A stretch of 64,000 bases of DNA from Elusimicrobia bacterium GWA2_61_42 (GTDB taxonomy: Bacteria; Elusimicrobiota; Elusimicrobia; Elusimicrobiales; UBA9959), in contig MGTU01000021.1 of NCBI GenBank assembly GCA_001799615.1, positions 27,268-91,267 of the forward strand. The letters run 5' to 3'. Position numbers and translations under genes: made by a program. The notes under the pieces were generated by a model. That model saw only the letters and a list, made by a program, of their open reading frames with translations. It ran no database searches and was not told the DNA's origin. The stretch's first letter is position 1; the number at the start of each line of letters is the position of its first letter. Shown in pieces: positions 1 through 64,000 of this stretch.

Positions 1-2
1 AC

Positions 3-1097
3 TACACCATCCCCGCGCTGTTTGCCGCTTTGGAAAAGGGCGAAACGGACCTTTCGGCGGTGCCCGGCCTGGCCTGGAAGCGCGGAGCGGAGATCGTGGT
101 GAACCCCCACCCGCAAAAAATAAATTTCGACCTGTTCCCCAACCCCGCGCGCGACCTGCTCCCGAACGACCTGTACGCGGAATTTCCGACGCGCCGCAAG
201 AATTTTACGGCCATGGTCACCTCGCTGGGCTGCCCTTTCAGCTGCTCTTTCTGCGAGGCGGGCGGCTGCGAGTACAACCCGCGTTCCCCGGCCACCGTGG
301 TGGCCGAAATGAAGGAATGCGTGCAGCGCCACGGAGTGCGCGAAATAGACATTTTCGACTACGAGTTTACCGGCGCCCGGCAGCGCGTGCTGGATATCTG
401 CGAAGGCATAAAAAAAGAAAGGCTGGACATAAACTGGGCCTGCCGCTCCCGCGTGGACACCGCCGATCCCGAATTGCTGAAAGCCATGTACTCGGCAGGC
501 TGCCGGCGCATCTATTGGGGCATAGAGAGCGGTTCGCAGGCCACCCTGGATTCGCTTAAAAAAGGCATAAAGCTGGAGCAGATAGTGGAGACCATGCGCG
601 CTTCCCGCCGCGCCGGGCTTGAGAACCTGGGTTTTTTCCTGGTAGGCGTCCCCGGCGAGACCAAAGAAACCGTGCGCCAGACAGTGGCGTTCGCCAAGAA
701 ACTGGACCTGGATTACGTGCAGTTCTCCAAACTGCTGGCCAAGCCTTTAACCCCGCTTTGGAAGGACATGGTGGCCGCTACCGGCAAGGATTACTGGAAA
801 GACTGGATACTGGGTAAAGAAATTGACCGCGAACTGCCCCGCCCCTGGCTGAAGGACCTGAACAACGCCGAAGTGGACGCGCTGGCCCGCTGGGCCTACA
901 TAAGCTACCACGCCCGGCCCCTTTTCCTGCTGCGCCATGCTCTCAAATGCCAGTCTTTGCCTGAATTCCTGAGAAAAACCTCCGCCTTCCTGGCCATGCT
1001 GTTCTCCAAAGGCGGGGGCCGCTTCCTGGCCTACCCGGAAAACATCTTTAAAGTCCTGCGGGGCCGGTTGAAGTGGAAGGCTGAAAATCGAGAATGA
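3..1097 (+). CDS. Radical SAM protein, B12-binding class (5'-truncated by window edge)
   Basis: CxxxCxxC motif GCPFSCSFCE, then FDYEF, WACRSRVD, GIESGS and GFFLVGVPGET typical of cobalamin-dependent radical SAM enzymes. The frame is open from nt 3 (YTIPALFAAL), upstream of the TTG called at 30. Confidence 0.85.
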   Translation, partial: YTIPALFAALEKGETDLSAVPGLAWKRGAEIVVNPHPQKINFDLFPNPARDLLPNDLYAEFPTRRKNFTAMVTSLGCPFSCSFCEAGGCEYNPRSPATVVAEMKECVQRHGVREIDIFDYEFTGARQRVLDICEGIKKERLDINWACRSRVDTADPELLKAMYSAGCRRIYWGIESGSQATLDSLKKGIKLEQIVETMRASRRAGLENLGFFLVGVPGETKETVRQTVAFAKKLDLDYVQFSKLLAKPLTPLWKDMVAATGKDYWKDWILGKEIDRELPRPWLKDLNNAEVDALARWAYISYHARPLFLLRHALKCQSLPEFLRKTSAFLAMLFSKGGGRFLAYPENIFKVLRGRLKWKAENRE

Positions 1098-3550
1098 AAA
1101 TAGTCTTCGCATATAAAGGGCGGTACTGGGTACGCGACACGCGCACCCTGGAGATCCTCTCCGCCATGGCCAAAGCCGCCGGTCATGAGACCTGCCTTGC
1201 CTACGACCCTGATCTCTTCGGCGTTTCGGACAACGTGCTCAGCCTGCCCCGGCTCAACCGCCTGCTGTTCAACCCCGAAGCCGCCGTCAGGAAGGCCGCC
1301 GCCTCGGGCGCCGACTGGGTAGTGCTGCTGGAAAACCTGACCAACCGTTCCTGGCTGGAAAATTTCATAAAAACCCTGAGTTCTTCCGCCTTTAAAGGAA
1401 AAACCACGGTGATCTCCTATCGAGGCGAGGCCTCCTATCGAGGCCTCGCCTCGATAGAGCTGTTGGGGGAGCCGGAGAGGGGGTTTGGGGAGTTTTTAAA
1501 GGCGCTGAAGGGGGCTGTGCCTGAAATAATAAAGGCGGAGGGGCTGGCCGACCTGGACGGCCTGCCGCTGCCCGACCTGGACCTGTTCTCGCCGTACGAG
1601 AATTTCAGTCTTAGCTACATGGCCTACGCGGGCAAAGGCTGCTCGGGCGCGTGCTCTTATTGTGAAGAGCCGTTTTACAGGCAGGCCTACGGCGCAGGCT
1701 ACGCGCGGCTGCGCCGGCCGGCGCGGGTAGCGGAAGAGCTGTCCCTGGTTAAAAAGCGGTTCAAGACCAGGGAGATAACGTTTAAAGATTCCGTTTTTAC
1801 CGCGGATAAAGCCTGGCTGCGGGAGTTCCTGCCGTTCTACAAAGCCGCGGTAGGGCTGCCTTTTAAATGTTTCGGCCGGCCGGACGCTTTCGACGCCGAA
1901 ACCGCCGCCATGCTGAAAGAGGCCGGTTGCTACTGCGTGGAATTCGGCCTGCAGACCTTTAATAAAAAACTGCGCTCCGCCGTGCTCAAGCGGCCGGAAA
2001 GCCTCGAGGCCGTAAAAAAAGCTTTCGCCGCCTGCGGCGCCGCCGGCCTGCCCTATGACGCCGACTATATTTTCGGCCTGCCTGGCGAAACTGAGGCCGA
2101 TCACCTCGAGGCCGCGCTTGAATTTTCCAGGCTCAAAGGCCTGAACCGCATCAAATGCCATAACCTGGTCTACTATAAAGGCCTGGGCATAACCGATTAC
2201 GCCCTGAAGGAAGGCCTGGCGGATGAAAATGCGCTGTCCGGGGGGGATTTTTTCAGCGGCGACCGTTCCGCTCCCGCCATGCGCCCGGCGAACGCGGCTT
2301 TTTGCAGGCTATTTAAACTTTACGGCCTGCTGGGCAGCGCGGTCACGGGGTTTGCCGCCAATTCCGGGCTGTGGCGCGCTTTCCGTTTTATTCCCGGTCC
2401 GCTGCTCAAACCCCTGGAACTGCTGTCCGGTCTGCTGCGCGGCGACCGCCGTTTCCTGGTATACCTGCGGGCCTACCCGGCAAGGATATTCTTTAATACC
2501 GGGAGCCGTCCTGCCGTTTTTTCGGGCGGAAACCGGGCTTTTTTACACAAAACCATGGCCGTAATCTTGTCGGTGCTGGCGGCCCTAGCCCTTGCGGAGC
2601 TCGGCCTGCGGCTGGCCGGTCCGGGACCGCGCAGGTTCAACGACAGCATGCGGTATTATTCCAATCCACGCGGCTATTATGAACCGGTGGCCGTGGACGG
2701 GGTCAGAACGGTTTACGGCCTTCACTACAATATGACCAAAGAAGGTTTCCGGCTGCCGGACGGCGTGGCCGGCTGGAGCGCCGTACGCGATGTCCGTCCT
2801 GCCGAGATACTGCTGCTGGGCGATTCTTTTACTTTCGGCCGCGGGGTGCGCTACTCCGACACTTATGCCGCCAGGCTTGAGAAAATACTGGCTTCCCGGC
2901 GGCCCGCATGGCGGGTCCGCAATGCGGGGGCGGTAGGGCTCAACGTGGGGGAAATAGGGCGCGTCTATGCGCATGAAGCCTCCGGCCGGAAATATAAACT
3001 GGCGATATATGGTTTTGTGCTCAACGATTTCGGCCTTGAGGTCGAAGGCGGCCGGGCCGGGTCGGATTTCATAGACCAGAATAACGCGGCGCCGGCCGCC
3101 CGCGGCCTGCGCGCCTATTCCGCGCTGCTGGACCTTTTTTTCAGGGCCGCAGACCGGCGGCGGCTGACCAGGCAGACGGTAAAAGCGTACCAGGAGGCCT
3201 TCCTGGGGCCCGGGGCCGAGGCGAAATACGCCGTTCTGAGGCGCCTTAACGCCAGGGTAAAGGCGGACGGCGGAAAACTAGTGATCATGGTGTTCCCGCT
3301 GATCTATAATTTCAGCGATTATCCGTTCAGGGAGATACACGCTTCGCTGCTGGCTTTTTGCGGCAGGGAGGGCATAGCCTGCCTGGACCTGCTGCCGGCC
3401 TTTTCCCGCTACCGGGACAGGGACCTGTGGGCCGCCCCCACCGACCAGCATCCCAATGAGATCGCCCACCGCCTGGCGGCTGAAAGCCTGGCGGAATTCC
3501 TTGACGCCAACTCATTGGGGCCGCAGCGCCTTTCCCCGGAGCGTATTTAA
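1094..3550 (+). CDS. B12-type radical SAM domain fused to TM helix and SGNH/GDSL hydrolase domain
   Basis: GCSGACSYCE cluster motif, FGLQT and YIFGLPGET; TM segment MAVILSVLAALALAELGLRL; SGNH blocks LGDSFTFG, NAGAVG, FVLND and DQHPN. ATG overlaps the upstream stop (ATGA). Confidence 0.8.
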   Translation: MKIVFAYKGRYWVRDTRTLEILSAMAKAAGHETCLAYDPDLFGVSDNVLSLPRLNRLLFNPEAAVRKAAASGADWVVLLENLTNRSWLENFIKTLSSSAFKGKTTVISYRGEASYRGLASIELLGEPERGFGEFLKALKGAVPEIIKAEGLADLDGLPLPDLDLFSPYENFSLSYMAYAGKGCSGACSYCEEPFYRQAYGAGYARLRRPARVAEELSLVKKRFKTREITFKDSVFTADKAWLREFLPFYKAAVGLPFKCFGRPDAFDAETAAMLKEAGCYCVEFGLQTFNKKLRSAVLKRPESLEAVKKAFAACGAAGLPYDADYIFGLPGETEADHLEAALEFSRLKGLNRIKCHNLVYYKGLGITDYALKEGLADENALSGGDFFSGDRSAPAMRPANAAFCRLFKLYGLLGSAVTGFAANSGLWRAFRFIPGPLLKPLELLSGLLRGDRRFLVYLRAYPARIFFNTGSRPAVFSGGNRAFLHKTMAVILSVLAALALAELGLRLAGPGPRRFNDSMRYYSNPRGYYEPVAVDGVRTVYGLHYNMTKEGFRLPDGVAGWSAVRDVRPAEILLLGDSFTFGRGVRYSDTYAARLEKILASRRPAWRVRNAGAVGLNVGEIGRVYAHEASGRKYKLAIYGFVLNDFGLEVEGGRAGSDFIDQNNAAPAARGLRAYSALLDLFFRAADRRRLTRQTVKAYQEAFLGPGAEAKYAVLRRLNARVKADGGKLVIMVFPLIYNFSDYPFREIHASLLAFCGREGIACLDLLPAFSRYRDRDLWAAPTDQHPNEIAHRLAAESLAEFLDANSLGPQRLSPERI

Positions 3551-3551
3551 C

Positions 3552-5240
3552 ATGACGGGGCGGGTAAGAATTATACAAGCGCACCCGCTGCTTACGGCCG
3601 CGTTCTTTGTTTTCTTCGCCGTCTACGCCGGCTCTCTGAACAATGGTTTTCACCGCGACGACTTCCCGCATATAGTGAGCAACGCGTTCATCAGGGACCT
3701 TTCCTCTTTGCCTAAACTGGCCTCAAGGGATTATTTCCAGCTTAACGGTTCCGTGGCCTACAGGCCCGCGGTTGCCGCCGTCCGCTGCCTGGAGTACAAG
3801 GTTTTCGGGCTGAACCCGGTGCTATGGCGCCTTTTCAACCTGCTGCTCCATGCCGTTAACGCCGCCCTGCTCTGCTGGATCTTCCTGCGGGTTTCCGGGC
3901 TGCCGGCCGCCGCGGCGGCGGGGGCGGCGCTGTTCCTTCTTCACCCGGCCCACACGGAAACGCTGAATTATGTCTCTAACGGGCAATGCGACCTGCTCTG
4001 CCTGTTCTTCCTTTGTGTCTCTTTTATGGCTTATTTAAAAGAGAGTAGGCCGGTATCATTATCTTTATTCTGCCTGGCGCTGCTTTCAAAGGAAATGGCC
4101 GCCGCTTTCCCTTTAATACTGGCCGTTTATGCCTGGTTTTACGGAGACCTGCGAAAAAAGTGGGAAGTTCCGGCCTGCGGCGCGGCGCTGGCGCTGCTTT
4201 TTATCATTTGGCGGCTGGTCTATTTTAAGGCCGGCCCCGGTTTTATAGATAATGTGCAGGCCGAGGCCGCTTTTGGTTTTTCAGCGGGCGGGCTGGCTTC
4301 AGCGGCGGGCAGGTTCCCGCTTTTGATCGTTTACTACCTGAAGCTGCTGCTTTGGCCCTCCGTCCTCAGCGTAGAGCTGGACCGTCTGCTGCCGGAGGCG
4401 GGGTTTTTTTCCGGGTTGAACCTGACTTTGGCCTGGCTGCTGGCCGCAAGCCTGGCCGCCGCGGCGTTCTTTTACCGCAGGAACAGGGCTTACGTTATTT
4501 TGTTTATCTGTTTTGCCCTGGCACTGCTGCCCGTAGCCGGCCTGGCGCCGCTTACCAGCCTGGTGCAGGAGCATTTTGTCTATATCCCGTCCGTCTTTTT
4601 CTGCTTTTCAGCCGGGCTGGTCTTCGCGAAAGCCGGTGAGGGAAAATGGCGTACGGCCGCTATTGCCGCGGCCTGCCTGGTGCTGGCGCTTTCGGCCGGC
4701 AGGATATGGGCCCGGAACGCCGACTGGAAGACCCCGCTGGCCCTGGCCCAAAGCGATCTCAGGAACTTTCCCGGATCCGGCACGGCGCTGTTAAACCTGG
4801 CCCTGCAGAAAAGGGCGGCTGGCGACCAGGACGGCGCCCTGGCCTTGTGCAGCGAAGCGGCAGAGAAAGGGGCGGCGGGAGGGGAAGTCTATTTCCTGAT
4901 GGCCGAGCTCTACCTGCGCGGAGGGGCCGCGGACAAGGCTGTGCGGGCCGCGCGGCTGGGGCTTGAAAAAGATCCTCAAAAACCTGACGCCCTGGTGAAC
5001 GCGGCCAGGGTCTACGCCGGGGCCGGACTGCTGCCGGAGGCCCTGAAAACGGCCAGGGAAGCGGCGCGCAGGTTCCCTTATTTTGAGCCGGCTTTCAGCG
5101 CGCTGGGTGAAATACTGCTGCTTAAAAAAGAGCCGCTGGAGGCCCGGGCAATGTTCGCGGAGGCGGTCAGGCTGAACAGCCGTTCCCCGGCAGCGCGCAG
5201 GCTGGAAGAACTTGACCGCGCGGCTGCCGGCGCGCGCTGA
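3552..5240 (+). CDS. TMTC-like GT-C glycosyltransferase with C-terminal TPRs (copy 1)
   Basis: FHRDD acidic motif, YRP, LHPAHTE and LLSKEMA, many TM helices, W-x6-LA followed by TPRs. ATG 3552 follows the upstream stop and is preferred over the ORF-track start at 3456. Confidence 0.8.
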   Translation: MTGRVRIIQAHPLLTAAFFVFFAVYAGSLNNGFHRDDFPHIVSNAFIRDLSSLPKLASRDYFQLNGSVAYRPAVAAVRCLEYKVFGLNPVLWRLFNLLLHAVNAALLCWIFLRVSGLPAAAAAGAALFLLHPAHTETLNYVSNGQCDLLCLFFLCVSFMAYLKESRPVSLSLFCLALLSKEMAAAFPLILAVYAWFYGDLRKKWEVPACGAALALLFIIWRLVYFKAGPGFIDNVQAEAAFGFSAGGLASAAGRFPLLIVYYLKLLLWPSVLSVELDRLLPEAGFFSGLNLTLAWLLAASLAAAAFFYRRNRAYVILFICFALALLPVAGLAPLTSLVQEHFVYIPSVFFCFSAGLVFAKAGEGKWRTAAIAAACLVLALSAGRIWARNADWKTPLALAQSDLRNFPGSGTALLNLALQKRAAGDQDGALALCSEAAEKGAAGGEVYFLMAELYLRGGAADKAVRAARLGLEKDPQKPDALVNAARVYAGAGLLPEALKTAREAARRFPYFEPAFSALGEILLLKKEPLEARAMFAEAVRLNSRSPAARRLEELDRAAAGAR

Positions 5241-5266
5241 TATTTAATACAATCATTTAAGTAAAT

Positions 5267-7192
5267 ATGAAAAACCGGTATATTCTGCTGGCCGTCCTGT
5301 CCGCGCTGCTCTACCTGCCTTCCGTCTTCGGCGGGTTCATGTGGGACGACGAGGACATAATCACCGGCGACTACGTGGTGCACAGCGCGGCCAACGCCGG
5401 CAAAGTGTTCACCCCGGAATACTGGAAAAGGGATTTCCCCGGGGCCGAAAGCCGCTACCGGCCCATGCGCTCGCTGCTCCTGATGGGCGAATGGAAAGTT
5501 TTCGGCCGGAATCCCGCCGGCTATCACGCGGTAAATATCGCGCTGAACGCCGCGGCCGCCTGCCTGGCGCTCTGGCTGTCCTTCCTGCTGTTCAAGGACC
5601 CGGACAAAGCCTTCATTTCCGCCCTTATCTTCGCGCTGCATCCGGCGCACGTGGAATCAGTGGCGTGGCTGAAGAACGTTACCGATATCCTGATGTTCAT
5701 TTTTGCGGCCCTGGCGGCCGGCTTCTTTATAAAGGGGGCCGAGGAAGGGGAAAAAAAGCCGCTTAAGCTGGCGGCGGCTTTGGGGTTCTTCATACTGGCT
5801 CTGACAGCCAAAGAGAACGCCGTAATGCTGCCGGCGCTGCTCTTCAGCTGGCTTGTGCTTTTAAGCGGCTTCAGCCTTAAAGACGCTTTTAAGAAAACGG
5901 CGCTTATATGGGTTCTGGGGGCGGGTTTCCTGTTTTTTGCCGTTTATTTCCTGCGCCGTTCACCGGCAATGCCGGCTTTTGAATTCAAGAATACGCTGCT
6001 GGCTTTGGCGCAGTATTCCAGGCTGCTCTTTCTGCCTTTCGACCTGAACGCCGACAGGGGCCTGGTGACCCTGTTTGACGCGGCCGGGCCGCTGCTGCTG
6101 GCGGGCCTGCTGTCTTATGCCCTGCGCGCCAGGGACAAGGCCGCGCTTTACCCGGTGATCTGGATGCTCCTGTGCCTTTTGCCTTTCCTGGACACGCGTT
6201 TTGTGACCGGAAGACCCATAGCGGAGCAGCGGTTGTATATGGCTACCCTGGGGCTTGGTTTCGCCTGCGGGGCCCTGTACAGGCCCGAAAGGCTCAGACA
6301 GTATTCTTTCGCCGTTTTGGCCCTGGTTTTCGGTGGCTTTTCCCTGGCCAGGAATTTCGACTGGATAGACCCGGTACGGTTCTGGGAAAATACCGTAAAA
6401 GCCTCGCCGGCTTCGGCCCGCGCCCGCAGCAACCTGGGGGTTTCCTACGAACGCGCGCGCCGGTTCAGCGACGCCGCCAAACAATATGAGATAGCTGTGA
6501 ACCTGGCGCCCCAGGAAGGGGCTCCCTACCTCAATATGGCGGACCTGCTTTACAAGGCAGGCCGCTTCAAAGAGGCCGAAGGCATCTATGCCCAGGTCTA
6601 CGCCAGAAAACCGGACAGCACCAGGGCGGCGCTGGGGCTTATGCGGCTAAAGCTGGATTCGGGCAGATCGGAAGAAGCGCTGGCGCTGGGAGAGGCGCTG
6701 CTGCTTGCCGACCCCCGGAACATAGAGGCGGTAAATTCCATGGGAGTGGTTTATACGGCGCTGGGACGTGAAGTCGACGCCCGCGCGGCCTTTGAGCGGG
6801 CCATAGCCGCCAACCCGGAATACGCCGACGCCTATTATAACCTGGCAGGCCTTTTCCACGGGGCAGGCAAGACGGATCAGGCCGCGCGCGCCTACGAGGA
6901 AGTGCTGAAGGTACAGCCGGCCCACCCGGACGCCCTCAATAACCTGGCAATATTAAGCGACCTGGCCGGTAACGAAGCGCGGGCCATAGAACTTTTCAAA
7001 AGGGCGGAAGCCGCGGCCCCCGGTTTTTACCAGGCCTCTTATAACTTGGGCTGGATCTATTACCGAAAAAAGATGTACCTTGAGGCGCTTTCGCAGTTTA
7101 CCAGGGTGCTGGCCGCCAATCCCGGCCACGCCCATGCCCAGAAAAAAGCCGACGAGATCCGGAAACTAATGAATGAAGATCACGGAAAATAA
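5267..7192 (+). CDS. TMTC-like GT-C glycosyltransferase with C-terminal TPRs (copy 2)
   Basis: FMWDD, YRPMR, LHPAHVESVAW, LTAKENA and AEQRLY motifs, followed by about 7 TPRs. Confidence 0.85.
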   Translation: MKNRYILLAVLSALLYLPSVFGGFMWDDEDIITGDYVVHSAANAGKVFTPEYWKRDFPGAESRYRPMRSLLLMGEWKVFGRNPAGYHAVNIALNAAAACLALWLSFLLFKDPDKAFISALIFALHPAHVESVAWLKNVTDILMFIFAALAAGFFIKGAEEGEKKPLKLAAALGFFILALTAKENAVMLPALLFSWLVLLSGFSLKDAFKKTALIWVLGAGFLFFAVYFLRRSPAMPAFEFKNTLLALAQYSRLLFLPFDLNADRGLVTLFDAAGPLLLAGLLSYALRARDKAALYPVIWMLLCLLPFLDTRFVTGRPIAEQRLYMATLGLGFACGALYRPERLRQYSFAVLALVFGGFSLARNFDWIDPVRFWENTVKASPASARARSNLGVSYERARRFSDAAKQYEIAVNLAPQEGAPYLNMADLLYKAGRFKEAEGIYAQVYARKPDSTRAALGLMRLKLDSGRSEEALALGEALLLADPRNIEAVNSMGVVYTALGREVDARAAFERAIAANPEYADAYYNLAGLFHGAGKTDQAARAYEEVLKVQPAHPDALNNLAILSDLAGNEARAIELFKRAEAAAPGFYQASYNLGWIYYRKKMYLEALSQFTRVLAANPGHAHAQKKADEIRKLMNEDHGK

Positions 7193-8972
7193 AGTTCTGT
7201 GCGCGGCTCTGGTCTTCCTGGCCGCCTTTTTCGCTTACGCCAACTCTGTAAATCCCACTTTTCATTGGGAGGACGAGTATCTGGTCAGGGACAATGTGCA
7301 TATAAGGCGGCTGACCAACCTGCCCGCCTTTTTCCGCCCCGGCTATATAAACGTGTATGAATCCGGGGCGGGCCACAGGTACAGGCCGCTGCGCACGGTA
7401 ACGCTGGCGCTGGATTACGCGCTCTGGAAGGGGGACCCGCGCGGCTACCACCTCAGCAACGTGCTGCTGAACTGCGGCGCGGCGCTGATGTTCTGGCTTT
7501 TCTGCCTGGCCCTGACCGGCAACGGGCTGCTGGCGCTGCTGGCCGGGCTGCTGTTCGCGCTGCACCCGGCCCACGCGGAGTCCGTGGCCTGGGTTAAGAA
7601 CCGTTCCGACATACTTTGCGCGCTGTTCTACTTCGCCTCGGCCGCGGCTTTCGCTTTTTATGCCCGGCACGGCAAAAAAACCGCGCTGGCCGCCTCGGTC
7701 CTGCTGGCGGCGCCGGCTTTCCTGGCCAAGGAAATGGCCCTTACCCTGCCTTTTGCGCTGGCCCTGGCGCTGGTCTACTCCAACCTGGAGGCCGGCAAGG
7801 ACTGGAAGGAAAAATGGGAGGCTCTTGTGCCGTTCTTCGCCTTGCTGGCCGCCTATGTGGTTTTCAGGGAAACCGCCATGGCCGGCGGCCCGGCCGCGAT
7901 CGGCGCGGGGGCGGCCCCGCTGGCGCGCGCGCAGCTGCTGGCCGTGACGGCCGGGGAATACCTGAAGACGCTGCTGTGGCCGGTCACGCTTTCAATAGAC
8001 AGGGCGCTGCCGTCCGGAGGCGCCGCGGCGCTGCAATACGGCCTGGCGGCCGTTTTTATTGCCGGGGTTCCCGGCCTGTGGTTCTCTGGCCGGCGCAGGG
8101 GCGCCTTCTGGCTGCTGCTTTTCTGGGTGCTGTACGTGCCAATCTCCAACCTGGTGCTTATAGAGGGGCGGCCTTTCGCGGAGCAGCGCCTTTACCTGCC
8201 TTCGGCCGCTTTCTGCGCCTTTATAGCCTGGGCGCTGACCGAGCTGCCCCGGCCCGGCTCCCGCCTGGCGCGTGCCTCCCTCGGTTTCGCCTTGGCGTTG
8301 GGCCTTTTCTGGGGCGCCAGGGGGGCTTACCGCAACCTGGACTGGAAGAGCGAGGTCGGGTTGTGGCAGAAGACGGCGGCCTCAAGCCCGTCGGCGCGCG
8401 TTTACAATAACCTGGCCGTGGCGCTGCTGAGGGAGAACCGCTATGAAGAGGGCATCAGGAACGCGCAGGAGAGCCTGCGCCTGGACCCGGCTTTTGTGGA
8501 CGCGTGGAATACGCTGGGCGCTGGCTACCATGATCTGAAACTGTATGACAGGAGCATTTCGGCTTTTGAAAAGGCCGTTTATTTCTCCGACGGGCGGGCC
8601 TATAAGTCGGTGATGAACCTGGCCGCGCTGTACAGCCTGAAAGGGCGCTGGCAGGAGGCGCTGGCCGCCTATCAAAGCGTGCTGAAGACGGCCCCCTGGA
8701 TGGACGCCGCCTACTATAACATGGGCCTGGCGCTGGCCCAGCAGAAGCGGCCGGACGAGGCTTTGCGCGCCTTCTCAGAGGCTTTGGCGCTGAACCCCTA
8801 CAATGCGCAGGCTTACCTGATGATGGGCCGCATCCTGGACGAGAAAGGAGATAGAGCCGGCGCCGCGCGGGTCTATGCCGACCTGCTCAGGATAGAGCCG
8901 GGCAACCAGCAGGCCTCGGCGTACCTTCAGGCTAACCCGCCAGGCATTGACTCGTCAAGGGCAACCCCTTGA
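7173..8972 (+). CDS. TMTC-like GT-C glycosyltransferase with C-terminal TPRs (copy 3)
   Basis: FHWED, YRPLR, LHPAHAESVAWVKNR, LAKEMA and FAEQRLYLPS motifs, followed by TPRs. Its stop codon lies inside the -35 hexamer of the next promoter. Confidence 0.85.
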   Translation: MKITENKVLCAALVFLAAFFAYANSVNPTFHWEDEYLVRDNVHIRRLTNLPAFFRPGYINVYESGAGHRYRPLRTVTLALDYALWKGDPRGYHLSNVLLNCGAALMFWLFCLALTGNGLLALLAGLLFALHPAHAESVAWVKNRSDILCALFYFASAAAFAFYARHGKKTALAASVLLAAPAFLAKEMALTLPFALALALVYSNLEAGKDWKEKWEALVPFFALLAAYVVFRETAMAGGPAAIGAGAAPLARAQLLAVTAGEYLKTLLWPVTLSIDRALPSGGAAALQYGLAAVFIAGVPGLWFSGRRRGAFWLLLFWVLYVPISNLVLIEGRPFAEQRLYLPSAAFCAFIAWALTELPRPGSRLARASLGFALALGLFWGARGAYRNLDWKSEVGLWQKTAASSPSARVYNNLAVALLRENRYEEGIRNAQESLRLDPAFVDAWNTLGAGYHDLKLYDRSISAFEKAVYFSDGRAYKSVMNLAALYSLKGRWQEALAAYQSVLKTAPWMDAAYYNMGLALAQQKRPDEALRAFSEALALNPYNAQAYLMMGRILDEKGDRAGAARVYADLLRIEPGNQQASAYLQANPPGIDSSRATP

Positions 8973-8996
8973 CAAAGCCGGATCTTCTGCTATAAT
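8947..8996 (+). promoter_or_regulatory. Sigma70 promoter with upstream palindromic operator (copy 1)
   Basis: TTGACA 8969-8974, 16-nt spacer, TGc-TATAAT 8991-8996. Upstream TTGAC-tc-GTCAA (8947-8958) and inverted repeat GTCAAGGG-caac-CCCTTGAC (8954-8973). Confidence 0.8.
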
Positions 8997-9007
8997 ATGA
9001 TTGCAGC

Positions 9008-9165
9008 GCGGTGTGGTTGCGGTGCGGTAGTGTTTGGTTGCGGTGCGGTTGCGGTGCCCCGCTCTTTTGGCGCAGCGTAGTGCGGCGTAGTGCGGTTAAG
9101 TTGCGGTCGCAGACAGACTCGGTGCGGTGTAGGCTGCGCGGTGCAGGTTGGTGACAGCGTGCGGT
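9008..9165 (+). repeat. G/T-rich degenerate (T)GCGGT pentamer array in the 5' leader
   Basis: About 11 GCGGT copies counted by eye, e.g. at 9008, 9019, 9024, 9040, 9045, 9051, 9092, 9103, 9124, 9138 and 9161. Strongly strand-biased and A-poor. Confidence 0.8.
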
Positions 9166-9187
9166 GTTTGTCCCAAAAGAGCGGGGC
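9056..9187. repeat. Perfect 15-bp inverted repeat enclosing 102 nt
   Basis: GCCCCGCTCTTTTGG (9056-9070) and CCAAAAGAGCGGGGC (9173-9187). Confidence 0.9.
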
Positions 9188-9198
9188 GTTTCTTTAAG

Positions 9199-9277
9199 TA
9201 TCCGACAATAGCAAAGCCGGCCAAAGCCGGCGGCGCAAAGCCGAGGGCCCAAGGGGGTTGCCTGGCTGCCGAAGATC
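9199..9277 (+). ncRNA. GEMM-I (c-di-GMP-I class) riboswitch aptamer, A20 variant (candidate 3',3'-cGAMP sensor), copy 1
   Basis: CGACAAT-A-GCAAA, P2 GCCGGC-caaa-GCCGGC, GGCGCAAAGCC junction, P3, and 3' GGCTGCCGAA, matching GEMM-I core motifs. The base equivalent to Vc2 position 20 is A9210. Confidence 0.88.
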
Positions 9278-9280
9278 AAT

Positions 9281-9499
9281 ATGAAAGAGCGGTTCTACGC
9301 CCTCTGTTGCATATTTTTAAGTCCCGTTGCGGCTTGCGCCGTAGCGGCTTTTTTATTGGCTGACAGTTTAAAAATAGTTTTCCCGCTTTGTAACCTTTCC
9401 GTAACATTATTTATATATTATAATAAGATGGCACTGAACGTCCCGGCAATGGAAGGAGCACTCCTGTCTGGTCGTTCGTCGTCGTTTGTAAAAAACTGA
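9281..9499 (+). CDS. Putative leader ORF (72 aa; internal ATG 9428 gives 23 aa) abutting the giant gene
   Basis: Starts 3 nt after the aptamer, spans the terminator and ends TGA directly before the giant-gene ATG, in the same frame. Coding status is uncertain. Confidence 0.35.
   Translation: MKERFYALCCIFLSPVAACAVAAFLLADSLKIVFPLCNLSVTLFIYYNKMALNVPAMEGALLSGRSSSFVKN
9324..9354 (+). terminator. Intrinsic terminator, likely expression platform of riboswitch 1
   Basis: 10-bp stem CCGTTGCGGC-ttgc-GCCGTAGCGG (2 G-U pairs) followed by C and T6. Confidence 0.8.
9389..9421 (+). promoter_or_regulatory. Direct-repeat box TGTAAC-N5-CGTAAC plus -10 element (candidate internal promoter of the giant gene)
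   Basis: GTAAC at 9390 and 9401 (11-bp period). TATTAT 9416-9421 lies 10 nt after the second box; TATAAT also occurs at 9419-9424. Confidence 0.55.
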
Positions 9500-12400
9500 A
9501 TGGCGCTAAAAGGTAAGGATAAAGCGAAAAGTTTTGCGACCCGGCTGGCCCGGGCCGCGGCGCTTTGCTTTTTCTCCCTGACCGCGCTGCTGCTCCCCCA
9601 GGCCGAACTTTACGCCGCCGACTACGAATGGGGCGTGAAATACGCCATGTACGAGCTGCACGGCCGCAACTGGGGGTCCACGGCCGCCAGGACCACCATA
9701 GCTTTCCGCTTCACGGCCAAATACGACGGCACCGTGGACGAAATGAACATGATAGTGGGCCGCGCCCCCAACGCCAACCAGTCCATGCGCATCGGCCTGG
9801 CCTCCTCCCTGGGCGCCAACGCCGGGGCCCAGACCTTCCTGGCCTACGCGGACGTGAACCAGACCGGCGGCAATTCCGGCTACGCCTACTGGCAGGTGCA
9901 GGCCACCAGCGGCACCCCGGTAAACGCCGGCCAGGACTATTACCTGATCATGCGCCCTAACGCCATGACCAGCAACTCGGCCCTTCAGGCCGGCACGATG
10001 TTCGGCTATTCCAACGCCGACACGAAGGACGCGGCCGGCACCAACCTTATCTATCCTGACGGCGTTGCTGACAATAACCTGCAGGTCTATTACTCGAGGA
10101 GCAGCGTGGAGCCCTTCTCCCAGGTGCCCAACGCCATGCCCACCTTCGTCATCCGTTACGCCAACGAGGGGGCGGGCAACAGGTACCAGGGGCAGCCCTA
10201 TGGCGCCTTCCCCGTCAGTTCCGACGAAGCCCTGTCGACGGCAGAAGGCGGTATAAACACCGCCGTGCCCAGCTCTCTGGCGAACGTGCTGACCACCGAG
10301 AGCAATATTTACGGCTGGCGGGGCGTGGGCTATTACTTCACCGCCGACGCCGCTACCAGGAACATCGTAAAGGCCAAGATCTTCCTGCAGAAAGTGGGCA
10401 CCCCGGTGGACAAACTGAATGTGAGGGTGATCCGCGCCGCGCCTCCTTACGCGGTGGTCCTGGACACCACCGTTTACGCCGGGGCGGCGGACATCACCAC
10501 TACCTGGGGCTGGCAGCCGGCGGCCGGCAAATCGTTCCCGGGCGGCGTCTTTACCCCGGGGCTTTCCTATTACGTCTATTTCTTCTCCAGCGGCAGCCTT
10601 AACGGCAACCACTACCGCGTTTCGCTGATGGACCCCAAGGACTACGGCGGCGCCACGGCCGCCGGCGCCAACCTGGTCACCGCCAACGGCACGGCCGACT
10701 ATTACGTGGCCAACGCGGACGTCAGGAATTTCGCCGGCTTCGCCCGTCCTTACGCCAATACCTACGGCGACATCCCCATAGCGCTTACCTGCGACAACGA
10801 CCCGCCCGAAGTGGTGGTCACGCAGCCGCTCAATAACTCGGCGCGCAAGCTCATGGCGCTGATAGAGGGCACGGCCTATGATAATTATTACATCAGGGCC
10901 GGCGGCGTGCAGGTCTCCATCAAGAACATCACCACCACCAAGGTCTGGGACGGCGCCGGCTGGGTGGACGGCGAAGTTAACTGGCGTCCGACCACCGCCT
11001 TCTCGCCCAGCGAAGGGGCCGTCATCAACTGGTCCTACCCGATGACCTGGGTGCACAACAATAAGTACGAGATCAATACCAAGGTTGTGGACAGCGTGGG
11101 CAACTACGAAGGCAGCTGGTCTACCACCACTTTCTTCTTCGACGAGTACAAGCCTCCGCCCAACGAAGTGCCCGATTCCACCATGACCTTCCCGTCCAAC
11201 GGCATCTTCGTCAGCGCGCTCGACACTATCAGTGGCGTCGCGACCGACAACTCGCCCAACGGCAGGATCAGCCTGGTGAAGTGGATGATGTGGAAACTCG
11301 GCTCCTACTGGGGCGACGACAAGCTGTGGCACGCGGGCCTGCCGCCGGCCAACGTGGATACCACGTGGCTTAACTCCGACGACGGCTCCGGCTCCTACAC
11401 GGTGACCTGGCATGAGTACTTCGGCAGCGGCCAGATCCCGGACCCCGGCCAGATGGACACCGGCACCACCTATTATATAGCCGCCAGGGCCGAGGACAGC
11501 GTGGTGGGCCCGACCGGCGCTTACGATAAGAACAAGGAAGTGGTGCGGTCCACGTTCACTTTCTACTGGGACGCGGTGCCGCCCACCTCGGCCATCACCT
11601 ACCCGCAGAACAGCGGCGTGGCCGGCACCTCCCCCGTTTTCTACGGCACTTATTTCGACCAGCACGCCGGGATGTCCCCGGCCAGGGGCGCCGCCGTCAA
11701 GGTAAAACTTTACGACAAGACCGCCCAGCTCTGGTATCACGCCACCGGCTGGGACCCGGACGAGCCCACCCTCCTGGAGATGCCCGAAGCCGCCGTCTGG
11801 GCTTCTTCCTGGACTTATTCCCCGCCGTCCGGGCTGACCGGGGCTCACGAGTACCTGCTGGTGTCGATAGCCAAGGACGCCACGCAGCCCGGCAATTACC
11901 AGAGCAGTTTCGTCCTGGGTACTTCTTCCAATAACTTCGTCTGCGATAACCTGAACCCCGTCACTTCCATAGGCGTCCCCAACACGTCTTTCCGCAACCA
12001 GCTGGTCTCCATATCGGGCGCGGCGCAGGATTACCCGCAGCCCGGGCAGCTGAGCCGGGTGGAGATAGAGATAGTTCACCCGGCCGACACCCCGGCTTTC
12101 GCCTGGTCCGGCACGGCCTGGCTGCCCATTGTCGAGGATAATTTCAGCACCTATACTTATGTTTCAGGCGGCTACCCGACCTGGTCGTATACCCCCGTGG
12201 GCATAGGCTGGACCGAAAGCATCAAGTACCGCGTAAGGGCCAGGGCGCGCGATAACATAGGCAATATAGACCCGCTGTTCACGCTGGGTGTCAACGAGCG
12301 CCAGTTCCGCTATGACGTCTCCTTCCCTACCACAGCGGTCAATGTGCTGGTAGAGGACGGCGTGGAGCTGGCCACCCAGACGGTAAACAAGCTGCACGAC

Positions 12401-15400
12401 CTTACCGAGATCAAAGGGTACTACCAGGATTATCCCCCGGCTTCGGACGGCAGCTGGGGCGGTATTAACGTGTTCATAGAGAAAATAGACGGCAAGCCGC
12501 TGGGCGATCCTTTCTGCTGGGACGGGGCCAACGGTTTCTGGCGTTCCGACGTCTGTCCCGTGAAGAACGCGGGCGTGACGGGCTGGTATTTTGACGCTTC
12601 GGACATTACGTGGGCTACGGGCACGGCGAGGACCGACCCGCTGGACCCGCTGACCAGCTACTCAGCCTGGTCCAACGGCGGCGTTTTCCGCATACGCACC
12701 GAAGGCCGCGACACGGCGGTACCGGGCAATACTTTGCAGATGGCCGGCAACCGGGAAAAGATCGGCGTTTACGCCGACCTGCCCTACATAGACCTGACTT
12801 ACGACCCAAAAAAGCCGACGTCGAAACTGACCAATGTCCCCGCTAACGGCTACGCCAATACGCTGCCGGTGTTGGAGGGTACGGCCAGCGACCGGGATAC
12901 CACGGTGAACTACGTCCCCCGCATAGCCGGGGTGAAACTGCATATTTTCGACCTGAGCAATACTAAAACCTTCAACAAGAACACGCTGGAGTGGGACGAA
13001 GACGACGGCGACCTGCTCTTTGACGACGACCACTGGGTGGACGCGGCCTTCGTGGGGTATTCCTCCGGCACCTGGAGCTACAACATAACCGACGCCAAAT
13101 GGGCGCACGGCAGCACCTACAGGGTCATCCCGAAAACTTTCGACGACTCCGGCAATTACGAAGTGGGCCTGGACACCAGGACTTTCACTTTCGACGTATA
13201 CCAGCCCATGCCCAGCGAGGCGCCCAGCAGCCTTATCGGGTTCCCCCCGGACGATTACCACGCCAATACCCGCGCTTCCCTGGCGCAGGTCACCGGCACG
13301 GCCAAGGACAACCCGCCCATAGGCAAGGTGCTGGGCCTTAAGATAATCATGAAGAGGATAGTGGAAGGAACCACTTCCTACTTCACCGGCGGCACCTGGG
13401 CAGCCGGGGATATCCCGGAAAACGCTTCCTCCTGGTACAACGCCACGGCGGTAACCCCGCCTTTCGACACTTCGGCCGAGCCGTACACCTACGCCCTGCC
13501 GCCCATAGTCGACGACGACATGTGGGAGCCCAACGTGGTCTATTACCTTTACACCGAGTGCCGCGACTGGGCCGGCAACTACGAGCATGTGCGCACGACG
13601 CAGACCTTCGTTTATGAAATAAAGCACCCCACGGCCACCGTAACCTACCCCGTGACCGACGGCTACGTTTCTTCCGGCGGCAAGGTGGAGGGCGTGGCCC
13701 TGGACACCTGGCCCGGCAAGGTCAACAATGTTTTTGTGCGCATAAAGCGCAACGTGGACAGCTGGTACTGGGACAGCGCGAACACTACCTGGACCGACGC
13801 GGGCGCCCCCGACGTTTGGAACGACGTAAGTCTTCACGGCACCCTCAGCCTCAACAACACCTGGTGGCAGCTGGGCCCGACTACCTGGGAGACGGGCCAG
13901 CTCTATACCGTGGACGCCAAAGCGGTGGACAAGGCCGGCAACTGGCAGATCGTCTACTCCACGGCCTTAAGGGTGGCGGCCGACTTCGCCGTGCCTTCCT
14001 CCAGCGTGACCTACCCGGCCAACGGGGACGACCTTACCACGGACCTGACGCTGATCTCCGGCTCGGCCTCCGACGCCCTCCCCGGCCGGGTGAACAGGAT
14101 CCTGTTGTCTTACTACAAGGTGACCGCGCCCGCCGGCTTCTGGGACCGGACCGCCGGCAACTGGTCTTCCGCCGTAGAACTTTTTTACGACGGCACCGTG
14201 CTGGTCGGGCAGGATAAATGGCAGGCCACCGGCGCTTCCACCCCTACCTGGGTGACCACCGACGCCGGCGTGGACTACCAGATCTTCGCCAAAGCCGTGG
14301 ACGCGGCCAATAACGAGGTGGTTAAACCGGGCTCGCCCGCCCTTAACAGCCCGCTGGTGCAGTTCAAGCTGCGCACGCCGCTGCCGCTGTCGTATATCCT
14401 GACCCCGGACGGCACGCTGCCGCACTGGAAGCCCAACCCCAGCAATTCCATCGTAGGTACGGCCATCTTCTCCAGCACGGTGCAGCTGCGCATCGTGGAT
14501 TACGGCGGCGACTTCCTCGTCGGCGGCGGCGACGACCTGGTTTACGACGGGGCGTCCTGGCTGCCGGCCGGCCCGCCCAACGATACCCTGTTCATAGGCG
14601 TGCAGAGCTTCGACGGTTCCACCTGGCAGCATACGCTGCCGTCCGCGCACTGGAACGGCAACCGCAAGTACAACGTTAAATCCAAGGCTTGGCTGAACCT
14701 CATCCCCGAAAACCCCGGCACCGGCACCGATTTTATTATAGACGCCACCCCTCCCGCCGCGGCCGTTTCCAACCCCGGCCAGGCCTATATGAAGGCGCTG
14801 ACCGTGCTTGAAGGCGCCGTTTCGGATACCCCGCCCGGCGCCCTCCAGTACACCTATTTCAGGGTAAAACGCCAACTGGAAGAGAAGTTCTGGAACTGGC
14901 AGACCTCCACCTTTACCGCCCTCTCGGGCGGGTATACGGACCTGGTCCCGCAGACCGTTATCGGCGGGCTGGCCTCCTATACGACCGACTATTTTGTCAG
15001 CGGCGCCGCCTGGGAAGCCAACCAGTCCTACGTGGTGCAGTTCTATTCCACCGACAAGGCCAATAACCTGGGCACGGCCGCGCCCATGCCCTTTACCCTG
15101 GATATTTCTTCGCCTTCCTCGGGGCTGGTAGTGCCGCTGGCCGCAAATAAAGGCGGCATAAAGTCCATGCCGTATATCTCGGGCACCGCCTACGACTTCT
15201 GGCGCAGCACCGCCGTGGAAGTGGCCGTCCGCCGGCTGAGCGGCACCCAGCGCTGGTATGACGGCGGCGGTTTTAACGTTTCCGGCGCCGTCCCTTACTG
15301 GCTGGACGTAAATAATACGGCCGGTTTCCTTTCCCCGGACGCCACTTCCTGGATGTACAGACCGGCCGACCTCGACGGCGACCTGGATACCGGCGGCCTG

Positions 15401-18400
15401 TACCTTATCCTGTCCAGGGCGCGCGACGTGGCCGTCAACAGCCAGGACCAGTTCACGTCCAATATTTCCTCCATGGTGGTAAAAGTGGACCAGTCGGCCC
15501 CGACCTCGCTGATAGTGTACCCGGCCGACGACACGGGCGGGGTCAGCGGGCGCTACAAGCCCGGCGTAGTCGGCCAGGACGATATCCGCGGCACCGCCGC
15601 CGACAATCCCGGCGTGAACTACGCCGGCGTCAGCGACGTGAAAGTGCGCCTTTCCTACCTGGAGGGCGTCACCACCTATTACTGGTTCGGCGGGGCTTTC
15701 GTCGCCGTAAGTTCGGAGACGGCCTGGCTTAATACCGCCCTGGACGGCTCCTCCGCGCCGCCCTGGATCTGGGAATACACCGGCATGGTGCTCTGGCCCG
15801 CGGCGGACAAGGAATACCTGCTGGAAACAAAAGGCAGGGACCTGGCCCGGGACGCGGACGACGGGGTGGGCGGCAACGGCAACGTAGAGGCCTGGCCTTA
15901 TTCCTCCCGCAGGTTCATCGTGGACGGCACGCCTCCTTCCGTGGTCATCACCACTCCTTCGGCCCTGGCGCTGAAGACCCTGACCCGCATCGACGGCACG
16001 GCCGACGCCGCCCTGGCCGGCAACAGGTGGACGGATATCCGCATTTCTACCAACGGCACGGACGGCCTGAAGTACTGGGATGACGCCGCTATTCCTCCCG
16101 GCTGGGTCTCCGCGGACCAGACCTGGAACCAGTCGACCACGCTGGGGCCCACTTCCTGGTATTACACCGTAAACCCCGACATGCTCAAGGACGACGTGGT
16201 GTACACGGTGTCCGCGCGGGCGCTGGACTACGCCGGCAATTATTCGGTGCTGTTCTCCACCTATATATTTACTTATGACATAACGCAGCCGGCGGTCTCC
16301 GTAGTGTTTCCGCTCAACGATACGGCCTATTCGCAGATAAAGATCTCCACGCCGCTGGCCGGCGCCTCGCTGCAGGCCGGCCAGTCTTCGGCCAATACCG
16401 GGGTCAGCACGGTGGCGGTGCAGGTAACCGATCTGGACGGCGGGCCCGCCTGCTTTAACGGCGCGGCCTGGGACGTCTGTCCCGCCTGGCTGCCGGCGGG
16501 GGGAAATGTCGGTTCCTGGAACTATGCCCGGGCCGCGCTGGGCTTTGCCAACGACCACCGTTACCGGGTGGAGGCGCGCGCCACCGACTTCGCCGGCAAC
16601 GATTCCTCCGTCGCCTCCCTGTTCTTCCGCTACGACATAGAGAGGCCGACCACTACCCTGACCTACCCGCTGCCCGGCCTTACCACGGGTTTCGCCTACG
16701 TTTCCGGCACCGCCAGCGACGAAAGGTTCGGGGTGCATCTCTACGAGGCCAAGCTTTCCAGCTATACGGTGAAAGTGGCCGTCAAGCGCCTGACCGACCC
16801 GGCCGGCTGGTGGGACCTCGCCAGCGGCGAATTCGACGGCGGCAACCCGAACTGGTACGAGGCGAATAACTCTACCACGGTGGCCCCCAACCGGTTCCTC
16901 TATAACCTGCCGGCGGCCATGATCACAAAGATGACGGACCCCGGCAACCAGGACCCCGCCGTCACCTACCGGATCGTGTCGTGGGGCTATGACCTGGCGC
17001 TTAACCGCGAGTTCGGCGCCCAGGGCTCCGAACCGCTGGACGCGGATATCCCGCCCGGGGTGGGGACGAACGTCACCTTCGACAGCGAAAAGCCGGTGAC
17101 CGCCATAACCATGCCGAACGTGGCGGCGCATAACCTGGTCCCTAATATTACCGGTACGGCCGACGACAATGTCCGCGTTTCCGAAGTGCGGTTTACGGCT
17201 TTCCTGCCGGGCCTGGGCAAGTATTATAACCCGGCCGCCAACCCCGTCTGGGTGGAGGGCACCGAAGACGCGGCGCCCTGGCTGGCCGCGCAATCTACGA
17301 TCTACCAGACTTCCGCGGCCTGGACCTATAATATCCAGACGTCTACCTGGGTAAGCGGCTATACCTACCGGGTAAGGGCCAGGGCCAGGGACGACTCCGG
17401 CAACTACGACACGGTCTACGCCACCGCCACTTTCCTTTACGATACCGCGGCCCCCGAATCCAGCATCAGCGAACCCGCCGCCGGAGCGCATATCAACACG
17501 CTGCCGCTCACGCTGGTGGGCGCCAGCTACGACACCCACGCCTCCGGCGTCAACCAGATAAAACTTTACGTGGAAAGGCTGATCGGCACGGTGACCTATT
17601 ACTGGGACACTTCTTCCTGGCAGACCACCGAAACGTATCTGCCCATAGCGCCGCCCTACGCCAACTGGACCAGGCTGATGGAAGACAGCATGCTGATAGA
17701 CGGCGAACTCTACAAGGTCTATACGGACGCCCGCGATAACGCTCTGAACCAGGAGGGCGTCGGCCTTAAGACTTCTTTCGTCTATGACGTCAGCCATCCG
17801 ACCGCCGCCATCTTCTACCCGTACAATAACGGCTTTATCAGCGCGACCGGTAAGGTCAGCGGCGGCACTTACGACAAACCCAACGGAACGGTGAACGACG
17901 TGCTTGTGCGCGTGAAGAAACTGACGGGCACGGTAGATGTCGGCAAATACTGGAGCGTCAACGGCTCCTCCTGGACCGTGGACAATACGGCCAACAGCGT
18001 GGTCTCCTACGGCACGCTCAGCCCCGGCGCCACCTGGTGGCAGCTGAACGCCGACCCGTATCCCTGGGCCACCAACGAAACCTACGAGATGAACGCCTGG
18101 GCGTACGACAAGGCCGGCAACTACCAGTTCATCTACGCTACCGCCACCAACGTGACCGCGGACTTCACCAACCCGGTCTCCACCATCACCTCGCCGCTGC
18201 ACGGCGTTACCATAGAGGCCGAGATAGACAGTGTGTCGGGTAACGCCTCCGACGCCAACCTTGAAAAAGTGCTGCTGTCCTACAGGAAGATGGACACCCT
18301 GCGCTACTGGAACCTGGCTACCCACGCCTGGGACTCCGTGCCGGAACTTTTCTACCCCGCCGCCCTTATCGGGAATAACTGGACGGCTACGGGGGCTTCC

Positions 18401-21400
18401 ACGCCTACCTGGATAGCCCCTTTGGCGGGTATGGACTACCAGATCTTCGCCAAGGCCGTGGACAAGGCGCTCAATGAAGTGCCCAAGCCCGGCCTGCCGG
18501 GGCCGCTGTCGTCTTTCATCCAGTTCACCCTTAAACCGCCGCCGCCGGTGTCGGCCATCACTACCCCGGACCTCTCGGTGCCGCATTACAAGCCGGTGCC
18601 GGCGCCCCAGGTGATCGGTACCGCGGTTTACGCCACCACGGTGGCGGTGCGCGTGGTGGATTACGGCCCCGACCTGGTCAGCGGCGGCGCCGACAACCTG
18701 GCCTGGAACGGCGCGGACTGGCTGCCCGCCTCCGTATTCACCGGTTTTGCCGGGGTTGATAATTACGTGGCGCCCAACTGGCAGTGGACCATTCCCTCCG
18801 CCAAATGGAACGTGAACCGCCGCTACCGGGTGATCTCCCAGGCCTCGCACGAGGTGAACCTGACGGTGGAAACCCCCGGCGTGGGCGTGGAATTCATAGT
18901 GGACTCCACGGCCCCTTCCGCCGGCGTGACCATGCCGGACAAAACTTATATGCGGTCCCTTACCGCGCTGGCCGGCACTTTATCGGACGTGGCGCCCGGC
19001 GACGCCGCTTCGGCTTATTTCCGCGTCAAACGCCAGGGCCTGGCCGAATACTGGAACTGGCAGGCTTCCACCTTTACGGCGCTGAACGGCCAGTACACGG
19101 ACCTGCCCGCCGCCCTTGCCTGGAACGAAACGCTCAAGACCGGGACGGCGCAGTATACGACCGGCTACTTCCTGGCCGGGCTGGCTTTTGAACAGGACCG
19201 TTCTTACTCGGTGGAACTTTACGTGAACGACAAGGCGGGCAATCCCGGTTCGGCGGCGGCGTTCCCTTTCTCCATAGACGTTTCCTCGCCCGTGGCCCGG
19301 GTGCTGAACCCGGTGGACGCGAATAAAAAAGGCCTCAGGGTCCTGGACGGCATAAGCGGCACGGCGTCGGATAACTGGCTGAACAGCGACGTGCAGATAG
19401 CCATGCAGCAGTGGGACAACTCCAATAACCTCTGGTACGGGTTCGACGGGCTCAGCTGGGACTTCAACCAGGCCTCTCCCTACTGGATCTCGATGAAGAC
19501 CAACGGCTCGCTTTCGAACGACGCCACCTCCTGGATGTACGCCCCTGGCGGCCTGGACGGGAAATTCACGCCCGGCATCAGCGGTTACAAGTACATGCTG
19601 CTTTCCAAAGCCGTCGACACGGCCGGCAACGCGCAGTCCCAGTACACGGTGGACGTTTCCTCCGTGCTGATAACCATGGACAAGGCGGACCCGTCTTCGG
19701 TCATTACCCTGCCTCTCGACGACATGACCGGCGCCGGCGGCAGGTATAAGGCGGTCAATATCGGCAAGACCGCCACGGCTTCCCGGTTCAACGGCACCGC
19801 GAAAGACGACGCGTACGACCAGAATAACTCCGGGGTGGCCGCGGTGCAGGTGCGGCTGTCCTACCTGCTGAGCAACGATACTTACTACTGGAACCAGTCC
19901 AACCTTAATTTCAGTTCCTGGACCGTGACCGCCGCTACCGCCTGGGCGGGCTGCCTGCTGGGCGGCTCCGCCCCGAACTGGACCTGGACTTTCCTCACCG
20001 ATATCAGCTGGCCGGCCGGCGACAGGGAGTATAAACTCGAGTCGCGGGCCATGGACGACGCCAGGGCCTCGGACGATACCGGCGAAGGCAACTGGGAAGA
20101 GCCGGTCTCCCGCGGGGTGAACGTGAAATACTTCATCGTGGACGACACCCCGCCCACCGTGGTTATCACCACGCCTGCCGCCTCGGCGGTAAGCGCGCTG
20201 CCCGGTTTCGGCGGCGACGCCGCGGCCCTCATCGCGGGGCTGAATACGGTGCAGGTGCAGGTCTCCACCGGCACCGGCATCAACACGCGCTACTGGAACG
20301 GCGCCGCCTGGCAGGCGACGGAGTGGCCGGCGCTGAACGACACCAAACTCGGGCCCACGTCCTGGTATTACACGCTCTCTCCCCTGGCGCTCAAGGACGA
20401 CGTGGCCTATACCTTCGTGGCCCGGGCGCTGGATTACGCCGGCAACGTTTCCGCGGAATATTCCACTTATACTGTAACGTATGACATAACGGGGCCGCTG
20501 GTCTCGTTGTCTTTCCCGGTCAACAACACCACCTATTCGCAGATACTGCTTTCCACCCCGCTGGCGGGTACCGCCACCAACAACCAGACCGCCGCCTTCA
20601 GCGGCCCCAGCACGGTCGCCGTGGCCATAACCGACCTGGTCAACAGCACCTGCTTCAACGGGGCCTCGTTCGCCGGCTGCTCCGACAGCCTCTGGCTGCC
20701 CGCCCAGAATACGGTGGCCGCCTGGACTTTTACGGACAAGGACCTGTCCTTCATAAGCGACCACAATTACAAGTACGAAGCCCGCTCTGCCGACGCCGCG
20801 GGCAACTATTCCGGCGTCACCTCGGTTACCACCAAGTTCGACCTGGACATTCCGACTTCCACGGTTACCGGCCCGATGACCGAGTACGTCAAAGCTCTGA
20901 CGGTCATTACCGGCACCGCGCAGGACGAGCGCAACGGCATCCGCACCTACGAGGCCAGCCTGGGCACCTATACGGTGAAAATGGCCATCCGTATCGTGGG
21001 CGGCAACTGGTGGAACGGTTCCACGGCTTTCGACAGCGCCAATCCTAAATGGTACGAAGTGGCGGTCAATACCGCCCCTTACGGCAGCGGCGACCCGGTG
21101 GTGGGCTGGCAGTACCTGGTCCCCGCCGACGTGCAGGGCGTTATGGCGGGCCTCAGCGGTTCGCCCCCTTACCTGCGCAGCTACCTGCTGGTCCCGTGGG
21201 CTTACGACCTGGCCCAGAACCGCGAATTCGGCCCCGGCGGCATGGACCCGGTCAATACCGACGTACCGGGCGGCGTGGGCCGCATCCTGAAGTTCGACAA
21301 TATCCTGCCGGTTTCCGTGACCACTGCCCCGGCCAATATTTCCTACAAGAGGTCGGTGCTCTCCCTTTACGGCGTGGCCACCGATACGGGCGTGGTCACC

Positions 21401-24400
21401 GGCGTGCAGGTGCTGGTGAAAGCCCGCGGCGGGTTCAGCGCCACCTGGAAGGGCACCTATGCCAACAATCTTTCCGACTGGGACTTCAGCGAGAGCACCA
21501 AGTACCTCAACTGGGTCAACGCCGTCTACGCCAACGGCGGCTGGAGCATCCCCCTGCCCGCGCTTTCGCCCGTAAACAACAGCAAGATCTCGGTCTGGAC
21601 CCGGGCCACGGACGTGGCCGGCAACGTGGAAAATACGCCTTCGGACGCGCAGATCATCGCCAACCTGAACTTCAACGGCACGCCCGCCTATTACTTCACT
21701 TTCGACGACCTGATCCCGGAGACCGGCGTGACCGCGCCGGACAGGTACGCCCTCAGCGTGGCCACCGGCATAATAGCGGGCACGGCCTTCGACGCCGGCA
21801 CGGAACCCAGCAACGTCAGCGAGGTGCTGGTAAGGCTGCGGCGTTCCGACGACAAGTACTGGAGCTTCTACAACAGCAACTGGACCAGCGCCAACCCGAC
21901 GGACGTCTTCAACATGGACGGCACCAATAACTGGACCAAGGGCGTCCCCGTGACCTCGCAGGACGACGGCTACGCGTATTACGTCTACCATTACGCCAAG
22001 GACAACGCCCTGAACAACACCTCCGGGGCCTACTTCTCCACCTTTACCTTTATCGTGGACCTGACCACGCCCACTTCGAGGATCACTTTCCCGGCGCATA
22101 ACAGCTTTATCGGTTCCGTGCCGGCCATCGCGGGCACCGCCGACGACGCGGTAGAGAACCTCCAGGGCTGGACGTCGCCGCGCAATTACGAGGCCGGCAT
22201 CAGCACGGACACCGGCGTGGACCTGGCCATACAGCGCCTGACCGACGATAAGTGGTGGGACGGCACCGGCTTCGGCGCCGGGGCGCGCCAGTGGAAACTG
22301 ACCGTGTTCACCGGGGCTTCGTCCGGCACCTGGGTCTATAACCTCCCCGGCGGGGCCATAGCCGACGGCACCACCTACTACGCCATGACCCGCGTGCGCG
22401 ACCTGGTGGGCAACATCCAGACCATCTACACCACCAACTATTTCACCGGCGACACGACGCCTCCCGATTCGCGCGCTACCGCCCCCACCGGGTCGCTCTC
22501 CAACATCCTGGTGATCTCCGGTACGGCCCAGGATACCCTGCCCGGCGAACTGCTCGGCAGCAACATGGTCAGGATAGCGCTGCGCAAGATAACGGCGCCG
22601 CAGGCCTGCTATGACAACGCCTCCAACTCCTGGACGGGCTGCCCCGCTTTCGCCTATCCCAACGACCGCATCTGGTTCACCACCGGCACGGTCAACGACG
22701 TCCGCGGCCAGCCCGGCAACTGGACCTGGAACACTTCGGCCATCGGCTGGGCCAACGGCCACTCCTACGACATCCAGGCCCTGGCCATAGACAAGGCCGG
22801 CAACGTGCGCTGCCAGGCCGATCCCGCCGCCTGCCCCGGGCAGAATTCGCCCGACCTGACTTTCAGCTTCGTGTCGCCCGCGGCTAACACGTTCATAAAT
22901 ACCCCGGACACCGAAATGGGGAATTACCGCGGCAGCACCCCGGCCGGCGTAAGCGACCTGCAGTCCATCATCGGCAACGGCACCAACCTGCGCGCGTCGG
23001 GCAGCGTCCAGATACGCATTAAACGGCTGAAGGAGCCGGTCGCCTGGTGGTACCAGGGTTTGACCGAGCACTACTGGCTGGCCACCGACACCTATACCTT
23101 CGTTAACGCGACCGCCGGCGCCTGGTCTTTGGGTATTTCCGGCCTGGAGGCCTTCACGGTCGACAACGCCACCTACACGTTCTCCACCGTCGGCTACAAC
23201 TCCGCCAACGAAGCCCAGAGCCCGCCCACCAACCGCACGGTCATAGTCGACAACACCATGCCGCTGGGCGCGGTGCTCTCGCCGGGCAAGCCCTATATCA
23301 ACTCCATGCCGGTCATCTCCGGCACCGCCGCCGACCCCGGCCGCGAGGCGCTGGCCGCCGCTTACCGGGAAGGCATGAACCGCGTCCTGGTCATGATCCG
23401 GGACGACGCGGGTAAATACTGGAACGGCCAGACCTTCGACACGTTCATGTCGTCCAGCAACATCCTCGCCGACCAGACGCTCAACTGGAGCACGGCTACG
23501 GCCGTCACCGCGGCCATGAGGGACGGCCGCAGCTATACCGTTTTCGGCAAGCCCGAGGACAAGGCCGGCAACCGGGACGACAACGAAGGCAGCGCTCCTT
23601 CCTACTCCGTCATCTACGACACCACCACGCCAAAATCCTGGATAGCGCAGCCCGCGCCGCTGTCCATCCTGCGTTCGCTGGATTCCATCGCCGGCACGGC
23701 CATGGACCCGGCCGGGACCTACGGCCCGCTCAAGTCAGACCTGGTCAGGGTGGAACTGCAGATCTACGAGGAGAGCACTCCTAAATGGTGGCATCACGGG
23801 ACAAGCAACTGGTCGGTGACCAGTTCCAGCTTCAACGCGGTGACCGGCACCGACAACTGGAATTACACCAACCCCGCCCTGCCCCCCAGGCTGACTTCGG
23901 GCTGGTATTACATACTGCAGTCCCGCGCCGTGGACGCCGCCGGCAACAACCAGGCCGGGTTCATCAACAATATCTCCTCGCTCACCTTTATCTGGGACGT
24001 GACGCCGCCGGTCACCTTCCTGGTGCAGCCGATGAACGGCGAAAATTACAAGCCGTCCGCTCTGACCGGCGTTAACGCGCTCAACGGCACGGCTTCGGAC
24101 GCGGTACTGCCTTATACCACCGACCACCTGAGCAAGGTGCAGATGAACCTCTCCTACCTGGACACCGGGGTCACGTATTACTGGAACGATGCCTCTTTCA
24201 CCAACGCCATCTCTTCGGAAGCCGCCTGGGTGGAAGTCGTGGGCACGGCTACCTGGAGAAGGACTTTCGACGGTGTTTCCACTTTGTACGGCCAGTCGTT
24301 CGGCAACTGGATCTCGGACAAGGATTACACCCTGATGATCCGCGCCTTCGACACCGCGGCCCCGCTGGGGGTCAACGGCGGCAACGAACAGGACCCGCTT

Positions 24401-27400
24401 ACCATCGCCCGCTTCGTGGTGGACGGAACGCCGCCCGTGTCGCGCGTTTCCACCCCCACGGCGAACAGCTTCATCCAGGGCACGCTGCCCGAGATCTCCG
24501 GCACCAGCTACGCCGGCCGCTCGGGCCAGGCGGCTTTCCCCAACGGCCTGAAGCTGAAGATCTCCAACGACGTCGCCGGCGATACTTACTACTGGAACGG
24601 CCACACCGCGCAGGGCTGGAGCTCCGGCACCCCGGTGGAACTGCCGGTGCAGTATACGTCCTCCCAGTCCACCATAACCTGGAGATACCCGCCGGCCACT
24701 TACGACGCGCCGACCATTTTGATCAACAGCCAGGACTACACTATTTCCATAGCCGGCATCGACAAGGCCGGCAATACGGAGACGGCCGCGGAAATAACCG
24801 TCACGTCCGACTTCAATTACCCGGTCATAAGCATCTCCACCCCGATGGCCGGCGCAAGTTCTTTCTACGGCCCGTCCCGCCCCACCGGCCTGCTGACCGG
24901 CAACTCCGCCGACACCCCGGCCCAGATCCTGCCGCCGATAAAAATTCAGCTCTCGAATATTTCCGAGCCGGGCGCCGTGAAGCCGAAGTGGGACGGTTTT
25001 GTCTGGACGGTGGTGACCTCTACCTGGCTGGGCGTTTCCGACCTGAGCCCGTGGACTTACCCGCAGCCGGCCTGGCCTTCCAATAAGCGCCTGAAGGCGG
25101 AGTTCTGGGCCGTGGACTACGCCGGCAACCAGGTGCCGGACAGCACTTATACCAGGGAGTTCATTTATGACGTGAACAAACCCTCCTCCACCATAGCCGC
25201 GCCCTCGGCCGCCTTCCATACCGCCGCGCAGGTCGCGGCTTTCTCCGGCGGGGCCGCCGACTGGATCAATACTTCCACGGAAGCCATGAGCGGCCTGACC
25301 CCCGACGGCATAGAGATACAGATAGTGGAGCCTTCCGGCAATAAGTTCAACGGGGTCGGTTTCGCGGTGGGCGACTACTGGCGCAAGACCACTTTTGCCA
25401 CCACGACGTTCACCAACGACGGCGTGTTCGGGCTGGACATCGTCACGGCCGCCAACTGGACCTACCCGCGCTCTCCCGACGCCTGGCCGCCGGCGCTGGT
25501 GGAGAAGAGCACCTACACGGTGCGCGTGCGCTCTACCGACCGGTCGCTGAACACCGAGAACTACGTGGAAAAGTCTTTCTGCTACGACGCCTCCGCCCCG
25601 ACCGCCACCATAACCATGCCGGGCAATTTCGCCTACGTGGCCATGCCGGTCATCTCCGGCACGCTGCTGGAGCAGGCGAGCTACCCCGACCCCGCGGACG
25701 GCATACAGGTGGTGGTCCAGCGTGTTTCGGACCTGAACTACTGGAACGGCGCCGTCTTCGAGAAAGACACCGCCAACTTCCCGCCGGATGGTTTCAACCC
25801 AGCGGTCCACTGGCGCAACGCCACCACCATAGGCGCCGCCTCCTGGAGTCTGGCCGAGCCCGCCCTTAATACTTACTTCAACAGCCTCAGGGCCTCCAAC
25901 GCCTCGCTGCAGTTCCGCCTCTACCTGCGCGCCAAGGACATCGCGGGCAACCAGTCGCGCGCCGGCGCCGGCACGCCGGCCAACCCGGAAGTCAGCTTTA
26001 CCGTCGACCCGATCGTGCCGTCTTCCAAAGTTACCTACCCGTCCAGCGGCGCGTACGTTAACGCCCCCATAACGCGCATCGGCGGCACCGCCACCGACAC
26101 CAGCCTGGGCGTGCCTTCGGGCCTGAACAGCGTGCGCCTGCGCTTCTCGAAACTTAACCTGGGCGGCACCCGCTACTATTACAACTGGGTGCTGAACAAC
26201 TGGGGTACCGATTCCGCGGCCTGGATCTTCACCCCGGTGGACCTGGCGCTGGACCCGTGGAACAGGACTATTCCCGCCTCGGCCTTTACCGGGGACAGCA
26301 CTAACAACGGCGACGGCTACCGTTTCGAGGTCCAGTCCGAGACCAAGGACAAGACCCAGGTACCCAACGGCGGCCCCAACACCGAGGTGCTCTACGCCAC
26401 TTCCACTTTCGTCATGGACCTCAGCACGCCTACCGCGGCCATCCAGCAGCCGCCGCACCTCAGCTATTTCAGGGCGCTGTCCTCGCTGTCCGGCACTTCG
26501 GAGGACGTAGTCGCCACCCCCGTGGGCGGCCCCGCGGGCGGGGGGGGCATCCCGTCAGGGCTGGCGTCCATGGAGTACGTGCTGACGGACACCGACAGGC
26601 TGCCTAACCGCTACTGGGACTTTAACGCCGGCGCCTGGTCGGCCTCCTACGTCTCCAGCGTCACCGCGCCGGGCGCCAGCTGGACCATGGCCGCGCTGCC
26701 GGCCAACTTCCCGCCCTCGGCCGCCGCTTCCTGGGCGGTAACGCGCTCCAGCGCCACCTTCCTGCTTAAGATGAAGTTTACGGATAACGCCGTCAACGTC
26801 TCCAGTTTCACCGTGAATTATTCCACTTTCACGCTGGACCTGATCCTGCCGGTCTCCAAGGTGACCTCTCCCGGCGTAGAGGACGGCTTCCAGCTGGTGG
26901 TTTCCAGCATCGTGGGCACGGCCACCGACTTTACCTCCGGCATCTCCACCGTGCAGGTGCGCATACAGCAGGACACCGCCCAGACGGACTGTACGGACAC
27001 GTCGGCCAACGGCCGGTACTGGGGCGGCTCGGCCTGGCAGGCCGGCGAAAAGTGGCTGGGCGTCAACTCTTATACCCCGGGCGATACGTCCTGGACCTTG
27101 GACACTTCCGCGGTCGTCTTCAAGGCGCAGTGCTACTACGTCATAAAATCCAGCGCCGTGGATAACGTCAGCAACGGCGAACTGAACTGGGGTTCGCGGC
27201 GTTTCAAATTCACCCCGCCGCCGGCCTTCACCCGCGTGACCGTGCCGGACAACCTGAAGTATTACAAGGCCGTGACCCTGATCAGCGGCACGGCCAATGC
27301 CGACGCCGAGAGCGTGGCGCTGCAGGTGCGCCGCCTCAGCAACAACGATTATTGGAACTTTGGCACTTCTTCCTGGCAGGTCGCCCTTACCTCGGCTTCC

Positions 27401-30400
27401 GGCATAGCGCCGGCCGGCGGCGCCTGGACCTATAACACCAACCTGCCGCCGCTGGTAAGCGGGTCCTCCTACACGTTCCGGGCCATCGGCAAGAGCTTCT
27501 CGGAGGTGGACGAGTCCGCCCCGGCCACCAACCAGGTTTATTTCGACACTTTGAAGCCCGAGGCGTTCGTCCAGGTGCCGGACTCCGGGCAGCTGTATTA
27601 CAACAGCCTGCCTAAGCTGGGCGGCACCGCCACCGACCCGCCCGGCGCCACGCCCCCGGCCTCCGGCATCTCGCGCGTCTGGGCCGAGATAGCCGACGTG
27701 AACGGTCCGTCCGCCGGCAAATTCTGGGACAACGCCACTTCCACGTTCACCGCCGTCTGGAACCAGGCCGGCAACCAGGGGGTGTATTATATTGCCGCGT
27801 CGTCCTGGACCTACTCGGTGGCGTACCCCACCGCGGCCTATACCAACGGCGTGCAGTACCAGGTCCGCGCCAAGTCGCTGGATAATACTTACAACAACAG
27901 TTCTCCCGAGGGTACCGAGTCGGATTTCTCCGGCGGCAACCTTTTCAGCTTCGACGTCACCGTCCCCACCGCGGTGGTCACCGCCGTCTCCGCGGCGCAG
28001 AGCCGCTCCGGGGTGGCCGTGGCCAGCGGCACCATCCTGGAGGACCTGGTGATCGTCAACGTGGGCCTGCAGCCGGGCGTGCAGATACAGGGCATCAGGG
28101 TGCACCTGAAAGACAATAACCTGGTGCAGTACTGGAACGGCGGCGGCTGGGACTCCAATCCCGCGGTCTGGGCCGCGGCTGCCGTACACCAGTCGTCCTG
28201 GTCGCTCTCGTCCCTGCCCGCCTGGGCCGACGACGGCTCCTATACCGTCTGGGCCGAGGCTTCCGACAAGGCCGGCAACACGCAGACGGTGTTCGCCGGC
28301 AACGGCTCTTCCGTCACGTTCACGGTGGACAAGGCGGCGCCTACGCTGGCCGTGCTGAACCCCGCCGCCAATACCAAGATCTCCACCGTGCTGTCGGTTT
28401 CCGGCACGGCTAACGACCCCAACTACGGCACCAATTCCGGCATAGCCGGCCCGGCCAATATCCAGGCGCAGGTTTCCTACCTGCTGGCCGGAGATACCTA
28501 CTATTACGACAACGCCGCCACCTTCTCTTCGTTTACGCTCAGCGATACCAATTCCTGGTGGCCCGCCACTACCTGGACGCCGCAGGGGCCCTCTTCCGGC
28601 ACCTGGATTTACGACCCGGCCGGCCTGACCGCGTCCATGGTGCCGGACAAGGTTTACCGTTTCCGCGCCCGCGCGCAGGACAACGCCATCCCCGTGCCCA
28701 ACCCGGCCGTCCTTACGGCCAACGCCGTAACCAATCTCAACGTCATCTACGACGTTACGCCGCCGGTTTCAAGAATAACCTTCCCGTACGACCTGGCCAG
28801 GATACGGACGCTGGTCTCCATCGCCGGCACTTCCCAGGATAACCTGGCGGGGATCTCCACGCTGGGACAGCTGGGAGTCAGCATCGCGGAGAAGTCCCCG
28901 GCCGGCGGTCACTGGAACGGCGTCTACCCCGGCACTTTCACGCTGACCTCCGAAGTTTTCCAGCCGCTCAGCGCGGCTTCGCTGGCCGCTTCTTACGACG
29001 GGCTGACCTGGAGTTTCACCGCTCCCAACCTGCGCGACGGCTATACCTACATCATAAAGGTGCGAGCTTCGGACGACGTCACGCCGGCCAATACCGAGGC
29101 GGTCATCTCGTCCGTGACTTTCACGTACGATACCACGCCCCCGGCGGCGGCCATTACCTACCCGTACACCCTGCCGGACTCGCGCGGCAACCTCAAGGCC
29201 CTGGTCACCGTTTCCGGCACCGCCTACGAGCAGTTCGTCATCCGCTCGGCTTCCATTTCCGTGCAGGAGGCCGATACCCTGCTTTACTACGATACGCAGT
29301 TCTCCACCTTCAACTCCCTCGGGCAGAAGTGGATAACCGCGGGCATAGACGTCAGCCCGGGCCCCAACTATACCTGGAGCGTGGCCGCGCCCCCGCTGAC
29401 CGACAACAAGAATTACAACCTGCAGGTCACCGCCAACGACGCCGCCGGCAACGCGCTTACCCCGGGCTCGCCGATAGTGGTGCGCTACGACGTGTCGGCC
29501 CCGCTGTCGCGGCCCGTCCTGCCGGTAAATAACGGCTTCATCAAGTCGCTGACGCAGGTTACCGGGACCGCGGCGGACATAAACTCCAACCCGTCGGGCA
29601 TCTCGGGCTCGCAGGTGAAGATCCAGCGTAATATAGACAGCCTGTACTGGAACGGCTCCACCTGGGGCACGGAAGCCTGGCTGGACCCCATGGGCGGCAC
29701 GCCCTGGACCAAGAATACCCAGCTGCCGCCTTCGGATAATTTCTCCGGGCTGCACGACACCAGGCAGTATACCGTGATGACCCGCGCCTACGACGTGGCC
29801 GGCAACACCCAGAGCGTCATCCTGGCGGGCAACGTCTTCACGTTCGATATCTCCAGCCCCACGGCTTTCGTTTCGCTGCCGCTGGACGGCTCGCGCTATA
29901 ATACGCTGCCACAGGTTTCCGGCACCGCGGAAGACCTGTTCAACGTGAATTTCCCGCAGGTGCGTCTCTACGACATCCCGCTCAACAAGTTCTGGATGGA
30001 AGGTACCGGCTCCTGCGGCGGCGCCGCCCTGCCCGGCTGGGTCGGCCCGTCCTGCGCCGCCTTCCCCGAGATCTGGAACGTGGCCCTGGACTCCTCCTCG
30101 GCTTCCGGCAGCTTCAACTGGGGCTATAATTCCTCCGCCCTGCCCTGGCCGGACCGCGACCATGAACTGCGCGTGGAAGCCAAAGTGGCGGACCAGGCCG
30201 GCAACTACACTTTCACTTCCTCCACGTTCAGCTATGACGCCACGCCCCCCGGCTCGCGCATCCTGTACCCGCCCGTCAACGACCTGCTGTACTCGTCCAT
30301 GACGGCTATTTCCGGCACCTCGCTGGACCTCACTTCGGCCGTGAACGAGGTGCGCATCCGGCTCTGGTACCTGAGCGGTCCCAGCACCTATTACTGGCAG

Positions 30401-33400
30401 CCCACCGCCCCTCACTGGTCGGCCTCCGATACCGGCTGGCAGTCCATCGGCGGCGCCCCCGGGCCCAAGGCCACGCTGAACCCGTGGAGCTATACCAACT
30501 CCGATTTCTCCAACCCCGGCACCGTTAATTTCGCCTGGAAAGAAGGCACCCACGACGGAGAGAACGGCAAGACTTTCCAGATAATCACCAGGGCCGTGGA
30601 CGCCACCACCAACGAGGAGACCACGGTCAGCACGCGCACCTTCGTGTTCGACAACGTGCCGCCCGTTTCCGCCCCCGTGCAGCCCGGCATCGATACGGCC
30701 TACCGCAACCTGCCCGTCATTCATGGCACTTCCGTGGACGCCGTCACCACGGTGGCCTCGGTCAAGATCTCCATCCTGGGCCAGGACGAGGGCGGCGGGC
30801 AGAAGTATTTCGACGGGTCCAATTTCATCAACGTTACCGAGACCTGGCTGCCCATACAGCCGGCCAACCTTTACCCGTCGTCCTGGTCGTATACCAACGG
30901 CCTGCTGACGCTGCTGGACAAGCGCCATTACATAGTTAAGTCCTCGGCCACCGACTCCATAGGCAACGTGCAGAACATCGTGGGCCAGTCCAGGTTCCTC
31001 TTCGACACTACCGAGCCGCAGTCGGTGGTGGTCAGCCCGGTCAACGCCACGGTGTACAACGACAACAAGGTCGTGCTGGGCAATTCTTCGGACCCGGGGT
31101 TCACCAACGGGATCAACGGCACCGGTTCGGGCGTGTACCCGAGCCTGCCCTGGCACTCCGGCAAAGTGGACGCGCTGGTTTTCCGCGATACCGAGCCGTT
31201 CCTGGCTTCCAACGGGCCGATAATCTACGGCGCCTGGGACGACTCCGGCTATTTCTGGAACGGCTCCACCTGGGCCGCCGCCGCCGCCGGGCCCGTCTGG
31301 CAGGCGGGTCAGTTTACGGACTCGCTGGGCAACTGGCAGTATTCGGGCCTGGTCTGCCCCGATCCTAATCCGACCAATATCCCCTGCTGGGTGCGCGGCG
31401 ACCCGTATGTTTCCTGGGTGCGCGTTACCGATAACGCCGCCAACACGGAAACGATCATCGACCAGGGGCCCAAGTTCTACATCGCGGCCCCCGCGCAGAG
31501 CTTCCTGGTCACCGTCTCGGCCGACCCGATGACGGCCGGTTCCGATATCAATATGAGCGTGACGGCCAAGGACGGACCCAACGGCACCGGCAATACGGCC
31601 GCCGCCTACCAGGGCCTGGCGAATTTCTACCTGGACGGCGTGCCCGGCGGCCCCGAGGTGATGGATACCGACGGCGTGATGGACAACTACCACGGCCTGC
31701 CCCAGCAGTACCTGTTCCTCCCCGGGGACTTCGGCACCAGGACCTTCCAGATGCGGGCGCGCAAGGCCGGCGGCCGCGTGCTGCGCGCCGAGGACAACGA
31801 TAACCCCGCTATCTTCGGGACCAGGAACATTACCGTGAACCCGACTACGCCGGACCGCGTGCAGGTGATAGCGGACTTCGACCCTTCCGGCCAGCAGCCC
31901 GCCCCCGGGCGCATGGACTTCGGCGTGGAAGGCAGCACCGGCGCGCCGCGCACCAAGCCGGCCGGTTCGAACGTGCCTTTCCTGCTGCAGGTTACCGACA
32001 TGTACTGGAACCTGGTGGTCTCTTCCGCCGCCAGCGTTTACGTGAGCGACACAGATACTAATAATGACAGTATCTCCGCCGACGGCCTGGTGGTGTTCAC
32101 CGGCTCTACCACTATTTCCCGCACCTTCGTGTCGGCCAACTCTGCCGGCTGGGGCGTTACCGCTTCCGGCCAGGGCCTTTATACCAACCCGCGCAACCCG
32201 TCCTCCAACGTGCCGGTCATCGCCCAGGCCGCCGACCGCCTGCTGGCCCTGCTGCCCGGCGAGACCAGGGTGCAGGGCAAGGCTTATGTGCAGCCGTACG
32301 GCAAGACGGGCACGCCCGACGACAGGCTGGCAGGCTCCACGCTGCCGGTAACCGTCTACGGCGTGGACCCTTACTATAACACCGACATTACGGCCGCTTT
32401 CCAGGTTTCCGCCGCTATCACCAGCGATCCCTATGACATTACGCCGGCGCCGCAGAACCTGGTCTCCGGCGCCACCGTCTTCGTGTTCGTCCCCGTGGTG
32501 GCCGCCACCCAGACCATAAAAACGGAAAGCTCCTCCCTGTCGCCGGCGACTTCGGTCTACTTTACCCCTAACCCGGTGAAAGTCTGGTGGAACCGCCCCG
32601 CCAAGCTGCACCTTATTCCCGCGGGCCAGGCCCTGGACGCCGGCCGGCCGCCCTACAGCTCCAACCCTTCGGGCGGCGGCAAGTCGGGCTCGTCTTACGC
32701 GCTGCAGGCGGGCGTCACCACCCAGATGGCCGTTTACCTGGTGGACGATTACTATAACGTGGTCAGGGGCACCACCCCCTTCATGGTGGATGTGGCCTCC
32801 AATACCCCGGTCATCCAGGTGGACTTCCTCAACGACCCGAACATCCAGGGCCGCGGCATGCACCCGACCCCCTACCAGAAGAGCCTTGTGGCCGGCGCGA
32901 CTAATTTCAGCGTGATCCCCGTGACCCGCAACCAGACCACCGGGCTTTCCGTGCGGGTGACGGACACGGGCCTCACCAGCACTTTCTACAGCACCGATAC
33001 CGTTAACGGGGTGATAGTCAACCCCGCGCCGGCCGTGAACATGCTGCTGCTGGTGCCCAACGAGGTAGCGGCCGAAGGCGTGCCGGGGGGCAAGACCGGC
33101 ACCGCCGGGCCCCTGGTGGCCGGCTCCACCTATACCGTCTCGGTACGGGCCGTGGATACCTACGGCAACCTTACCACCGACGGCCGCATGGTGCGCATAA
33201 TTTCCAACGACATTTACGCCGTGCATCCGCCCGCGCAGCCCATGGCCGGCGGTATCGCCATGATAAACGGTTTCGTCCCCAGCGCCGCCACCAATAACAT
33301 GGTGATAGACGCCCTGGACGACGACAGCGTGACGCCCAAGCTTTCCACCGGCACCGATTCGGGCGTAGTGGTGGCCCCGGGCACGGCTTCCCGCCTGATC

Positions 33401-36400
33401 GTGCTGCTGCCTACCCAGTACCTGGTGCCGGGAAAGACCGTCCCGCCTTACGGCGTGGCCGGCAGTATTTCCACCCAGACGGCCGGCGTTTACTTTACCG
33501 CTTCGGTCTATGCCGCCGACACCCGCTATAACCGGGTGTACGGCATAGCGAAGAGCAATATCCGCGCCACTTCGGACGACGCCTTCGCCCCCAACCTGGG
33601 CTTCTTCGAAATGACGGACGGCAGCGCCACGATCACCAACATAAGCCTGCGCAGCGCCGGCTTCAGGACCGTTACGGCCACCGACCTGAGCGGCAGCCTG
33701 CCTAACCTCGGGGCCACGCCCAGCGGCACCTTCCTGCTTAACCCGAATAACCCGACCAAGCTGCGGACCATGGTGCCCGTGGAAACCAGGGTGGGCGGCT
33801 CTACCGGCAACGGCCGCACAGGGGTCGTAGACGGCCAGCAGGCCGGCTTCCCCTTCACGGTGACGGTGGACATCGCCGACGCTTTCTGGAACCTTACGCC
33901 GGGCGCCAGCCAGGAGATAAGGCTGGTCTGCAACGACCCGTTCTCCATCGTCAGTCCTTCCACGCAGGTAGTGCTGGGCTCGGCCACGTTCACCGTGACG
34001 CCGAAAAGGGCCGGCCCCACCTATGTCCGCGCCGAGATGGTCGCCGCCGTGCCGGCGTGGGGCCCGACGCTGAACGTGGACACGGCCACGCTGGTGAACG
34101 TAGCCGCCGGCATCCCGCGCCGCATGCTGCTGCTGATGCCGGGGGAAACTTTCGACCAGGGCTCTCCTACGGGCAAGGTCGGGTCGCTGGGCGAGCAGAA
34201 AGCCGGCACCGACTTCGGCGTGACCGTGGGCGTGGTGGACGACTTCTTCAACCTGGTCCCCGGGCGCCCCGCGGACGTGCGCGTGAACACGCCCTCCGAC
34301 CCTTACGCCCCGGCCGTGAGCACCGCGGCTATCAATACCGGTTCCGGCTATACCGACCTCATGTACGTGAACCTGCATAAGGCCGCCACGCATTACCTGA
34401 CGGCCACGGACTACGGCTCCTCCGGTCTTTCGGACGATCCCCAGTCCTCGACCTTTACGGTGCGCCCGGCCGACCCCGTGGGCCTGCAGCTGCTGGTCCC
34501 GGGCCAGACCGCCGTGCCGGGCTCCGGCGCCTATCCCGCCGGCGGCAAGGTTTCCGTTATTTCCACGCAAACGGCCGGTACGCCTTTCTACGTGACCGTG
34601 AACCTGGTCGACCCGTACATGAACCGCTATACCGACCTTACCGTAGGCCCCACCGTCTACCTGGTAACCTCGGATATTTACGACGCTGAAACTTCCAGCT
34701 CCGCCCTCAACTACGGTACCCTGCAGATGCAGATGAACCTGGTGACCAGGACCAGCGCGTCCACCATAAAGGTTTTCCCGGTAAGCGCGGCCGATAACAA
34801 CGTCTGTTCGGGGAATTTCGGCGACGTCTGCCTGGGCTCCGACGCGGCCGCCAAGGCTTCTCTGAAGGTGTTCTCCTCCACCGCCACGCGGCTGGAAGTC
34901 GTGCTGCCCGGCCAGGGGCTGGCCGAGGGTAAGTGCAATATCAGCCCGCCCTGCCGCGACCCTATGATCTCCTGGCCCGGGCGCACCGGGCCTCCGGCCG
35001 CCCATACCATAGGCACAGGCGCCATGTTCGCCAGCGTTTACGTCACCGACCAGTTCTACAACCGGGCCACCGAACTGGTCGCCGCGGCCCAGGATACCAA
35101 TCCCGTGGCCGTGATGCCCTCCGTAGAAATTTCGATGCCGGGAGATTTCAAGACCCTCAAGCCGAGCCCGCAGACCTTGTCCAACGGCAGCGCGGTGTTC
35201 TCCATAGACGCCCGCACCGCTTTAAGCAGCTATACCGTGGTAGGCGCCACCATCGCGGCTTCCGCGGCCTCCTACGCCACCGGCATTTCCACTATCGCCG
35301 TCAATCCGGGCCCGCCCACGCATATGCTTTACGTGCTGCCCTCCACCACGGTGGTGGCCGGCTTCCCGTTCTCGGCCACGCTGATAGTGCGGGATATTTA
35401 CGAGAACAACTGCTCCACGGGCCCCAATGTTTACCTGGGTACGGCCGCTTTCGCGATGGTCGATCAAATCAACCCCAACCAGGATTCCAGCCTGTCCGCG
35501 CCTACGGTGCCCTTCTACCGCTCGGACCTGGCGGTTAAGGACCTGCCCGGCTGGTTCACTTTCCGCAAGGCCGGGGTCAACACGATGGGGGCTTACGATA
35601 CCCTCAACCCCATGGTGAACGTTACCCCGCTGGTGAACGTGGCCGTGCTGCCCGGCCCGCCCAATATTTACCGCGTCGAACCCAACGCTGACGTCGAGGT
35701 CGGGGCCGGGTCCAACGACCTCCGCGGGCAGAAAGTAATGACCGCGCAGCTCTCCGACGCGTTCGATAATAATATTTCCTCCTCCGGCGTGCCGGCCTAC
35801 CTGGACATCGCCGAGGTGGTCGGCGACACAGGAACGCTGCAGTACCAGAGCGGCGCCAGCTGGCTCTATATGGGCGTTTCCACCATCGTTTACACGGACC
35901 TTAACGGGCAGGTCGGCATTTCCACGCCCATGGCTTACAGGGTGTCCAGCAAGGCGGGCGACTGGGCCCGCGTCTGGATCGGCACCACCACCGTGGCCGG
36001 GCCGGCCGCCTACGCCACTTACGTGGCCGCCAGGCAGAACGTCAGCGGCAAGATGACCACCATCGGCGGCGTGCCTTCCAAGCTGCTCTTTATCTCCAGC
36101 CAGCCGGCCGCCACGGTAGGCATACAGGAAGTGGCCGGCGCCGGCGCGCCGTTCACCCTGGAACGCCGCGACTATTTCAATAACCTTACCACGGAAGGGC
36201 AGACCGACGTCTTCCTCAGCCTGCCTTCGGCCCAGGTCTCCATCCATACGGCGCTGGGCCGTACGATGGGTACGTTCGGTACCTTCGGGGACTACGGCTT
36301 CCGCGGGCCCATGAACGACCAGTTCATCCCGGTGGCCAGCATCCTGCCCAACCAGACCAATGTTTCGTTCCGCTACCATGACCGGACGTCCTCCTACTCC

Positions 36401-39400
36401 GGGCTTTCGCCCGCGCTTAATACCAGGGAGGGCAACAGGCCCGGCTACTGGCAGATAGAGGCCCGTTCCGGCGCCCTGCAGCACGCCGAACACCAGCTGC
36501 GCGTGGATCCCATAGACATCGCCAAGGTCTCTTTCGGCAACGCGCAGCGCACGCTGGTGGCCGGCAAGATAACCGATAACTTCGGCGTGCAGCAGCATTT
36601 CAAGGCCGAACTGCGCGATATGTTCGACAACCCGTCCCTGGCCACGGCCGCGGTGCGGGTCGCTATCTCTACGTTCACCCGCCAGCCTTCGCTGGTCAAC
36701 GATTCTTTCTCTTTCTCGGCTTCCACCGTCGCGGCCGCCGCCTTCCCGCCGGTCTTCGCTTCTACGGTGACCTACCTGGATATCCCGATCGATTCCTACT
36801 CCGCCACGTTCTATTACCTGGACACCACGGCTTCCAGCGTTTACGGCTCCACCCTGACGCTGCGGCCTTTGATAAAGCTCCAGGCGGACGACCAGCCGGC
36901 CTGGGCTTCCTCCACGCAGCCGGTGCACGTGCTGTCCGACTTCACCTACCGCGTGAACGTCAGCCTTAACGCCGGGCAGTCCGTGATGGCCGGCACCACC
37001 TCACAGATGTTCGCCATGTCCATAGAGGACAAGTTCGGCAACCCGACCCCCGTAGCCAGCGGCCAGGAGGACGCGATCGGGGCCGGCGTTTCGTTCAATA
37101 TGGATTCCGATTCCGCCGGCGACGTCAGGTTCTCGGCTCCCGACGTTTCCAGCTTCACGGTAAACCCCGGTTCCGCCAAAATGGCGCTGGGCGAGTCCGC
37201 CACCAGCTTCTACCTGATAGACACGCTGACTTCGCACCCGACGCACCAGCTCACTATAAATACCGTGATGGCCAAAGGCTGGCTGCCGGCCGTTTCCTCC
37301 TACACCGTGGTGCCCGCCCAGCCGGACCACGTGTATTTCCACACGACGCCCCGCCGCCTGGTGGCGGGAACCACGCTGCAGTACGCCGATTTTGCCCTCA
37401 ATCTCACCACGCCCACCGTGGTCAGCGTGGTGCTTAAAGACCGCTACGAGAACACTACCACCACCTCGTCGGTGGCTACGGTGCGCTTCTCGGCCGTGCG
37501 CAACACCACTTACGGCGGCATAGACCCGACCGAGTCGGTGCTGTCCTCCAACCCCAGCTGGAAGCTGCTGAAGACCAACCCGCTGGACCTGAGCATCTTC
37601 CCGGGCCAGAGCTTCGCCAATATCTATATCTGGGACACTATCGTGGGCACGGCCACCCTGACGGCGGACGCTTCCATCGCGGCGGACTTCGTGACTTTCC
37701 CCAGGATAACGCAGGAGGCGTATATCACGCCCAGCACGGCGGCTTACTTCACGCTGCACCACGCCTATAACCTGGGCAACCCCCTGCGCGTGCAGACCCC
37801 CGGCAACGTCACGCTGCGCGTCCGCGACAAGTTCGGCAATATTACCACCGGCGACACGGTGAACGGCAACTACTATACCGGCAAGATCAAGATGGCCACC
37901 AACTCCAGGGGGTCCGCTGACCTGCGCGACTGGCTGGCCAACACCACGGACTACACGTTCGTGCCGGCCGACCACGGCGAGCGCGAGCTGCTGCTGCAGG
38001 ATACCTTCGTGGAGACGCTCAAGGTCAACGTGACCGACTACCACAGCACCTCCATCTACGGCTACACCGGCGACAGCGCCCGCGGTATGCCGGTGGTCTC
38101 CAACGCCGACGTGGTGCTGTCCGGCCTGGTCATCACGCCCACGGACATGTCGCCCGAGGACCCGCTGCCCGTGGCGAAAGCGTCCATCGGCATCAACAAG
38201 TACGCCATGTACCAGGGCGACGGCGTCATAGCGGACGTGCCCGCCCCGGTGCCGATGCTGCGCCTGACCATGCAGACCTCCCCGATCGGCGCGCCGCCGG
38301 CCTACATGAAGTCGGTGCAGGTCAAGAGTTCCGGCACCCTGGCCTGGTCCGACATGGTGGAAGTCGCCATGTACGCCGACAACCCGACCTACGGCCAGAT
38401 CGGCGCTTTCGACGGCGAAACCGAGCTGGGCGGGGCGCCGGTGGATATCTTCATGTCCAGCGGCACCTATGACACCGGCCTGATGGCCTGGAGCTTCGAC
38501 GACCTGGCGGCCAAGGTGTCCACCGCCGCCCTGGTCTCCAACACGCCGCGCAACTTCTTCTTCGCCGTGCGCGTTTCCACCCTGGCCTCCACGCCGCGCA
38601 GCTTCGCCCTGGTGCTGGATAACCCGTCGTTCGTGGTGCTCAACTCCACCTTCGTCGGCGTGGCTTACAACAATTTCCCGATAGCCACCGCCACGTCGCC
38701 GGTGCGCAACCAGCCGGCCACCATTCAGATCCAGGGCGAAGACATCGCCGCCTGGTGGCAGCCTACCGTCGGCACCACCACGCTTACCCTGGGCCGGTAT
38801 CCTTACGTCGAGCAGGGCCAGGGCCGCGTCGGCTTCCTGGAGATCAAGGCCTGGACCGAGAATTTCATCGGCACCATAAAGTCGTTCAAGATCATCAAGA
38901 CGGGCACCGGCTCCGGCGCCGACCTCAGGAGCGTGCGCCTGTTCCTGGACTCCTCCGGCGGCGACCCTGACCTGGGCGACGGCATCTTCGCGGCCAGCAT
39001 CGACAAGGAGATCACCGACCCGCTGAACCCGCCGCTCTACGACGTCCTGGACCCGGACACCTTCGTGCTGCCGCTGATCAACCCCGGCATCGACGGCGCT
39101 ATTTCCGTCAGCACCCGCTCTTATTTCGTGGTCTACGAGTTCGGTTCCGACGCCATCTCCAGCATGACCCACGGCGCCCGCCTGGAAAACTCGGGCGTCA
39201 ACCTGGTGGACGGCGTGGTGGGCGCTTTCCAGCCGATAGTCTCCTCCACCGTGCCGCTTTACTCCACTGCGGACATAGTCTACCTGGTGGACGTGAACAA
39301 GTCGCAGCCCAACGATTTCTCCAAGCCCTCTTTCGTCACCCAGGACGACAGGGATAAGGCCGTGGTCAGGCTTACGATGCAGATCAACGGCTCCCAGGGT

Positions 39401-42400
39401 TCGGCCATCTGGAGCGGCCTCAAGCTGGACCGCTGGGTGACCGCGGCCGAGAACGGCAACACCCCGGTGTGGAACAAGGTCACCGACGTCAAGAAGATCA
39501 GCATCTGGCAGGACTCGAGCGGCAACGGCCTGCTGGAAACCACGGGTCTGGACAAGGATACCGAAGTGCTGATGATCGGCCCCAATCTGCGCACCTTCCC
39601 GTATGACGCGCTGAAGGCCCCCATCATGTCCACCGACACGGTCATCCGCGTGTACGACGTGCAGCGCTTCTTCGCGACCGACAGCCCTTTCCCGCCGGCG
39701 CCCGGCCGCCTTATCGTCAACGACGGCCAGGCCAACCCCGACCTGAAAGAGGTCATCTACTATTCCACCGTGGACGTGCTGGGCAACGCTTTCAGCGGCC
39801 TTACCCGCGGCGCCGAGGGGACCGTGGTGCCTTCCAGCTGGCCCGCCGGCACCATCCTCTCCGGCCAGGCCGTCCTGCCCATGATAGGCTCCGGCGGCGC
39901 CCTGGACGGGCAGGCTATCTATAACGTGGCCAAGGACTACTTCGTTACCTACGATATCGACCCGCTGGCCAACGTTTCCAATTTCGCGTATATCGGCATG
40001 GCCATCCGGAGCACGGACTATTTCATGATAGCCGCGCCCAAGCTGATGAGCACCGCCAACGTGGGCGTGACCGCCCCCGGCAAGTCGCTGTCGCTGATCG
40101 GTAAGGTGCGCGAATATTCCGACGAGGTTATCGTAAAGGCCACCGACACCATACTGGGGCCGACCTTGCAGCAGCAGGGCGTGGACCAGCCGGTCATGGC
40201 TTTCACGCTGGAGACCAACGTGGCCGACGCCATGTGGCGCTGGCTGACCGTTTACGCCACGGGCACCGTCATCCAGGACGGCACGGCCATCAACGACATC
40301 TCCGTGGTCAAGGTCTGGTACGACAAGGACAATAACGGTTTCCTGGGCGGCAGCGACGTGATGGTCGGGTCCGGCACTTTCGGCAATACCATCTACGGCC
40401 CTCTGACCGCCAGGGTGGACTTCGGGACCGAACAGCGGATAATTACGGCCCTCGAGGCCGCGAACAGCGCCATTTCGCACCGGTATTTCCTGACCTACGA
40501 CATCCGCGATTCGGCCATGCCTAACGACGCGCTGGGTAATCCGCGCTACCTCGGCGCCTACCTCAAGGCGGAATCCCTGCCCCAGGGCAGCCCTATCGTG
40601 GACGATCCGCGCAAGAACGCGCTGTCGCTGCCCAATTTCTTCTCCGCGGTCAACTCCAACCTGACCTTCGTTTCGAGGGTAAGGGAGATCATCTCGAGCC
40701 CCAGCACGGTGACCGTGCTGACCGAGCCTATCTTCTCGCCCGACTACTCCGCCTCCAAGCTTTCCGTACGCCTGGCCGACCACGTCAACACCATAGTGGC
40801 GCAGGACTCCAACTGGGTGGTCACTTCCACGGTGGGCCTGCCTTCTTCCGGCTACGCCGTGGTGGACAATGAAATAGTGCATTACGCCGGCACCACGGCC
40901 GGGGCGCTCAGCCTGGTCACGCGCGGCGCCTTCAACTCGCCCATCATCACCCACAGTTCCGGAACGGTGCTGGGCGGCATGATCTACCAGGGCATGATCA
41001 ACTACCCGTTCATGCAGATGACCCTGACCACCTCGGGCTACGGCGTGCGCTGGGTGGGCCTCAAGCTGTCGCGCAAGCAGCCGGCCAGCCTGGTAGGCTA
41101 CGACGACGACGTGGCCGTGGTAAGGGTGTGGAAAGACAACGGCAACGGCGTCTTCGACCGCGACGCGGCCACCGGTCTTAATACCTCCGATGTCATCGTC
41201 GGGTCGGGCCGCTTCGGCGCCAACGACCCGGTGGGCAAGGCTACCATCTACGTGAAAGACCCCGCGCTCAACGACCAGAACTACGTGGTAGTAAAATCCA
41301 CGCCCATCCTGATCTTCGTTTCCATGGACATCGACAAGGCGTCCAGGTTCTCCAACGTCCTGCTCAGCCCGCAGAACGACGTCCTGGGCGTGGAGATCCC
41401 CTTCGAGACCAACTTCCTGTTCGGCCCGGAGAATTCCGGCCATACCGCCCAGTTCCTGTCGCCCGCCCTGAGCCAGCTTAACGCGCTGCTGCCGACGCTG
41501 AACAACATCACGCTGACGCCCGAGGACATCTCGCCCGTCAGCGTGACGCAGAACGACAAGAACGTGGGCGTGCTGGCCATGCGCCTGGTCACGGACAAGA
41601 CCTCCGCGCGCGTAGAGGCCATAAAGCTGGACCGCCGCGGGTCCGCCAACGACTCGGATATAGACCTGATCAAGGTCTGGAAGGATTCCAACGACAACTG
41701 CATCCTGGACTCCGTGGACACCTCCAGCAGCGGCGCCGGCGTCTACCCGAACCTGGCCAGCTACGGCAACGAGTCCTTCTCGTCCAGCACCGTCAATATA
41801 GCGCTGAAGAACCCCATCGTGGTCACCACCAACCCGGTCTGCGCTTTCATCAGCTACGACATGTCGCAGTTCGCCATTATCGGCAGCACGGCCGGGCTTT
41901 CCATCAACTCGACCGCTTACGTGACCATAGGTATTCCCAACACGGTCACGCTGACCACCTGGCCCGTGAATACCATGCCCATGGTGGTCTGGGAGATCCC
42001 GTCGAACGTGGCGCTGGGCGCCAACGACGTGGCCAACGAGCTGGTGCTGGCCGGCGGCGTCAACCAGGCCCAGCTCAAGGCCCCGATGCTGAGGTTCAAC
42101 CTGGCCACCGAGGCCGGCAACGCCCGCTGGAGCGCCATAAAGGTGCAGCGCACCGGCGCTTCCAACGACCCGAACGCGCCGTTCGGCAAGAATACCGACG
42201 TCAAGCTGATAACCATTTACCAGGATTCCAACCAGAACGACATGCTGGACGTGAACGACGTGAATATTTCCGAGGCGAGGAGCATCATCCTCAACGCTTT
42301 CACGTCCACCGACACCCTGCCGTTCAACCTGGTGCTGGCCTCCACCGCCGGTTTCCCCGTTTCGGGCCGGCTCTATATCGAGGAGGCCGAGCTGGTGTCT

Positions 42401-44974
42401 TATGACGGTTCCGGCATAGACGCGGGCACAGGCAAGCCCTATCTGCGGGTCTTCGCGAGGGGGGAGAAGCTGGGCGACTTCTATACCCCGGTGGTCAACC
42501 ATCCTTCGCGCTCCCCGGTGCGCAAGGTGGACCTGTTCGACCAGGAGAACCCGCTGAACACGCAGACTTATATCAACCTGTCGCAGGTCCAGACTTTGAG
42601 CCCGCTGCCGCAGACGTACTTCTCGGTCTACGACATCGGCGAAATGGCCATCAAGGCCAACAAGGTCGGCATGATGATCCGCGACAAGTCGTGGATAGTC
42701 GTCAACGCCCCGCACGACGTTTCGCCCAGCGTTTACGTCGGCATCACCAAGGCGCTGCCCAAGGGCACGTACTCCGAGATCTACCCGTTCAACTCCAGCC
42801 TGGTGCCGATCAAGGCCGTCAACCTTACGGTGACCGGCATCAGCATCGCCCCGAAGTCGGCGGAAAAGAACACCAAGAGCGTCCCCGTTATGACGTTCAA
42901 TATGGCTACGCTGACGGACTACGTGGCGCTGGGCCAGATCAACCTGCAGCAGACCGGCAGCATCAGCAGCGCCACCTTCAACTTCGGCGACGGCGACCTG
43001 GCCGGCGTGGCCCTGTGGAAGGACGACGGCGACGGCGCTTTCAGCCCGATAAGCGACGCGCGCCTGGGCTACACCGTGCATTCCGCCACCAACACCTTTG
43101 AACTGGGGGTCTCCGTCTCCATCCAGGACGGAAACCTGCCGTACCTGATCATCTCCACCTCCACGGTGATCCTGCACCTTTCCTGCGACATCAGTTCCGG
43201 CACCGACCTCTCTGACTCCGACACGATGGGGCACCTGGCCGGGCTGACGCTGGGTTCCTTCACCGACCTGCGCGGCATGGGCGGCATGCAGCTGGCCGCC
43301 GGGCAGTATTACGCCGACACTTACCCGATGGAATCCAACCAGATCCTTATTTCTCCGGCCATCATCCCGCTGACGCCGGTCTACAGGCCGATCATGCTGG
43401 CCTCCAACGGCTACCCCGCCTATACGCAGGTGGATTCCAGCGGCAACGTGAAGCTGGGCTTCGGCAATATCCCGGAGACGGACACCACCTTCTGGGACTA
43501 TACCCACCCGCCCGCGGGCTGCCGCGCCGGCGAGCCGCTGATAGACATCAACGGCGACATGATCCCGGATAACTTCGACTATTACGGCTCCGGCAAGTGC
43601 AATAACATCAGCCTGAACAACTCCGGCCTGCCGTCCTTCGATATCGACGGCGACCACCTGCTGGACTTCGAGAGCAACCTGGACTATGTGCCCGACAGGA
43701 TCATTAACGACGGCACGGGCAAACCGCTTTACTTCATCGGCGACAACGTGCAGAACGTGAAGATGCTGCTGGCGGTCTCCGACCTGGGCGCCGTGCCCTC
43801 GGTCTGGGCGGCCAAGACCACGGAACTTACCGCGATGTGGAACCCCGCTTCCACCACCAGCGCCGTGGCCTATGAACTTTCGCTGGGCGGCAGCTTCTCC
43901 GACCCGACCGGCATTAAGAACGCCTGGCAGCCGGCCGGCACCTCGCTGGCGGGCAAGCTGACCAACGTGGCGCTGTCACCCGGGCATTTCACCCGCCTGG
44001 CCAGCCGCATAGACGTCAACACCTCTTCGTTCTCGGTGATCTCGGCGGCCGGCTTCGCCGCCGAGGGCGTCGTCTACGTGGGCAACGAGATCATGGTGGT
44101 GACCAAGATCGACGACGGCACTTTCAAGATCAACCAGCGCGGCGTGCAGGGCTCGTTCAGGGGCCCCCATACGGCCTGGGGCGAGACCGTGTCCGACCGC
44201 GGCTACGTGCTGAGCGTGCGCGGCCAGATGGCCGACGGCCGCTATATTCCCAGCGAGAGCGGCGTGCCCATAATGATCTACCGCATCGATACCACCTACC
44301 CGACCAACCCCGGCGCCCCCGAGCCCCAGGTGGCCAAGGGCGTGGCTTCGGGCCAGGCCTATACCCTTAAGTGGGACTCCGCCGAGGACCCCGAGTCTAA
44401 CGTGATGTCCTATGAAATACAGGAACGCGAGGGCACCAACCCCGTCTGGAAAACGGTGGCGGCCATCCCCGGCTTCAAGACCGGCGGCGCCATAAACAAT
44501 ATCTACACCATAGGCGACCCCGTGAACCCCGGCGAAACCCCCAGGCCGCTGGGCAAGTACTATACCTACCGCGTGCGCAGCTGGAACTTCGCGGGTATAC
44601 ATTCCGAGTGGTCCCCGGTCTCCACGCCGGCCGGCACTACCGTAGGCGAGGAGCTGCTCAGCAAGGTGTCCAACTACCCTAACCCGGTGGACCTGCGCAA
44701 AGGCGGCGTGGAAGGCAGGACGGTCATCAATTACACCCTGAACGATAACGCCGAGGTCACTATAACCATCTACGACCTGCTGGGTTATATCGTGCGGGAA
44801 TTTACCTTCACCAGCGGCACGGACGGCGGCAAGCTGGGCCCTAATTTCGTGATCTGGAACGGCCGCAACGGGCTGGGCGGCTATGTTTCCAAGGGCGGCT
44901 ATATAGTAAGGGTAAAGGCTTCCAGCCCCAAGGGCAGCAAAGTGATAATGCGCAAGGTCGGAGTTATCCACTAA
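9500..44974 (+). CDS. Giant secreted Ig-like repeat protein (11,824 aa), putative adhesin with FN3 and T9SS-CTD/FlgD-Ig-like C-terminal domain
   Basis: Uninterrupted ORF with strong codon bias. About 39-aa Sec signal peptide; about 50 repeats P-x-S-x-I-x2-P...ISGTA-x-D...YW-x-G-x2-W...RA-x-D-x-AGN (10793-31485); a second Ig repeat type (31486-38130); Ca-loop beta-sandwiches (38131-43370); FN3 (44297-44623); C-terminal SNYPNP...IYDLLG...WNGRN...GGYIVRV...KVGVIH (44648-44974). Confidence 0.93.
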   Translation: MALKGKDKAKSFATRLARAAALCFFSLTALLLPQAELYAADYEWGVKYAMYELHGRNWGSTAARTTIAFRFTAKYDGTVDEMNMIVGRAPNANQSMRIGLASSLGANAGAQTFLAYADVNQTGGNSGYAYWQVQATSGTPVNAGQDYYLIMRPNAMTSNSALQAGTMFGYSNADTKDAAGTNLIYPDGVADNNLQVYYSRSSVEPFSQVPNAMPTFVIRYANEGAGNRYQGQPYGAFPVSSDEALSTAEGGINTAVPSSLANVLTTESNIYGWRGVGYYFTADAATRNIVKAKIFLQKVGTPVDKLNVRVIRAAPPYAVVLDTTVYAGAADITTTWGWQPAAGKSFPGGVFTPGLSYYVYFFSSGSLNGNHYRVSLMDPKDYGGATAAGANLVTANGTADYYVANADVRNFAGFARPYANTYGDIPIALTCDNDPPEVVVTQPLNNSARKLMALIEGTAYDNYYIRAGGVQVSIKNITTTKVWDGAGWVDGEVNWRPTTAFSPSEGAVINWSYPMTWVHNNKYEINTKVVDSVGNYEGSWSTTTFFFDEYKPPPNEVPDSTMTFPSNGIFVSALDTISGVATDNSPNGRISLVKWMMWKLGSYWGDDKLWHAGLPPANVDTTWLNSDDGSGSYTVTWHEYFGSGQIPDPGQMDTGTTYYIAARAEDSVVGPTGAYDKNKEVVRSTFTFYWDAVPPTSAITYPQNSGVAGTSPVFYGTYFDQHAGMSPARGAAVKVKLYDKTAQLWYHATGWDPDEPTLLEMPEAAVWASSWTYSPPSGLTGAHEYLLVSIAKDATQPGNYQSSFVLGTSSNNFVCDNLNPVTSIGVPNTSFRNQLVSISGAAQDYPQPGQLSRVEIEIVHPADTPAFAWSGTAWLPIVEDNFSTYTYVSGGYPTWSYTPVGIGWTESIKYRVRARARDNIGNIDPLFTLGVNERQFRYDVSFPTTAVNVLVEDGVELATQTVNKLHDLTEIKGYYQDYPPASDGSWGGINVFIEKIDGKPLGDPFCWDGANGFWRSDVCPVKNAGVTGWYFDASDITWATGTARTDPLDPLTSYSAWSNGGVFRIRTEGRDTAVPGNTLQMAGNREKIGVYADLPYIDLTYDPKKPTSKLTNVPANGYANTLPVLEGTASDRDTTVNYVPRIAGVKLHIFDLSNTKTFNKNTLEWDEDDGDLLFDDDHWVDAAFVGYSSGTWSYNITDAKWAHGSTYRVIPKTFDDSGNYEVGLDTRTFTFDVYQPMPSEAPSSLIGFPPDDYHANTRASLAQVTGTAKDNPPIGKVLGLKIIMKRIVEGTTSYFTGGTWAAGDIPENASSWYNATAVTPPFDTSAEPYTYALPPIVDDDMWEPNVVYYLYTECRDWAGNYEHVRTTQTFVYEIKHPTATVTYPVTDGYVSSGGKVEGVALDTWPGKVNNVFVRIKRNVDSWYWDSANTTWTDAGAPDVWNDVSLHGTLSLNNTWWQLGPTTWETGQLYTVDAKAVDKAGNWQIVYSTALRVAADFAVPSSSVTYPANGDDLTTDLTLISGSASDALPGRVNRILLSYYKVTAPAGFWDRTAGNWSSAVELFYDGTVLVGQDKWQATGASTPTWVTTDAGVDYQIFAKAVDAANNEVVKPGSPALNSPLVQFKLRTPLPLSYILTPDGTLPHWKPNPSNSIVGTAIFSSTVQLRIVDYGGDFLVGGGDDLVYDGASWLPAGPPNDTLFIGVQSFDGSTWQHTLPSAHWNGNRKYNVKSKAWLNLIPENPGTGTDFIIDATPPAAAVSNPGQAYMKALTVLEGAVSDTPPGALQYTYFRVKRQLEEKFWNWQTSTFTALSGGYTDLVPQTVIGGLASYTTDYFVSGAAWEANQSYVVQFYSTDKANNLGTAAPMPFTLDISSPSSGLVVPLAANKGGIKSMPYISGTAYDFWRSTAVEVAVRRLSGTQRWYDGGGFNVSGAVPYWLDVNNTAGFLSPDATSWMYRPADLDGDLDTGGLYLILSRARDVAVNSQDQFTSNISSMVVKVDQSAPTSLIVYPADDTGGVSGRYKPGVVGQDDIRGTAADNPGVNYAGVSDVKVRLSYLEGVTTYYWFGGAFVAVSSETAWLNTALDGSSAPPWIWEYTGMVLWPAADKEYLLETKGRDLARDADDGVGGNGNVEAWPYSSRRFIVDGTPPSVVITTPSALALKTLTRIDGTADAALAGNRWTDIRISTNGTDGLKYWDDAAIPPGWVSADQTWNQSTTLGPTSWYYTVNPDMLKDDVVYTVSARALDYAGNYSVLFSTYIFTYDITQPAVSVVFPLNDTAYSQIKISTPLAGASLQAGQSSANTGVSTVAVQVTDLDGGPACFNGAAWDVCPAWLPAGGNVGSWNYARAALGFANDHRYRVEARATDFAGNDSSVASLFFRYDIERPTTTLTYPLPGLTTGFAYVSGTASDERFGVHLYEAKLSSYTVKVAVKRLTDPAGWWDLASGEFDGGNPNWYEANNSTTVAPNRFLYNLPAAMITKMTDPGNQDPAVTYRIVSWGYDLALNREFGAQGSEPLDADIPPGVGTNVTFDSEKPVTAITMPNVAAHNLVPNITGTADDNVRVSEVRFTAFLPGLGKYYNPAANPVWVEGTEDAAPWLAAQSTIYQTSAAWTYNIQTSTWVSGYTYRVRARARDDSGNYDTVYATATFLYDTAAPESSISEPAAGAHINTLPLTLVGASYDTHASGVNQIKLYVERLIGTVTYYWDTSSWQTTETYLPIAPPYANWTRLMEDSMLIDGELYKVYTDARDNALNQEGVGLKTSFVYDVSHPTAAIFYPYNNGFISATGKVSGGTYDKPNGTVNDVLVRVKKLTGTVDVGKYWSVNGSSWTVDNTANSVVSYGTLSPGATWWQLNADPYPWATNETYEMNAWAYDKAGNYQFIYATATNVTADFTNPVSTITSPLHGVTIEAEIDSVSGNASDANLEKVLLSYRKMDTLRYWNLATHAWDSVPELFYPAALIGNNWTATGASTPTWIAPLAGMDYQIFAKAVDKALNEVPKPGLPGPLSSFIQFTLKPPPPVSAITTPDLSVPHYKPVPAPQVIGTAVYATTVAVRVVDYGPDLVSGGADNLAWNGADWLPASVFTGFAGVDNYVAPNWQWTIPSAKWNVNRRYRVISQASHEVNLTVETPGVGVEFIVDSTAPSAGVTMPDKTYMRSLTALAGTLSDVAPGDAASAYFRVKRQGLAEYWNWQASTFTALNGQYTDLPAALAWNETLKTGTAQYTTGYFLAGLAFEQDRSYSVELYVNDKAGNPGSAAAFPFSIDVSSPVARVLNPVDANKKGLRVLDGISGTASDNWLNSDVQIAMQQWDNSNNLWYGFDGLSWDFNQASPYWISMKTNGSLSNDATSWMYAPGGLDGKFTPGISGYKYMLLSKAVDTAGNAQSQYTVDVSSVLITMDKADPSSVITLPLDDMTGAGGRYKAVNIGKTATASRFNGTAKDDAYDQNNSGVAAVQVRLSYLLSNDTYYWNQSNLNFSSWTVTAATAWAGCLLGGSAPNWTWTFLTDISWPAGDREYKLESRAMDDARASDDTGEGNWEEPVSRGVNVKYFIVDDTPPTVVITTPAASAVSALPGFGGDAAALIAGLNTVQVQVSTGTGINTRYWNGAAWQATEWPALNDTKLGPTSWYYTLSPLALKDDVAYTFVARALDYAGNVSAEYSTYTVTYDITGPLVSLSFPVNNTTYSQILLSTPLAGTATNNQTAAFSGPSTVAVAITDLVNSTCFNGASFAGCSDSLWLPAQNTVAAWTFTDKDLSFISDHNYKYEARSADAAGNYSGVTSVTTKFDLDIPTSTVTGPMTEYVKALTVITGTAQDERNGIRTYEASLGTYTVKMAIRIVGGNWWNGSTAFDSANPKWYEVAVNTAPYGSGDPVVGWQYLVPADVQGVMAGLSGSPPYLRSYLLVPWAYDLAQNREFGPGGMDPVNTDVPGGVGRILKFDNILPVSVTTAPANISYKRSVLSLYGVATDTGVVTGVQVLVKARGGFSATWKGTYANNLSDWDFSESTKYLNWVNAVYANGGWSIPLPALSPVNNSKISVWTRATDVAGNVENTPSDAQIIANLNFNGTPAYYFTFDDLIPETGVTAPDRYALSVATGIIAGTAFDAGTEPSNVSEVLVRLRRSDDKYWSFYNSNWTSANPTDVFNMDGTNNWTKGVPVTSQDDGYAYYVYHYAKDNALNNTSGAYFSTFTFIVDLTTPTSRITFPAHNSFIGSVPAIAGTADDAVENLQGWTSPRNYEAGISTDTGVDLAIQRLTDDKWWDGTGFGAGARQWKLTVFTGASSGTWVYNLPGGAIADGTTYYAMTRVRDLVGNIQTIYTTNYFTGDTTPPDSRATAPTGSLSNILVISGTAQDTLPGELLGSNMVRIALRKITAPQACYDNASNSWTGCPAFAYPNDRIWFTTGTVNDVRGQPGNWTWNTSAIGWANGHSYDIQALAIDKAGNVRCQADPAACPGQNSPDLTFSFVSPAANTFINTPDTEMGNYRGSTPAGVSDLQSIIGNGTNLRASGSVQIRIKRLKEPVAWWYQGLTEHYWLATDTYTFVNATAGAWSLGISGLEAFTVDNATYTFSTVGYNSANEAQSPPTNRTVIVDNTMPLGAVLSPGKPYINSMPVISGTAADPGREALAAAYREGMNRVLVMIRDDAGKYWNGQTFDTFMSSSNILADQTLNWSTATAVTAAMRDGRSYTVFGKPEDKAGNRDDNEGSAPSYSVIYDTTTPKSWIAQPAPLSILRSLDSIAGTAMDPAGTYGPLKSDLVRVELQIYEESTPKWWHHGTSNWSVTSSSFNAVTGTDNWNYTNPALPPRLTSGWYYILQSRAVDAAGNNQAGFINNISSLTFIWDVTPPVTFLVQPMNGENYKPSALTGVNALNGTASDAVLPYTTDHLSKVQMNLSYLDTGVTYYWNDASFTNAISSEAAWVEVVGTATWRRTFDGVSTLYGQSFGNWISDKDYTLMIRAFDTAAPLGVNGGNEQDPLTIARFVVDGTPPVSRVSTPTANSFIQGTLPEISGTSYAGRSGQAAFPNGLKLKISNDVAGDTYYWNGHTAQGWSSGTPVELPVQYTSSQSTITWRYPPATYDAPTILINSQDYTISIAGIDKAGNTETAAEITVTSDFNYPVISISTPMAGASSFYGPSRPTGLLTGNSADTPAQILPPIKIQLSNISEPGAVKPKWDGFVWTVVTSTWLGVSDLSPWTYPQPAWPSNKRLKAEFWAVDYAGNQVPDSTYTREFIYDVNKPSSTIAAPSAAFHTAAQVAAFSGGAADWINTSTEAMSGLTPDGIEIQIVEPSGNKFNGVGFAVGDYWRKTTFATTTFTNDGVFGLDIVTAANWTYPRSPDAWPPALVEKSTYTVRVRSTDRSLNTENYVEKSFCYDASAPTATITMPGNFAYVAMPVISGTLLEQASYPDPADGIQVVVQRVSDLNYWNGAVFEKDTANFPPDGFNPAVHWRNATTIGAASWSLAEPALNTYFNSLRASNASLQFRLYLRAKDIAGNQSRAGAGTPANPEVSFTVDPIVPSSKVTYPSSGAYVNAPITRIGGTATDTSLGVPSGLNSVRLRFSKLNLGGTRYYYNWVLNNWGTDSAAWIFTPVDLALDPWNRTIPASAFTGDSTNNGDGYRFEVQSETKDKTQVPNGGPNTEVLYATSTFVMDLSTPTAAIQQPPHLSYFRALSSLSGTSEDVVATPVGGPAGGGGIPSGLASMEYVLTDTDRLPNRYWDFNAGAWSASYVSSVTAPGASWTMAALPANFPPSAAASWAVTRSSATFLLKMKFTDNAVNVSSFTVNYSTFTLDLILPVSKVTSPGVEDGFQLVVSSIVGTATDFTSGISTVQVRIQQDTAQTDCTDTSANGRYWGGSAWQAGEKWLGVNSYTPGDTSWTLDTSAVVFKAQCYYVIKSSAVDNVSNGELNWGSRRFKFTPPPAFTRVTVPDNLKYYKAVTLISGTANADAESVALQVRRLSNNDYWNFGTSSWQVALTSASGIAPAGGAWTYNTNLPPLVSGSSYTFRAIGKSFSEVDESAPATNQVYFDTLKPEAFVQVPDSGQLYYNSLPKLGGTATDPPGATPPASGISRVWAEIADVNGPSAGKFWDNATSTFTAVWNQAGNQGVYYIAASSWTYSVAYPTAAYTNGVQYQVRAKSLDNTYNNSSPEGTESDFSGGNLFSFDVTVPTAVVTAVSAAQSRSGVAVASGTILEDLVIVNVGLQPGVQIQGIRVHLKDNNLVQYWNGGGWDSNPAVWAAAAVHQSSWSLSSLPAWADDGSYTVWAEASDKAGNTQTVFAGNGSSVTFTVDKAAPTLAVLNPAANTKISTVLSVSGTANDPNYGTNSGIAGPANIQAQVSYLLAGDTYYYDNAATFSSFTLSDTNSWWPATTWTPQGPSSGTWIYDPAGLTASMVPDKVYRFRARAQDNAIPVPNPAVLTANAVTNLNVIYDVTPPVSRITFPYDLARIRTLVSIAGTSQDNLAGISTLGQLGVSIAEKSPAGGHWNGVYPGTFTLTSEVFQPLSAASLAASYDGLTWSFTAPNLRDGYTYIIKVRASDDVTPANTEAVISSVTFTYDTTPPAAAITYPYTLPDSRGNLKALVTVSGTAYEQFVIRSASISVQEADTLLYYDTQFSTFNSLGQKWITAGIDVSPGPNYTWSVAAPPLTDNKNYNLQVTANDAAGNALTPGSPIVVRYDVSAPLSRPVLPVNNGFIKSLTQVTGTAADINSNPSGISGSQVKIQRNIDSLYWNGSTWGTEAWLDPMGGTPWTKNTQLPPSDNFSGLHDTRQYTVMTRAYDVAGNTQSVILAGNVFTFDISSPTAFVSLPLDGSRYNTLPQVSGTAEDLFNVNFPQVRLYDIPLNKFWMEGTGSCGGAALPGWVGPSCAAFPEIWNVALDSSSASGSFNWGYNSSALPWPDRDHELRVEAKVADQAGNYTFTSSTFSYDATPPGSRILYPPVNDLLYSSMTAISGTSLDLTSAVNEVRIRLWYLSGPSTYYWQPTAPHWSASDTGWQSIGGAPGPKATLNPWSYTNSDFSNPGTVNFAWKEGTHDGENGKTFQIITRAVDATTNEETTVSTRTFVFDNVPPVSAPVQPGIDTAYRNLPVIHGTSVDAVTTVASVKISILGQDEGGGQKYFDGSNFINVTETWLPIQPANLYPSSWSYTNGLLTLLDKRHYIVKSSATDSIGNVQNIVGQSRFLFDTTEPQSVVVSPVNATVYNDNKVVLGNSSDPGFTNGINGTGSGVYPSLPWHSGKVDALVFRDTEPFLASNGPIIYGAWDDSGYFWNGSTWAAAAAGPVWQAGQFTDSLGNWQYSGLVCPDPNPTNIPCWVRGDPYVSWVRVTDNAANTETIIDQGPKFYIAAPAQSFLVTVSADPMTAGSDINMSVTAKDGPNGTGNTAAAYQGLANFYLDGVPGGPEVMDTDGVMDNYHGLPQQYLFLPGDFGTRTFQMRARKAGGRVLRAEDNDNPAIFGTRNITVNPTTPDRVQVIADFDPSGQQPAPGRMDFGVEGSTGAPRTKPAGSNVPFLLQVTDMYWNLVVSSAASVYVSDTDTNNDSISADGLVVFTGSTTISRTFVSANSAGWGVTASGQGLYTNPRNPSSNVPVIAQAADRLLALLPGETRVQGKAYVQPYGKTGTPDDRLAGSTLPVTVYGVDPYYNTDITAAFQVSAAITSDPYDITPAPQNLVSGATVFVFVPVVAATQTIKTESSSLSPATSVYFTPNPVKVWWNRPAKLHLIPAGQALDAGRPPYSSNPSGGGKSGSSYALQAGVTTQMAVYLVDDYYNVVRGTTPFMVDVASNTPVIQVDFLNDPNIQGRGMHPTPYQKSLVAGATNFSVIPVTRNQTTGLSVRVTDTGLTSTFYSTDTVNGVIVNPAPAVNMLLLVPNEVAAEGVPGGKTGTAGPLVAGSTYTVSVRAVDTYGNLTTDGRMVRIISNDIYAVHPPAQPMAGGIAMINGFVPSAATNNMVIDALDDDSVTPKLSTGTDSGVVVAPGTASRLIVLLPTQYLVPGKTVPPYGVAGSISTQTAGVYFTASVYAADTRYNRVYGIAKSNIRATSDDAFAPNLGFFEMTDGSATITNISLRSAGFRTVTATDLSGSLPNLGATPSGTFLLNPNNPTKLRTMVPVETRVGGSTGNGRTGVVDGQQAGFPFTVTVDIADAFWNLTPGASQEIRLVCNDPFSIVSPSTQVVLGSATFTVTPKRAGPTYVRAEMVAAVPAWGPTLNVDTATLVNVAAGIPRRMLLLMPGETFDQGSPTGKVGSLGEQKAGTDFGVTVGVVDDFFNLVPGRPADVRVNTPSDPYAPAVSTAAINTGSGYTDLMYVNLHKAATHYLTATDYGSSGLSDDPQSSTFTVRPADPVGLQLLVPGQTAVPGSGAYPAGGKVSVISTQTAGTPFYVTVNLVDPYMNRYTDLTVGPTVYLVTSDIYDAETSSSALNYGTLQMQMNLVTRTSASTIKVFPVSAADNNVCSGNFGDVCLGSDAAAKASLKVFSSTATRLEVVLPGQGLAEGKCNISPPCRDPMISWPGRTGPPAAHTIGTGAMFASVYVTDQFYNRATELVAAAQDTNPVAVMPSVEISMPGDFKTLKPSPQTLSNGSAVFSIDARTALSSYTVVGATIAASAASYATGISTIAVNPGPPTHMLYVLPSTTVVAGFPFSATLIVRDIYENNCSTGPNVYLGTAAFAMVDQINPNQDSSLSAPTVPFYRSDLAVKDLPGWFTFRKAGVNTMGAYDTLNPMVNVTPLVNVAVLPGPPNIYRVEPNADVEVGAGSNDLRGQKVMTAQLSDAFDNNISSSGVPAYLDIAEVVGDTGTLQYQSGASWLYMGVSTIVYTDLNGQVGISTPMAYRVSSKAGDWARVWIGTTTVAGPAAYATYVAARQNVSGKMTTIGGVPSKLLFISSQPAATVGIQEVAGAGAPFTLERRDYFNNLTTEGQTDVFLSLPSAQVSIHTALGRTMGTFGTFGDYGFRGPMNDQFIPVASILPNQTNVSFRYHDRTSSYSGLSPALNTREGNRPGYWQIEARSGALQHAEHQLRVDPIDIAKVSFGNAQRTLVAGKITDNFGVQQHFKAELRDMFDNPSLATAAVRVAISTFTRQPSLVNDSFSFSASTVAAAAFPPVFASTVTYLDIPIDSYSATFYYLDTTASSVYGSTLTLRPLIKLQADDQPAWASSTQPVHVLSDFTYRVNVSLNAGQSVMAGTTSQMFAMSIEDKFGNPTPVASGQEDAIGAGVSFNMDSDSAGDVRFSAPDVSSFTVNPGSAKMALGESATSFYLIDTLTSHPTHQLTINTVMAKGWLPAVSSYTVVPAQPDHVYFHTTPRRLVAGTTLQYADFALNLTTPTVVSVVLKDRYENTTTTSSVATVRFSAVRNTTYGGIDPTESVLSSNPSWKLLKTNPLDLSIFPGQSFANIYIWDTIVGTATLTADASIAADFVTFPRITQEAYITPSTAAYFTLHHAYNLGNPLRVQTPGNVTLRVRDKFGNITTGDTVNGNYYTGKIKMATNSRGSADLRDWLANTTDYTFVPADHGERELLLQDTFVETLKVNVTDYHSTSIYGYTGDSARGMPVVSNADVVLSGLVITPTDMSPEDPLPVAKASIGINKYAMYQGDGVIADVPAPVPMLRLTMQTSPIGAPPAYMKSVQVKSSGTLAWSDMVEVAMYADNPTYGQIGAFDGETELGGAPVDIFMSSGTYDTGLMAWSFDDLAAKVSTAALVSNTPRNFFFAVRVSTLASTPRSFALVLDNPSFVVLNSTFVGVAYNNFPIATATSPVRNQPATIQIQGEDIAAWWQPTVGTTTLTLGRYPYVEQGQGRVGFLEIKAWTENFIGTIKSFKIIKTGTGSGADLRSVRLFLDSSGGDPDLGDGIFAASIDKEITDPLNPPLYDVLDPDTFVLPLINPGIDGAISVSTRSYFVVYEFGSDAISSMTHGARLENSGVNLVDGVVGAFQPIVSSTVPLYSTADIVYLVDVNKSQPNDFSKPSFVTQDDRDKAVVRLTMQINGSQGSAIWSGLKLDRWVTAAENGNTPVWNKVTDVKKISIWQDSSGNGLLETTGLDKDTEVLMIGPNLRTFPYDALKAPIMSTDTVIRVYDVQRFFATDSPFPPAPGRLIVNDGQANPDLKEVIYYSTVDVLGNAFSGLTRGAEGTVVPSSWPAGTILSGQAVLPMIGSGGALDGQAIYNVAKDYFVTYDIDPLANVSNFAYIGMAIRSTDYFMIAAPKLMSTANVGVTAPGKSLSLIGKVREYSDEVIVKATDTILGPTLQQQGVDQPVMAFTLETNVADAMWRWLTVYATGTVIQDGTAINDISVVKVWYDKDNNGFLGGSDVMVGSGTFGNTIYGPLTARVDFGTEQRIITALEAANSAISHRYFLTYDIRDSAMPNDALGNPRYLGAYLKAESLPQGSPIVDDPRKNALSLPNFFSAVNSNLTFVSRVREIISSPSTVTVLTEPIFSPDYSASKLSVRLADHVNTIVAQDSNWVVTSTVGLPSSGYAVVDNEIVHYAGTTAGALSLVTRGAFNSPIITHSSGTVLGGMIYQGMINYPFMQMTLTTSGYGVRWVGLKLSRKQPASLVGYDDDVAVVRVWKDNGNGVFDRDAATGLNTSDVIVGSGRFGANDPVGKATIYVKDPALNDQNYVVVKSTPILIFVSMDIDKASRFSNVLLSPQNDVLGVEIPFETNFLFGPENSGHTAQFLSPALSQLNALLPTLNNITLTPEDISPVSVTQNDKNVGVLAMRLVTDKTSARVEAIKLDRRGSANDSDIDLIKVWKDSNDNCILDSVDTSSSGAGVYPNLASYGNESFSSSTVNIALKNPIVVTTNPVCAFISYDMSQFAIIGSTAGLSINSTAYVTIGIPNTVTLTTWPVNTMPMVVWEIPSNVALGANDVANELVLAGGVNQAQLKAPMLRFNLATEAGNARWSAIKVQRTGASNDPNAPFGKNTDVKLITIYQDSNQNDMLDVNDVNISEARSIILNAFTSTDTLPFNLVLASTAGFPVSGRLYIEEAELVSYDGSGIDAGTGKPYLRVFARGEKLGDFYTPVVNHPSRSPVRKVDLFDQENPLNTQTYINLSQVQTLSPLPQTYFSVYDIGEMAIKANKVGMMIRDKSWIVVNAPHDVSPSVYVGITKALPKGTYSEIYPFNSSLVPIKAVNLTVTGISIAPKSAEKNTKSVPVMTFNMATLTDYVALGQINLQQTGSISSATFNFGDGDLAGVALWKDDGDGAFSPISDARLGYTVHSATNTFELGVSVSIQDGNLPYLIISTSTVILHLSCDISSGTDLSDSDTMGHLAGLTLGSFTDLRGMGGMQLAAGQYYADTYPMESNQILISPAIIPLTPVYRPIMLASNGYPAYTQVDSSGNVKLGFGNIPETDTTFWDYTHPPAGCRAGEPLIDINGDMIPDNFDYYGSGKCNNISLNNSGLPSFDIDGDHLLDFESNLDYVPDRIINDGTGKPLYFIGDNVQNVKMLLAVSDLGAVPSVWAAKTTELTAMWNPASTTSAVAYELSLGGSFSDPTGIKNAWQPAGTSLAGKLTNVALSPGHFTRLASRIDVNTSSFSVISAAGFAAEGVVYVGNEIMVVTKIDDGTFKINQRGVQGSFRGPHTAWGETVSDRGYVLSVRGQMADGRYIPSESGVPIMIYRIDTTYPTNPGAPEPQVAKGVASGQAYTLKWDSAEDPESNVMSYEIQEREGTNPVWKTVAAIPGFKTGGAINNIYTIGDPVNPGETPRPLGKYYTYRVRSWNFAGIHSEWSPVSTPAGTTVGEELLSKVSNYPNPVDLRKGGVEGRTVINYTLNDNAEVTITIYDLLGYIVREFTFTSGTDGGKLGPNFVIWNGRNGLGGYVSKGGYIVRVKASSPKGSKVIMRKVGVIH
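12812..21304 (+). repeat. Tandem 11-domain super-repeat (about 1,426 and 1,405 aa) inside the giant CDS
   Basis: Domains 1-11 of 12812-17089 match domains 1-11 of 17090-21304 in order, e.g. TGASTPTW...DYQIFAKAVD and YDLA-x-NREFG occur in both. Confidence 0.85.
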
Positions 44975-45080
44975 AGCGCGCCGGGGGGAGGCGGGGGCCT
45001 GCCTGCAAGGTTGTTAGTAAGGATATATAGGGCTGATCAACACCTTGGCCAGCGGTCCAAAACCATGTTTGGGGCCGGCC

Positions 45081-45130
45081 TTGACATGTCAAGGGGGTGG
45101 CCTTGACAAACCAGTTCTATCTGCTATAAT
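45081..45130 (+). promoter_or_regulatory. Sigma70 promoter with upstream palindromic operator (copy 2)
   Basis: TTGACA 45103-45108, 16-nt spacer, TGc-TATAAT 45125-45130. TTGAC-at-GTCAA 45081-45092 with the same 22-nt offset to the -35 as copy 1. Confidence 0.8.
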
Positions 45131-45146
45131 ATTAATGCCGTAAATC

Positions 45147-45163
45147 TGTAACGAGTTTGTAAC
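45147..45163 (+). promoter_or_regulatory. TGTAAC-N5-TGTAAC direct repeat (OmpR/PhoB-family, WalR-like box)
   Basis: TGTAAC-gagtt-TGTAAC, lying between the promoter and riboswitch 2. Confidence 0.6.
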
Positions 45164-45171
45164 GCCGTATT

Positions 45172-45254
45172 GTTACGATAATAGCAAAGCCGGTGAAAGC
45201 CGGCGGCGCAAAGTCAAGACCCGCTAAGTGAGCGGGGGTCAGACTACCGAAAAC
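45172..45254 (+). ncRNA. GEMM-I riboswitch aptamer, A20 variant (candidate 3',3'-cGAMP sensor), copy 2
   Basis: CGATAAT-A-GCAAA, P2 GCCGGT-GAAA-GCCGGC (GNRA loop), GGCGCAAAGTC, P3 CCGCT/AGCGG, and 3' GACTACCGAAA. The position-20 equivalent is A45183. Confidence 0.88.
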
Positions 45255-45255
45255 G

Positions 45256-46872
45256 ATGAAACGCATTCTTGCTGATGCTTTTGCCCCCTTGGCTATATGG
45301 GCTTCTTTGAAGCGTGTAATACGCTTCAGCCCGGTCATGGGGCTTTTTATTGCGTTTTCGGCGGCTTCGGCCCTGGCCCAGAGCGGCGGCCAGCCCGGGG
45401 CTTTCATGTCCTACGGCGCCGGCGCCAGGTCCCTCGGTATGGGCGGCGCTTTCTTCGCGGTGGCCGACGACGCCTCCGCCTCTTACTGGAACCCCGCCGC
45501 CCTCACCCTGCTGGAGCGCAAAGAATTCACCGCCATGCAGGCCACCCTCTTCGAAGACACCACGCTTAATTTCTTCACCTACGCGCATCCCACCACCACC
45601 AAGGGCACCTGGGCGATCAGCATGACCCAGCTTAAGTCCGTGGGCTTCGAGAAGATCTCCATCACCGCCAATCCGGCCGGCGACGAGATCGTGGACATCA
45701 AGACCGAGGGCAGCTTCGACAGCGTGGAGCAGGCCATGGCCTTCTCCTGGGGCCGCGACGTCTCCGATAAGCTCGCTTTCGGCGTGATGGCCAAGAACAT
45801 CACCCGCTCCCTGGACACCTCCGTCGACTCCTTCAAGGCCATCGACATCGCCATGCTGCAGAAGTTCTCCAAAACCTACCGCGCGGCCATCGGCATACAG
45901 AACGTGTTCTCCATGGCTTCCGGAGATACCGACGACAAGCTGCCCCTGACCATTAAATTCGGCCAAGCCCTGAGCCTCTTCAAAGGGGCCCTGGTCTTCG
46001 GTTTCGATATCGCCAAGCCCCAGAACTCCGCCACCAACTGGCGCTTCGGCGGCGAATACTGGCTGATGTACTGGAGCGCGCTGCGCTTCGGCGTGATGGG
46101 CACCCCCGCCATCCAGGAAGCCGATTTCGGCCTGGGCATCAAGTATAAGAACCTCGGCTTCGACATCTCCCAGGGCGTGCACGCGCTGGGCTCCACCACC
46201 CGCTTTTCCGTCACGCTGCGCATGGGCCAGTCCAACAAGAGCAAGCACGACCGCGAGGTCCGCGAGATCGTCCGCCAGGCCCTGCAGTACTTCAAGTCCG
46301 GCTACTTCACCCGCGCCATGGAGAAGCTGCGCAGCGCCATGGACGCCGACCCCGGCAACGCCGAGATCCGCCGCATGGTGACCCGCCTGCAGGGCGCCAT
46401 CGACTACGTGCCCGACGCCACCGGCGGCGAGGAAGTGCCTACCCTGACCCGCCGCGGCATCATCGCCTACGTGGACGGCAAAGACCTGCGCGCCTCGGTC
46501 AACGTGCTGCGCCACGCTTTCAACAAGGACCCCAAGAACGACCGCCTGCTCTCCCTGCTCAACATGGTGGAGAAAGAGGCCAATGTGAGCGAGCTGACCC
46601 GCAAGCCCGAGGGTCCCGAGATCTTCACCTACATAGACCAGCGCACCTATGACGCCCGCCAGTCCATCTACGACGGCAAATACGACCTGGCCATGAAGCG
46701 CGCTCAGGACATCCTGGACCTCGAGCCCAACAACGAGACCGCCCTGGAGATCATGGGCAGCGCCTTCTACCTGATGGACCAGAAAGAGAAAGCCAAGGTC
46801 ATCTGGGAGCGCGTGGTGGAGATCAACCCCAATAACTCCATAGTGAAGAACTTCCTCAAGCAGGTGCGTTAA
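45256..46872 (+). CDS. PorV/PorQ-family (UPF0164, FadL-like) outer-membrane barrel with C-terminal TPR region
   Basis: Signal peptide ending ASALA-Q; hallmark GAGARSLGMGGAF-x-AVADDASASYWNPA; alternating beta-strands to about STTRFSVTLRM; TPR helices after. Confidence 0.85.
   Translation: MKRILADAFAPLAIWASLKRVIRFSPVMGLFIAFSAASALAQSGGQPGAFMSYGAGARSLGMGGAFFAVADDASASYWNPAALTLLERKEFTAMQATLFEDTTLNFFTYAHPTTTKGTWAISMTQLKSVGFEKISITANPAGDEIVDIKTEGSFDSVEQAMAFSWGRDVSDKLAFGVMAKNITRSLDTSVDSFKAIDIAMLQKFSKTYRAAIGIQNVFSMASGDTDDKLPLTIKFGQALSLFKGALVFGFDIAKPQNSATNWRFGGEYWLMYWSALRFGVMGTPAIQEADFGLGIKYKNLGFDISQGVHALGSTTRFSVTLRMGQSNKSKHDREVREIVRQALQYFKSGYFTRAMEKLRSAMDADPGNAEIRRMVTRLQGAIDYVPDATGGEEVPTLTRRGIIAYVDGKDLRASVNVLRHAFNKDPKNDRLLSLLNMVEKEANVSELTRKPEGPEIFTYIDQRTYDARQSIYDGKYDLAMKRAQDILDLEPNNETALEIMGSAFYLMDQKEKAKVIWERVVEINPNNSIVKNFLKQVR
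45308..45348 (+). terminator. Two adjacent hairpins plus U-tract inside the porV signal-peptide coding region (possible expression platform of riboswitch 2)
   Basis: TGAAGCGT-gtaat-ACGCTTCA (8 bp), then AGCCC-ggtcatg-GGGCT-TTTT. The second stem is weak. Confidence 0.4.
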
Positions 46873-46883
46873 GCACCAGCGCA

Positions 46884-47014
46884 GGGCGCGGGCCGGGTCG
46901 GGTTAGCAAAACCCTGCCGGAGCCCGACGCTTGCGTAAGCGCGGAGGGCGAGGCGGGGAGTGGCGAGCACGGTGTGCGAGACCACGTTTTTGCGTTCCGA
47001 CCCGGCCTGCGCCC
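46884..47014. other. Highly structured intergenic element (REP/MITE-like or ncRNA)
   Basis: 18-nt arms GGGCGCGGGCCGGGTCGG and CCGACCCGGCCTGCGCCC (1 G-U pair). Nested stems GCAAAA/TTTTGC, CCCTGCC/GGCGGGG, GCTT/AAGC, GTGG/CCAC and GCAC/GTGC. Confidence 0.55.
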
Positions 47015-47041
47015 GGAGCGGAATTAAAACTTGAACTTTTT

Positions 47042-47074
47042 TGAAACATTCCTGTAATAAGGTAAAGATAGAAT
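47042..47074 (+). promoter_or_regulatory. Direct-repeat box TGAAAC-N5-TGTAAT plus -10 TAGAAT
   Basis: Boxes at 47042 and 47053 (11-bp period). TAGAAT 47069-47074 lies 10 nt after the second box. Confidence 0.5.
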
Positions 47075-47083
47075 AATATTGTC

Positions 47084-49033
47084 ATGCGTAAACCCGCGCT
47101 TATCTTAATTTTGCTGGCCCTGGCCGCCTTCGGGGCCCAGGCCCAGACCACCATGCCGGCCGTAGCCGACGGCATGAGCTCGTCTTTGATGGAGCGCCAG
47201 GACTCCCTGCGCCGGGAAACCGAGACCAAGATAAAGAACGAGATCCTGGACCCGATACTGGGCCCCGCCAAATCCTTCGTGTTCGCGGACGTCGAGCTGG
47301 AGGTCATCTCCAAGAAAGCCGAACAGAACAAAGAAGGCATCGGCATCATACAGAAGTACAAGGAAAAAGGCTCCGGCCAGGGCGGCGGGGGCGATACCGA
47401 TTTCATCCTGCCCGGCATTCCCAAGCCCAAGTCGGTGCTGGGCGGGGACAACAAGCGGCCGGAGGCGGCCTCGGGCCAGCAGGCCCAGCAGGCCAAGGGC
47501 GTGCAGGAGATCCGCTACGGCCTGGAGACCGAGATCACCCGCTTCCAGCTGACGGTCATCCACGACGACACTCTTTCCAAGGAAGCGGTAAAGCTCGCCC
47601 GCGAGCGGGTGGACGATTTCCTGATCCCCTACAAGATCCGCAAGAAGGACGCCCCCACGGTGGTCTTCAAGCCCACCAGGTTCAACGTGGTCAACCCGCT
47701 GGACGACCTGAAGCGGCCCGGCGTGTACCTGCCGTTGCTTTACGCGCTGCTTTTCCTTATACTGCTATTGTTCCTCTTCGGCCCGCTCTGGGGCTTCTTC
47801 CGCAAATATATCAAGGCGCTGCTGGCCAAGCCCGGCGCCGAGGTCAATATAGAGGATAAGAGGGAGGAAGGCGGGGGCGGCGGCGGCGAGGAGGAGGGCA
47901 AGGAAGAGACCGAGGGCCACCAGAGCATCGATATGAATTTCCTGCAGAAGGAAGCCGAGAAGAAAGAAGAAGAGGACGACCTTATGAAGAAATTTGAGCC
48001 CTTTACCTACCTCAACGAGGAAAACCTCAAGCGGCTGATCTACCTGTTCCTGCTCCGCAAAGAGGACCCGTGGGTGATAGCCGTGGTGCTCAGCTATATC
48101 AAGCCGGACCTGGCCCGCCAGGCTTTGTCCATGCTGCCGATAGAAATGCAGTCCCGCGTGGCCCTGGAGGCGCTGACCGTGCGCCAGGCCACCCGCGAGC
48201 AGATAGACGCCATAGACAAGGATATCCGCGAGAACGTGGATTTCGTGATGGGCGGCATAGAGCGCCTGGCCAAGATGCTGGACGATTCCGACCCGGCGAC
48301 CCGCAAGAATATCATCGAATACCTCAAGACGCAGAAGCCCGACATCTACGAAAAGGTCAAGCGCATCGTGCTGATGTTCGAGGACATCACGGGTTTCCCC
48401 GACCGCGACATGCAGGTCATCATCAGGAGCCTGTCCAACGAGGACATCGCCCGCGCCGTGGCCAAGGCGGACCCGGCCATCGTCAACAAGTTCTTCACCA
48501 ACATGTCGCAGGGCGCCGTCAACGCCATAAAAGAAATAATGGAGTATTCCGGCGAGGTCACGCCGGCCCTGCAGGACGAGGCCCAGATGAAGATCCTGGA
48601 CGCCGTCAAGGCTTTGGAGGCGGAAGGCAAGATCAACGTGCGCCAGGGCAATACGCAGGAGGTCTATATCATCGACGGGGGGGAGATGTCCTCCGCGGAC
48701 GAGCGCAAGCGCAAATTCGACAGCATGTCCGCGCCCAGGGAAGAAGCGGCCGCGGGCCCTACCGCGGAGCAGGCCGCCCAGGCGCAGCAGTACCTGTCCG
48801 CCGGCGTGGACCTTTATAACCAGGGCAAACTGCCGGAAGCGCTGCAGTACCTGGAATACGCCTCCTCCCAGAACCCCGGCGACGCGTCCACCTGGCAGTA
48901 CCTGGGCACCGTCTATTACGCCCAGCAGCGCGTGGACGAGGCCGTGGCGGCCTACGAGAAATACGCCTCGCTTTCGGGCGACCCGGCCGCGACGGAGTGG
49001 CTGGCCGGCTTCAAGGCCCAGGTAGGTCGCTAG
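47084..49033 (+). CDS. FliF(RBM3-like)-TM-FliG(M,C)-TPR fusion protein with signal peptide
   Basis: Signal peptide to AQA. FliF-like periplasmic block (EILDPILGPAKSFVFADVEL...LPGIP...EITRFQLTVIHD...LSKEAV). TM about 47718-47800. FliG-M (FEPFTYL...EDPWVIAVVLSYI, EHPQ-like) and FliG-C (GGIERLAKML...MFEDI...NMSQ...EAQMKI...LEAEGKI). C-terminal TPR. Confidence 0.8.
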   Translation: MRKPALILILLALAAFGAQAQTTMPAVADGMSSSLMERQDSLRRETETKIKNEILDPILGPAKSFVFADVELEVISKKAEQNKEGIGIIQKYKEKGSGQGGGGDTDFILPGIPKPKSVLGGDNKRPEAASGQQAQQAKGVQEIRYGLETEITRFQLTVIHDDTLSKEAVKLARERVDDFLIPYKIRKKDAPTVVFKPTRFNVVNPLDDLKRPGVYLPLLYALLFLILLLFLFGPLWGFFRKYIKALLAKPGAEVNIEDKREEGGGGGGEEEGKEETEGHQSIDMNFLQKEAEKKEEEDDLMKKFEPFTYLNEENLKRLIYLFLLRKEDPWVIAVVLSYIKPDLARQALSMLPIEMQSRVALEALTVRQATREQIDAIDKDIRENVDFVMGGIERLAKMLDDSDPATRKNIIEYLKTQKPDIYEKVKRIVLMFEDITGFPDRDMQVIIRSLSNEDIARAVAKADPAIVNKFFTNMSQGAVNAIKEIMEYSGEVTPALQDEAQMKILDAVKALEAEGKINVRQGNTQEVYIIDGGEMSSADERKRKFDSMSAPREEAAAGPTAEQAAQAQQYLSAGVDLYNQGKLPEALQYLEYASSQNPGDASTWQYLGTVYYAQQRVDEAVAAYEKYASLSGDPAATEWLAGFKAQVGR

Positions 49034-49035
49034 GA

Positions 49036-49084
49036 ATTAACATTTGTGTAACTTAATTGAAACCCGCTTCCTTTAGAATATAAA
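49036..49084 (+). promoter_or_regulatory. Triple 11-bp-period box (TTAAC/GTAAC/GAAAC) plus -10
   Basis: Pentamers at 49037, 49048 and 49059; TAGAAT 49074-49079 lies 10 nt after the last. An alternative reading is TTGAAA-16-TATAAA. Confidence 0.5.
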
Positions 49085-49112
49085 GGTATAGAAAACTCAG
49101 CCGGAAACACAT

Positions 49113-51431
49113 ATGGACGACAGGGATAAAAAAATTTCAAAGCCCGGGATGCCTCCGCTTCCTCCGGGCATGCTTAAGCCCGGCGCGCCCCCGCCCCCGA
49201 TGGGCGGCAAGCCTTCTTTGCCCCCTATGCCCCAGGGCGGCTTCGGCGGAGCCCCCGGCGGCTTCCCGCAGTTCGGCCAGCCCCAGCAGCCCGCTCAGCC
49301 CGTAAAGGACTCTTCCGCTGAAGAGGCCAGGAAAATACAGGAAGAGAAGGACAAGCTGGAGAAAAAGATCACGGACATGGAGAAACTCCTGTCCCAGGAG
49401 AAGGAAAAGGCGCTGCTGGCCACCCTTAAGAACCAGCAGGACGAGGCCCTTTCTTCCCGCGTGGAGTCCTCGCTTAAAGATATACAGGAGAAGATGCGCC
49501 GCGACCGCCGCGACCACGAGGTCGAGGAGGAGCGCCTTACCCTCAAATCCAAGATCAAGGAAATGGAAACCCGCCTGTCCCAGGAGCGCGAGACCTGGAT
49601 GCAGACGCTCAAGAACCAGATGTCGGAGCGCGAGACCCAGGGCCGCGACGTGGAAGGGCATTTCATCCACCGCCTCCAGGAGATGGAGCGCCGCTGGCTG
49701 GACGAAAAGGCCCAGTGGCAGAAAGAGATAGCTTCGCGCGAAGCGGTCATCAGCTCGCTCAAGTACGCCGATACCAAGCTGCGCGAGACCGAGGACGAGT
49801 TCCGCAAGGTTTCCATGGAGAAGTCCATGCTTGAGCGCGACGCCGCCAAGCTTAAGGACGAGGTGGCCCGCGCCGAGCGCGAGAAGGCCTCCATAGAGTC
49901 CTATATAAGGGTGATCCCCGAGAAGGAGCGCGAGCTGGCGGAGCTGAAATCGGACAACGTGGTGCTGCGCTCCCGCGAGGCCGCCGCCCACAGCGAGGCC
50001 AAGCTGCGGGACGAGAAGAACAATTTCGAGCTGGAGAAGCTGCAGAAGGAGATAGGCCGGCTGCAGTCCGATATCGGCTCCATCTCCGACCGCAAGAACG
50101 CCGAAAAGAACGAGGAGCTGAAAAAGCTCCAGATGCGTTTCGAGTTCCAGCTGCAGGAGAAGGAAAAGACCATCGCCGACGTTTCGGGCGAGAAAGTCCG
50201 CGCCATTTCGGAACTGGTCAAGATAAAAGGCTTTATAGGCAGGGTACAGGCCATCAACGCCGTGCTGGAGAAAGAGCGCGGCCACCTCAAGCTGGAGAAG
50301 ATGCAGCTGGCCCAGAATATGGCCGCCCAGCTCGAAGAGATCAAGCGCCTGAAAGCCGAAGGCGACGGCCTCAAGGCCGCCCACCAGGGCGAGCTGGAGG
50401 CTATGGCCGCCAGTATGCGCGCCGAGATAGACCGCGTGAAGAACGGCTACGCCGCCGAGATGGCCCGCAAGCACGCCGAAGAGACCGCCGAGCTGGTACG
50501 CGCCCAGCAGGAAGAAATTTCCAGGATCTCGGCCGCCAGGCAGAACGAACTGGCTGCCGCCGCGGCCATCGCCCGCGAAGCCGCGGACAGGACCGTGGCC
50601 GCCGGCAAGGAAGCCGCGGACAGGGCGGTGAGCGCCGCCCGCGAAGCCGCGGAGAAGACCGTGGCCGAGCGCCAGGCTGAATTCGACGCCCGCCTGTCCC
50701 AGCTGCGCAGCAAATACGAAAATTCCGCCGAGGACGAGAAGAACTCGCTCCGGCGCCAGCTGGAGGGGGAATATACCTCCCAGCTTAAGGAAGCCCGCGA
50801 AGCCGCGGCCGCCGCGCAGGACGCCGCCCTTAAATACGAACTCGAGAACCGCCGCCTTGTCACGATCTCCCGGGACGTCGAGGCCGCCATCGCCGGCAGG
50901 GCGAAGGAATACGAGGCCCGCGTAGCCCGCGCCGAGGCCGAAGCCGCCAGGCAGGAAAGCTCCGCCGCCGCCGCCGCCACCCAGAAAGCGGAAGCGGAAA
51001 AATACGCCCACGCCGCGGAATCGGACCGCCAGCGCCTTGGCGCCGAGGCGGCCGCGCTGCGCGAGCAGGCCTCCGTGCTGGCCGCGCAGAAGACCGCCTC
51101 CGAAGGCGAGGCCGCCAGGCTGGCCGCCGAGCTCAAGCTTCAGGCCGAACACCTCAAGGCCGAAAGCGAGAACCGCGCCCGTTTCGAATCCGAGCTGCTT
51201 TTCCTCAAGCAGAAGATACAGCAGATGGAGTTCCAGGCCCAGGAAAATACCGCCGCGCTGGACGCGGAACGCGCCAACTTCCAGTGCCTGCAGGCTTCCG
51301 CCGGGGAGCAGAGCGCGGCCTGTGCCGCCCAGGCGGCCGAACTCTCGGCCGAGCTGGAGCGCTACAAAGCGATGGAAAACTCCCTGGCCGACAGGCTTAA
51401 ATGGGCCATCAAGGGCAAAAAATCCGAGTAA
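49113..51431 (+). CDS. Long cytoplasmic coiled-coil protein with Pro/Gly-rich N-terminus
   Basis: N-terminal PGMPPLPPGM...PQFGQPQQP, then about 700 aa of E/K/R/A/L heptad-type sequence. No signal peptide or TM. Confidence 0.8.
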   Translation: MDDRDKKISKPGMPPLPPGMLKPGAPPPPMGGKPSLPPMPQGGFGGAPGGFPQFGQPQQPAQPVKDSSAEEARKIQEEKDKLEKKITDMEKLLSQEKEKALLATLKNQQDEALSSRVESSLKDIQEKMRRDRRDHEVEEERLTLKSKIKEMETRLSQERETWMQTLKNQMSERETQGRDVEGHFIHRLQEMERRWLDEKAQWQKEIASREAVISSLKYADTKLRETEDEFRKVSMEKSMLERDAAKLKDEVARAEREKASIESYIRVIPEKERELAELKSDNVVLRSREAAAHSEAKLRDEKNNFELEKLQKEIGRLQSDIGSISDRKNAEKNEELKKLQMRFEFQLQEKEKTIADVSGEKVRAISELVKIKGFIGRVQAINAVLEKERGHLKLEKMQLAQNMAAQLEEIKRLKAEGDGLKAAHQGELEAMAASMRAEIDRVKNGYAAEMARKHAEETAELVRAQQEEISRISAARQNELAAAAAIAREAADRTVAAGKEAADRAVSAAREAAEKTVAERQAEFDARLSQLRSKYENSAEDEKNSLRRQLEGEYTSQLKEAREAAAAAQDAALKYELENRRLVTISRDVEAAIAGRAKEYEARVARAEAEAARQESSAAAAATQKAEAEKYAHAAESDRQRLGAEAAALREQASVLAAQKTASEGEAARLAAELKLQAEHLKAESENRARFESELLFLKQKIQQMEFQAQENTAALDAERANFQCLQASAGEQSAACAAQAAELSAELERYKAMENSLADRLKWAIKGKKSE
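50571..50669 (+). repeat. 3 x 33-bp (11-residue) tandem repeat within the coiled-coil gene
   Basis: AREAADRTVAA / GKEAADRAVSA / AREAAEKTVAE. Confidence 0.8.
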
Positions 51432-51536
51432 CCGCGGGTTACAGGGTCTTGAAGGAGGGGCGCGGGGATAAAAGTCCTTTCTGCGGCCCCGCTTCCCGAC
51501 TCCGTAACTCCGTGACTTATTAGTATAATTATTCAA

Positions 51537-51761
51537 ATGATAAAGCTCGAAAAACTCAACGGCACGATCGTGGTGGTCAACGCCGAACTCATAGAGACCA
51601 TCGAGGCCGCCCCCGATACCGTGCTGAACCTGGCGACGGGCAACAGGTTCATCGTCAAGGACTCGGTGGATTCGGTCATCGCCAAGGTGGTGGAGTATAA
51701 AAAAGTGGTTTACTCCGAGCGGAAATGCGTAAACCCGTTCGAGGGCTTTGAGAAGCGGTAG
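51537..51761 (+). CDS. flbD: FlbD/SwrD-family protein
   Basis: MIKLEKLNG...VNAELIETIEAAPDTVLNLATG...VKDSV, the family signature, directly upstream of motA. Confidence 0.88.
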   Translation: MIKLEKLNGTIVVVNAELIETIEAAPDTVLNLATGNRFIVKDSVDSVIAKVVEYKKVVYSERKCVNPFEGFEKR

Positions 51762-51778
51762 CTGCCGGAGACACAAAT

Positions 51779-52567
51779 ATGGATATAGCGACATTTACCG
51801 GGATCATAGTTTTCATGGGCTTCGTTTTCGGGGCCATCTACCTCGGCGAGGGCATAGCGGGCTTCAAGCCTTTCATCAACGCCGAAGCCTTCCTGATGGT
51901 CATGGGCGGCACTTTCTGCGCCCTGCTAGTCAATTTCCCGTTGTCCTCCGTCATCGGCGTGACCAAAGTGCTTAAGAAAGTGCTTACCTCGAAAGGCGAG
52001 GATACTTCCAAACTGGTTTCCACCTTCGTGTCTCTTTCCCAGAAGGCCAAGAAAGAGGGCTTCCTGGCCCTTGAAGCCGACGCCAAGGCCATCGATAACG
52101 ATTTCCTCAAGCGCGGCGTGCAGCTGGTCATCGACGGCGCGGACCACGAGTTCATCCGCAACATGCTCGAGACCGAGATCGACTTTATCCGCGAGCGCCA
52201 CAAGGCGGGCCGCGAGATCTTCAACGCCCTGGGCACCTACGCCCCGGCTTTCGGCATCATCGGCACCGTGCTGGGCATGATCATGATGTTGTCCTCCATC
52301 GACGACGTGGCGCAGGTGCCGCGCCGCATGGCGCTGGCCCTGGCGGCCGCGTTCTACGGCCTGGGCTCGGGCTACTGGCTTTTCATGCCCATGGCCGGCA
52401 AGCTCAAGCACCGCTCGGAAGAAGAACTTTTCGTTAAAGAGATCATCATCCGCGGCGTGCTGCTGCTGCAGAGCGGCGCCACCCCCAGCGTGGTGGAAGC
52501 CAACCTCAAGGCCTACCTGGAGCCCGACAAGCGCAAGACCGTGACCAAAGAGGCCCCGGCCGCCTGA
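51779..52567 (+). CDS. motA: MotA stator subunit
   Basis: MDIAT-x2-G; MVMGGT; AKKEGFLALE (R90/E98-equivalent region); FLKRGVQLVIDG; YAPAFGIIGTVLGMI; FMPMAGKL. Confidence 0.93.
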   Translation: MDIATFTGIIVFMGFVFGAIYLGEGIAGFKPFINAEAFLMVMGGTFCALLVNFPLSSVIGVTKVLKKVLTSKGEDTSKLVSTFVSLSQKAKKEGFLALEADAKAIDNDFLKRGVQLVIDGADHEFIRNMLETEIDFIRERHKAGREIFNALGTYAPAFGIIGTVLGMIMMLSSIDDVAQVPRRMALALAAAFYGLGSGYWLFMPMAGKLKHRSEEELFVKEIIIRGVLLLQSGATPSVVEANLKAYLEPDKRKTVTKEAPAA

Positions 52568-52626
52568 CGGAAGGGATAGCGCGGTAAGCGGAGCAAGCCG
52601 CTTAAAGGAAGCGAGGACCTGAATTT

Positions 52627-53415
52627 ATGCGGGGAAGAGTAAAAGGCATGATACCGGAGGACGATAAAAGGGTTTCCCCCATGGGAGAGCCCGCGCCCCC
52701 ATGGATGGTCAATTACGCCGACCTCATGACGGAAATGGTGTGTTTCTTCGTCATCCTCTACGCGCTCAGCGCCGCCCTCAACAAGGACATGCAGAAAGCG
52801 CAGCAGGAAGTGCAGGACATGATCAAGGAGGGCAAGATGTCCGGCCAGGTGGCCATGGACAAAGAGGGCATGCGCATAACCCTCGAGGAACAGAGCCAGA
52901 TAGCTTTTTTCGAGAGCGGCAAAGCCGACCTGACGGACCAGATGCGGGTGCAGATGGATAAGCTGGCCCCGGTGCTGCGCAAGCTTTCCGAAAAGCACGA
53001 CATCATCGTGGAGGGGCATACCGACAATATCCCCATAGCCACCAAGCAGTACGCCTCCAACTGGGAGCTTTCCTCGGCGCGCGCCACCAGCGTGGTCAAG
53101 TTCCTGCTGGGGTCCGATTTCAAGCCCAAGCGCCTGGCCGCCGTAGGTTACGGCGAGAACCACCCTATCGTGCCGAACGACAGCGAAACCAGCAGGCGCA
53201 AGAACCGGCGCGTGGTGTTCTTCATAAAGAACAATCCCTATCCCGAGGCCTCCCCGGCGACGGGTCCGCCCGCGGTGCTTAAACCGGGCGAAGGGGCCCC
53301 GGCCGCGGACGCGCAGCCGCCCGCACCCCTGGAGAACGCCCCGGCGGAAGAGATCCAGGCGGCGGAAGAACCTCTGCCCGCGGAAGAACCGGCTCCGGCC
53401 GAAGAGGGGCAGTGA
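52627..53415 (+). CDS. motB: MotB stator subunit
   Basis: W-x-V-x-YADLMT-x3-CFF TM with the conserved ion-binding Asp (codon 52720-52722). OmpA-like peptidoglycan-binding domain VEGHTDN...NWELSSARA...VGYGE...NRRV. Confidence 0.93.
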   Translation: MRGRVKGMIPEDDKRVSPMGEPAPPWMVNYADLMTEMVCFFVILYALSAALNKDMQKAQQEVQDMIKEGKMSGQVAMDKEGMRITLEEQSQIAFFESGKADLTDQMRVQMDKLAPVLRKLSEKHDIIVEGHTDNIPIATKQYASNWELSSARATSVVKFLLGSDFKPKRLAAVGYGENHPIVPNDSETSRRKNRRVVFFIKNNPYPEASPATGPPAVLKPGEGAPAADAQPPAPLENAPAEEIQAAEEPLPAEEPAPAEEGQ

Positions 53416-53437
53416 CGAACTCGCAACGGTGAATCAC

Positions 53438-54199
53438 ATGAAAAAGATCAAGACCGGTTTAAAACTTTCGCTGCTGTTCCTGCTGGCGCAGACGCTGGCC
53501 GGCTGCGGCGGTTTCAAGAGCCTTAAAGTGGTGGACTTCACGGACCAGCGCGTGGGCGACCTCTCGCTGACCAAGAAAGTTACCGGCAAAAAAGAATTCC
53601 TGTTCTTCTCCACCACCAAGATGGGGATGTTCCTGGACGGCAATATCCAGGGCGTGATAACCGATTACCAGGGCAACCCTATAGAGGGCGTCACCGTAAA
53701 GGTGCAGCCCGACGCCGGCAAGTCCAAGACCGGCGCGGGTGAGGCGGCCGGCGAATACGAGGGGGGGCCCGAAGAGAACGCCAACGCCGTCATCAACCTT
53801 TCTTTCGCGCCAGGCATCAGCGATACCATGGGCCTTTACAAGATACATTTCTCGCTGCCGGTGGTGGACAAAGAGGTGGACGTGCGCGGTAAACTGGTCT
53901 ATAACCCCGGCTGGGACCAGCAGAAGATGAACCTGGGCAAGGCCTACGAACCGCAGCAGAAAGAATCCCCTTTCAGGCTTTACTACAGCATGGACACCGG
54001 CTTCCTGGCTTTCGCCGAGGGCGTGCGCAAGATCATCGTGCAGCCGGTCGGGGAAGGCCGCGGCCGCATGCAGGCGCTGCCGGGCTCCAAGGGCCCGGAA
54101 CCCGCCAAGCCGGCCGCCGGGACCCCCGCCGAGGGCGCCCCCGCCGGCGGCAACCAGGCCGAGGAAGACCTGTTCAAAGGCTTCGATTTCGGCCAATAA
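53438..54199 (+). CDS. Lipoprotein with carboxypeptidase-regulatory/transthyretin-like beta-sandwich
   Basis: Lipobox LAGC after a K-rich n-region; IQGVITDYQGNPIEGVTVKV motif. Last gene before a strong terminator. A GTG at 53429 is an alternative start. Confidence 0.75.
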   Translation: MKKIKTGLKLSLLFLLAQTLAGCGGFKSLKVVDFTDQRVGDLSLTKKVTGKKEFLFFSTTKMGMFLDGNIQGVITDYQGNPIEGVTVKVQPDAGKSKTGAGEAAGEYEGGPEENANAVINLSFAPGISDTMGLYKIHFSLPVVDKEVDVRGKLVYNPGWDQQKMNLGKAYEPQQKESPFRLYYSMDTGFLAFAEGVRKIIVQPVGEGRGRMQALPGSKGPEPAKPAAGTPAEGAPAGGNQAEEDLFKGFDFGQ

Positions 54200-54229
54200 A
54201 CTGTACCGGAGGTTCAACCTCCGGACGCG

Positions 54230-54257
54230 AAAAAGAGGGCTCAGGCCCTCTTTTTTT
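54230..54257. terminator. Intrinsic (bidirectional-type) terminator ending the motor operon
   Basis: AAAAAGAGGGC-tcag-GCCCTCTTTTTTT, preceded by hairpin CCGGAGGT-tca-ACCTCCGG (54206-54224). Confidence 0.85.
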
Positions 54258-54299
54258 ATTCCTGCCGCCGCGGGCAAAATAATAGAATAGTACCGGACT

Positions 54300-55379
54300 A
54301 TGAAGAAAAAGATCGTGGTAGCCATGTCCGGGGGAGTGGACTCCTCCGTCACCGCGGCCCTGCTTAAGAAAGAGGGCTACGAGGTGGTGGGCGTGACCTT
54401 GCGCCTGTTCTCGGAGCGCAGGGACGCGGTCAAGTGCTGCGGCGGAGCGGACAGCGCGGCCAAAGCGCGCGCCTCGGCCCAGGCCATAGGCATACGTCAT
54501 TATTTCAAGAGCGCGCAGGGTCTCTTTTCAAAGGCGGTCATCGGGGATTTTGTCAGCGGCTACCTGGCCGGTTCCACCCCTAACCCCTGCGTGGAATGCA
54601 ACCGCCACCTGAAGTTCTCCTACCTTTTCGATCTGGCCCGCTCGATGGGCGCGGAATACCTCGCCACGGGCCACTACGCCGTGATCAAAAAAGAAGAGGG
54701 GGAATACGGGCTTTACCGGGGGGCCGACCCGCTGAAGGACCAGAGTTATTTCCTGTACTGCCTTAAGAAGCAGCAGCTGGGCCGGCTGCTGTTCCCGCTG
54801 GGCGGGCTGACAAAAAAAGAGGTGCGCCGCCTGGCCGCGGAATTCTCCCTGCCGACGGCCTCCGAGCCCGAATCCAACGATATCTGTTTTGTTACGGAAG
54901 GCAACTACGACCTGTACCTTAAAAAGACAGCCGGCATAAAGCCCAAGCCGGGCTATATCCTGGACCTGGCCGGCCGCCGCATAGGCCGGCATAACGGCTT
55001 CTTTAATTTTACCGTTGGTCAGCGGCGCGGTACGGGCGTTTACGGCGGCGCGCGGCTTTACGTGACGGAGATCCGGCCCGAAACCAACGAGGTGGTGCTG
55101 GGGCCGCTCGAGGCCGCGCACAGCTCCGCTTTCGCCGTGCGGGACGTTAACTGGCTGGCCGCGCCCGCGGCCGCGGAGTTCCAGTCGGCCGTTCAGATCC
55201 GCTACAGGCACAAACCCGCGGCCTGCGCGGTGCGCCTTTCCGGCTCAGGCGCCGGCGTCAGCCTCGCCAAGCCGCAGTTCGCGGTAGCTCCGGGCCAGTC
55301 CGCCGTTTTTTACTCCGGGGACAGGGTGCTGGGCGGCGGGATAATAACAAATAGTAAAATAAAGGGCGGCGGGGAGTGA
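54300..55379 (+). CDS. mnmA: tRNA 2-thiouridine(34) synthase
   Basis: AMSGGVDS PP-loop, TPNPCVECN, ATGHYA, KDQSYFL, ES-x-DICF, TVGQRRG, PGQSAVFY. Confidence 0.95.
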   Translation: MKKKIVVAMSGGVDSSVTAALLKKEGYEVVGVTLRLFSERRDAVKCCGGADSAAKARASAQAIGIRHYFKSAQGLFSKAVIGDFVSGYLAGSTPNPCVECNRHLKFSYLFDLARSMGAEYLATGHYAVIKKEEGEYGLYRGADPLKDQSYFLYCLKKQQLGRLLFPLGGLTKKEVRRLAAEFSLPTASEPESNDICFVTEGNYDLYLKKTAGIKPKPGYILDLAGRRIGRHNGFFNFTVGQRRGTGVYGGARLYVTEIRPETNEVVLGPLEAAHSSAFAVRDVNWLAAPAAAEFQSAVQIRYRHKPAACAVRLSGSGAGVSLAKPQFAVAPGQSAVFYSGDRVLGGGIITNSKIKGGGE

Positions 55380-55412
55380 TCTTCCCGGCGGCGCCCGCTC
55401 ACGAAGGACATC

Positions 55413-56492
55413 ATGAAAAAGAAAATAGGCGTAATTTTCGGCGGCAAATCGGCGGAACACGAAGTCTCGATAGAATCCGCCAAGACGGTCTGCGCCGGGC
55501 TTGAAAAGGCCGGGTTCAAAGCGCTGCCGCTCTACGCGCCGCGCGCCGGCGGCTGGCGCCTCGTTCCGCTGAAAGCTCTCCTGGCCGGCGGGCGGCTTTC
55601 AGGGCCTGAGATCGAGCCCTCCCTGGCGTCCGGGAGCTTTCTTAAAAAAGGCGGCGGCCGCGTCAGGCCCGACGCGCTTTTCCCCATAATACACGGTTCT
55701 ACCGGCGAGGACGGCGTGCTGCAGGGCCTGCTGGAGCTGCTCGGCATCCCTTACGCCGGCTGCGGCGTTACCGCCTCGGCGGTAGGCATGGATAAGGTTA
55801 TCTCGAAGGAATTGGCGGCGCTGGACGGCGTGCCGGTGCTGCCGCACGTGGTGATCCGGGCGCACCAGCGCGGCTCGATGGGCCCGCTGCTCAAGAAAGC
55901 CCTGAAACTGGGCTTCCCGCTTTTCGTCAAGCCGGTCGCCCAGGGGTCCTCCGTGGGCGTCGCCAAGGTCAAGAACGCCGCCGGCCTGCGCCCGGCGGTG
56001 CTGAACGCTTTCCGTTTCGACACGGCCGTAATGATAGAGAAAGGCGTGGACCGCGCGCGCGAGATCGTGTGCGGGGTGCTGGGGTCCCCTTCCGGGGCCA
56101 AGGCCAGCGTGACGGGAGAGGTGGTGCCGAAAGGCAGCCATGAGTTCTTCGACTACGAGGCCAAGTATCTCGACAATGACGGGATGGATTTTTTGCTGCC
56201 GGCGCCGCTGTCGGCCGCTACGGCGGCGAGGATCAGGGAATTGACCGTGAGGATCTTCCTGGCGCTGGGCGGTTCCGGCATGGCCCGGGTAGATTTCTTC
56301 GTGGATCCCAAAGACGAGCGCAAAGTTTATTTCTGCGAGATAAATACTTTGCCCGGTTTTACCTCGCACAGCCTGTACCCGCGCCTGTGGGCGAAGACCG
56401 GCCTGGCGCCGGAAAAAGTGCTGAAGGAACTGGTGAACCTCGGCGTCCTGGCCATGGCCGCCCGGCGCCGCCTGGCGACTTCCAGAAGGTAG
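55413..56492 (+). CDS. ddl: D-alanine--D-alanine ligase
   Basis: GG-x-SAEHEVS, HGSTGEDG-x-LQGLLE, MDK, FVKP-x3-GSSVG, omega-loop FDYEAKY (Tyr, D-Ala-D-Ala type), EINTLPG. Confidence 0.95.
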   Translation: MKKKIGVIFGGKSAEHEVSIESAKTVCAGLEKAGFKALPLYAPRAGGWRLVPLKALLAGGRLSGPEIEPSLASGSFLKKGGGRVRPDALFPIIHGSTGEDGVLQGLLELLGIPYAGCGVTASAVGMDKVISKELAALDGVPVLPHVVIRAHQRGSMGPLLKKALKLGFPLFVKPVAQGSSVGVAKVKNAAGLRPAVLNAFRFDTAVMIEKGVDRAREIVCGVLGSPSGAKASVTGEVVPKGSHEFFDYEAKYLDNDGMDFLLPAPLSAATAARIRELTVRIFLALGGSGMARVDFFVDPKDERKVYFCEINTLPGFTSHSLYPRLWAKTGLAPEKVLKELVNLGVLAMAARRRLATSRR

Positions 56493-56512
56493 GCGCCGCG
56501 GTTCGCCGCGCA

Positions 56513-56548
56513 AAAGAAAAAGCCGCGGGCAGCCGCGGCTTTTTCTTT
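56513..56548. terminator. Bidirectional terminator between convergent genes
   Basis: Perfect 16-bp stem AAAGAAAAAGCCGCGG-gcag-CCGCGGCTTTTTCTTT. Confidence 0.9.
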
Positions 56549-56563
56549 ATCCGGGCCCGACGG

Positions 56564-58300
56564 TCACTGCTCGGTGCCGTCCTCGTCCTCGTAAACGTAC
56601 TCATATTCGTCTTCCGCGGCGGCCTGTTTGGGCGCGGCGGCTTTCCTGGGCTGCGCTTTCTGCCTGGGGGCGGCGGCGGCTTTCTTGGCCCTTGGGGCTT
56701 TCTGCCTTGCCTGCGGCCTGTTCGTCAGCCCGTTGAAAGCGGCCTTGCCGCCTTCGTCGGCCGGCAGCAGAGTTTTTTTGCCGTAATCCACCACAAAGGT
56801 ATAGGTGAGCTCTCCTTTCTTGCCCGGGATTACGGCGGCTATCTCGAAGATGCCTTCCAGGCCCTGCTTTACCTGCCAGTTCACCCTGTCGTAGTAGCCG
56901 CCTCCCGCCGCAGAAATTTCCGCTATCTTATTCTCAAGGGAGGGCCCGCCGGAAGTCGCCTTATAGGTACGGGTGAAATATATGATCTCAGGCGAGATGT
57001 CGGGAGCGGGAGCCTGTTTGGCCTGCTCCGCCGGCTGCGGCGCCTGCTGTTCCTGTGCGGCCGGGGCGGCTTCCGGCTGCGGTACGGCTTCCGCGCCCGG
57101 GATTTCCCCGGCGCCCGGCTCAGGCGCGGGGGCCTGTGCCTGCCCGACGAAAGGCAGCGGGAACGGGAGGAATACGGTGGCGTCGAAAATTCCGAAGTTC
57201 TTCAGGCCGACGACGGCGCCCAGAAGCACCGCGGCCAGCAGCGCCAGGGTAACGACCAGGCGGCCCGCTTTCTTTAGAGCAGGCCCTACCCTGGAAGGCT
57301 TGCTGCCGGTATCCGTTATTTTGGTGGCGGGCTGGGGTTCCTCTTTGGGCTTTTCCTCTTTGGCGGGGGCCTGCGCTCCGAACATCGTTTTAATGGGCGC
57401 TTCTTTTACCTGGGCCGGCGCTACCGACACTTGCGCCGCCGGGGGCTGGCCTTGCTTAAGGGAGGTCTTTATTTCGCCTACGGCGTTCTCGAGATAGGCG
57501 AGTTTGTCCATTATATCGCGCTGGAACTGCTGGTTCTTAATGGAAGAAATGACTTCCCCCATCTGGTCCAGTTTCAGGCGCAGGGGATCTATCGCCTGGG
57601 AAAGGTCCTGGCGGGTCAGGCCGTTGGATACCGGCTGGGCGGCCGCCGCGGGTTCGGGGGCAGGCGCTTGAGCGGGCGCGGGGGCGGAGAAAGCCGACGG
57701 CCGGGCGAAAGTTTCCAGTTCAGGGGCCCCGCCGGAGTTGAGGGCCGGTGCTGTAAAGCCGGGCGCGGGGGCCTCGAAGGGCGCGGCGGCCGGGGCTTCT
57801 TCCTGCCCGGAAAGGTTTTCAGCGCGGCGGCCTATCTGGGAGAGCGAGAGGGGATTGAAGTCGTTCGTAGCCTGCTGTGCGGCCCCGACGGGTTCCGGTT
57901 CGCTGTGCGCCTTGCCCAGGCGGTTTACGGAGATCTCGACGCCGCCGGACTTGTGGTCCGCGGGGGGCACGGGCTCTATGGAGGAGGCGGTAAGGGGTTT
58001 AAGGGTTACGGGGGCGGCGGCGGGTTCTGAAAGGGCGGGCTTGGGCGCCGGTTCGTGCGCCGGCTCGGGCGAGAAAGAGGCCGCCTGGGGAGGCGCGGAG
58101 GCCCTGGGGCCCGACATGCCGGCTCCCAGCAGCGCCGACAGCTCCGGGTAAGTGGCGGCTTCTTTCCAGTCTTCGGTCTTTTCTCCCACGGGGGTCTGCG
58201 GGCAGACGAGCAGGGAGGGCGAGAACGAAGGAAGTTCAAGAAGTTTTTCTTTCTCAAAAGGGCCGAGGATCTCGTTATTAACGTATGCCCAATATTTCAT
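56564..58300 (-). CDS. GYF_2-like domain membrane protein with Pro/Ala-rich linkers
   Basis: N-terminal YWAYVNNEILGPF...L...LVC...W...YPEL (GYF_2/DUF4339-like); short coiled coil; one TM (LVVTLALLAAVLLGAVVGL); extracytoplasmic domain; acidic tail. SD GGAG upstream. Confidence 0.7.
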   Translation of the reverse strand: MKYWAYVNNEILGPFEKEKLLELPSFSPSLLVCPQTPVGEKTEDWKEAATYPELSALLGAGMSGPRASAPPQAASFSPEPAHEPAPKPALSEPAAAPVTLKPLTASSIEPVPPADHKSGGVEISVNRLGKAHSEPEPVGAAQQATNDFNPLSLSQIGRRAENLSGQEEAPAAAPFEAPAPGFTAPALNSGGAPELETFARPSAFSAPAPAQAPAPEPAAAAQPVSNGLTRQDLSQAIDPLRLKLDQMGEVISSIKNQQFQRDIMDKLAYLENAVGEIKTSLKQGQPPAAQVSVAPAQVKEAPIKTMFGAQAPAKEEKPKEEPQPATKITDTGSKPSRVGPALKKAGRLVVTLALLAAVLLGAVVGLKNFGIFDATVFLPFPLPFVGQAQAPAPEPGAGEIPGAEAVPQPEAAPAAQEQQAPQPAEQAKQAPAPDISPEIIYFTRTYKATSGGPSLENKIAEISAAGGGYYDRVNWQVKQGLEGIFEIAAVIPGKKGELTYTFVVDYGKKTLLPADEGGKAAFNGLTNRPQARQKAPRAKKAAAAPRQKAQPRKAAAPKQAAAEDEYEYVYEDEDGTEQ

Positions 58301-58494
58301 AAGCGCTGTCTCCGTTGCGTCCGTTGCTGTTCTGGACTGAAAGGAATTATGCTTTTAATAATCTCTATAAATTCTACCCCAACCCTGTTACGGAAATAAT
58401 AACTAATAATTAAATAGTTTGTCGCGCGGTTCCCGGGCGGCCGCGGCGGCGGCGCCGTTACGGTGAAAACTTGTAATTATTGTACAATTGGCCT

Positions 58495-59358
58495 ATGGAT
58501 AATAAGTTCCTGCGCACGCTTATCTACGTCTTTTCCGGTCTTATCGTGGTTTTTACGCTGCTTATCCTGCTGAATTATTTCGGCAGCCTGGCGGGCAGGC
58601 GCGCGGACCTGCCGGGGCAGGAGAACTCCGGCAAAAAAGCCGCCGGGGCGGAGGCTTTGGCGCAGGAAGCGCTGGCCGCCGCCAAATATAGCGGCGGGGC
58701 CAGGGGGTCCATGATCCCTTCCTTCAGGCAGGGGCTTTCCAGCGCCGCCGTCAAGACCGAAGGGGCCATCATGCTGGTAAAGGAAAGATCTTTCGGCGGG
58801 GTGGCGGAGAAGCCCAAAGACATGCTGGAAGTCCTCAACGACCTGAGCGGCGGCAATAAGGGCAAACCTGCCCCCATAGCCCTCAAGGACGCTGACCTGG
58901 ATAAAAAGATAACGGTGGGGGGCGAGCCGGGCAAAGAGCCGCGCCTGGCCTCTTCTTCCATGCCCGAGCTGGGGCGCGGGCCGGCGCAGGAAGGCATTAC
59001 CCTGCTGAACGCGCCTGTGGATTATAAGATCTTCAAGAGTTCCGAGACCTGGTGGGCTTTCGCCGGTTCCCGCAAGTGCCGCTCCAACCCGGAGGCGTGG
59101 GGCGGGCTGAAGCAGGCGGTTTCCCCGCTCTCCGGCCCTGACTTCGCAAAAGAGTCCGTGATAGTGCTGGTCTCGGTGTCGGAATTGCCCAACGGCATCT
59201 TTAAAATAATGACGGTAGAAAAAACCGGCAAAGAGCTGCGCCTGGACTACAGGGTGGACCCGCTGGCCATGGCCGCCGGCGACGACGACCAGCACGATTT
59301 CTACTCGGCCGCCGTTATCCCCGGGGGACTGCCCGTGAAGCTGCGGCAGGTGCCCTGA
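58495..59358 (+). CDS. Membrane-anchored protein with C-terminal PrcB-like domain
   Basis: N-terminal TM (LIYVFSGLIVVFTLLILLNYF); C-terminal PDFAKESVIVLV...FKIMTVEKTGKELRLDYRV...AAVIP resembles PrcB-C. ATG 58495 is preferred over TTG 58480. Confidence 0.55.
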   Translation: MDNKFLRTLIYVFSGLIVVFTLLILLNYFGSLAGRRADLPGQENSGKKAAGAEALAQEALAAAKYSGGARGSMIPSFRQGLSSAAVKTEGAIMLVKERSFGGVAEKPKDMLEVLNDLSGGNKGKPAPIALKDADLDKKITVGGEPGKEPRLASSSMPELGRGPAQEGITLLNAPVDYKIFKSSETWWAFAGSRKCRSNPEAWGGLKQAVSPLSGPDFAKESVIVLVSVSELPNGIFKIMTVEKTGKELRLDYRVDPLAMAAGDDDQHDFYSAAVIPGGLPVKLRQVP

Positions 59359-59379
59359 AACTGAATTAAGGGTTGCGGC

Positions 59380-59418
59380 AAGGCCGCGCCTCCCCCGGGA
59401 GGCCGGCCTTATTTTTTT
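59380..59418 (+). terminator. Probable intrinsic terminator overlapping the pdxA stop
   Basis: AAGGCCG-cg-CCTCC-cccg-GGAGG-c-CGGCCTT followed by A and T7. Confidence 0.6.
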
Positions 59419-60335
59419 GCCAGCCTGGCGGCGAAAAGGATGGCTTCCCGCATGCCTGAGGCGTCCGCCTGGCCGCGGCCGGCCAGGTCGAAAGCCGTGC
59501 CGTGGGCGGGCGAGGTGCGCGTGAAGGAAAGGCCCCAGGTCCAATGCACGGCGGGGGCCGTGCCGGCCGCCGTCTTCAGGGGGGCCAGGGCCTGGTCGTG
59601 GTAAAGGGCCAGCAGGCCGTCGCTTTTTCCGGCCAGGTGCGCGGCCCAGGCGGCGTCCGTGGGGAGGGGGGCGCTGATGTTCAGGCCGGCGGCCCTGAGG
59701 GCGGCGGCCGCGGGACGGAGTACCTCTATCTCTTCACGGCCTATGACCCCGCCGTCCCCCGCGTGCGGGTTGAGCGCGCAAAGCGTTATGGCCGGCCTGC
59801 GCAGGCCCAGCGCCGCCAAGGCCCCGCTGAAAAGAACGGCTTTCTTTTTTACCAGCTCCCGGGTGATCTTCCGGCTCAGGTCCCTGATCGCCAGGTGTTC
59901 CGTCACCAGGGCCGCGTTTATTCTGCCCCTGGAGAAAAGCATGAGCGGCTCTTTCTTTTCCAGGAGCCGGAACAAGTCGGTGTGCGCCGGGGCCGGCGCT
60001 CCGGCCAGTTCCCAGGCTTCCTTTGAGATCGGGGCGGTGACCAGCGCCCTGAAAAAACCGGGCTGCATAAGGCCGGCCGCCAGCAGCACGGCTTCCAGGG
60101 AAGCTTTGCCGCCCGCCCGGGTAGGGCGGGGCCGGGAAAAGTCCAGCCCCCGGGCGTCCACCGGCAGCAGCGGGGCCAGCGCCGGGGTCCAGCCGGCGCG
60201 CTTCAGGGCCGCGGTATCGCCGGCTATAAAAGGGCTGCAGGCCCGCCTGACGGCGGCGCTTTTAAGGGCCTTTACCGTGATCTCCGGGCCTATGCCCAGG
60301 GGGTCTCCCGCAGTTATCAGTATGGATGGCTTCAC
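59409..60335 (-). CDS. pdxA: 4-hydroxythreonine-4-phosphate dehydrogenase
   Basis: ITAGDPLGIGPE, LVTAPISK, HT-x-L, LVTEH, LNPHAGDGG-x-IG-x-EE, YHDQ, RTSPAHGTAFDLAG; downstream of surA. Confidence 0.92.
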   Translation of the reverse strand: MKPSILITAGDPLGIGPEITVKALKSAAVRRACSPFIAGDTAALKRAGWTPALAPLLPVDARGLDFSRPRPTRAGGKASLEAVLLAAGLMQPGFFRALVTAPISKEAWELAGAPAPAHTDLFRLLEKKEPLMLFSRGRINAALVTEHLAIRDLSRKITRELVKKKAVLFSGALAALGLRRPAITLCALNPHAGDGGVIGREEIEVLRPAAAALRAAGLNISAPLPTDAAWAAHLAGKSDGLLALYHDQALAPLKTAAGTAPAVHWTWGLSFTRTSPAHGTAFDLAGRGQADASGMREAILFAARLAKK

Positions 60336-60431
60336 GTTGTATCCTGTCTCCGGCTGAAAAAGAATGAAGGCCGGGAAGTGAAAGATCTTCAGCTTTCAGC
60401 GCCTTCCGCGGCCTTCAGTTTCTTCCCCGCG

Positions 60432-61532
60432 CTATTTTTTTTCGTTCAGGAAGATCTGGATCTTCGCTTCTTTGCGGAGGTCCTTTATGTAAGAGCCGAG
60501 CTCGGAGGCGAAGGAGTTCTGCGACAGCACCTGCTCCAGGTCGTCCTTGACGGCCTCGTACCGGAGTTTCTGCGCGGCGCGCTTTTCCTCCAGGCGGAGG
60601 ATGTGCCAGCCGAACTTGCTTTCCACCGGCTGGGAGTTGTCGCCCACCTGCATTTTGAAGGCGGCGGTCTCCACCTCGGCGGGGAGCATGCCTTTGACCA
60701 CGTAGCCCAGGTCCCCGGCGCGGGCGGCGCTTTCCTTGTCGTCCGAATTCTTTATCACGGCGTCGTCGAAGTCGAGCTTGCCGTCCAGGTCCTTGCGCAG
60801 CGCCAGGGCTTTCGCCTGGGCGGCTTTCTTCTCTTCCGGGGCGGCGCCTTCTTTGACCTTTATGAGGATGTGGCGCAGGCGCAGGCGCTCGGAGGTGAGC
60901 TCTTTGAAGCGGCCCGCCACGGCCAGCAGGTCCTGCATGTCTTCCTCGTTGAGGCCTTTTATCGCGGCTTCTTCGCCGTTAAGGACCAGGCTGATATTGT
61001 CGAAGTAAGCTTTGGTCTCGGCGTCGCCGGGCATCTTGGCGCGGGTCCTTACGGTGTCCTGCACCAGCTTCTGCACCATCAGCTGCTTGCGGATGCGCTC
61101 CCTGAACTCCTCCATCGTCACGCCTTCCCTCTTGAGTTCCTCGCGGAAGGCCGCTTCGGCTTTTTCGGGGGGCAGGGCTTCCCCGCCCGGGGCGCGGCCG
61201 AAGCGCTTGCGGATCTCGGAGACGCCGTTCTCCAGCTCGCGTTCGTAAACCTTTACCTTCAGGGCTTCGGCTTTCTGCCGCAGCAGGGCCTCGTCCACCA
61301 GTTTGTCCAGGGCGGCTTTGGCCAGCTGCTCGCCGGCGTTGGGCTGCTTGAAGAAGTCCGGCATCGCCGCGGCGTACTGCTCGGCCAGGGCTTCCTTGGC
61401 CCGGTTGTAATCGGAAATGGTGACCGCTTCGTTGTTGACCCTGGCCGCCAGTTCTTCCACGACTTTCGCCGACGCGCTCAGGGCGCAGGCGCACAGCCCG
61501 GCCGCCAGCGCCAGTTTATTTATAGTTCTCAT
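60432..61532 (-). CDS. surA: SurA-like periplasmic chaperone/PPIase
   Basis: Signal peptide MRTINK...ASA; ARVNNEAVT; LDKLVDEALL-x-QKA; PpiC domain LRHILI...SDDKESA-x2-AGDLGY...SKFGWHILRL. Conserved surA-pdxA order. Confidence 0.8.
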   Translation of the reverse strand: MRTINKLALAAGLCACALSASAKVVEELAARVNNEAVTISDYNRAKEALAEQYAAAMPDFFKQPNAGEQLAKAALDKLVDEALLRQKAEALKVKVYERELENGVSEIRKRFGRAPGGEALPPEKAEAAFREELKREGVTMEEFRERIRKQLMVQKLVQDTVRTRAKMPGDAETKAYFDNISLVLNGEEAAIKGLNEEDMQDLLAVAGRFKELTSERLRLRHILIKVKEGAAPEEKKAAQAKALALRKDLDGKLDFDDAVIKNSDDKESAARAGDLGYVVKGMLPAEVETAAFKMQVGDNSQPVESKFGWHILRLEEKRAAQKLRYEAVKDDLEQVLSQNSFASELGSYIKDLRKEAKIQIFLNEKK

Positions 61533-62319
61533 CGAGGACCTCCACCTTGGCTTTTTCCTGGAACTTGGCCAGGTAACTGTCGAATTTCTTTTTTTCAAGG
61601 ATCTTGCGCACCCTGTCGAGGGAGGGCTCCCTTTCGCCCTTGTCCTGGGCCAGTTTCTTCAGGATGTGGAAGCCCAGCGGGGTCTTCACTATGCCCTGAA
61701 TCTCGCCGACGCGCATCTTGAAAGCCATGTCTTCCAGCTCCGGCATGAATTCCCCGTACATCACCGGCGGCAGGCGCACGGCTTCCTTGTCCAGGGAGAA
61801 TTCTTTCGCGGTCCGGTCGAAATCGGCCCCGGCCTTGATCTTCCGGATGACTTTTTCCGCTTCTTCGTAGCTGGGCAGCAGGATATGGGCCAGCGTCACC
61901 TTGTAGGGGTACTTCTGGTAATACTCCTCGGCTTCAGCGTCGGTAACTTTAAGCTCGTTCGCGCGCATATCCTCCACCCACATCTTGGTGAGCATGAAAT
62001 CCTTGTATTCCCCCAGGGTGGCGCGCATCTCGGCCTCTTTCTGTTTTACCCGGGCCTTGTAATCGTCGCCCGAGGCCACGCGGCTTTTTTTCGCGGCCAG
62101 CAGCATCAGCCGCTCGTGTATGAGCACGTCCAGGAACTGCCTGCGGCCGGGCTTGGTGGCCAGGTAGGCCTGGGCCGCGGGGCTGATCTCCATGAACTTT
62201 TCCTGCAGATAATTTTCGGTGATCTTTTCGGACCCGATCCGCGCCACCACTTTCCCGTCCTGCCCGCCGCAGGAGGAAAACGCCAGGGCCGTCAGAACGA
62301 GGGGTAAAAGTCTTTTCAT
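61516..62319 (-). CDS. PpiC/PrsA-type peptidyl-prolyl isomerase lipoprotein
   Basis: Lipobox FSSC after MKRLLPLVLTALA; VARIG...IT; LAHILL...F-x3-AKEFS...VKTPLGFHILK. Confidence 0.85.
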   Translation of the reverse strand: MKRLLPLVLTALAFSSCGGQDGKVVARIGSEKITENYLQEKFMEISPAAQAYLATKPGRRQFLDVLIHERLMLLAAKKSRVASGDDYKARVKQKEAEMRATLGEYKDFMLTKMWVEDMRANELKVTDAEAEEYYQKYPYKVTLAHILLPSYEEAEKVIRKIKAGADFDRTAKEFSLDKEAVRLPPVMYGEFMPELEDMAFKMRVGEIQGIVKTPLGFHILKKLAQDKGEREPSLDRVRKILEKKKFDSYLAKFQEKAKVEVLDENYK

Positions 62320-62405
62320 ATGGTGTAAATGTATCATTTTCGGGTTCTAACGGGCAATCGCGGGGAGACTAACTACTGCCAGCCCTCTTTTTATATAATC
62401 AATCT

Positions 62406-64000
62406 ATGGATTTCGTTAAAAGATTCCTGGATTACCTGGACGGGCTTTCCGCCCGCGAACTGGTCTTGAAGACCGTATACCTTATAGGCGCGGTCTCCGC
62501 GGTGCTCATCCTCGCCGCCTCGCTGATGATGCGCAAGGTCCTTTCCGATATCCCTTCCGTGGACAAGCTGGACGAGTACACCCCGTCCCTTACCACCTAC
62601 GTCTACGACATCAACAACCAGATCATCGCCGAATTCTCCGTGGAGAAACGCGCGATCCTGCCGCTCAGCAAGATCCCGGTGGATATGCAGAACGCCGTGA
62701 TAGCCATGGAGGACCAGAACTTCTTCCGGCACTGGGGCATTTCCCCCAGGGGCATCATGCGCGCCCTGCTGCGCGACATCCTGCACCGGCGCAGCGCGCA
62801 GGGCGGCTCCACGCTGACGCAGCAGTTGTCCAAGCTGATCTTCCTGAAGCCCGAGAAGACCATCAGCCGCAAGCTCAAGGAAATGATCCTGGCCCTGCAG
62901 ATAGAGCGGAACTTCTCCAAGTCCGAGATCCTGACGCTTTACCTGAACCAGATCTATTTCGGCAACGGCGTCTACGGGGTGCAGTCGGCCTCCAAGCTTT
63001 ACTTCGGCAAGGACGTCTCCGAGATGACGCTGGGCGAGTGCGCCCTGCTCACCGGCCTGATCCCCTCGCCGGAGCGGTTCTCCCCGTTCAACAACCTGGA
63101 AAAGGCCAGGCAGCGCCGCCGCCTGGTGCTGCAGCGCATGAAGGACGAGCATTTTATAGGCGAGAACGAGGCCCTGGCCGCCGCCTCGGAGCCCATTCCC
63201 ACCGAAAAGTCCACGCTGTTCGCCAGCCACGCGGCGTATTTCGTGGAATACGTGCGCCAGCAGCTCGAACCCCGCTACGGCACCGCCCAGCTCTGGAAGG
63301 GCGGCATGAAGATCTATACCACGCTGGACCTGGCCATGCAGGTGCCGGCGGAAGACATAATGGAGAAATACCTGGCCAGGTACGACGCCGACGCCGCCAA
63401 GAACAAGCCGGCCGAGGAGGCGAAAGCCAAGGACCAGGACTCCGAAGTGGAGAAAGCCTCCGTCACGCTGCAGGGCGCTTTCGTCATCCTCGACAACAGG
63501 ACCGGCGCGATAAAGGCCATGATAGGCGGCCGCAATTACCGCGACAGCAAATTCAACCGCGTCACGCAGGCGGCGCGCCAGCCCGGCTCCACCTTCAAGC
63601 CCATGGTCTGGATGTCGGCGCTGATGAACGGCTATACCCCGGCCAGCATCGTGGAAGACTCGCCGATGGCTTATTATTACGACGGCAAGGACTGGCGCCT
63701 GCTGGAGGGCGCCACGGACCAGTACGCCATCGACCTGGCCATACAGCCCTTCGTGGGCAACAAGGATTTCAAGATCTGGGTGCCCAGCGATTTCGACGGG
63801 AAAACGCAGGGCCGCATAACGCTGCGCCGCGGGCTGGAGTTGTCCAGGAACCTGGCCTCCATCTACCTGGTCACGCGGGTGGGCCCGACGATGGTGGCCG
63901 ACGTGGGGCACCGCGCCGGCATCAAGCGCAACCTGGAGGCCGTGCCCTCCATCGGCCTGGGCACCTCGCTGGTGACCCAGCTGGAGATGGCCAGTTCTTT
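62406..64000 (+). CDS. mrcA: Class A penicillin-binding protein 1A (3'-truncated by window edge)
   Basis: Absent from the ORF track because it has no stop in the window. My translation from ATG 62406 gives a TM, EDQNFFRHWG, QGGSTLTQQL, RKLKE, YLNQIYFG, and the SxxK motif RQPGSTFKP. Confidence 0.93.
   Translation, partial: MDFVKRFLDYLDGLSARELVLKTVYLIGAVSAVLILAASLMMRKVLSDIPSVDKLDEYTPSLTTYVYDINNQIIAEFSVEKRAILPLSKIPVDMQNAVIAMEDQNFFRHWGISPRGIMRALLRDILHRRSAQGGSTLTQQLSKLIFLKPEKTISRKLKEMILALQIERNFSKSEILTLYLNQIYFGNGVYGVQSASKLYFGKDVSEMTLGECALLTGLIPSPERFSPFNNLEKARQRRRLVLQRMKDEHFIGENEALAAASEPIPTEKSTLFASHAAYFVEYVRQQLEPRYGTAQLWKGGMKIYTTLDLAMQVPAEDIMEKYLARYDADAAKNKPAEEAKAKDQDSEVEKASVTLQGAFVILDNRTGAIKAMIGGRNYRDSKFNRVTQAARQPGSTFKPMVWMSALMNGYTPASIVEDSPMAYYYDGKDWRLLEGATDQYAIDLAIQPFVGNKDFKIWVPSDFDGKTQGRITLRRGLELSRNLASIYLVTRVGPTMVADVGHRAGIKRNLEAVPSIGLGTSLVTQLEMASS

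Follow-up and report, generated by a model that had tools for sequence, protein, structure and literature searches.

The giant gene and its integrity

The stretch of DNA analysed here (the window, 64,000 nucleotides) belongs to the 2.95-Mb genome of an uncultured groundwater Elusimicrobia bacterium without flagella. A giant open reading frame (ORF, 9500..44974) lies on the + strand, as do all features of the window described below. It encodes a protein of 11,824 aa with a mass of 1.27 MDa (1,267 kDa) and a pI of 4.7, and the frame is unbroken over its whole length, with zero internal stops. The gene accounts for 1.2% of the genome and for 55.4% of the window, the latter in agreement with the 55% given in a first-pass annotation made from the sequence alone. 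Upstream of it, three tandem genes (3456..8972) encode polytopic membrane proteins with TPR repeats, possibly glycosyltransferases judging from a weak PMT_2 match (19.6 bits, below the cut-off) of the third protein alone. The order of these three genes is the same upstream of both full-length orthologues of the giant gene. Downstream follow genes for an outer-membrane barrel of the PorV/PorQ family that carries a TPR arm at its C-terminus (45256..46872), a 649-aa protein with the middle and C-terminal domains of FliG and TPR repeats (47084..49033), a 772-aa protein (49113..51431), MotA (51779-52567) and a MotB/OmpA protein (52627-53415), the latter two forming a stator pair (51779..53415).

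The giant ORF is one genuine gene, selected over its whole length, and its treatment as a single gene in the first-pass annotation was borne out. Orthologues of 11,783 aa (GWA2_62_23) and 12,449 aa (SKS1.bin123), collinear over the full length, are encoded in two independent assemblies and share the domain layout, having 53 and 58 stalk domains. Compared to the full-length orthologues, dN/dS ranges from 0.12 to 0.43 in all 24 windows of 500 codons each, and purifying selection acts along the entire gene. Two collinear orthologues and selection throughout exclude a chimeric assembly. Moreover, internal DNA repeats measure at most 180 nt at 73% identity, so that short-read assembly should neither collapse nor join the repeats. 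An artefact, either a chimeric assembly of repeats or a decaying gene, could be suspected from a second assembly (P0001) of nearly the same organism, in which a 20-nt deletion (at approximately 30023-30042 of the window) leads to a frameshift after aa 6841 and to truncation at 6,869 aa; the full-length product is therefore missing from at least some genomes or assemblies. This reading is already largely refuted and hardly credible, since, besides the architecture shared by independent assemblies and repeats too diverged for mis-assembly, the frame at the deletion site is intact in the orthologues and dN/dS stays below 0.45 in each of the 500-codon windows, also downstream of that site.

In a survey of very large genes in genomes of the PVC group and Elusimicrobiota, proteins of at least 10,000 aa are reported to be frequent in Elusimicrobiota (West-Roberts et al., bioRxiv 10.1101/2023.11.21.568195). 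That survey deals with sizes only and covers neither PorV, MotA and c-di-GMP nor the giant family, its core, the pairing of C-terminal sorting domain (CTD) and PorV, or regulation. Few complete bacterial proteins of more than 10,000 aa have a length that is backed by independent assemblies and by selection over the whole gene; the protein described here is one of them.

Domain architecture of the giant protein

The protein starts with a Sec-type signal peptide (9500..9616, approximately aa 1-39), as stated in the first-pass annotation and legible in the sequence as a K/R-rich start, the hydrophobic stretch AAALCFFSLTALLL and the junction LYA/AD, with cleavage probably after LYA. It is kept in the orthologues and in three homologues of the tip. 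The N-terminal tip (9617..10822, aa 40-441, approximately 400 aa) occurs in few lineages only: it matches just three representative clusters among 1.84 billion proteins and, within the genus, is found in 3 of 24 genomes, a pattern expected for a specificity determinant. An AF2 model computed from an alignment of six sequences is beta-rich with a pLDDT of 47. The region in which two tip domains were described earlier is thus beta-rich, and a model at this pLDDT establishes neither their fold nor their number.

The tip is followed by the zone 1 stalk (10823..31462, aa 442-7321), in which 53 tandem BIg-type domains of approximately 130 aa were found by iterated HMM searches, close to the previous estimate of about 50 Ig-like repeats. 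The richness in Trp and Tyr noted then corresponds to 3.4% and 5.0%, respectively, and the consensus of the domains reads P..P...GTA.D...YW...W...W.Y...Y...A.D.AGN...F..D. Searched against the PDB, the zone 1 profile matched SiiE (2yn3, 3.5e-7), MpIBP RII (4p99, 9.4e-5) and 5irb (5.5e-3). The correspondence of the stalk repeats to the BIg extenders of SiiE and MpIBP is in line with the earlier proposal of a secreted surface filament of great length and many domains, for which a length of more than 200 nm can reasonably be estimated from the domain count. The mean pairwise identity of the zone 1 domains is 21%, similar to that in other long tandem arrays. A titin-like periodic super-repeat was considered for zone 1 and rejected; the signal at an offset of 11 is real and stems from a single duplication of a nine-domain block (domains 8-16 versus 19-27).

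Over the whole giant protein, Pfam and NCBIfam gave only marginal matches to Big_3_x, Big_13 and OmpL47-barrel models. The motifs GGxGxD, CxxCH and HExxH are absent from all of it, consistent with the earlier observation that no catalytic, RTX or heme motif was recognised. A fibre for contact with prey or host, named in the first-pass annotation as an option besides a tether and a gliding adhesin, would serve a cell of episymbiotic or predatory lifestyle to capture or attach to another cell. It might profit from the lineage-variable tip for partner specificity, and a link between giant genes and predation has been drawn for Omnitrophota (bioRxiv 10.1101/2023.11.21.568195). Such a role is nevertheless very unlikely here: the protein is devoid of lytic, catalytic or pore-forming motifs, the 2.95-Mb genome is unreduced, and the neighbouring genes contain no pointers to predation.

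The C-terminal 4,524 aa constitute a core (31397..44971, aa 7301-11824) that is collinear with the giant proteins of Elusimicrobiota at 30-68% identity. This core is conserved across the phylum, whereas the N-terminal stalk and tip vary. Its C-terminal module is encoded at 253 loci (genome_contigs search), and of 80 such loci for which the 10-kb upstream flank was examined, the ORF extends past it in 77. The three zones distinguished in the first reading were all found, but the protein is better described as a phylum-wide core of 4.5 kaa that carries a variable stalk and tip. To judge from the sequences, the strong conservation of the core suggests that it is more than a passive spacer.

Zone 2 (31835..35197, aa 7446-8566) consists of nine repeats with the motif LPGE/Q..G..GK(T/S)G...AG...V.V..VD.Y.N, in which the previously described second repeat type with PG(E/Q)...GK-x-G loops is readily recognised. 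With an hhalign probability of 0.4% between zones 1 and 2, the latter represents a distinct domain type. A WD40 identity for zone 2 was dismissed, the WD40 matches in a PDB profile search being spurious and none of them credible. Zone 2b (35198..38119, aa 8567-9540) is conserved, beta-rich and collinear in the homologues, without a recognisable repeat or family. Zone 3 (38120..43369, aa 9541-11290) is built from larger beta-sandwich modules bearing acidic (V/I)W.D.N.N..D loops. Six clear copies (aa 9936-11233) and two marginal ones in register (aa 9580-9828, independent E of approximately 0.15 each) fit the approximately eight calcium-loop sandwiches counted earlier. Four small barrels of approximately 70 aa each are inserted in zone 3, two of which show weak PHROG matches to tail or baseplate proteins.

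Zone 3 is followed by two EF-hand-like acidic loops (43544..43666), DINGDMIPD (aa 11349) and DIDGDHLLD (aa 11381). In this segment, D710, D714, D718, N754, D756 and D760 (segment numbering) are invariant in 66 sequences, and the region combines high pLDDT with little secondary structure in the AF2 model; the loops may bind calcium. An FN3 domain (44297..44644, approximately aa 11600-11715), also named in the first-pass annotation, was substantiated by PDB profile matches to FN3 of titin (1.2e-13) and of contactin and gp130 (1e-5) as well as by the strands in the AF2 model. Structure prediction by segments had been recommended in that annotation. The model of aa 10640-11824 (1,185 residues) is good (all-beta, pLDDT 88.3, pTM 0.67), unlike that of the tip, and its fold matches are generic: Foldseek against PDB and BFVD retrieved only Ig/FN3 arrays at a TM of approximately 0.1, a low value because the query has many domains. 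Pfam searches by segment gave no match at E<=1 for the tip, zone 2b, zone 3 and the calcium-loop region. The core and the tip, nearly all of which is unrecognised by Pfam, are therefore targets for structure determination.

Sorting domain, outer-membrane barrels and c-di-GMP riboswitches

The extreme C-terminus is formed by a putative CTD (44645..44971, aa 11716-11824) that ends with KVGVIH and appears as a seven-strand beta-sandwich in the AF2 model. It passes the cut-off of FlgD_ig (PF13860; 27.7 bits, cut-off 27) and remains below those of the T9SS models TIGR04183 (18.9 versus 23 bits) and PF18962 (Por_Secre_tail, 17.5 versus 27 bits). The fold and the FlgD_ig score speak for the CTD that had been proposed from the sequence, whereas the scores below the T9SS cut-offs count against its reading as a T9SS sorting domain. 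An NCBIfam scan of the C-terminus revealed type A-related models only and no type B CTD. With its N-terminal Sec signal and C-terminal beta-sandwich, the giant protein has the layout of a type A cargo of the T9SS. The CTD is strictly conserved among the homologues, including an invariant C-terminal motif.

In the genome, this CTD is the last domain of 22 ORFs, of which 13 have a PorV-family gene on the same strand 74-432 nt downstream. A PorV-family search gave 27 matches genome-wide, corresponding to approximately 24 distinct ORFs. The barrel encoded next to the giant gene (NF033709, 105.9 bits, cut-off 90) is the presumed anchor of the CTD. A PorV gene is located at most 700 nt past the stop of the giant gene in 34 of 68 homologous loci. 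Since no PorV gene follows in 25 of the 50 loci with enough flank, adjacent pairing is not universal for the giant family.

Further T9SS components were searched for in the genome. An ORF of 1,838 aa reached 115 bits with TIGR04189 (equivalog cut-off 200) and is, by this score, a distant homologue of SprA and not an equivalog; SprA-like ORFs occur in all 31 relatives and in none of 14 control genomes. The SprA model PF14349 had no match in the genome, and the control search was equally silent. For the PorU sortase, the matches of NF033707 span only model positions 955-1094, which is the CTD part, without the catalytic region. GldM and GldL gave zero matches in searches run without a positive control, and for GldK only generic FGE-domain matches of at most 66 bits were obtained (cut-off 350). 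As predicted from the sequences, cargo with a CTD, barrels of the PorV family and the distant SprA-like protein would amount to a stripped-down, T9SS-style sorting system with one barrel per cargo, beyond Bacteroidota and the FCB group, which bears on the origin of type IX secretion.

The closest parallel for the pairing is found in Porphyromonas gingivalis, where the CTD surface proteins PorZ and PorU form stable non-covalent complexes with the PorV-family barrels PorQ and PorV, which anchor them; in porU mutants, cargo remains bound to PorV (PMC5562754). The Elusimicrobia genome appears to generalise this arrangement with 13 cargo-barrel gene pairs and without PorU, and the cargo is a 1.27-MDa fibre, not a processing enzyme.

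A sigma-70 promoter (8969..8996; TTGACA-16-TATAAT with extended TG, 12 of 12 matches) precedes the giant gene, and its leader contains a c-di-GMP-I aptamer (9200..9273; RF01051, 58.8 bits, gathering score 35) located 227 nt upstream of the ATG. Downstream of the aptamer, a terminator-like hairpin with a T-run (9324..9357) has a stem of 10 bp, including seven G-C pairs, followed by CTTTTTTATT; hairpin and T-run likely represent the expression platform. The aptamer is also found upstream of both full-length orthologues (L086 1200-1273, L089 1283-1357). A second sigma-70 promoter (45103-45130), identical to the first, and a second c-di-GMP-I aptamer (45173-45251) are located in front of the PorV-family gene, the aptamer ending 4 nt ahead of the start codon. 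Both aptamers score 58-59 bits and each lies behind a perfect promoter; that of the PorV-TPR unit was found at the same site in five of five syntenic loci tested. Production of the giant protein is most likely gated by c-di-GMP, as predicted from these elements, and riboswitch-regulated adhesins are known for this second messenger, for example CD2831 (PMC6447587).

Control by c-di-GMP would also suit the production of a matrix, and the giant protein might be shed or self-associate via its core to build a matrix, a sheath or an S-layer-like coat at high c-di-GMP. The phylum-wide 4.5-kaa core exceeds the needs of a spacer, the pTM of 0.67 over 1,185 residues suggests rigid packing between domains, and half of the giant family lacks an adjoining barrel. 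A released or coat-forming protein is nonetheless quite unlikely in view of the strictly conserved CTD with its invariant motif, the pairing with PorV, which is the rule in the Elusimicrobia genome, and the variable tip at the distal end of a long stalk, an architecture of adhesins and not of a lattice.

Proposed surface fibre and the FliG/MotAB cassette

The giant ORF probably encodes a c-di-GMP-gated, PorV-anchored secreted surface adhesin of long reach. The c-di-GMP riboswitches, the cargo-barrel gene pairs, the SprA-like candidate and the adjoining motor cassette had escaped the first-pass annotation. From the features described above we infer its export route, mode of anchoring, fibre length and adhesive function as follows. 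The N-terminal signal peptide would direct the chain through Sec, and the T9SS-like CTD would steer it over the outer membrane, with the distant SprA-like protein as the candidate channel. The CTD may then remain on the PorV-family barrel encoded immediately downstream, because the genome lacks a PorU sortase (compare PorZ on PorQ and PorU on PorV in Porphyromonas), which would make the C-terminus the cell-proximal anchor. The conserved core would form the base of the fibre and the 53 BIg-type domains a stalk, probably stiffened by calcium, that places the lineage-specific, variable tip approximately 200-300 nm off the cell to bind a surface or another cell.

LapA-type adhesins are likewise controlled by c-di-GMP. 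In the T1SS adhesins of this type, as in SiiE of Salmonella and MpIBP of Marinomonas, dozens of BIg extenders project a distant binding region, as proposed for zone 1. In contrast to these proteins, the giant protein has neither RTX repeats nor a T1SS signal, and its gene is surrounded by genes for TPR membrane proteins, PorV, FliG and MotAB instead of T1SS genes. The proposed topology is inverted, with the C-terminus as anchor and the N-terminus as distal tip. Furthermore, c-di-GMP would act via riboswitches at the Elusimicrobia locus and not via a protease switch of the LapD/LapG type. The giant protein is best read as a variant of the giant repeat adhesins, with predicted anchoring by PorV and gating by c-di-GMP.

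SprB, the 6,497-aa gliding adhesin of Flavobacterium johnsoniae and a T9SS cargo, resembles the giant protein as a huge, repetitive, beta-rich filament with an N-terminal signal peptide, a C-terminal sorting domain of the T9SS type and an adjoining gene for a dedicated outer-membrane barrel. Export and movement of SprB are linked to a 5:2 motor driven by the proton motive force (PMF; PMC8986121, PMC9870892). The two systems differ in several respects. SprB carries a type B CTD and has a PorP/SprF-type partner, whereas the giant protein has a FlgD_ig/type A-like CTD and a TPR-armed barrel of the PorV/PorQ family. GldK was not found and GldL/GldM were not detected (no positive control), and the motor encoded nearby consists of MotAB and a FliG protein. 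The Elusimicrobia gene belongs to another phylum and is equipped with a riboswitch.

The assignment of the motor proteins is based on matches of the 649-aa protein to FliG_C (84.7 bits), FliG_M (41.1 bits) and TIGR00207 (106 bits), of MotA to MotA_ExbB (99 bits) and the MotP/MotA/PomA models (220-239 bits), and on the MotB_plug and OmpA domains of MotB. The 772-aa protein had no match in Pfam and NCBIfam and is a conserved member of the cluster, syntenic in 24 loci. FlhA is absent from the genome (positive controls were valid), and the FliG and MotAB genes are therefore not flagellar. Downstream flanks of 9 kb or more are available for 50 loci. In 24 of these, the order giant gene, PorV-TPR, FliG protein, 772-aa protein, MotA, MotB and CPDreg-like gene is kept, down to approximately 40% protein identity, and in 25 others housekeeping genes follow the giant gene.

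It is conceivable, though on the doubtful side, that the PorV-TPR/FliG/MotAB cassette works on the giant protein via the periplasmic TPR arm of the barrel, a reading that extends and does not exclude the adhesin explanation. The proton-driven stator and the rotor could energise export, or could pull, rotate or translocate the anchored fibre, comparable to GldLM and SprB in Flavobacterium, where PMF-driven motors power T9SS secretion and SprB movement (PMC8986121). The conserved gene order down to the CPDreg-like gene, the c-di-GMP riboswitches conserved on both units and the non-flagellar nature of FliG and MotAB are consistent with this coupling, as are the lack of a detectable GldL/GldM motor for the T9SS-like route, in searches without a positive control, and the finding that the cassette is encoded elsewhere in 9 of the 10 genomes whose giant gene has none adjoining. 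On the other hand, in the genomes that encode the cassette elsewhere it is preceded by another, small CTD-like ORF or by an RND pump, which makes it an autonomous module not specific to the giant cargo, and housekeeping genes take its place in half of the loci. The cassette also has its own promoter and would accordingly not be co-transcribed with the giant gene, and it could equally energise all 22 CTD cargoes.

That the giant fibre, the PorV-TPR barrel and FliG/MotAB constitute one envelope machine gated by c-di-GMP, in which a torque or force of flagellar type exports or mechanically drives the single 1.27-MDa filament along a T9SS-like route (SprA-like and PorV-like proteins, with no GldLM motor detected), is unlikely. 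If true, flagellar force generation would have found a new use in a phylum devoid of flagella; this would add a third output of FliG/MotAB and would connect flagellar with type IX or gliding motors in evolution. With the giant protein, the non-flagellar FliG/MotAB cassette of Elusimicrobiota would have a defined cargo, and the function of the cassette should be testable because the giant gene and the cassette are both predicted to respond to one small molecule.

Integrity of the giant gene

The giant ORF (9500..44974, plus strand) forms a single uninterrupted frame of 11,824 codons, which takes up 55.4% of the window, in agreement with the 55% given in the first-pass annotation, and 1.2% of the host genome (2.95 Mb, 34 contigs, 94.8% complete). 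The predicted product has a mass of 1,267 kDa and a pI of 4.7. The longest repeat at DNA level inside the gene is at most 180 nt at 73% identity and the zone 1 domains share a mean mutual identity of 21%, so that a mis-assembly driven by repeats is unlikely at this degree of divergence. A search of 40 relatives with the tip (aa 40 to 441) as query revealed two unbroken frames, 11,806 codons in GWA2_62_23 and 12,469 codons in SKS1.bin123, both of them genomes of other studies. These orthologues (11,783 and 12,449 aa from the start codon) are collinear with the giant gene of the window and contain 53 and 58 stalk domains, followed by the same 9 + 6 units. The dN/dS ratio against the two orthologues stayed between 0.12 and 0.43 in each 500-codon window (24 in total), and their identity to the giant protein rises from 61–71% over the first 3,500 aa to 76–88% in the core (aa 7301 to 11824). 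Two independent, full-length, collinear orthologues and the low dN/dS in every window bear out that this is one real gene.

A near-identical database version of the protein (P0001, 6,869 aa), encoded on a contig of 107,750 nt in a different assembly from almost the same organism, differs by one substitution (T5673P) and loses the frame after aa 6841 through a 20-nt deletion between CGGC microhomologies (window about 30023-30042, aa 6842 to 6848). The frame is intact at this site in the orthologues. Variation within the population or a mistake in the other assembly could account for the deletion, which gives no sign of a spurious long frame.

Domain architecture and the conserved core

Iterated HMM searches run on the giant protein itself yielded 53 tandem domains in zone 1 (aa 442 to 7321), nine domains in zone 2 (aa 7446 to 8566) and, in zone 3, six clear cores (aa 9936 to 11233) and two marginal in-register copies (aa 9580 to 9828). 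An FN3 domain was recovered in a PDB profile search (titin FN3 at 1.2e-13), and the last 109 residues, the C-terminal sorting domain (CTD), form a seven-strand sandwich in the AF2 model. The anatomy proposed in the first-pass annotation, with its three zones, FN3 and CTD, was therefore correct in the HMM, PDB profile and AF2 analyses. RTX, heme and catalytic motifs, none of which it had recognised, were likewise not found in a scan of the whole protein for GGxGxD, CxxCH and HExxH. The CTD reached 27.7 bits with FlgD_ig (cut-off 27) and 17.5 to 18.9 bits with T9SS CTD models, under their cut-offs.

The zone 1 profile matched the BIg extenders of SiiE (2yn3, 3.5e-7) and MpIBP (4p99, 9.4e-5) in the PDB. 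Zone 2 is classified as a separate domain type, since hhalign gave a probability of only 0.4% for relatedness to zone 1. The stalk carries one ancient nine-domain duplication (window 13622-21256), in which domains 8-16 recur 11 domains further on as domains 19-27 (36–51% identity, compared to the background of 21%); no periodic super-repeat was found in the rest of the zone 1 array.

The segment aa 10640 to 11824 gave a confident AF2 model from a 66-sequence alignment (pLDDT 88.3, pTM 0.67). It begins N-terminally with three large sandwiches and a stretch rich in loops, continues with further beta domains, into which a small barrel is inserted, and closes with FN3 and the CTD. Two EF-hand-like motifs in the loop-rich stretch, DINGDMIPD and DIDGDHLLD, are invariant in this alignment. 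Fold searches with the multi-domain C-terminal model returned generic Ig/FN3 arrays only, and the tip had no match in Pfam. The two tip domains of the first-pass annotation are putative, as the AF2 model of the tip reached a pLDDT of 47. Relatives of the tip were limited to three clusters among 1.84 billion representative proteins, all of which show the order signal peptide, tip and zone 1 repeats.

Zone 3 and the C-terminal domains carry four small insertions, each about 70 aa long (...E(I/L).x.Y...RG...H..G..V; window 39610-39868, 40768-40978, 42284-42526 and 43991-44203). In PHROG, two of them showed a weak similarity, with E values of 3.7e-5 and 7.6e-4, to phage proteins of the baseplate wedge or the tail fibre, and the other two had no match.

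Twelve giant Elusimicrobiota proteins, all cut N-terminally by contig ends, are collinear with the core at 30–68% identity. Their N-terminal arrays vary, with zone 1 repeats in some and 27 to 32 zone 2 repeats in others. The C-terminal module was found at 253 loci (contigs, one genome per species); the best 80 of these are nearly all from Elusimicrobiota, and in 77 of the 80 the frame extends past the 10-kb upstream flank. The tip was found in just three of 24 same-genus genomes. The shared collinear core, the differing arrays and the rare tip thus describe, at the level of sequence, a family with a conserved 4.5-kaa core and CTD, in which the stalk varies in length and the tip is exchangeable. 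Elusimicrobiota proteins that reach or exceed 10,000 aa have so far been reported as a size statistic only (bioRxiv 10.1101/2023.11.21.568195).

Sorting and anchoring

The same CTD closes 22 ORFs in the host genome, in which the PorV-family model gave 27 matches in about 24 ORFs. For 13 of the 22 CTD cargoes a PorV-family gene is located 74 to 432 nt downstream on the same strand, and a pairing of one cargo with one barrel is the rule in this genome. The partner of the giant gene (45256-46872) passes the family cut-off and carries a TPR arm.

No PorU sortase was found in the host genome, matches being restricted to the CTD portion. GldK gave generic FGE-domain matches only, and GldL and GldM had no match in searches run without a positive control. 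An ORF of 1,838 aa (contig C22:40371-45884, corresponding to L001:7372-12885; minus strand) scored 115 bits with the SprA/Sov model TIGR04189, below the equivalog cut-off of 200, and had no Pfam match. Counterparts of about 1,800 aa were found in 31 of 31 relatives, which belong to five genera, and the 14 control genomes had none. The protein is a putative distant SprA/Sov homologue and a candidate for a minimal T9SS-like translocon in Elusimicrobia. Its gene neighbours (ComF-like, GreA-like, G6PD) are unrelated.

In P. gingivalis, PorV and PorQ hold PorU and PorZ at the surface, and cargo remains PorV-bound when PorU is absent (PMC5562754). By analogy, the CTD of the giant protein would stay on its own PorV-family barrel, so that the C-terminus would serve as the anchor; the giant protein is probably held at the surface in this way. 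Compared to adhesins of the SiiE/LapA type, its topology would be inverted.

Probable riboswitch control and neighbouring genes

Two perfect sigma-70 promoters, for the giant gene (8969-8996) and the PorV gene (45103-45130), are each located upstream of one c-di-GMP-I aptamer (9200-9273 and 45173-45251, respectively; 58–59 bits). A terminator-like hairpin lies downstream of the former aptamer, and the latter ends 4 nt before the PorV start codon. Both full-length orthologues have an aptamer upstream at the same position, and an aptamer between the giant gene and PorV was present in all five loci tested. The leader between promoter and aptamer of the giant gene (9003-9187) is G/U-rich with many GCGGT/GCGGTG repeats, a stretch without counterpart in the PorV leader. 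The giant protein is likely a c-di-GMP-gated, PorV-anchored, long-reach adhesin, in which adhesion itself is what we infer. It differs from other giant repeat adhesins in its predicted riboswitch control, in a large core not recognized by Pfam, and in a proposed T9SS-like sorting without canonical motor or sortase (GldL and GldM having been searched without positive control).

Downstream of the PorV-TPR gene and behind their own c-di-GMP riboswitch, genes are located (window 47084-54199) for a FliG-containing protein (649 aa, combining the middle and C-terminal domains of FliG with TPR repeats), a 772-aa protein without known family, MotA, MotB and a CarboxypepD_reg-like protein. The FliG, MotA and MotB genes are not flagellar, since FlhA is missing from the host genome in a search with valid controls. 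Among 50 loci whose downstream flank spans 9 kb or more, the order of giant gene and cassette is retained in 24; it is missing in 25 others, such as L070, a locus at which the giant gene is followed by PPIase and DnaJ. In nine of ten such genomes, from more distant Elusimicrobiota, the cassette occurs at another place, where a small CTD-like ORF or an RND pump precedes it. The cassette is therefore an autonomous module, and within one large lineage it adjoins the giant gene. A role of the cassette in exporting or driving the fibre has a low probability. At two Endomicrobia loci where cassette and giant gene are unlinked, a short CTD-like coding stretch (L092:10555-10797 and L094:10388-10639) precedes the PorV-TPR gene of the cassette, with no large cargo before that gene; this stretch may encode a mini-protein made up of a CTD alone, or be a remnant.

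The promoter of the giant gene is preceded by a tandem array of genes for three polytopic membrane proteins that contain TPR repeats (window 3456-8972), in an order conserved upstream of both full-length orthologues. The third one alone shows a weak, sub-threshold match to PMT_2 (GT39-like), and the three proteins may form a set dedicated to glycosylating the Ser/Thr-rich fibre.
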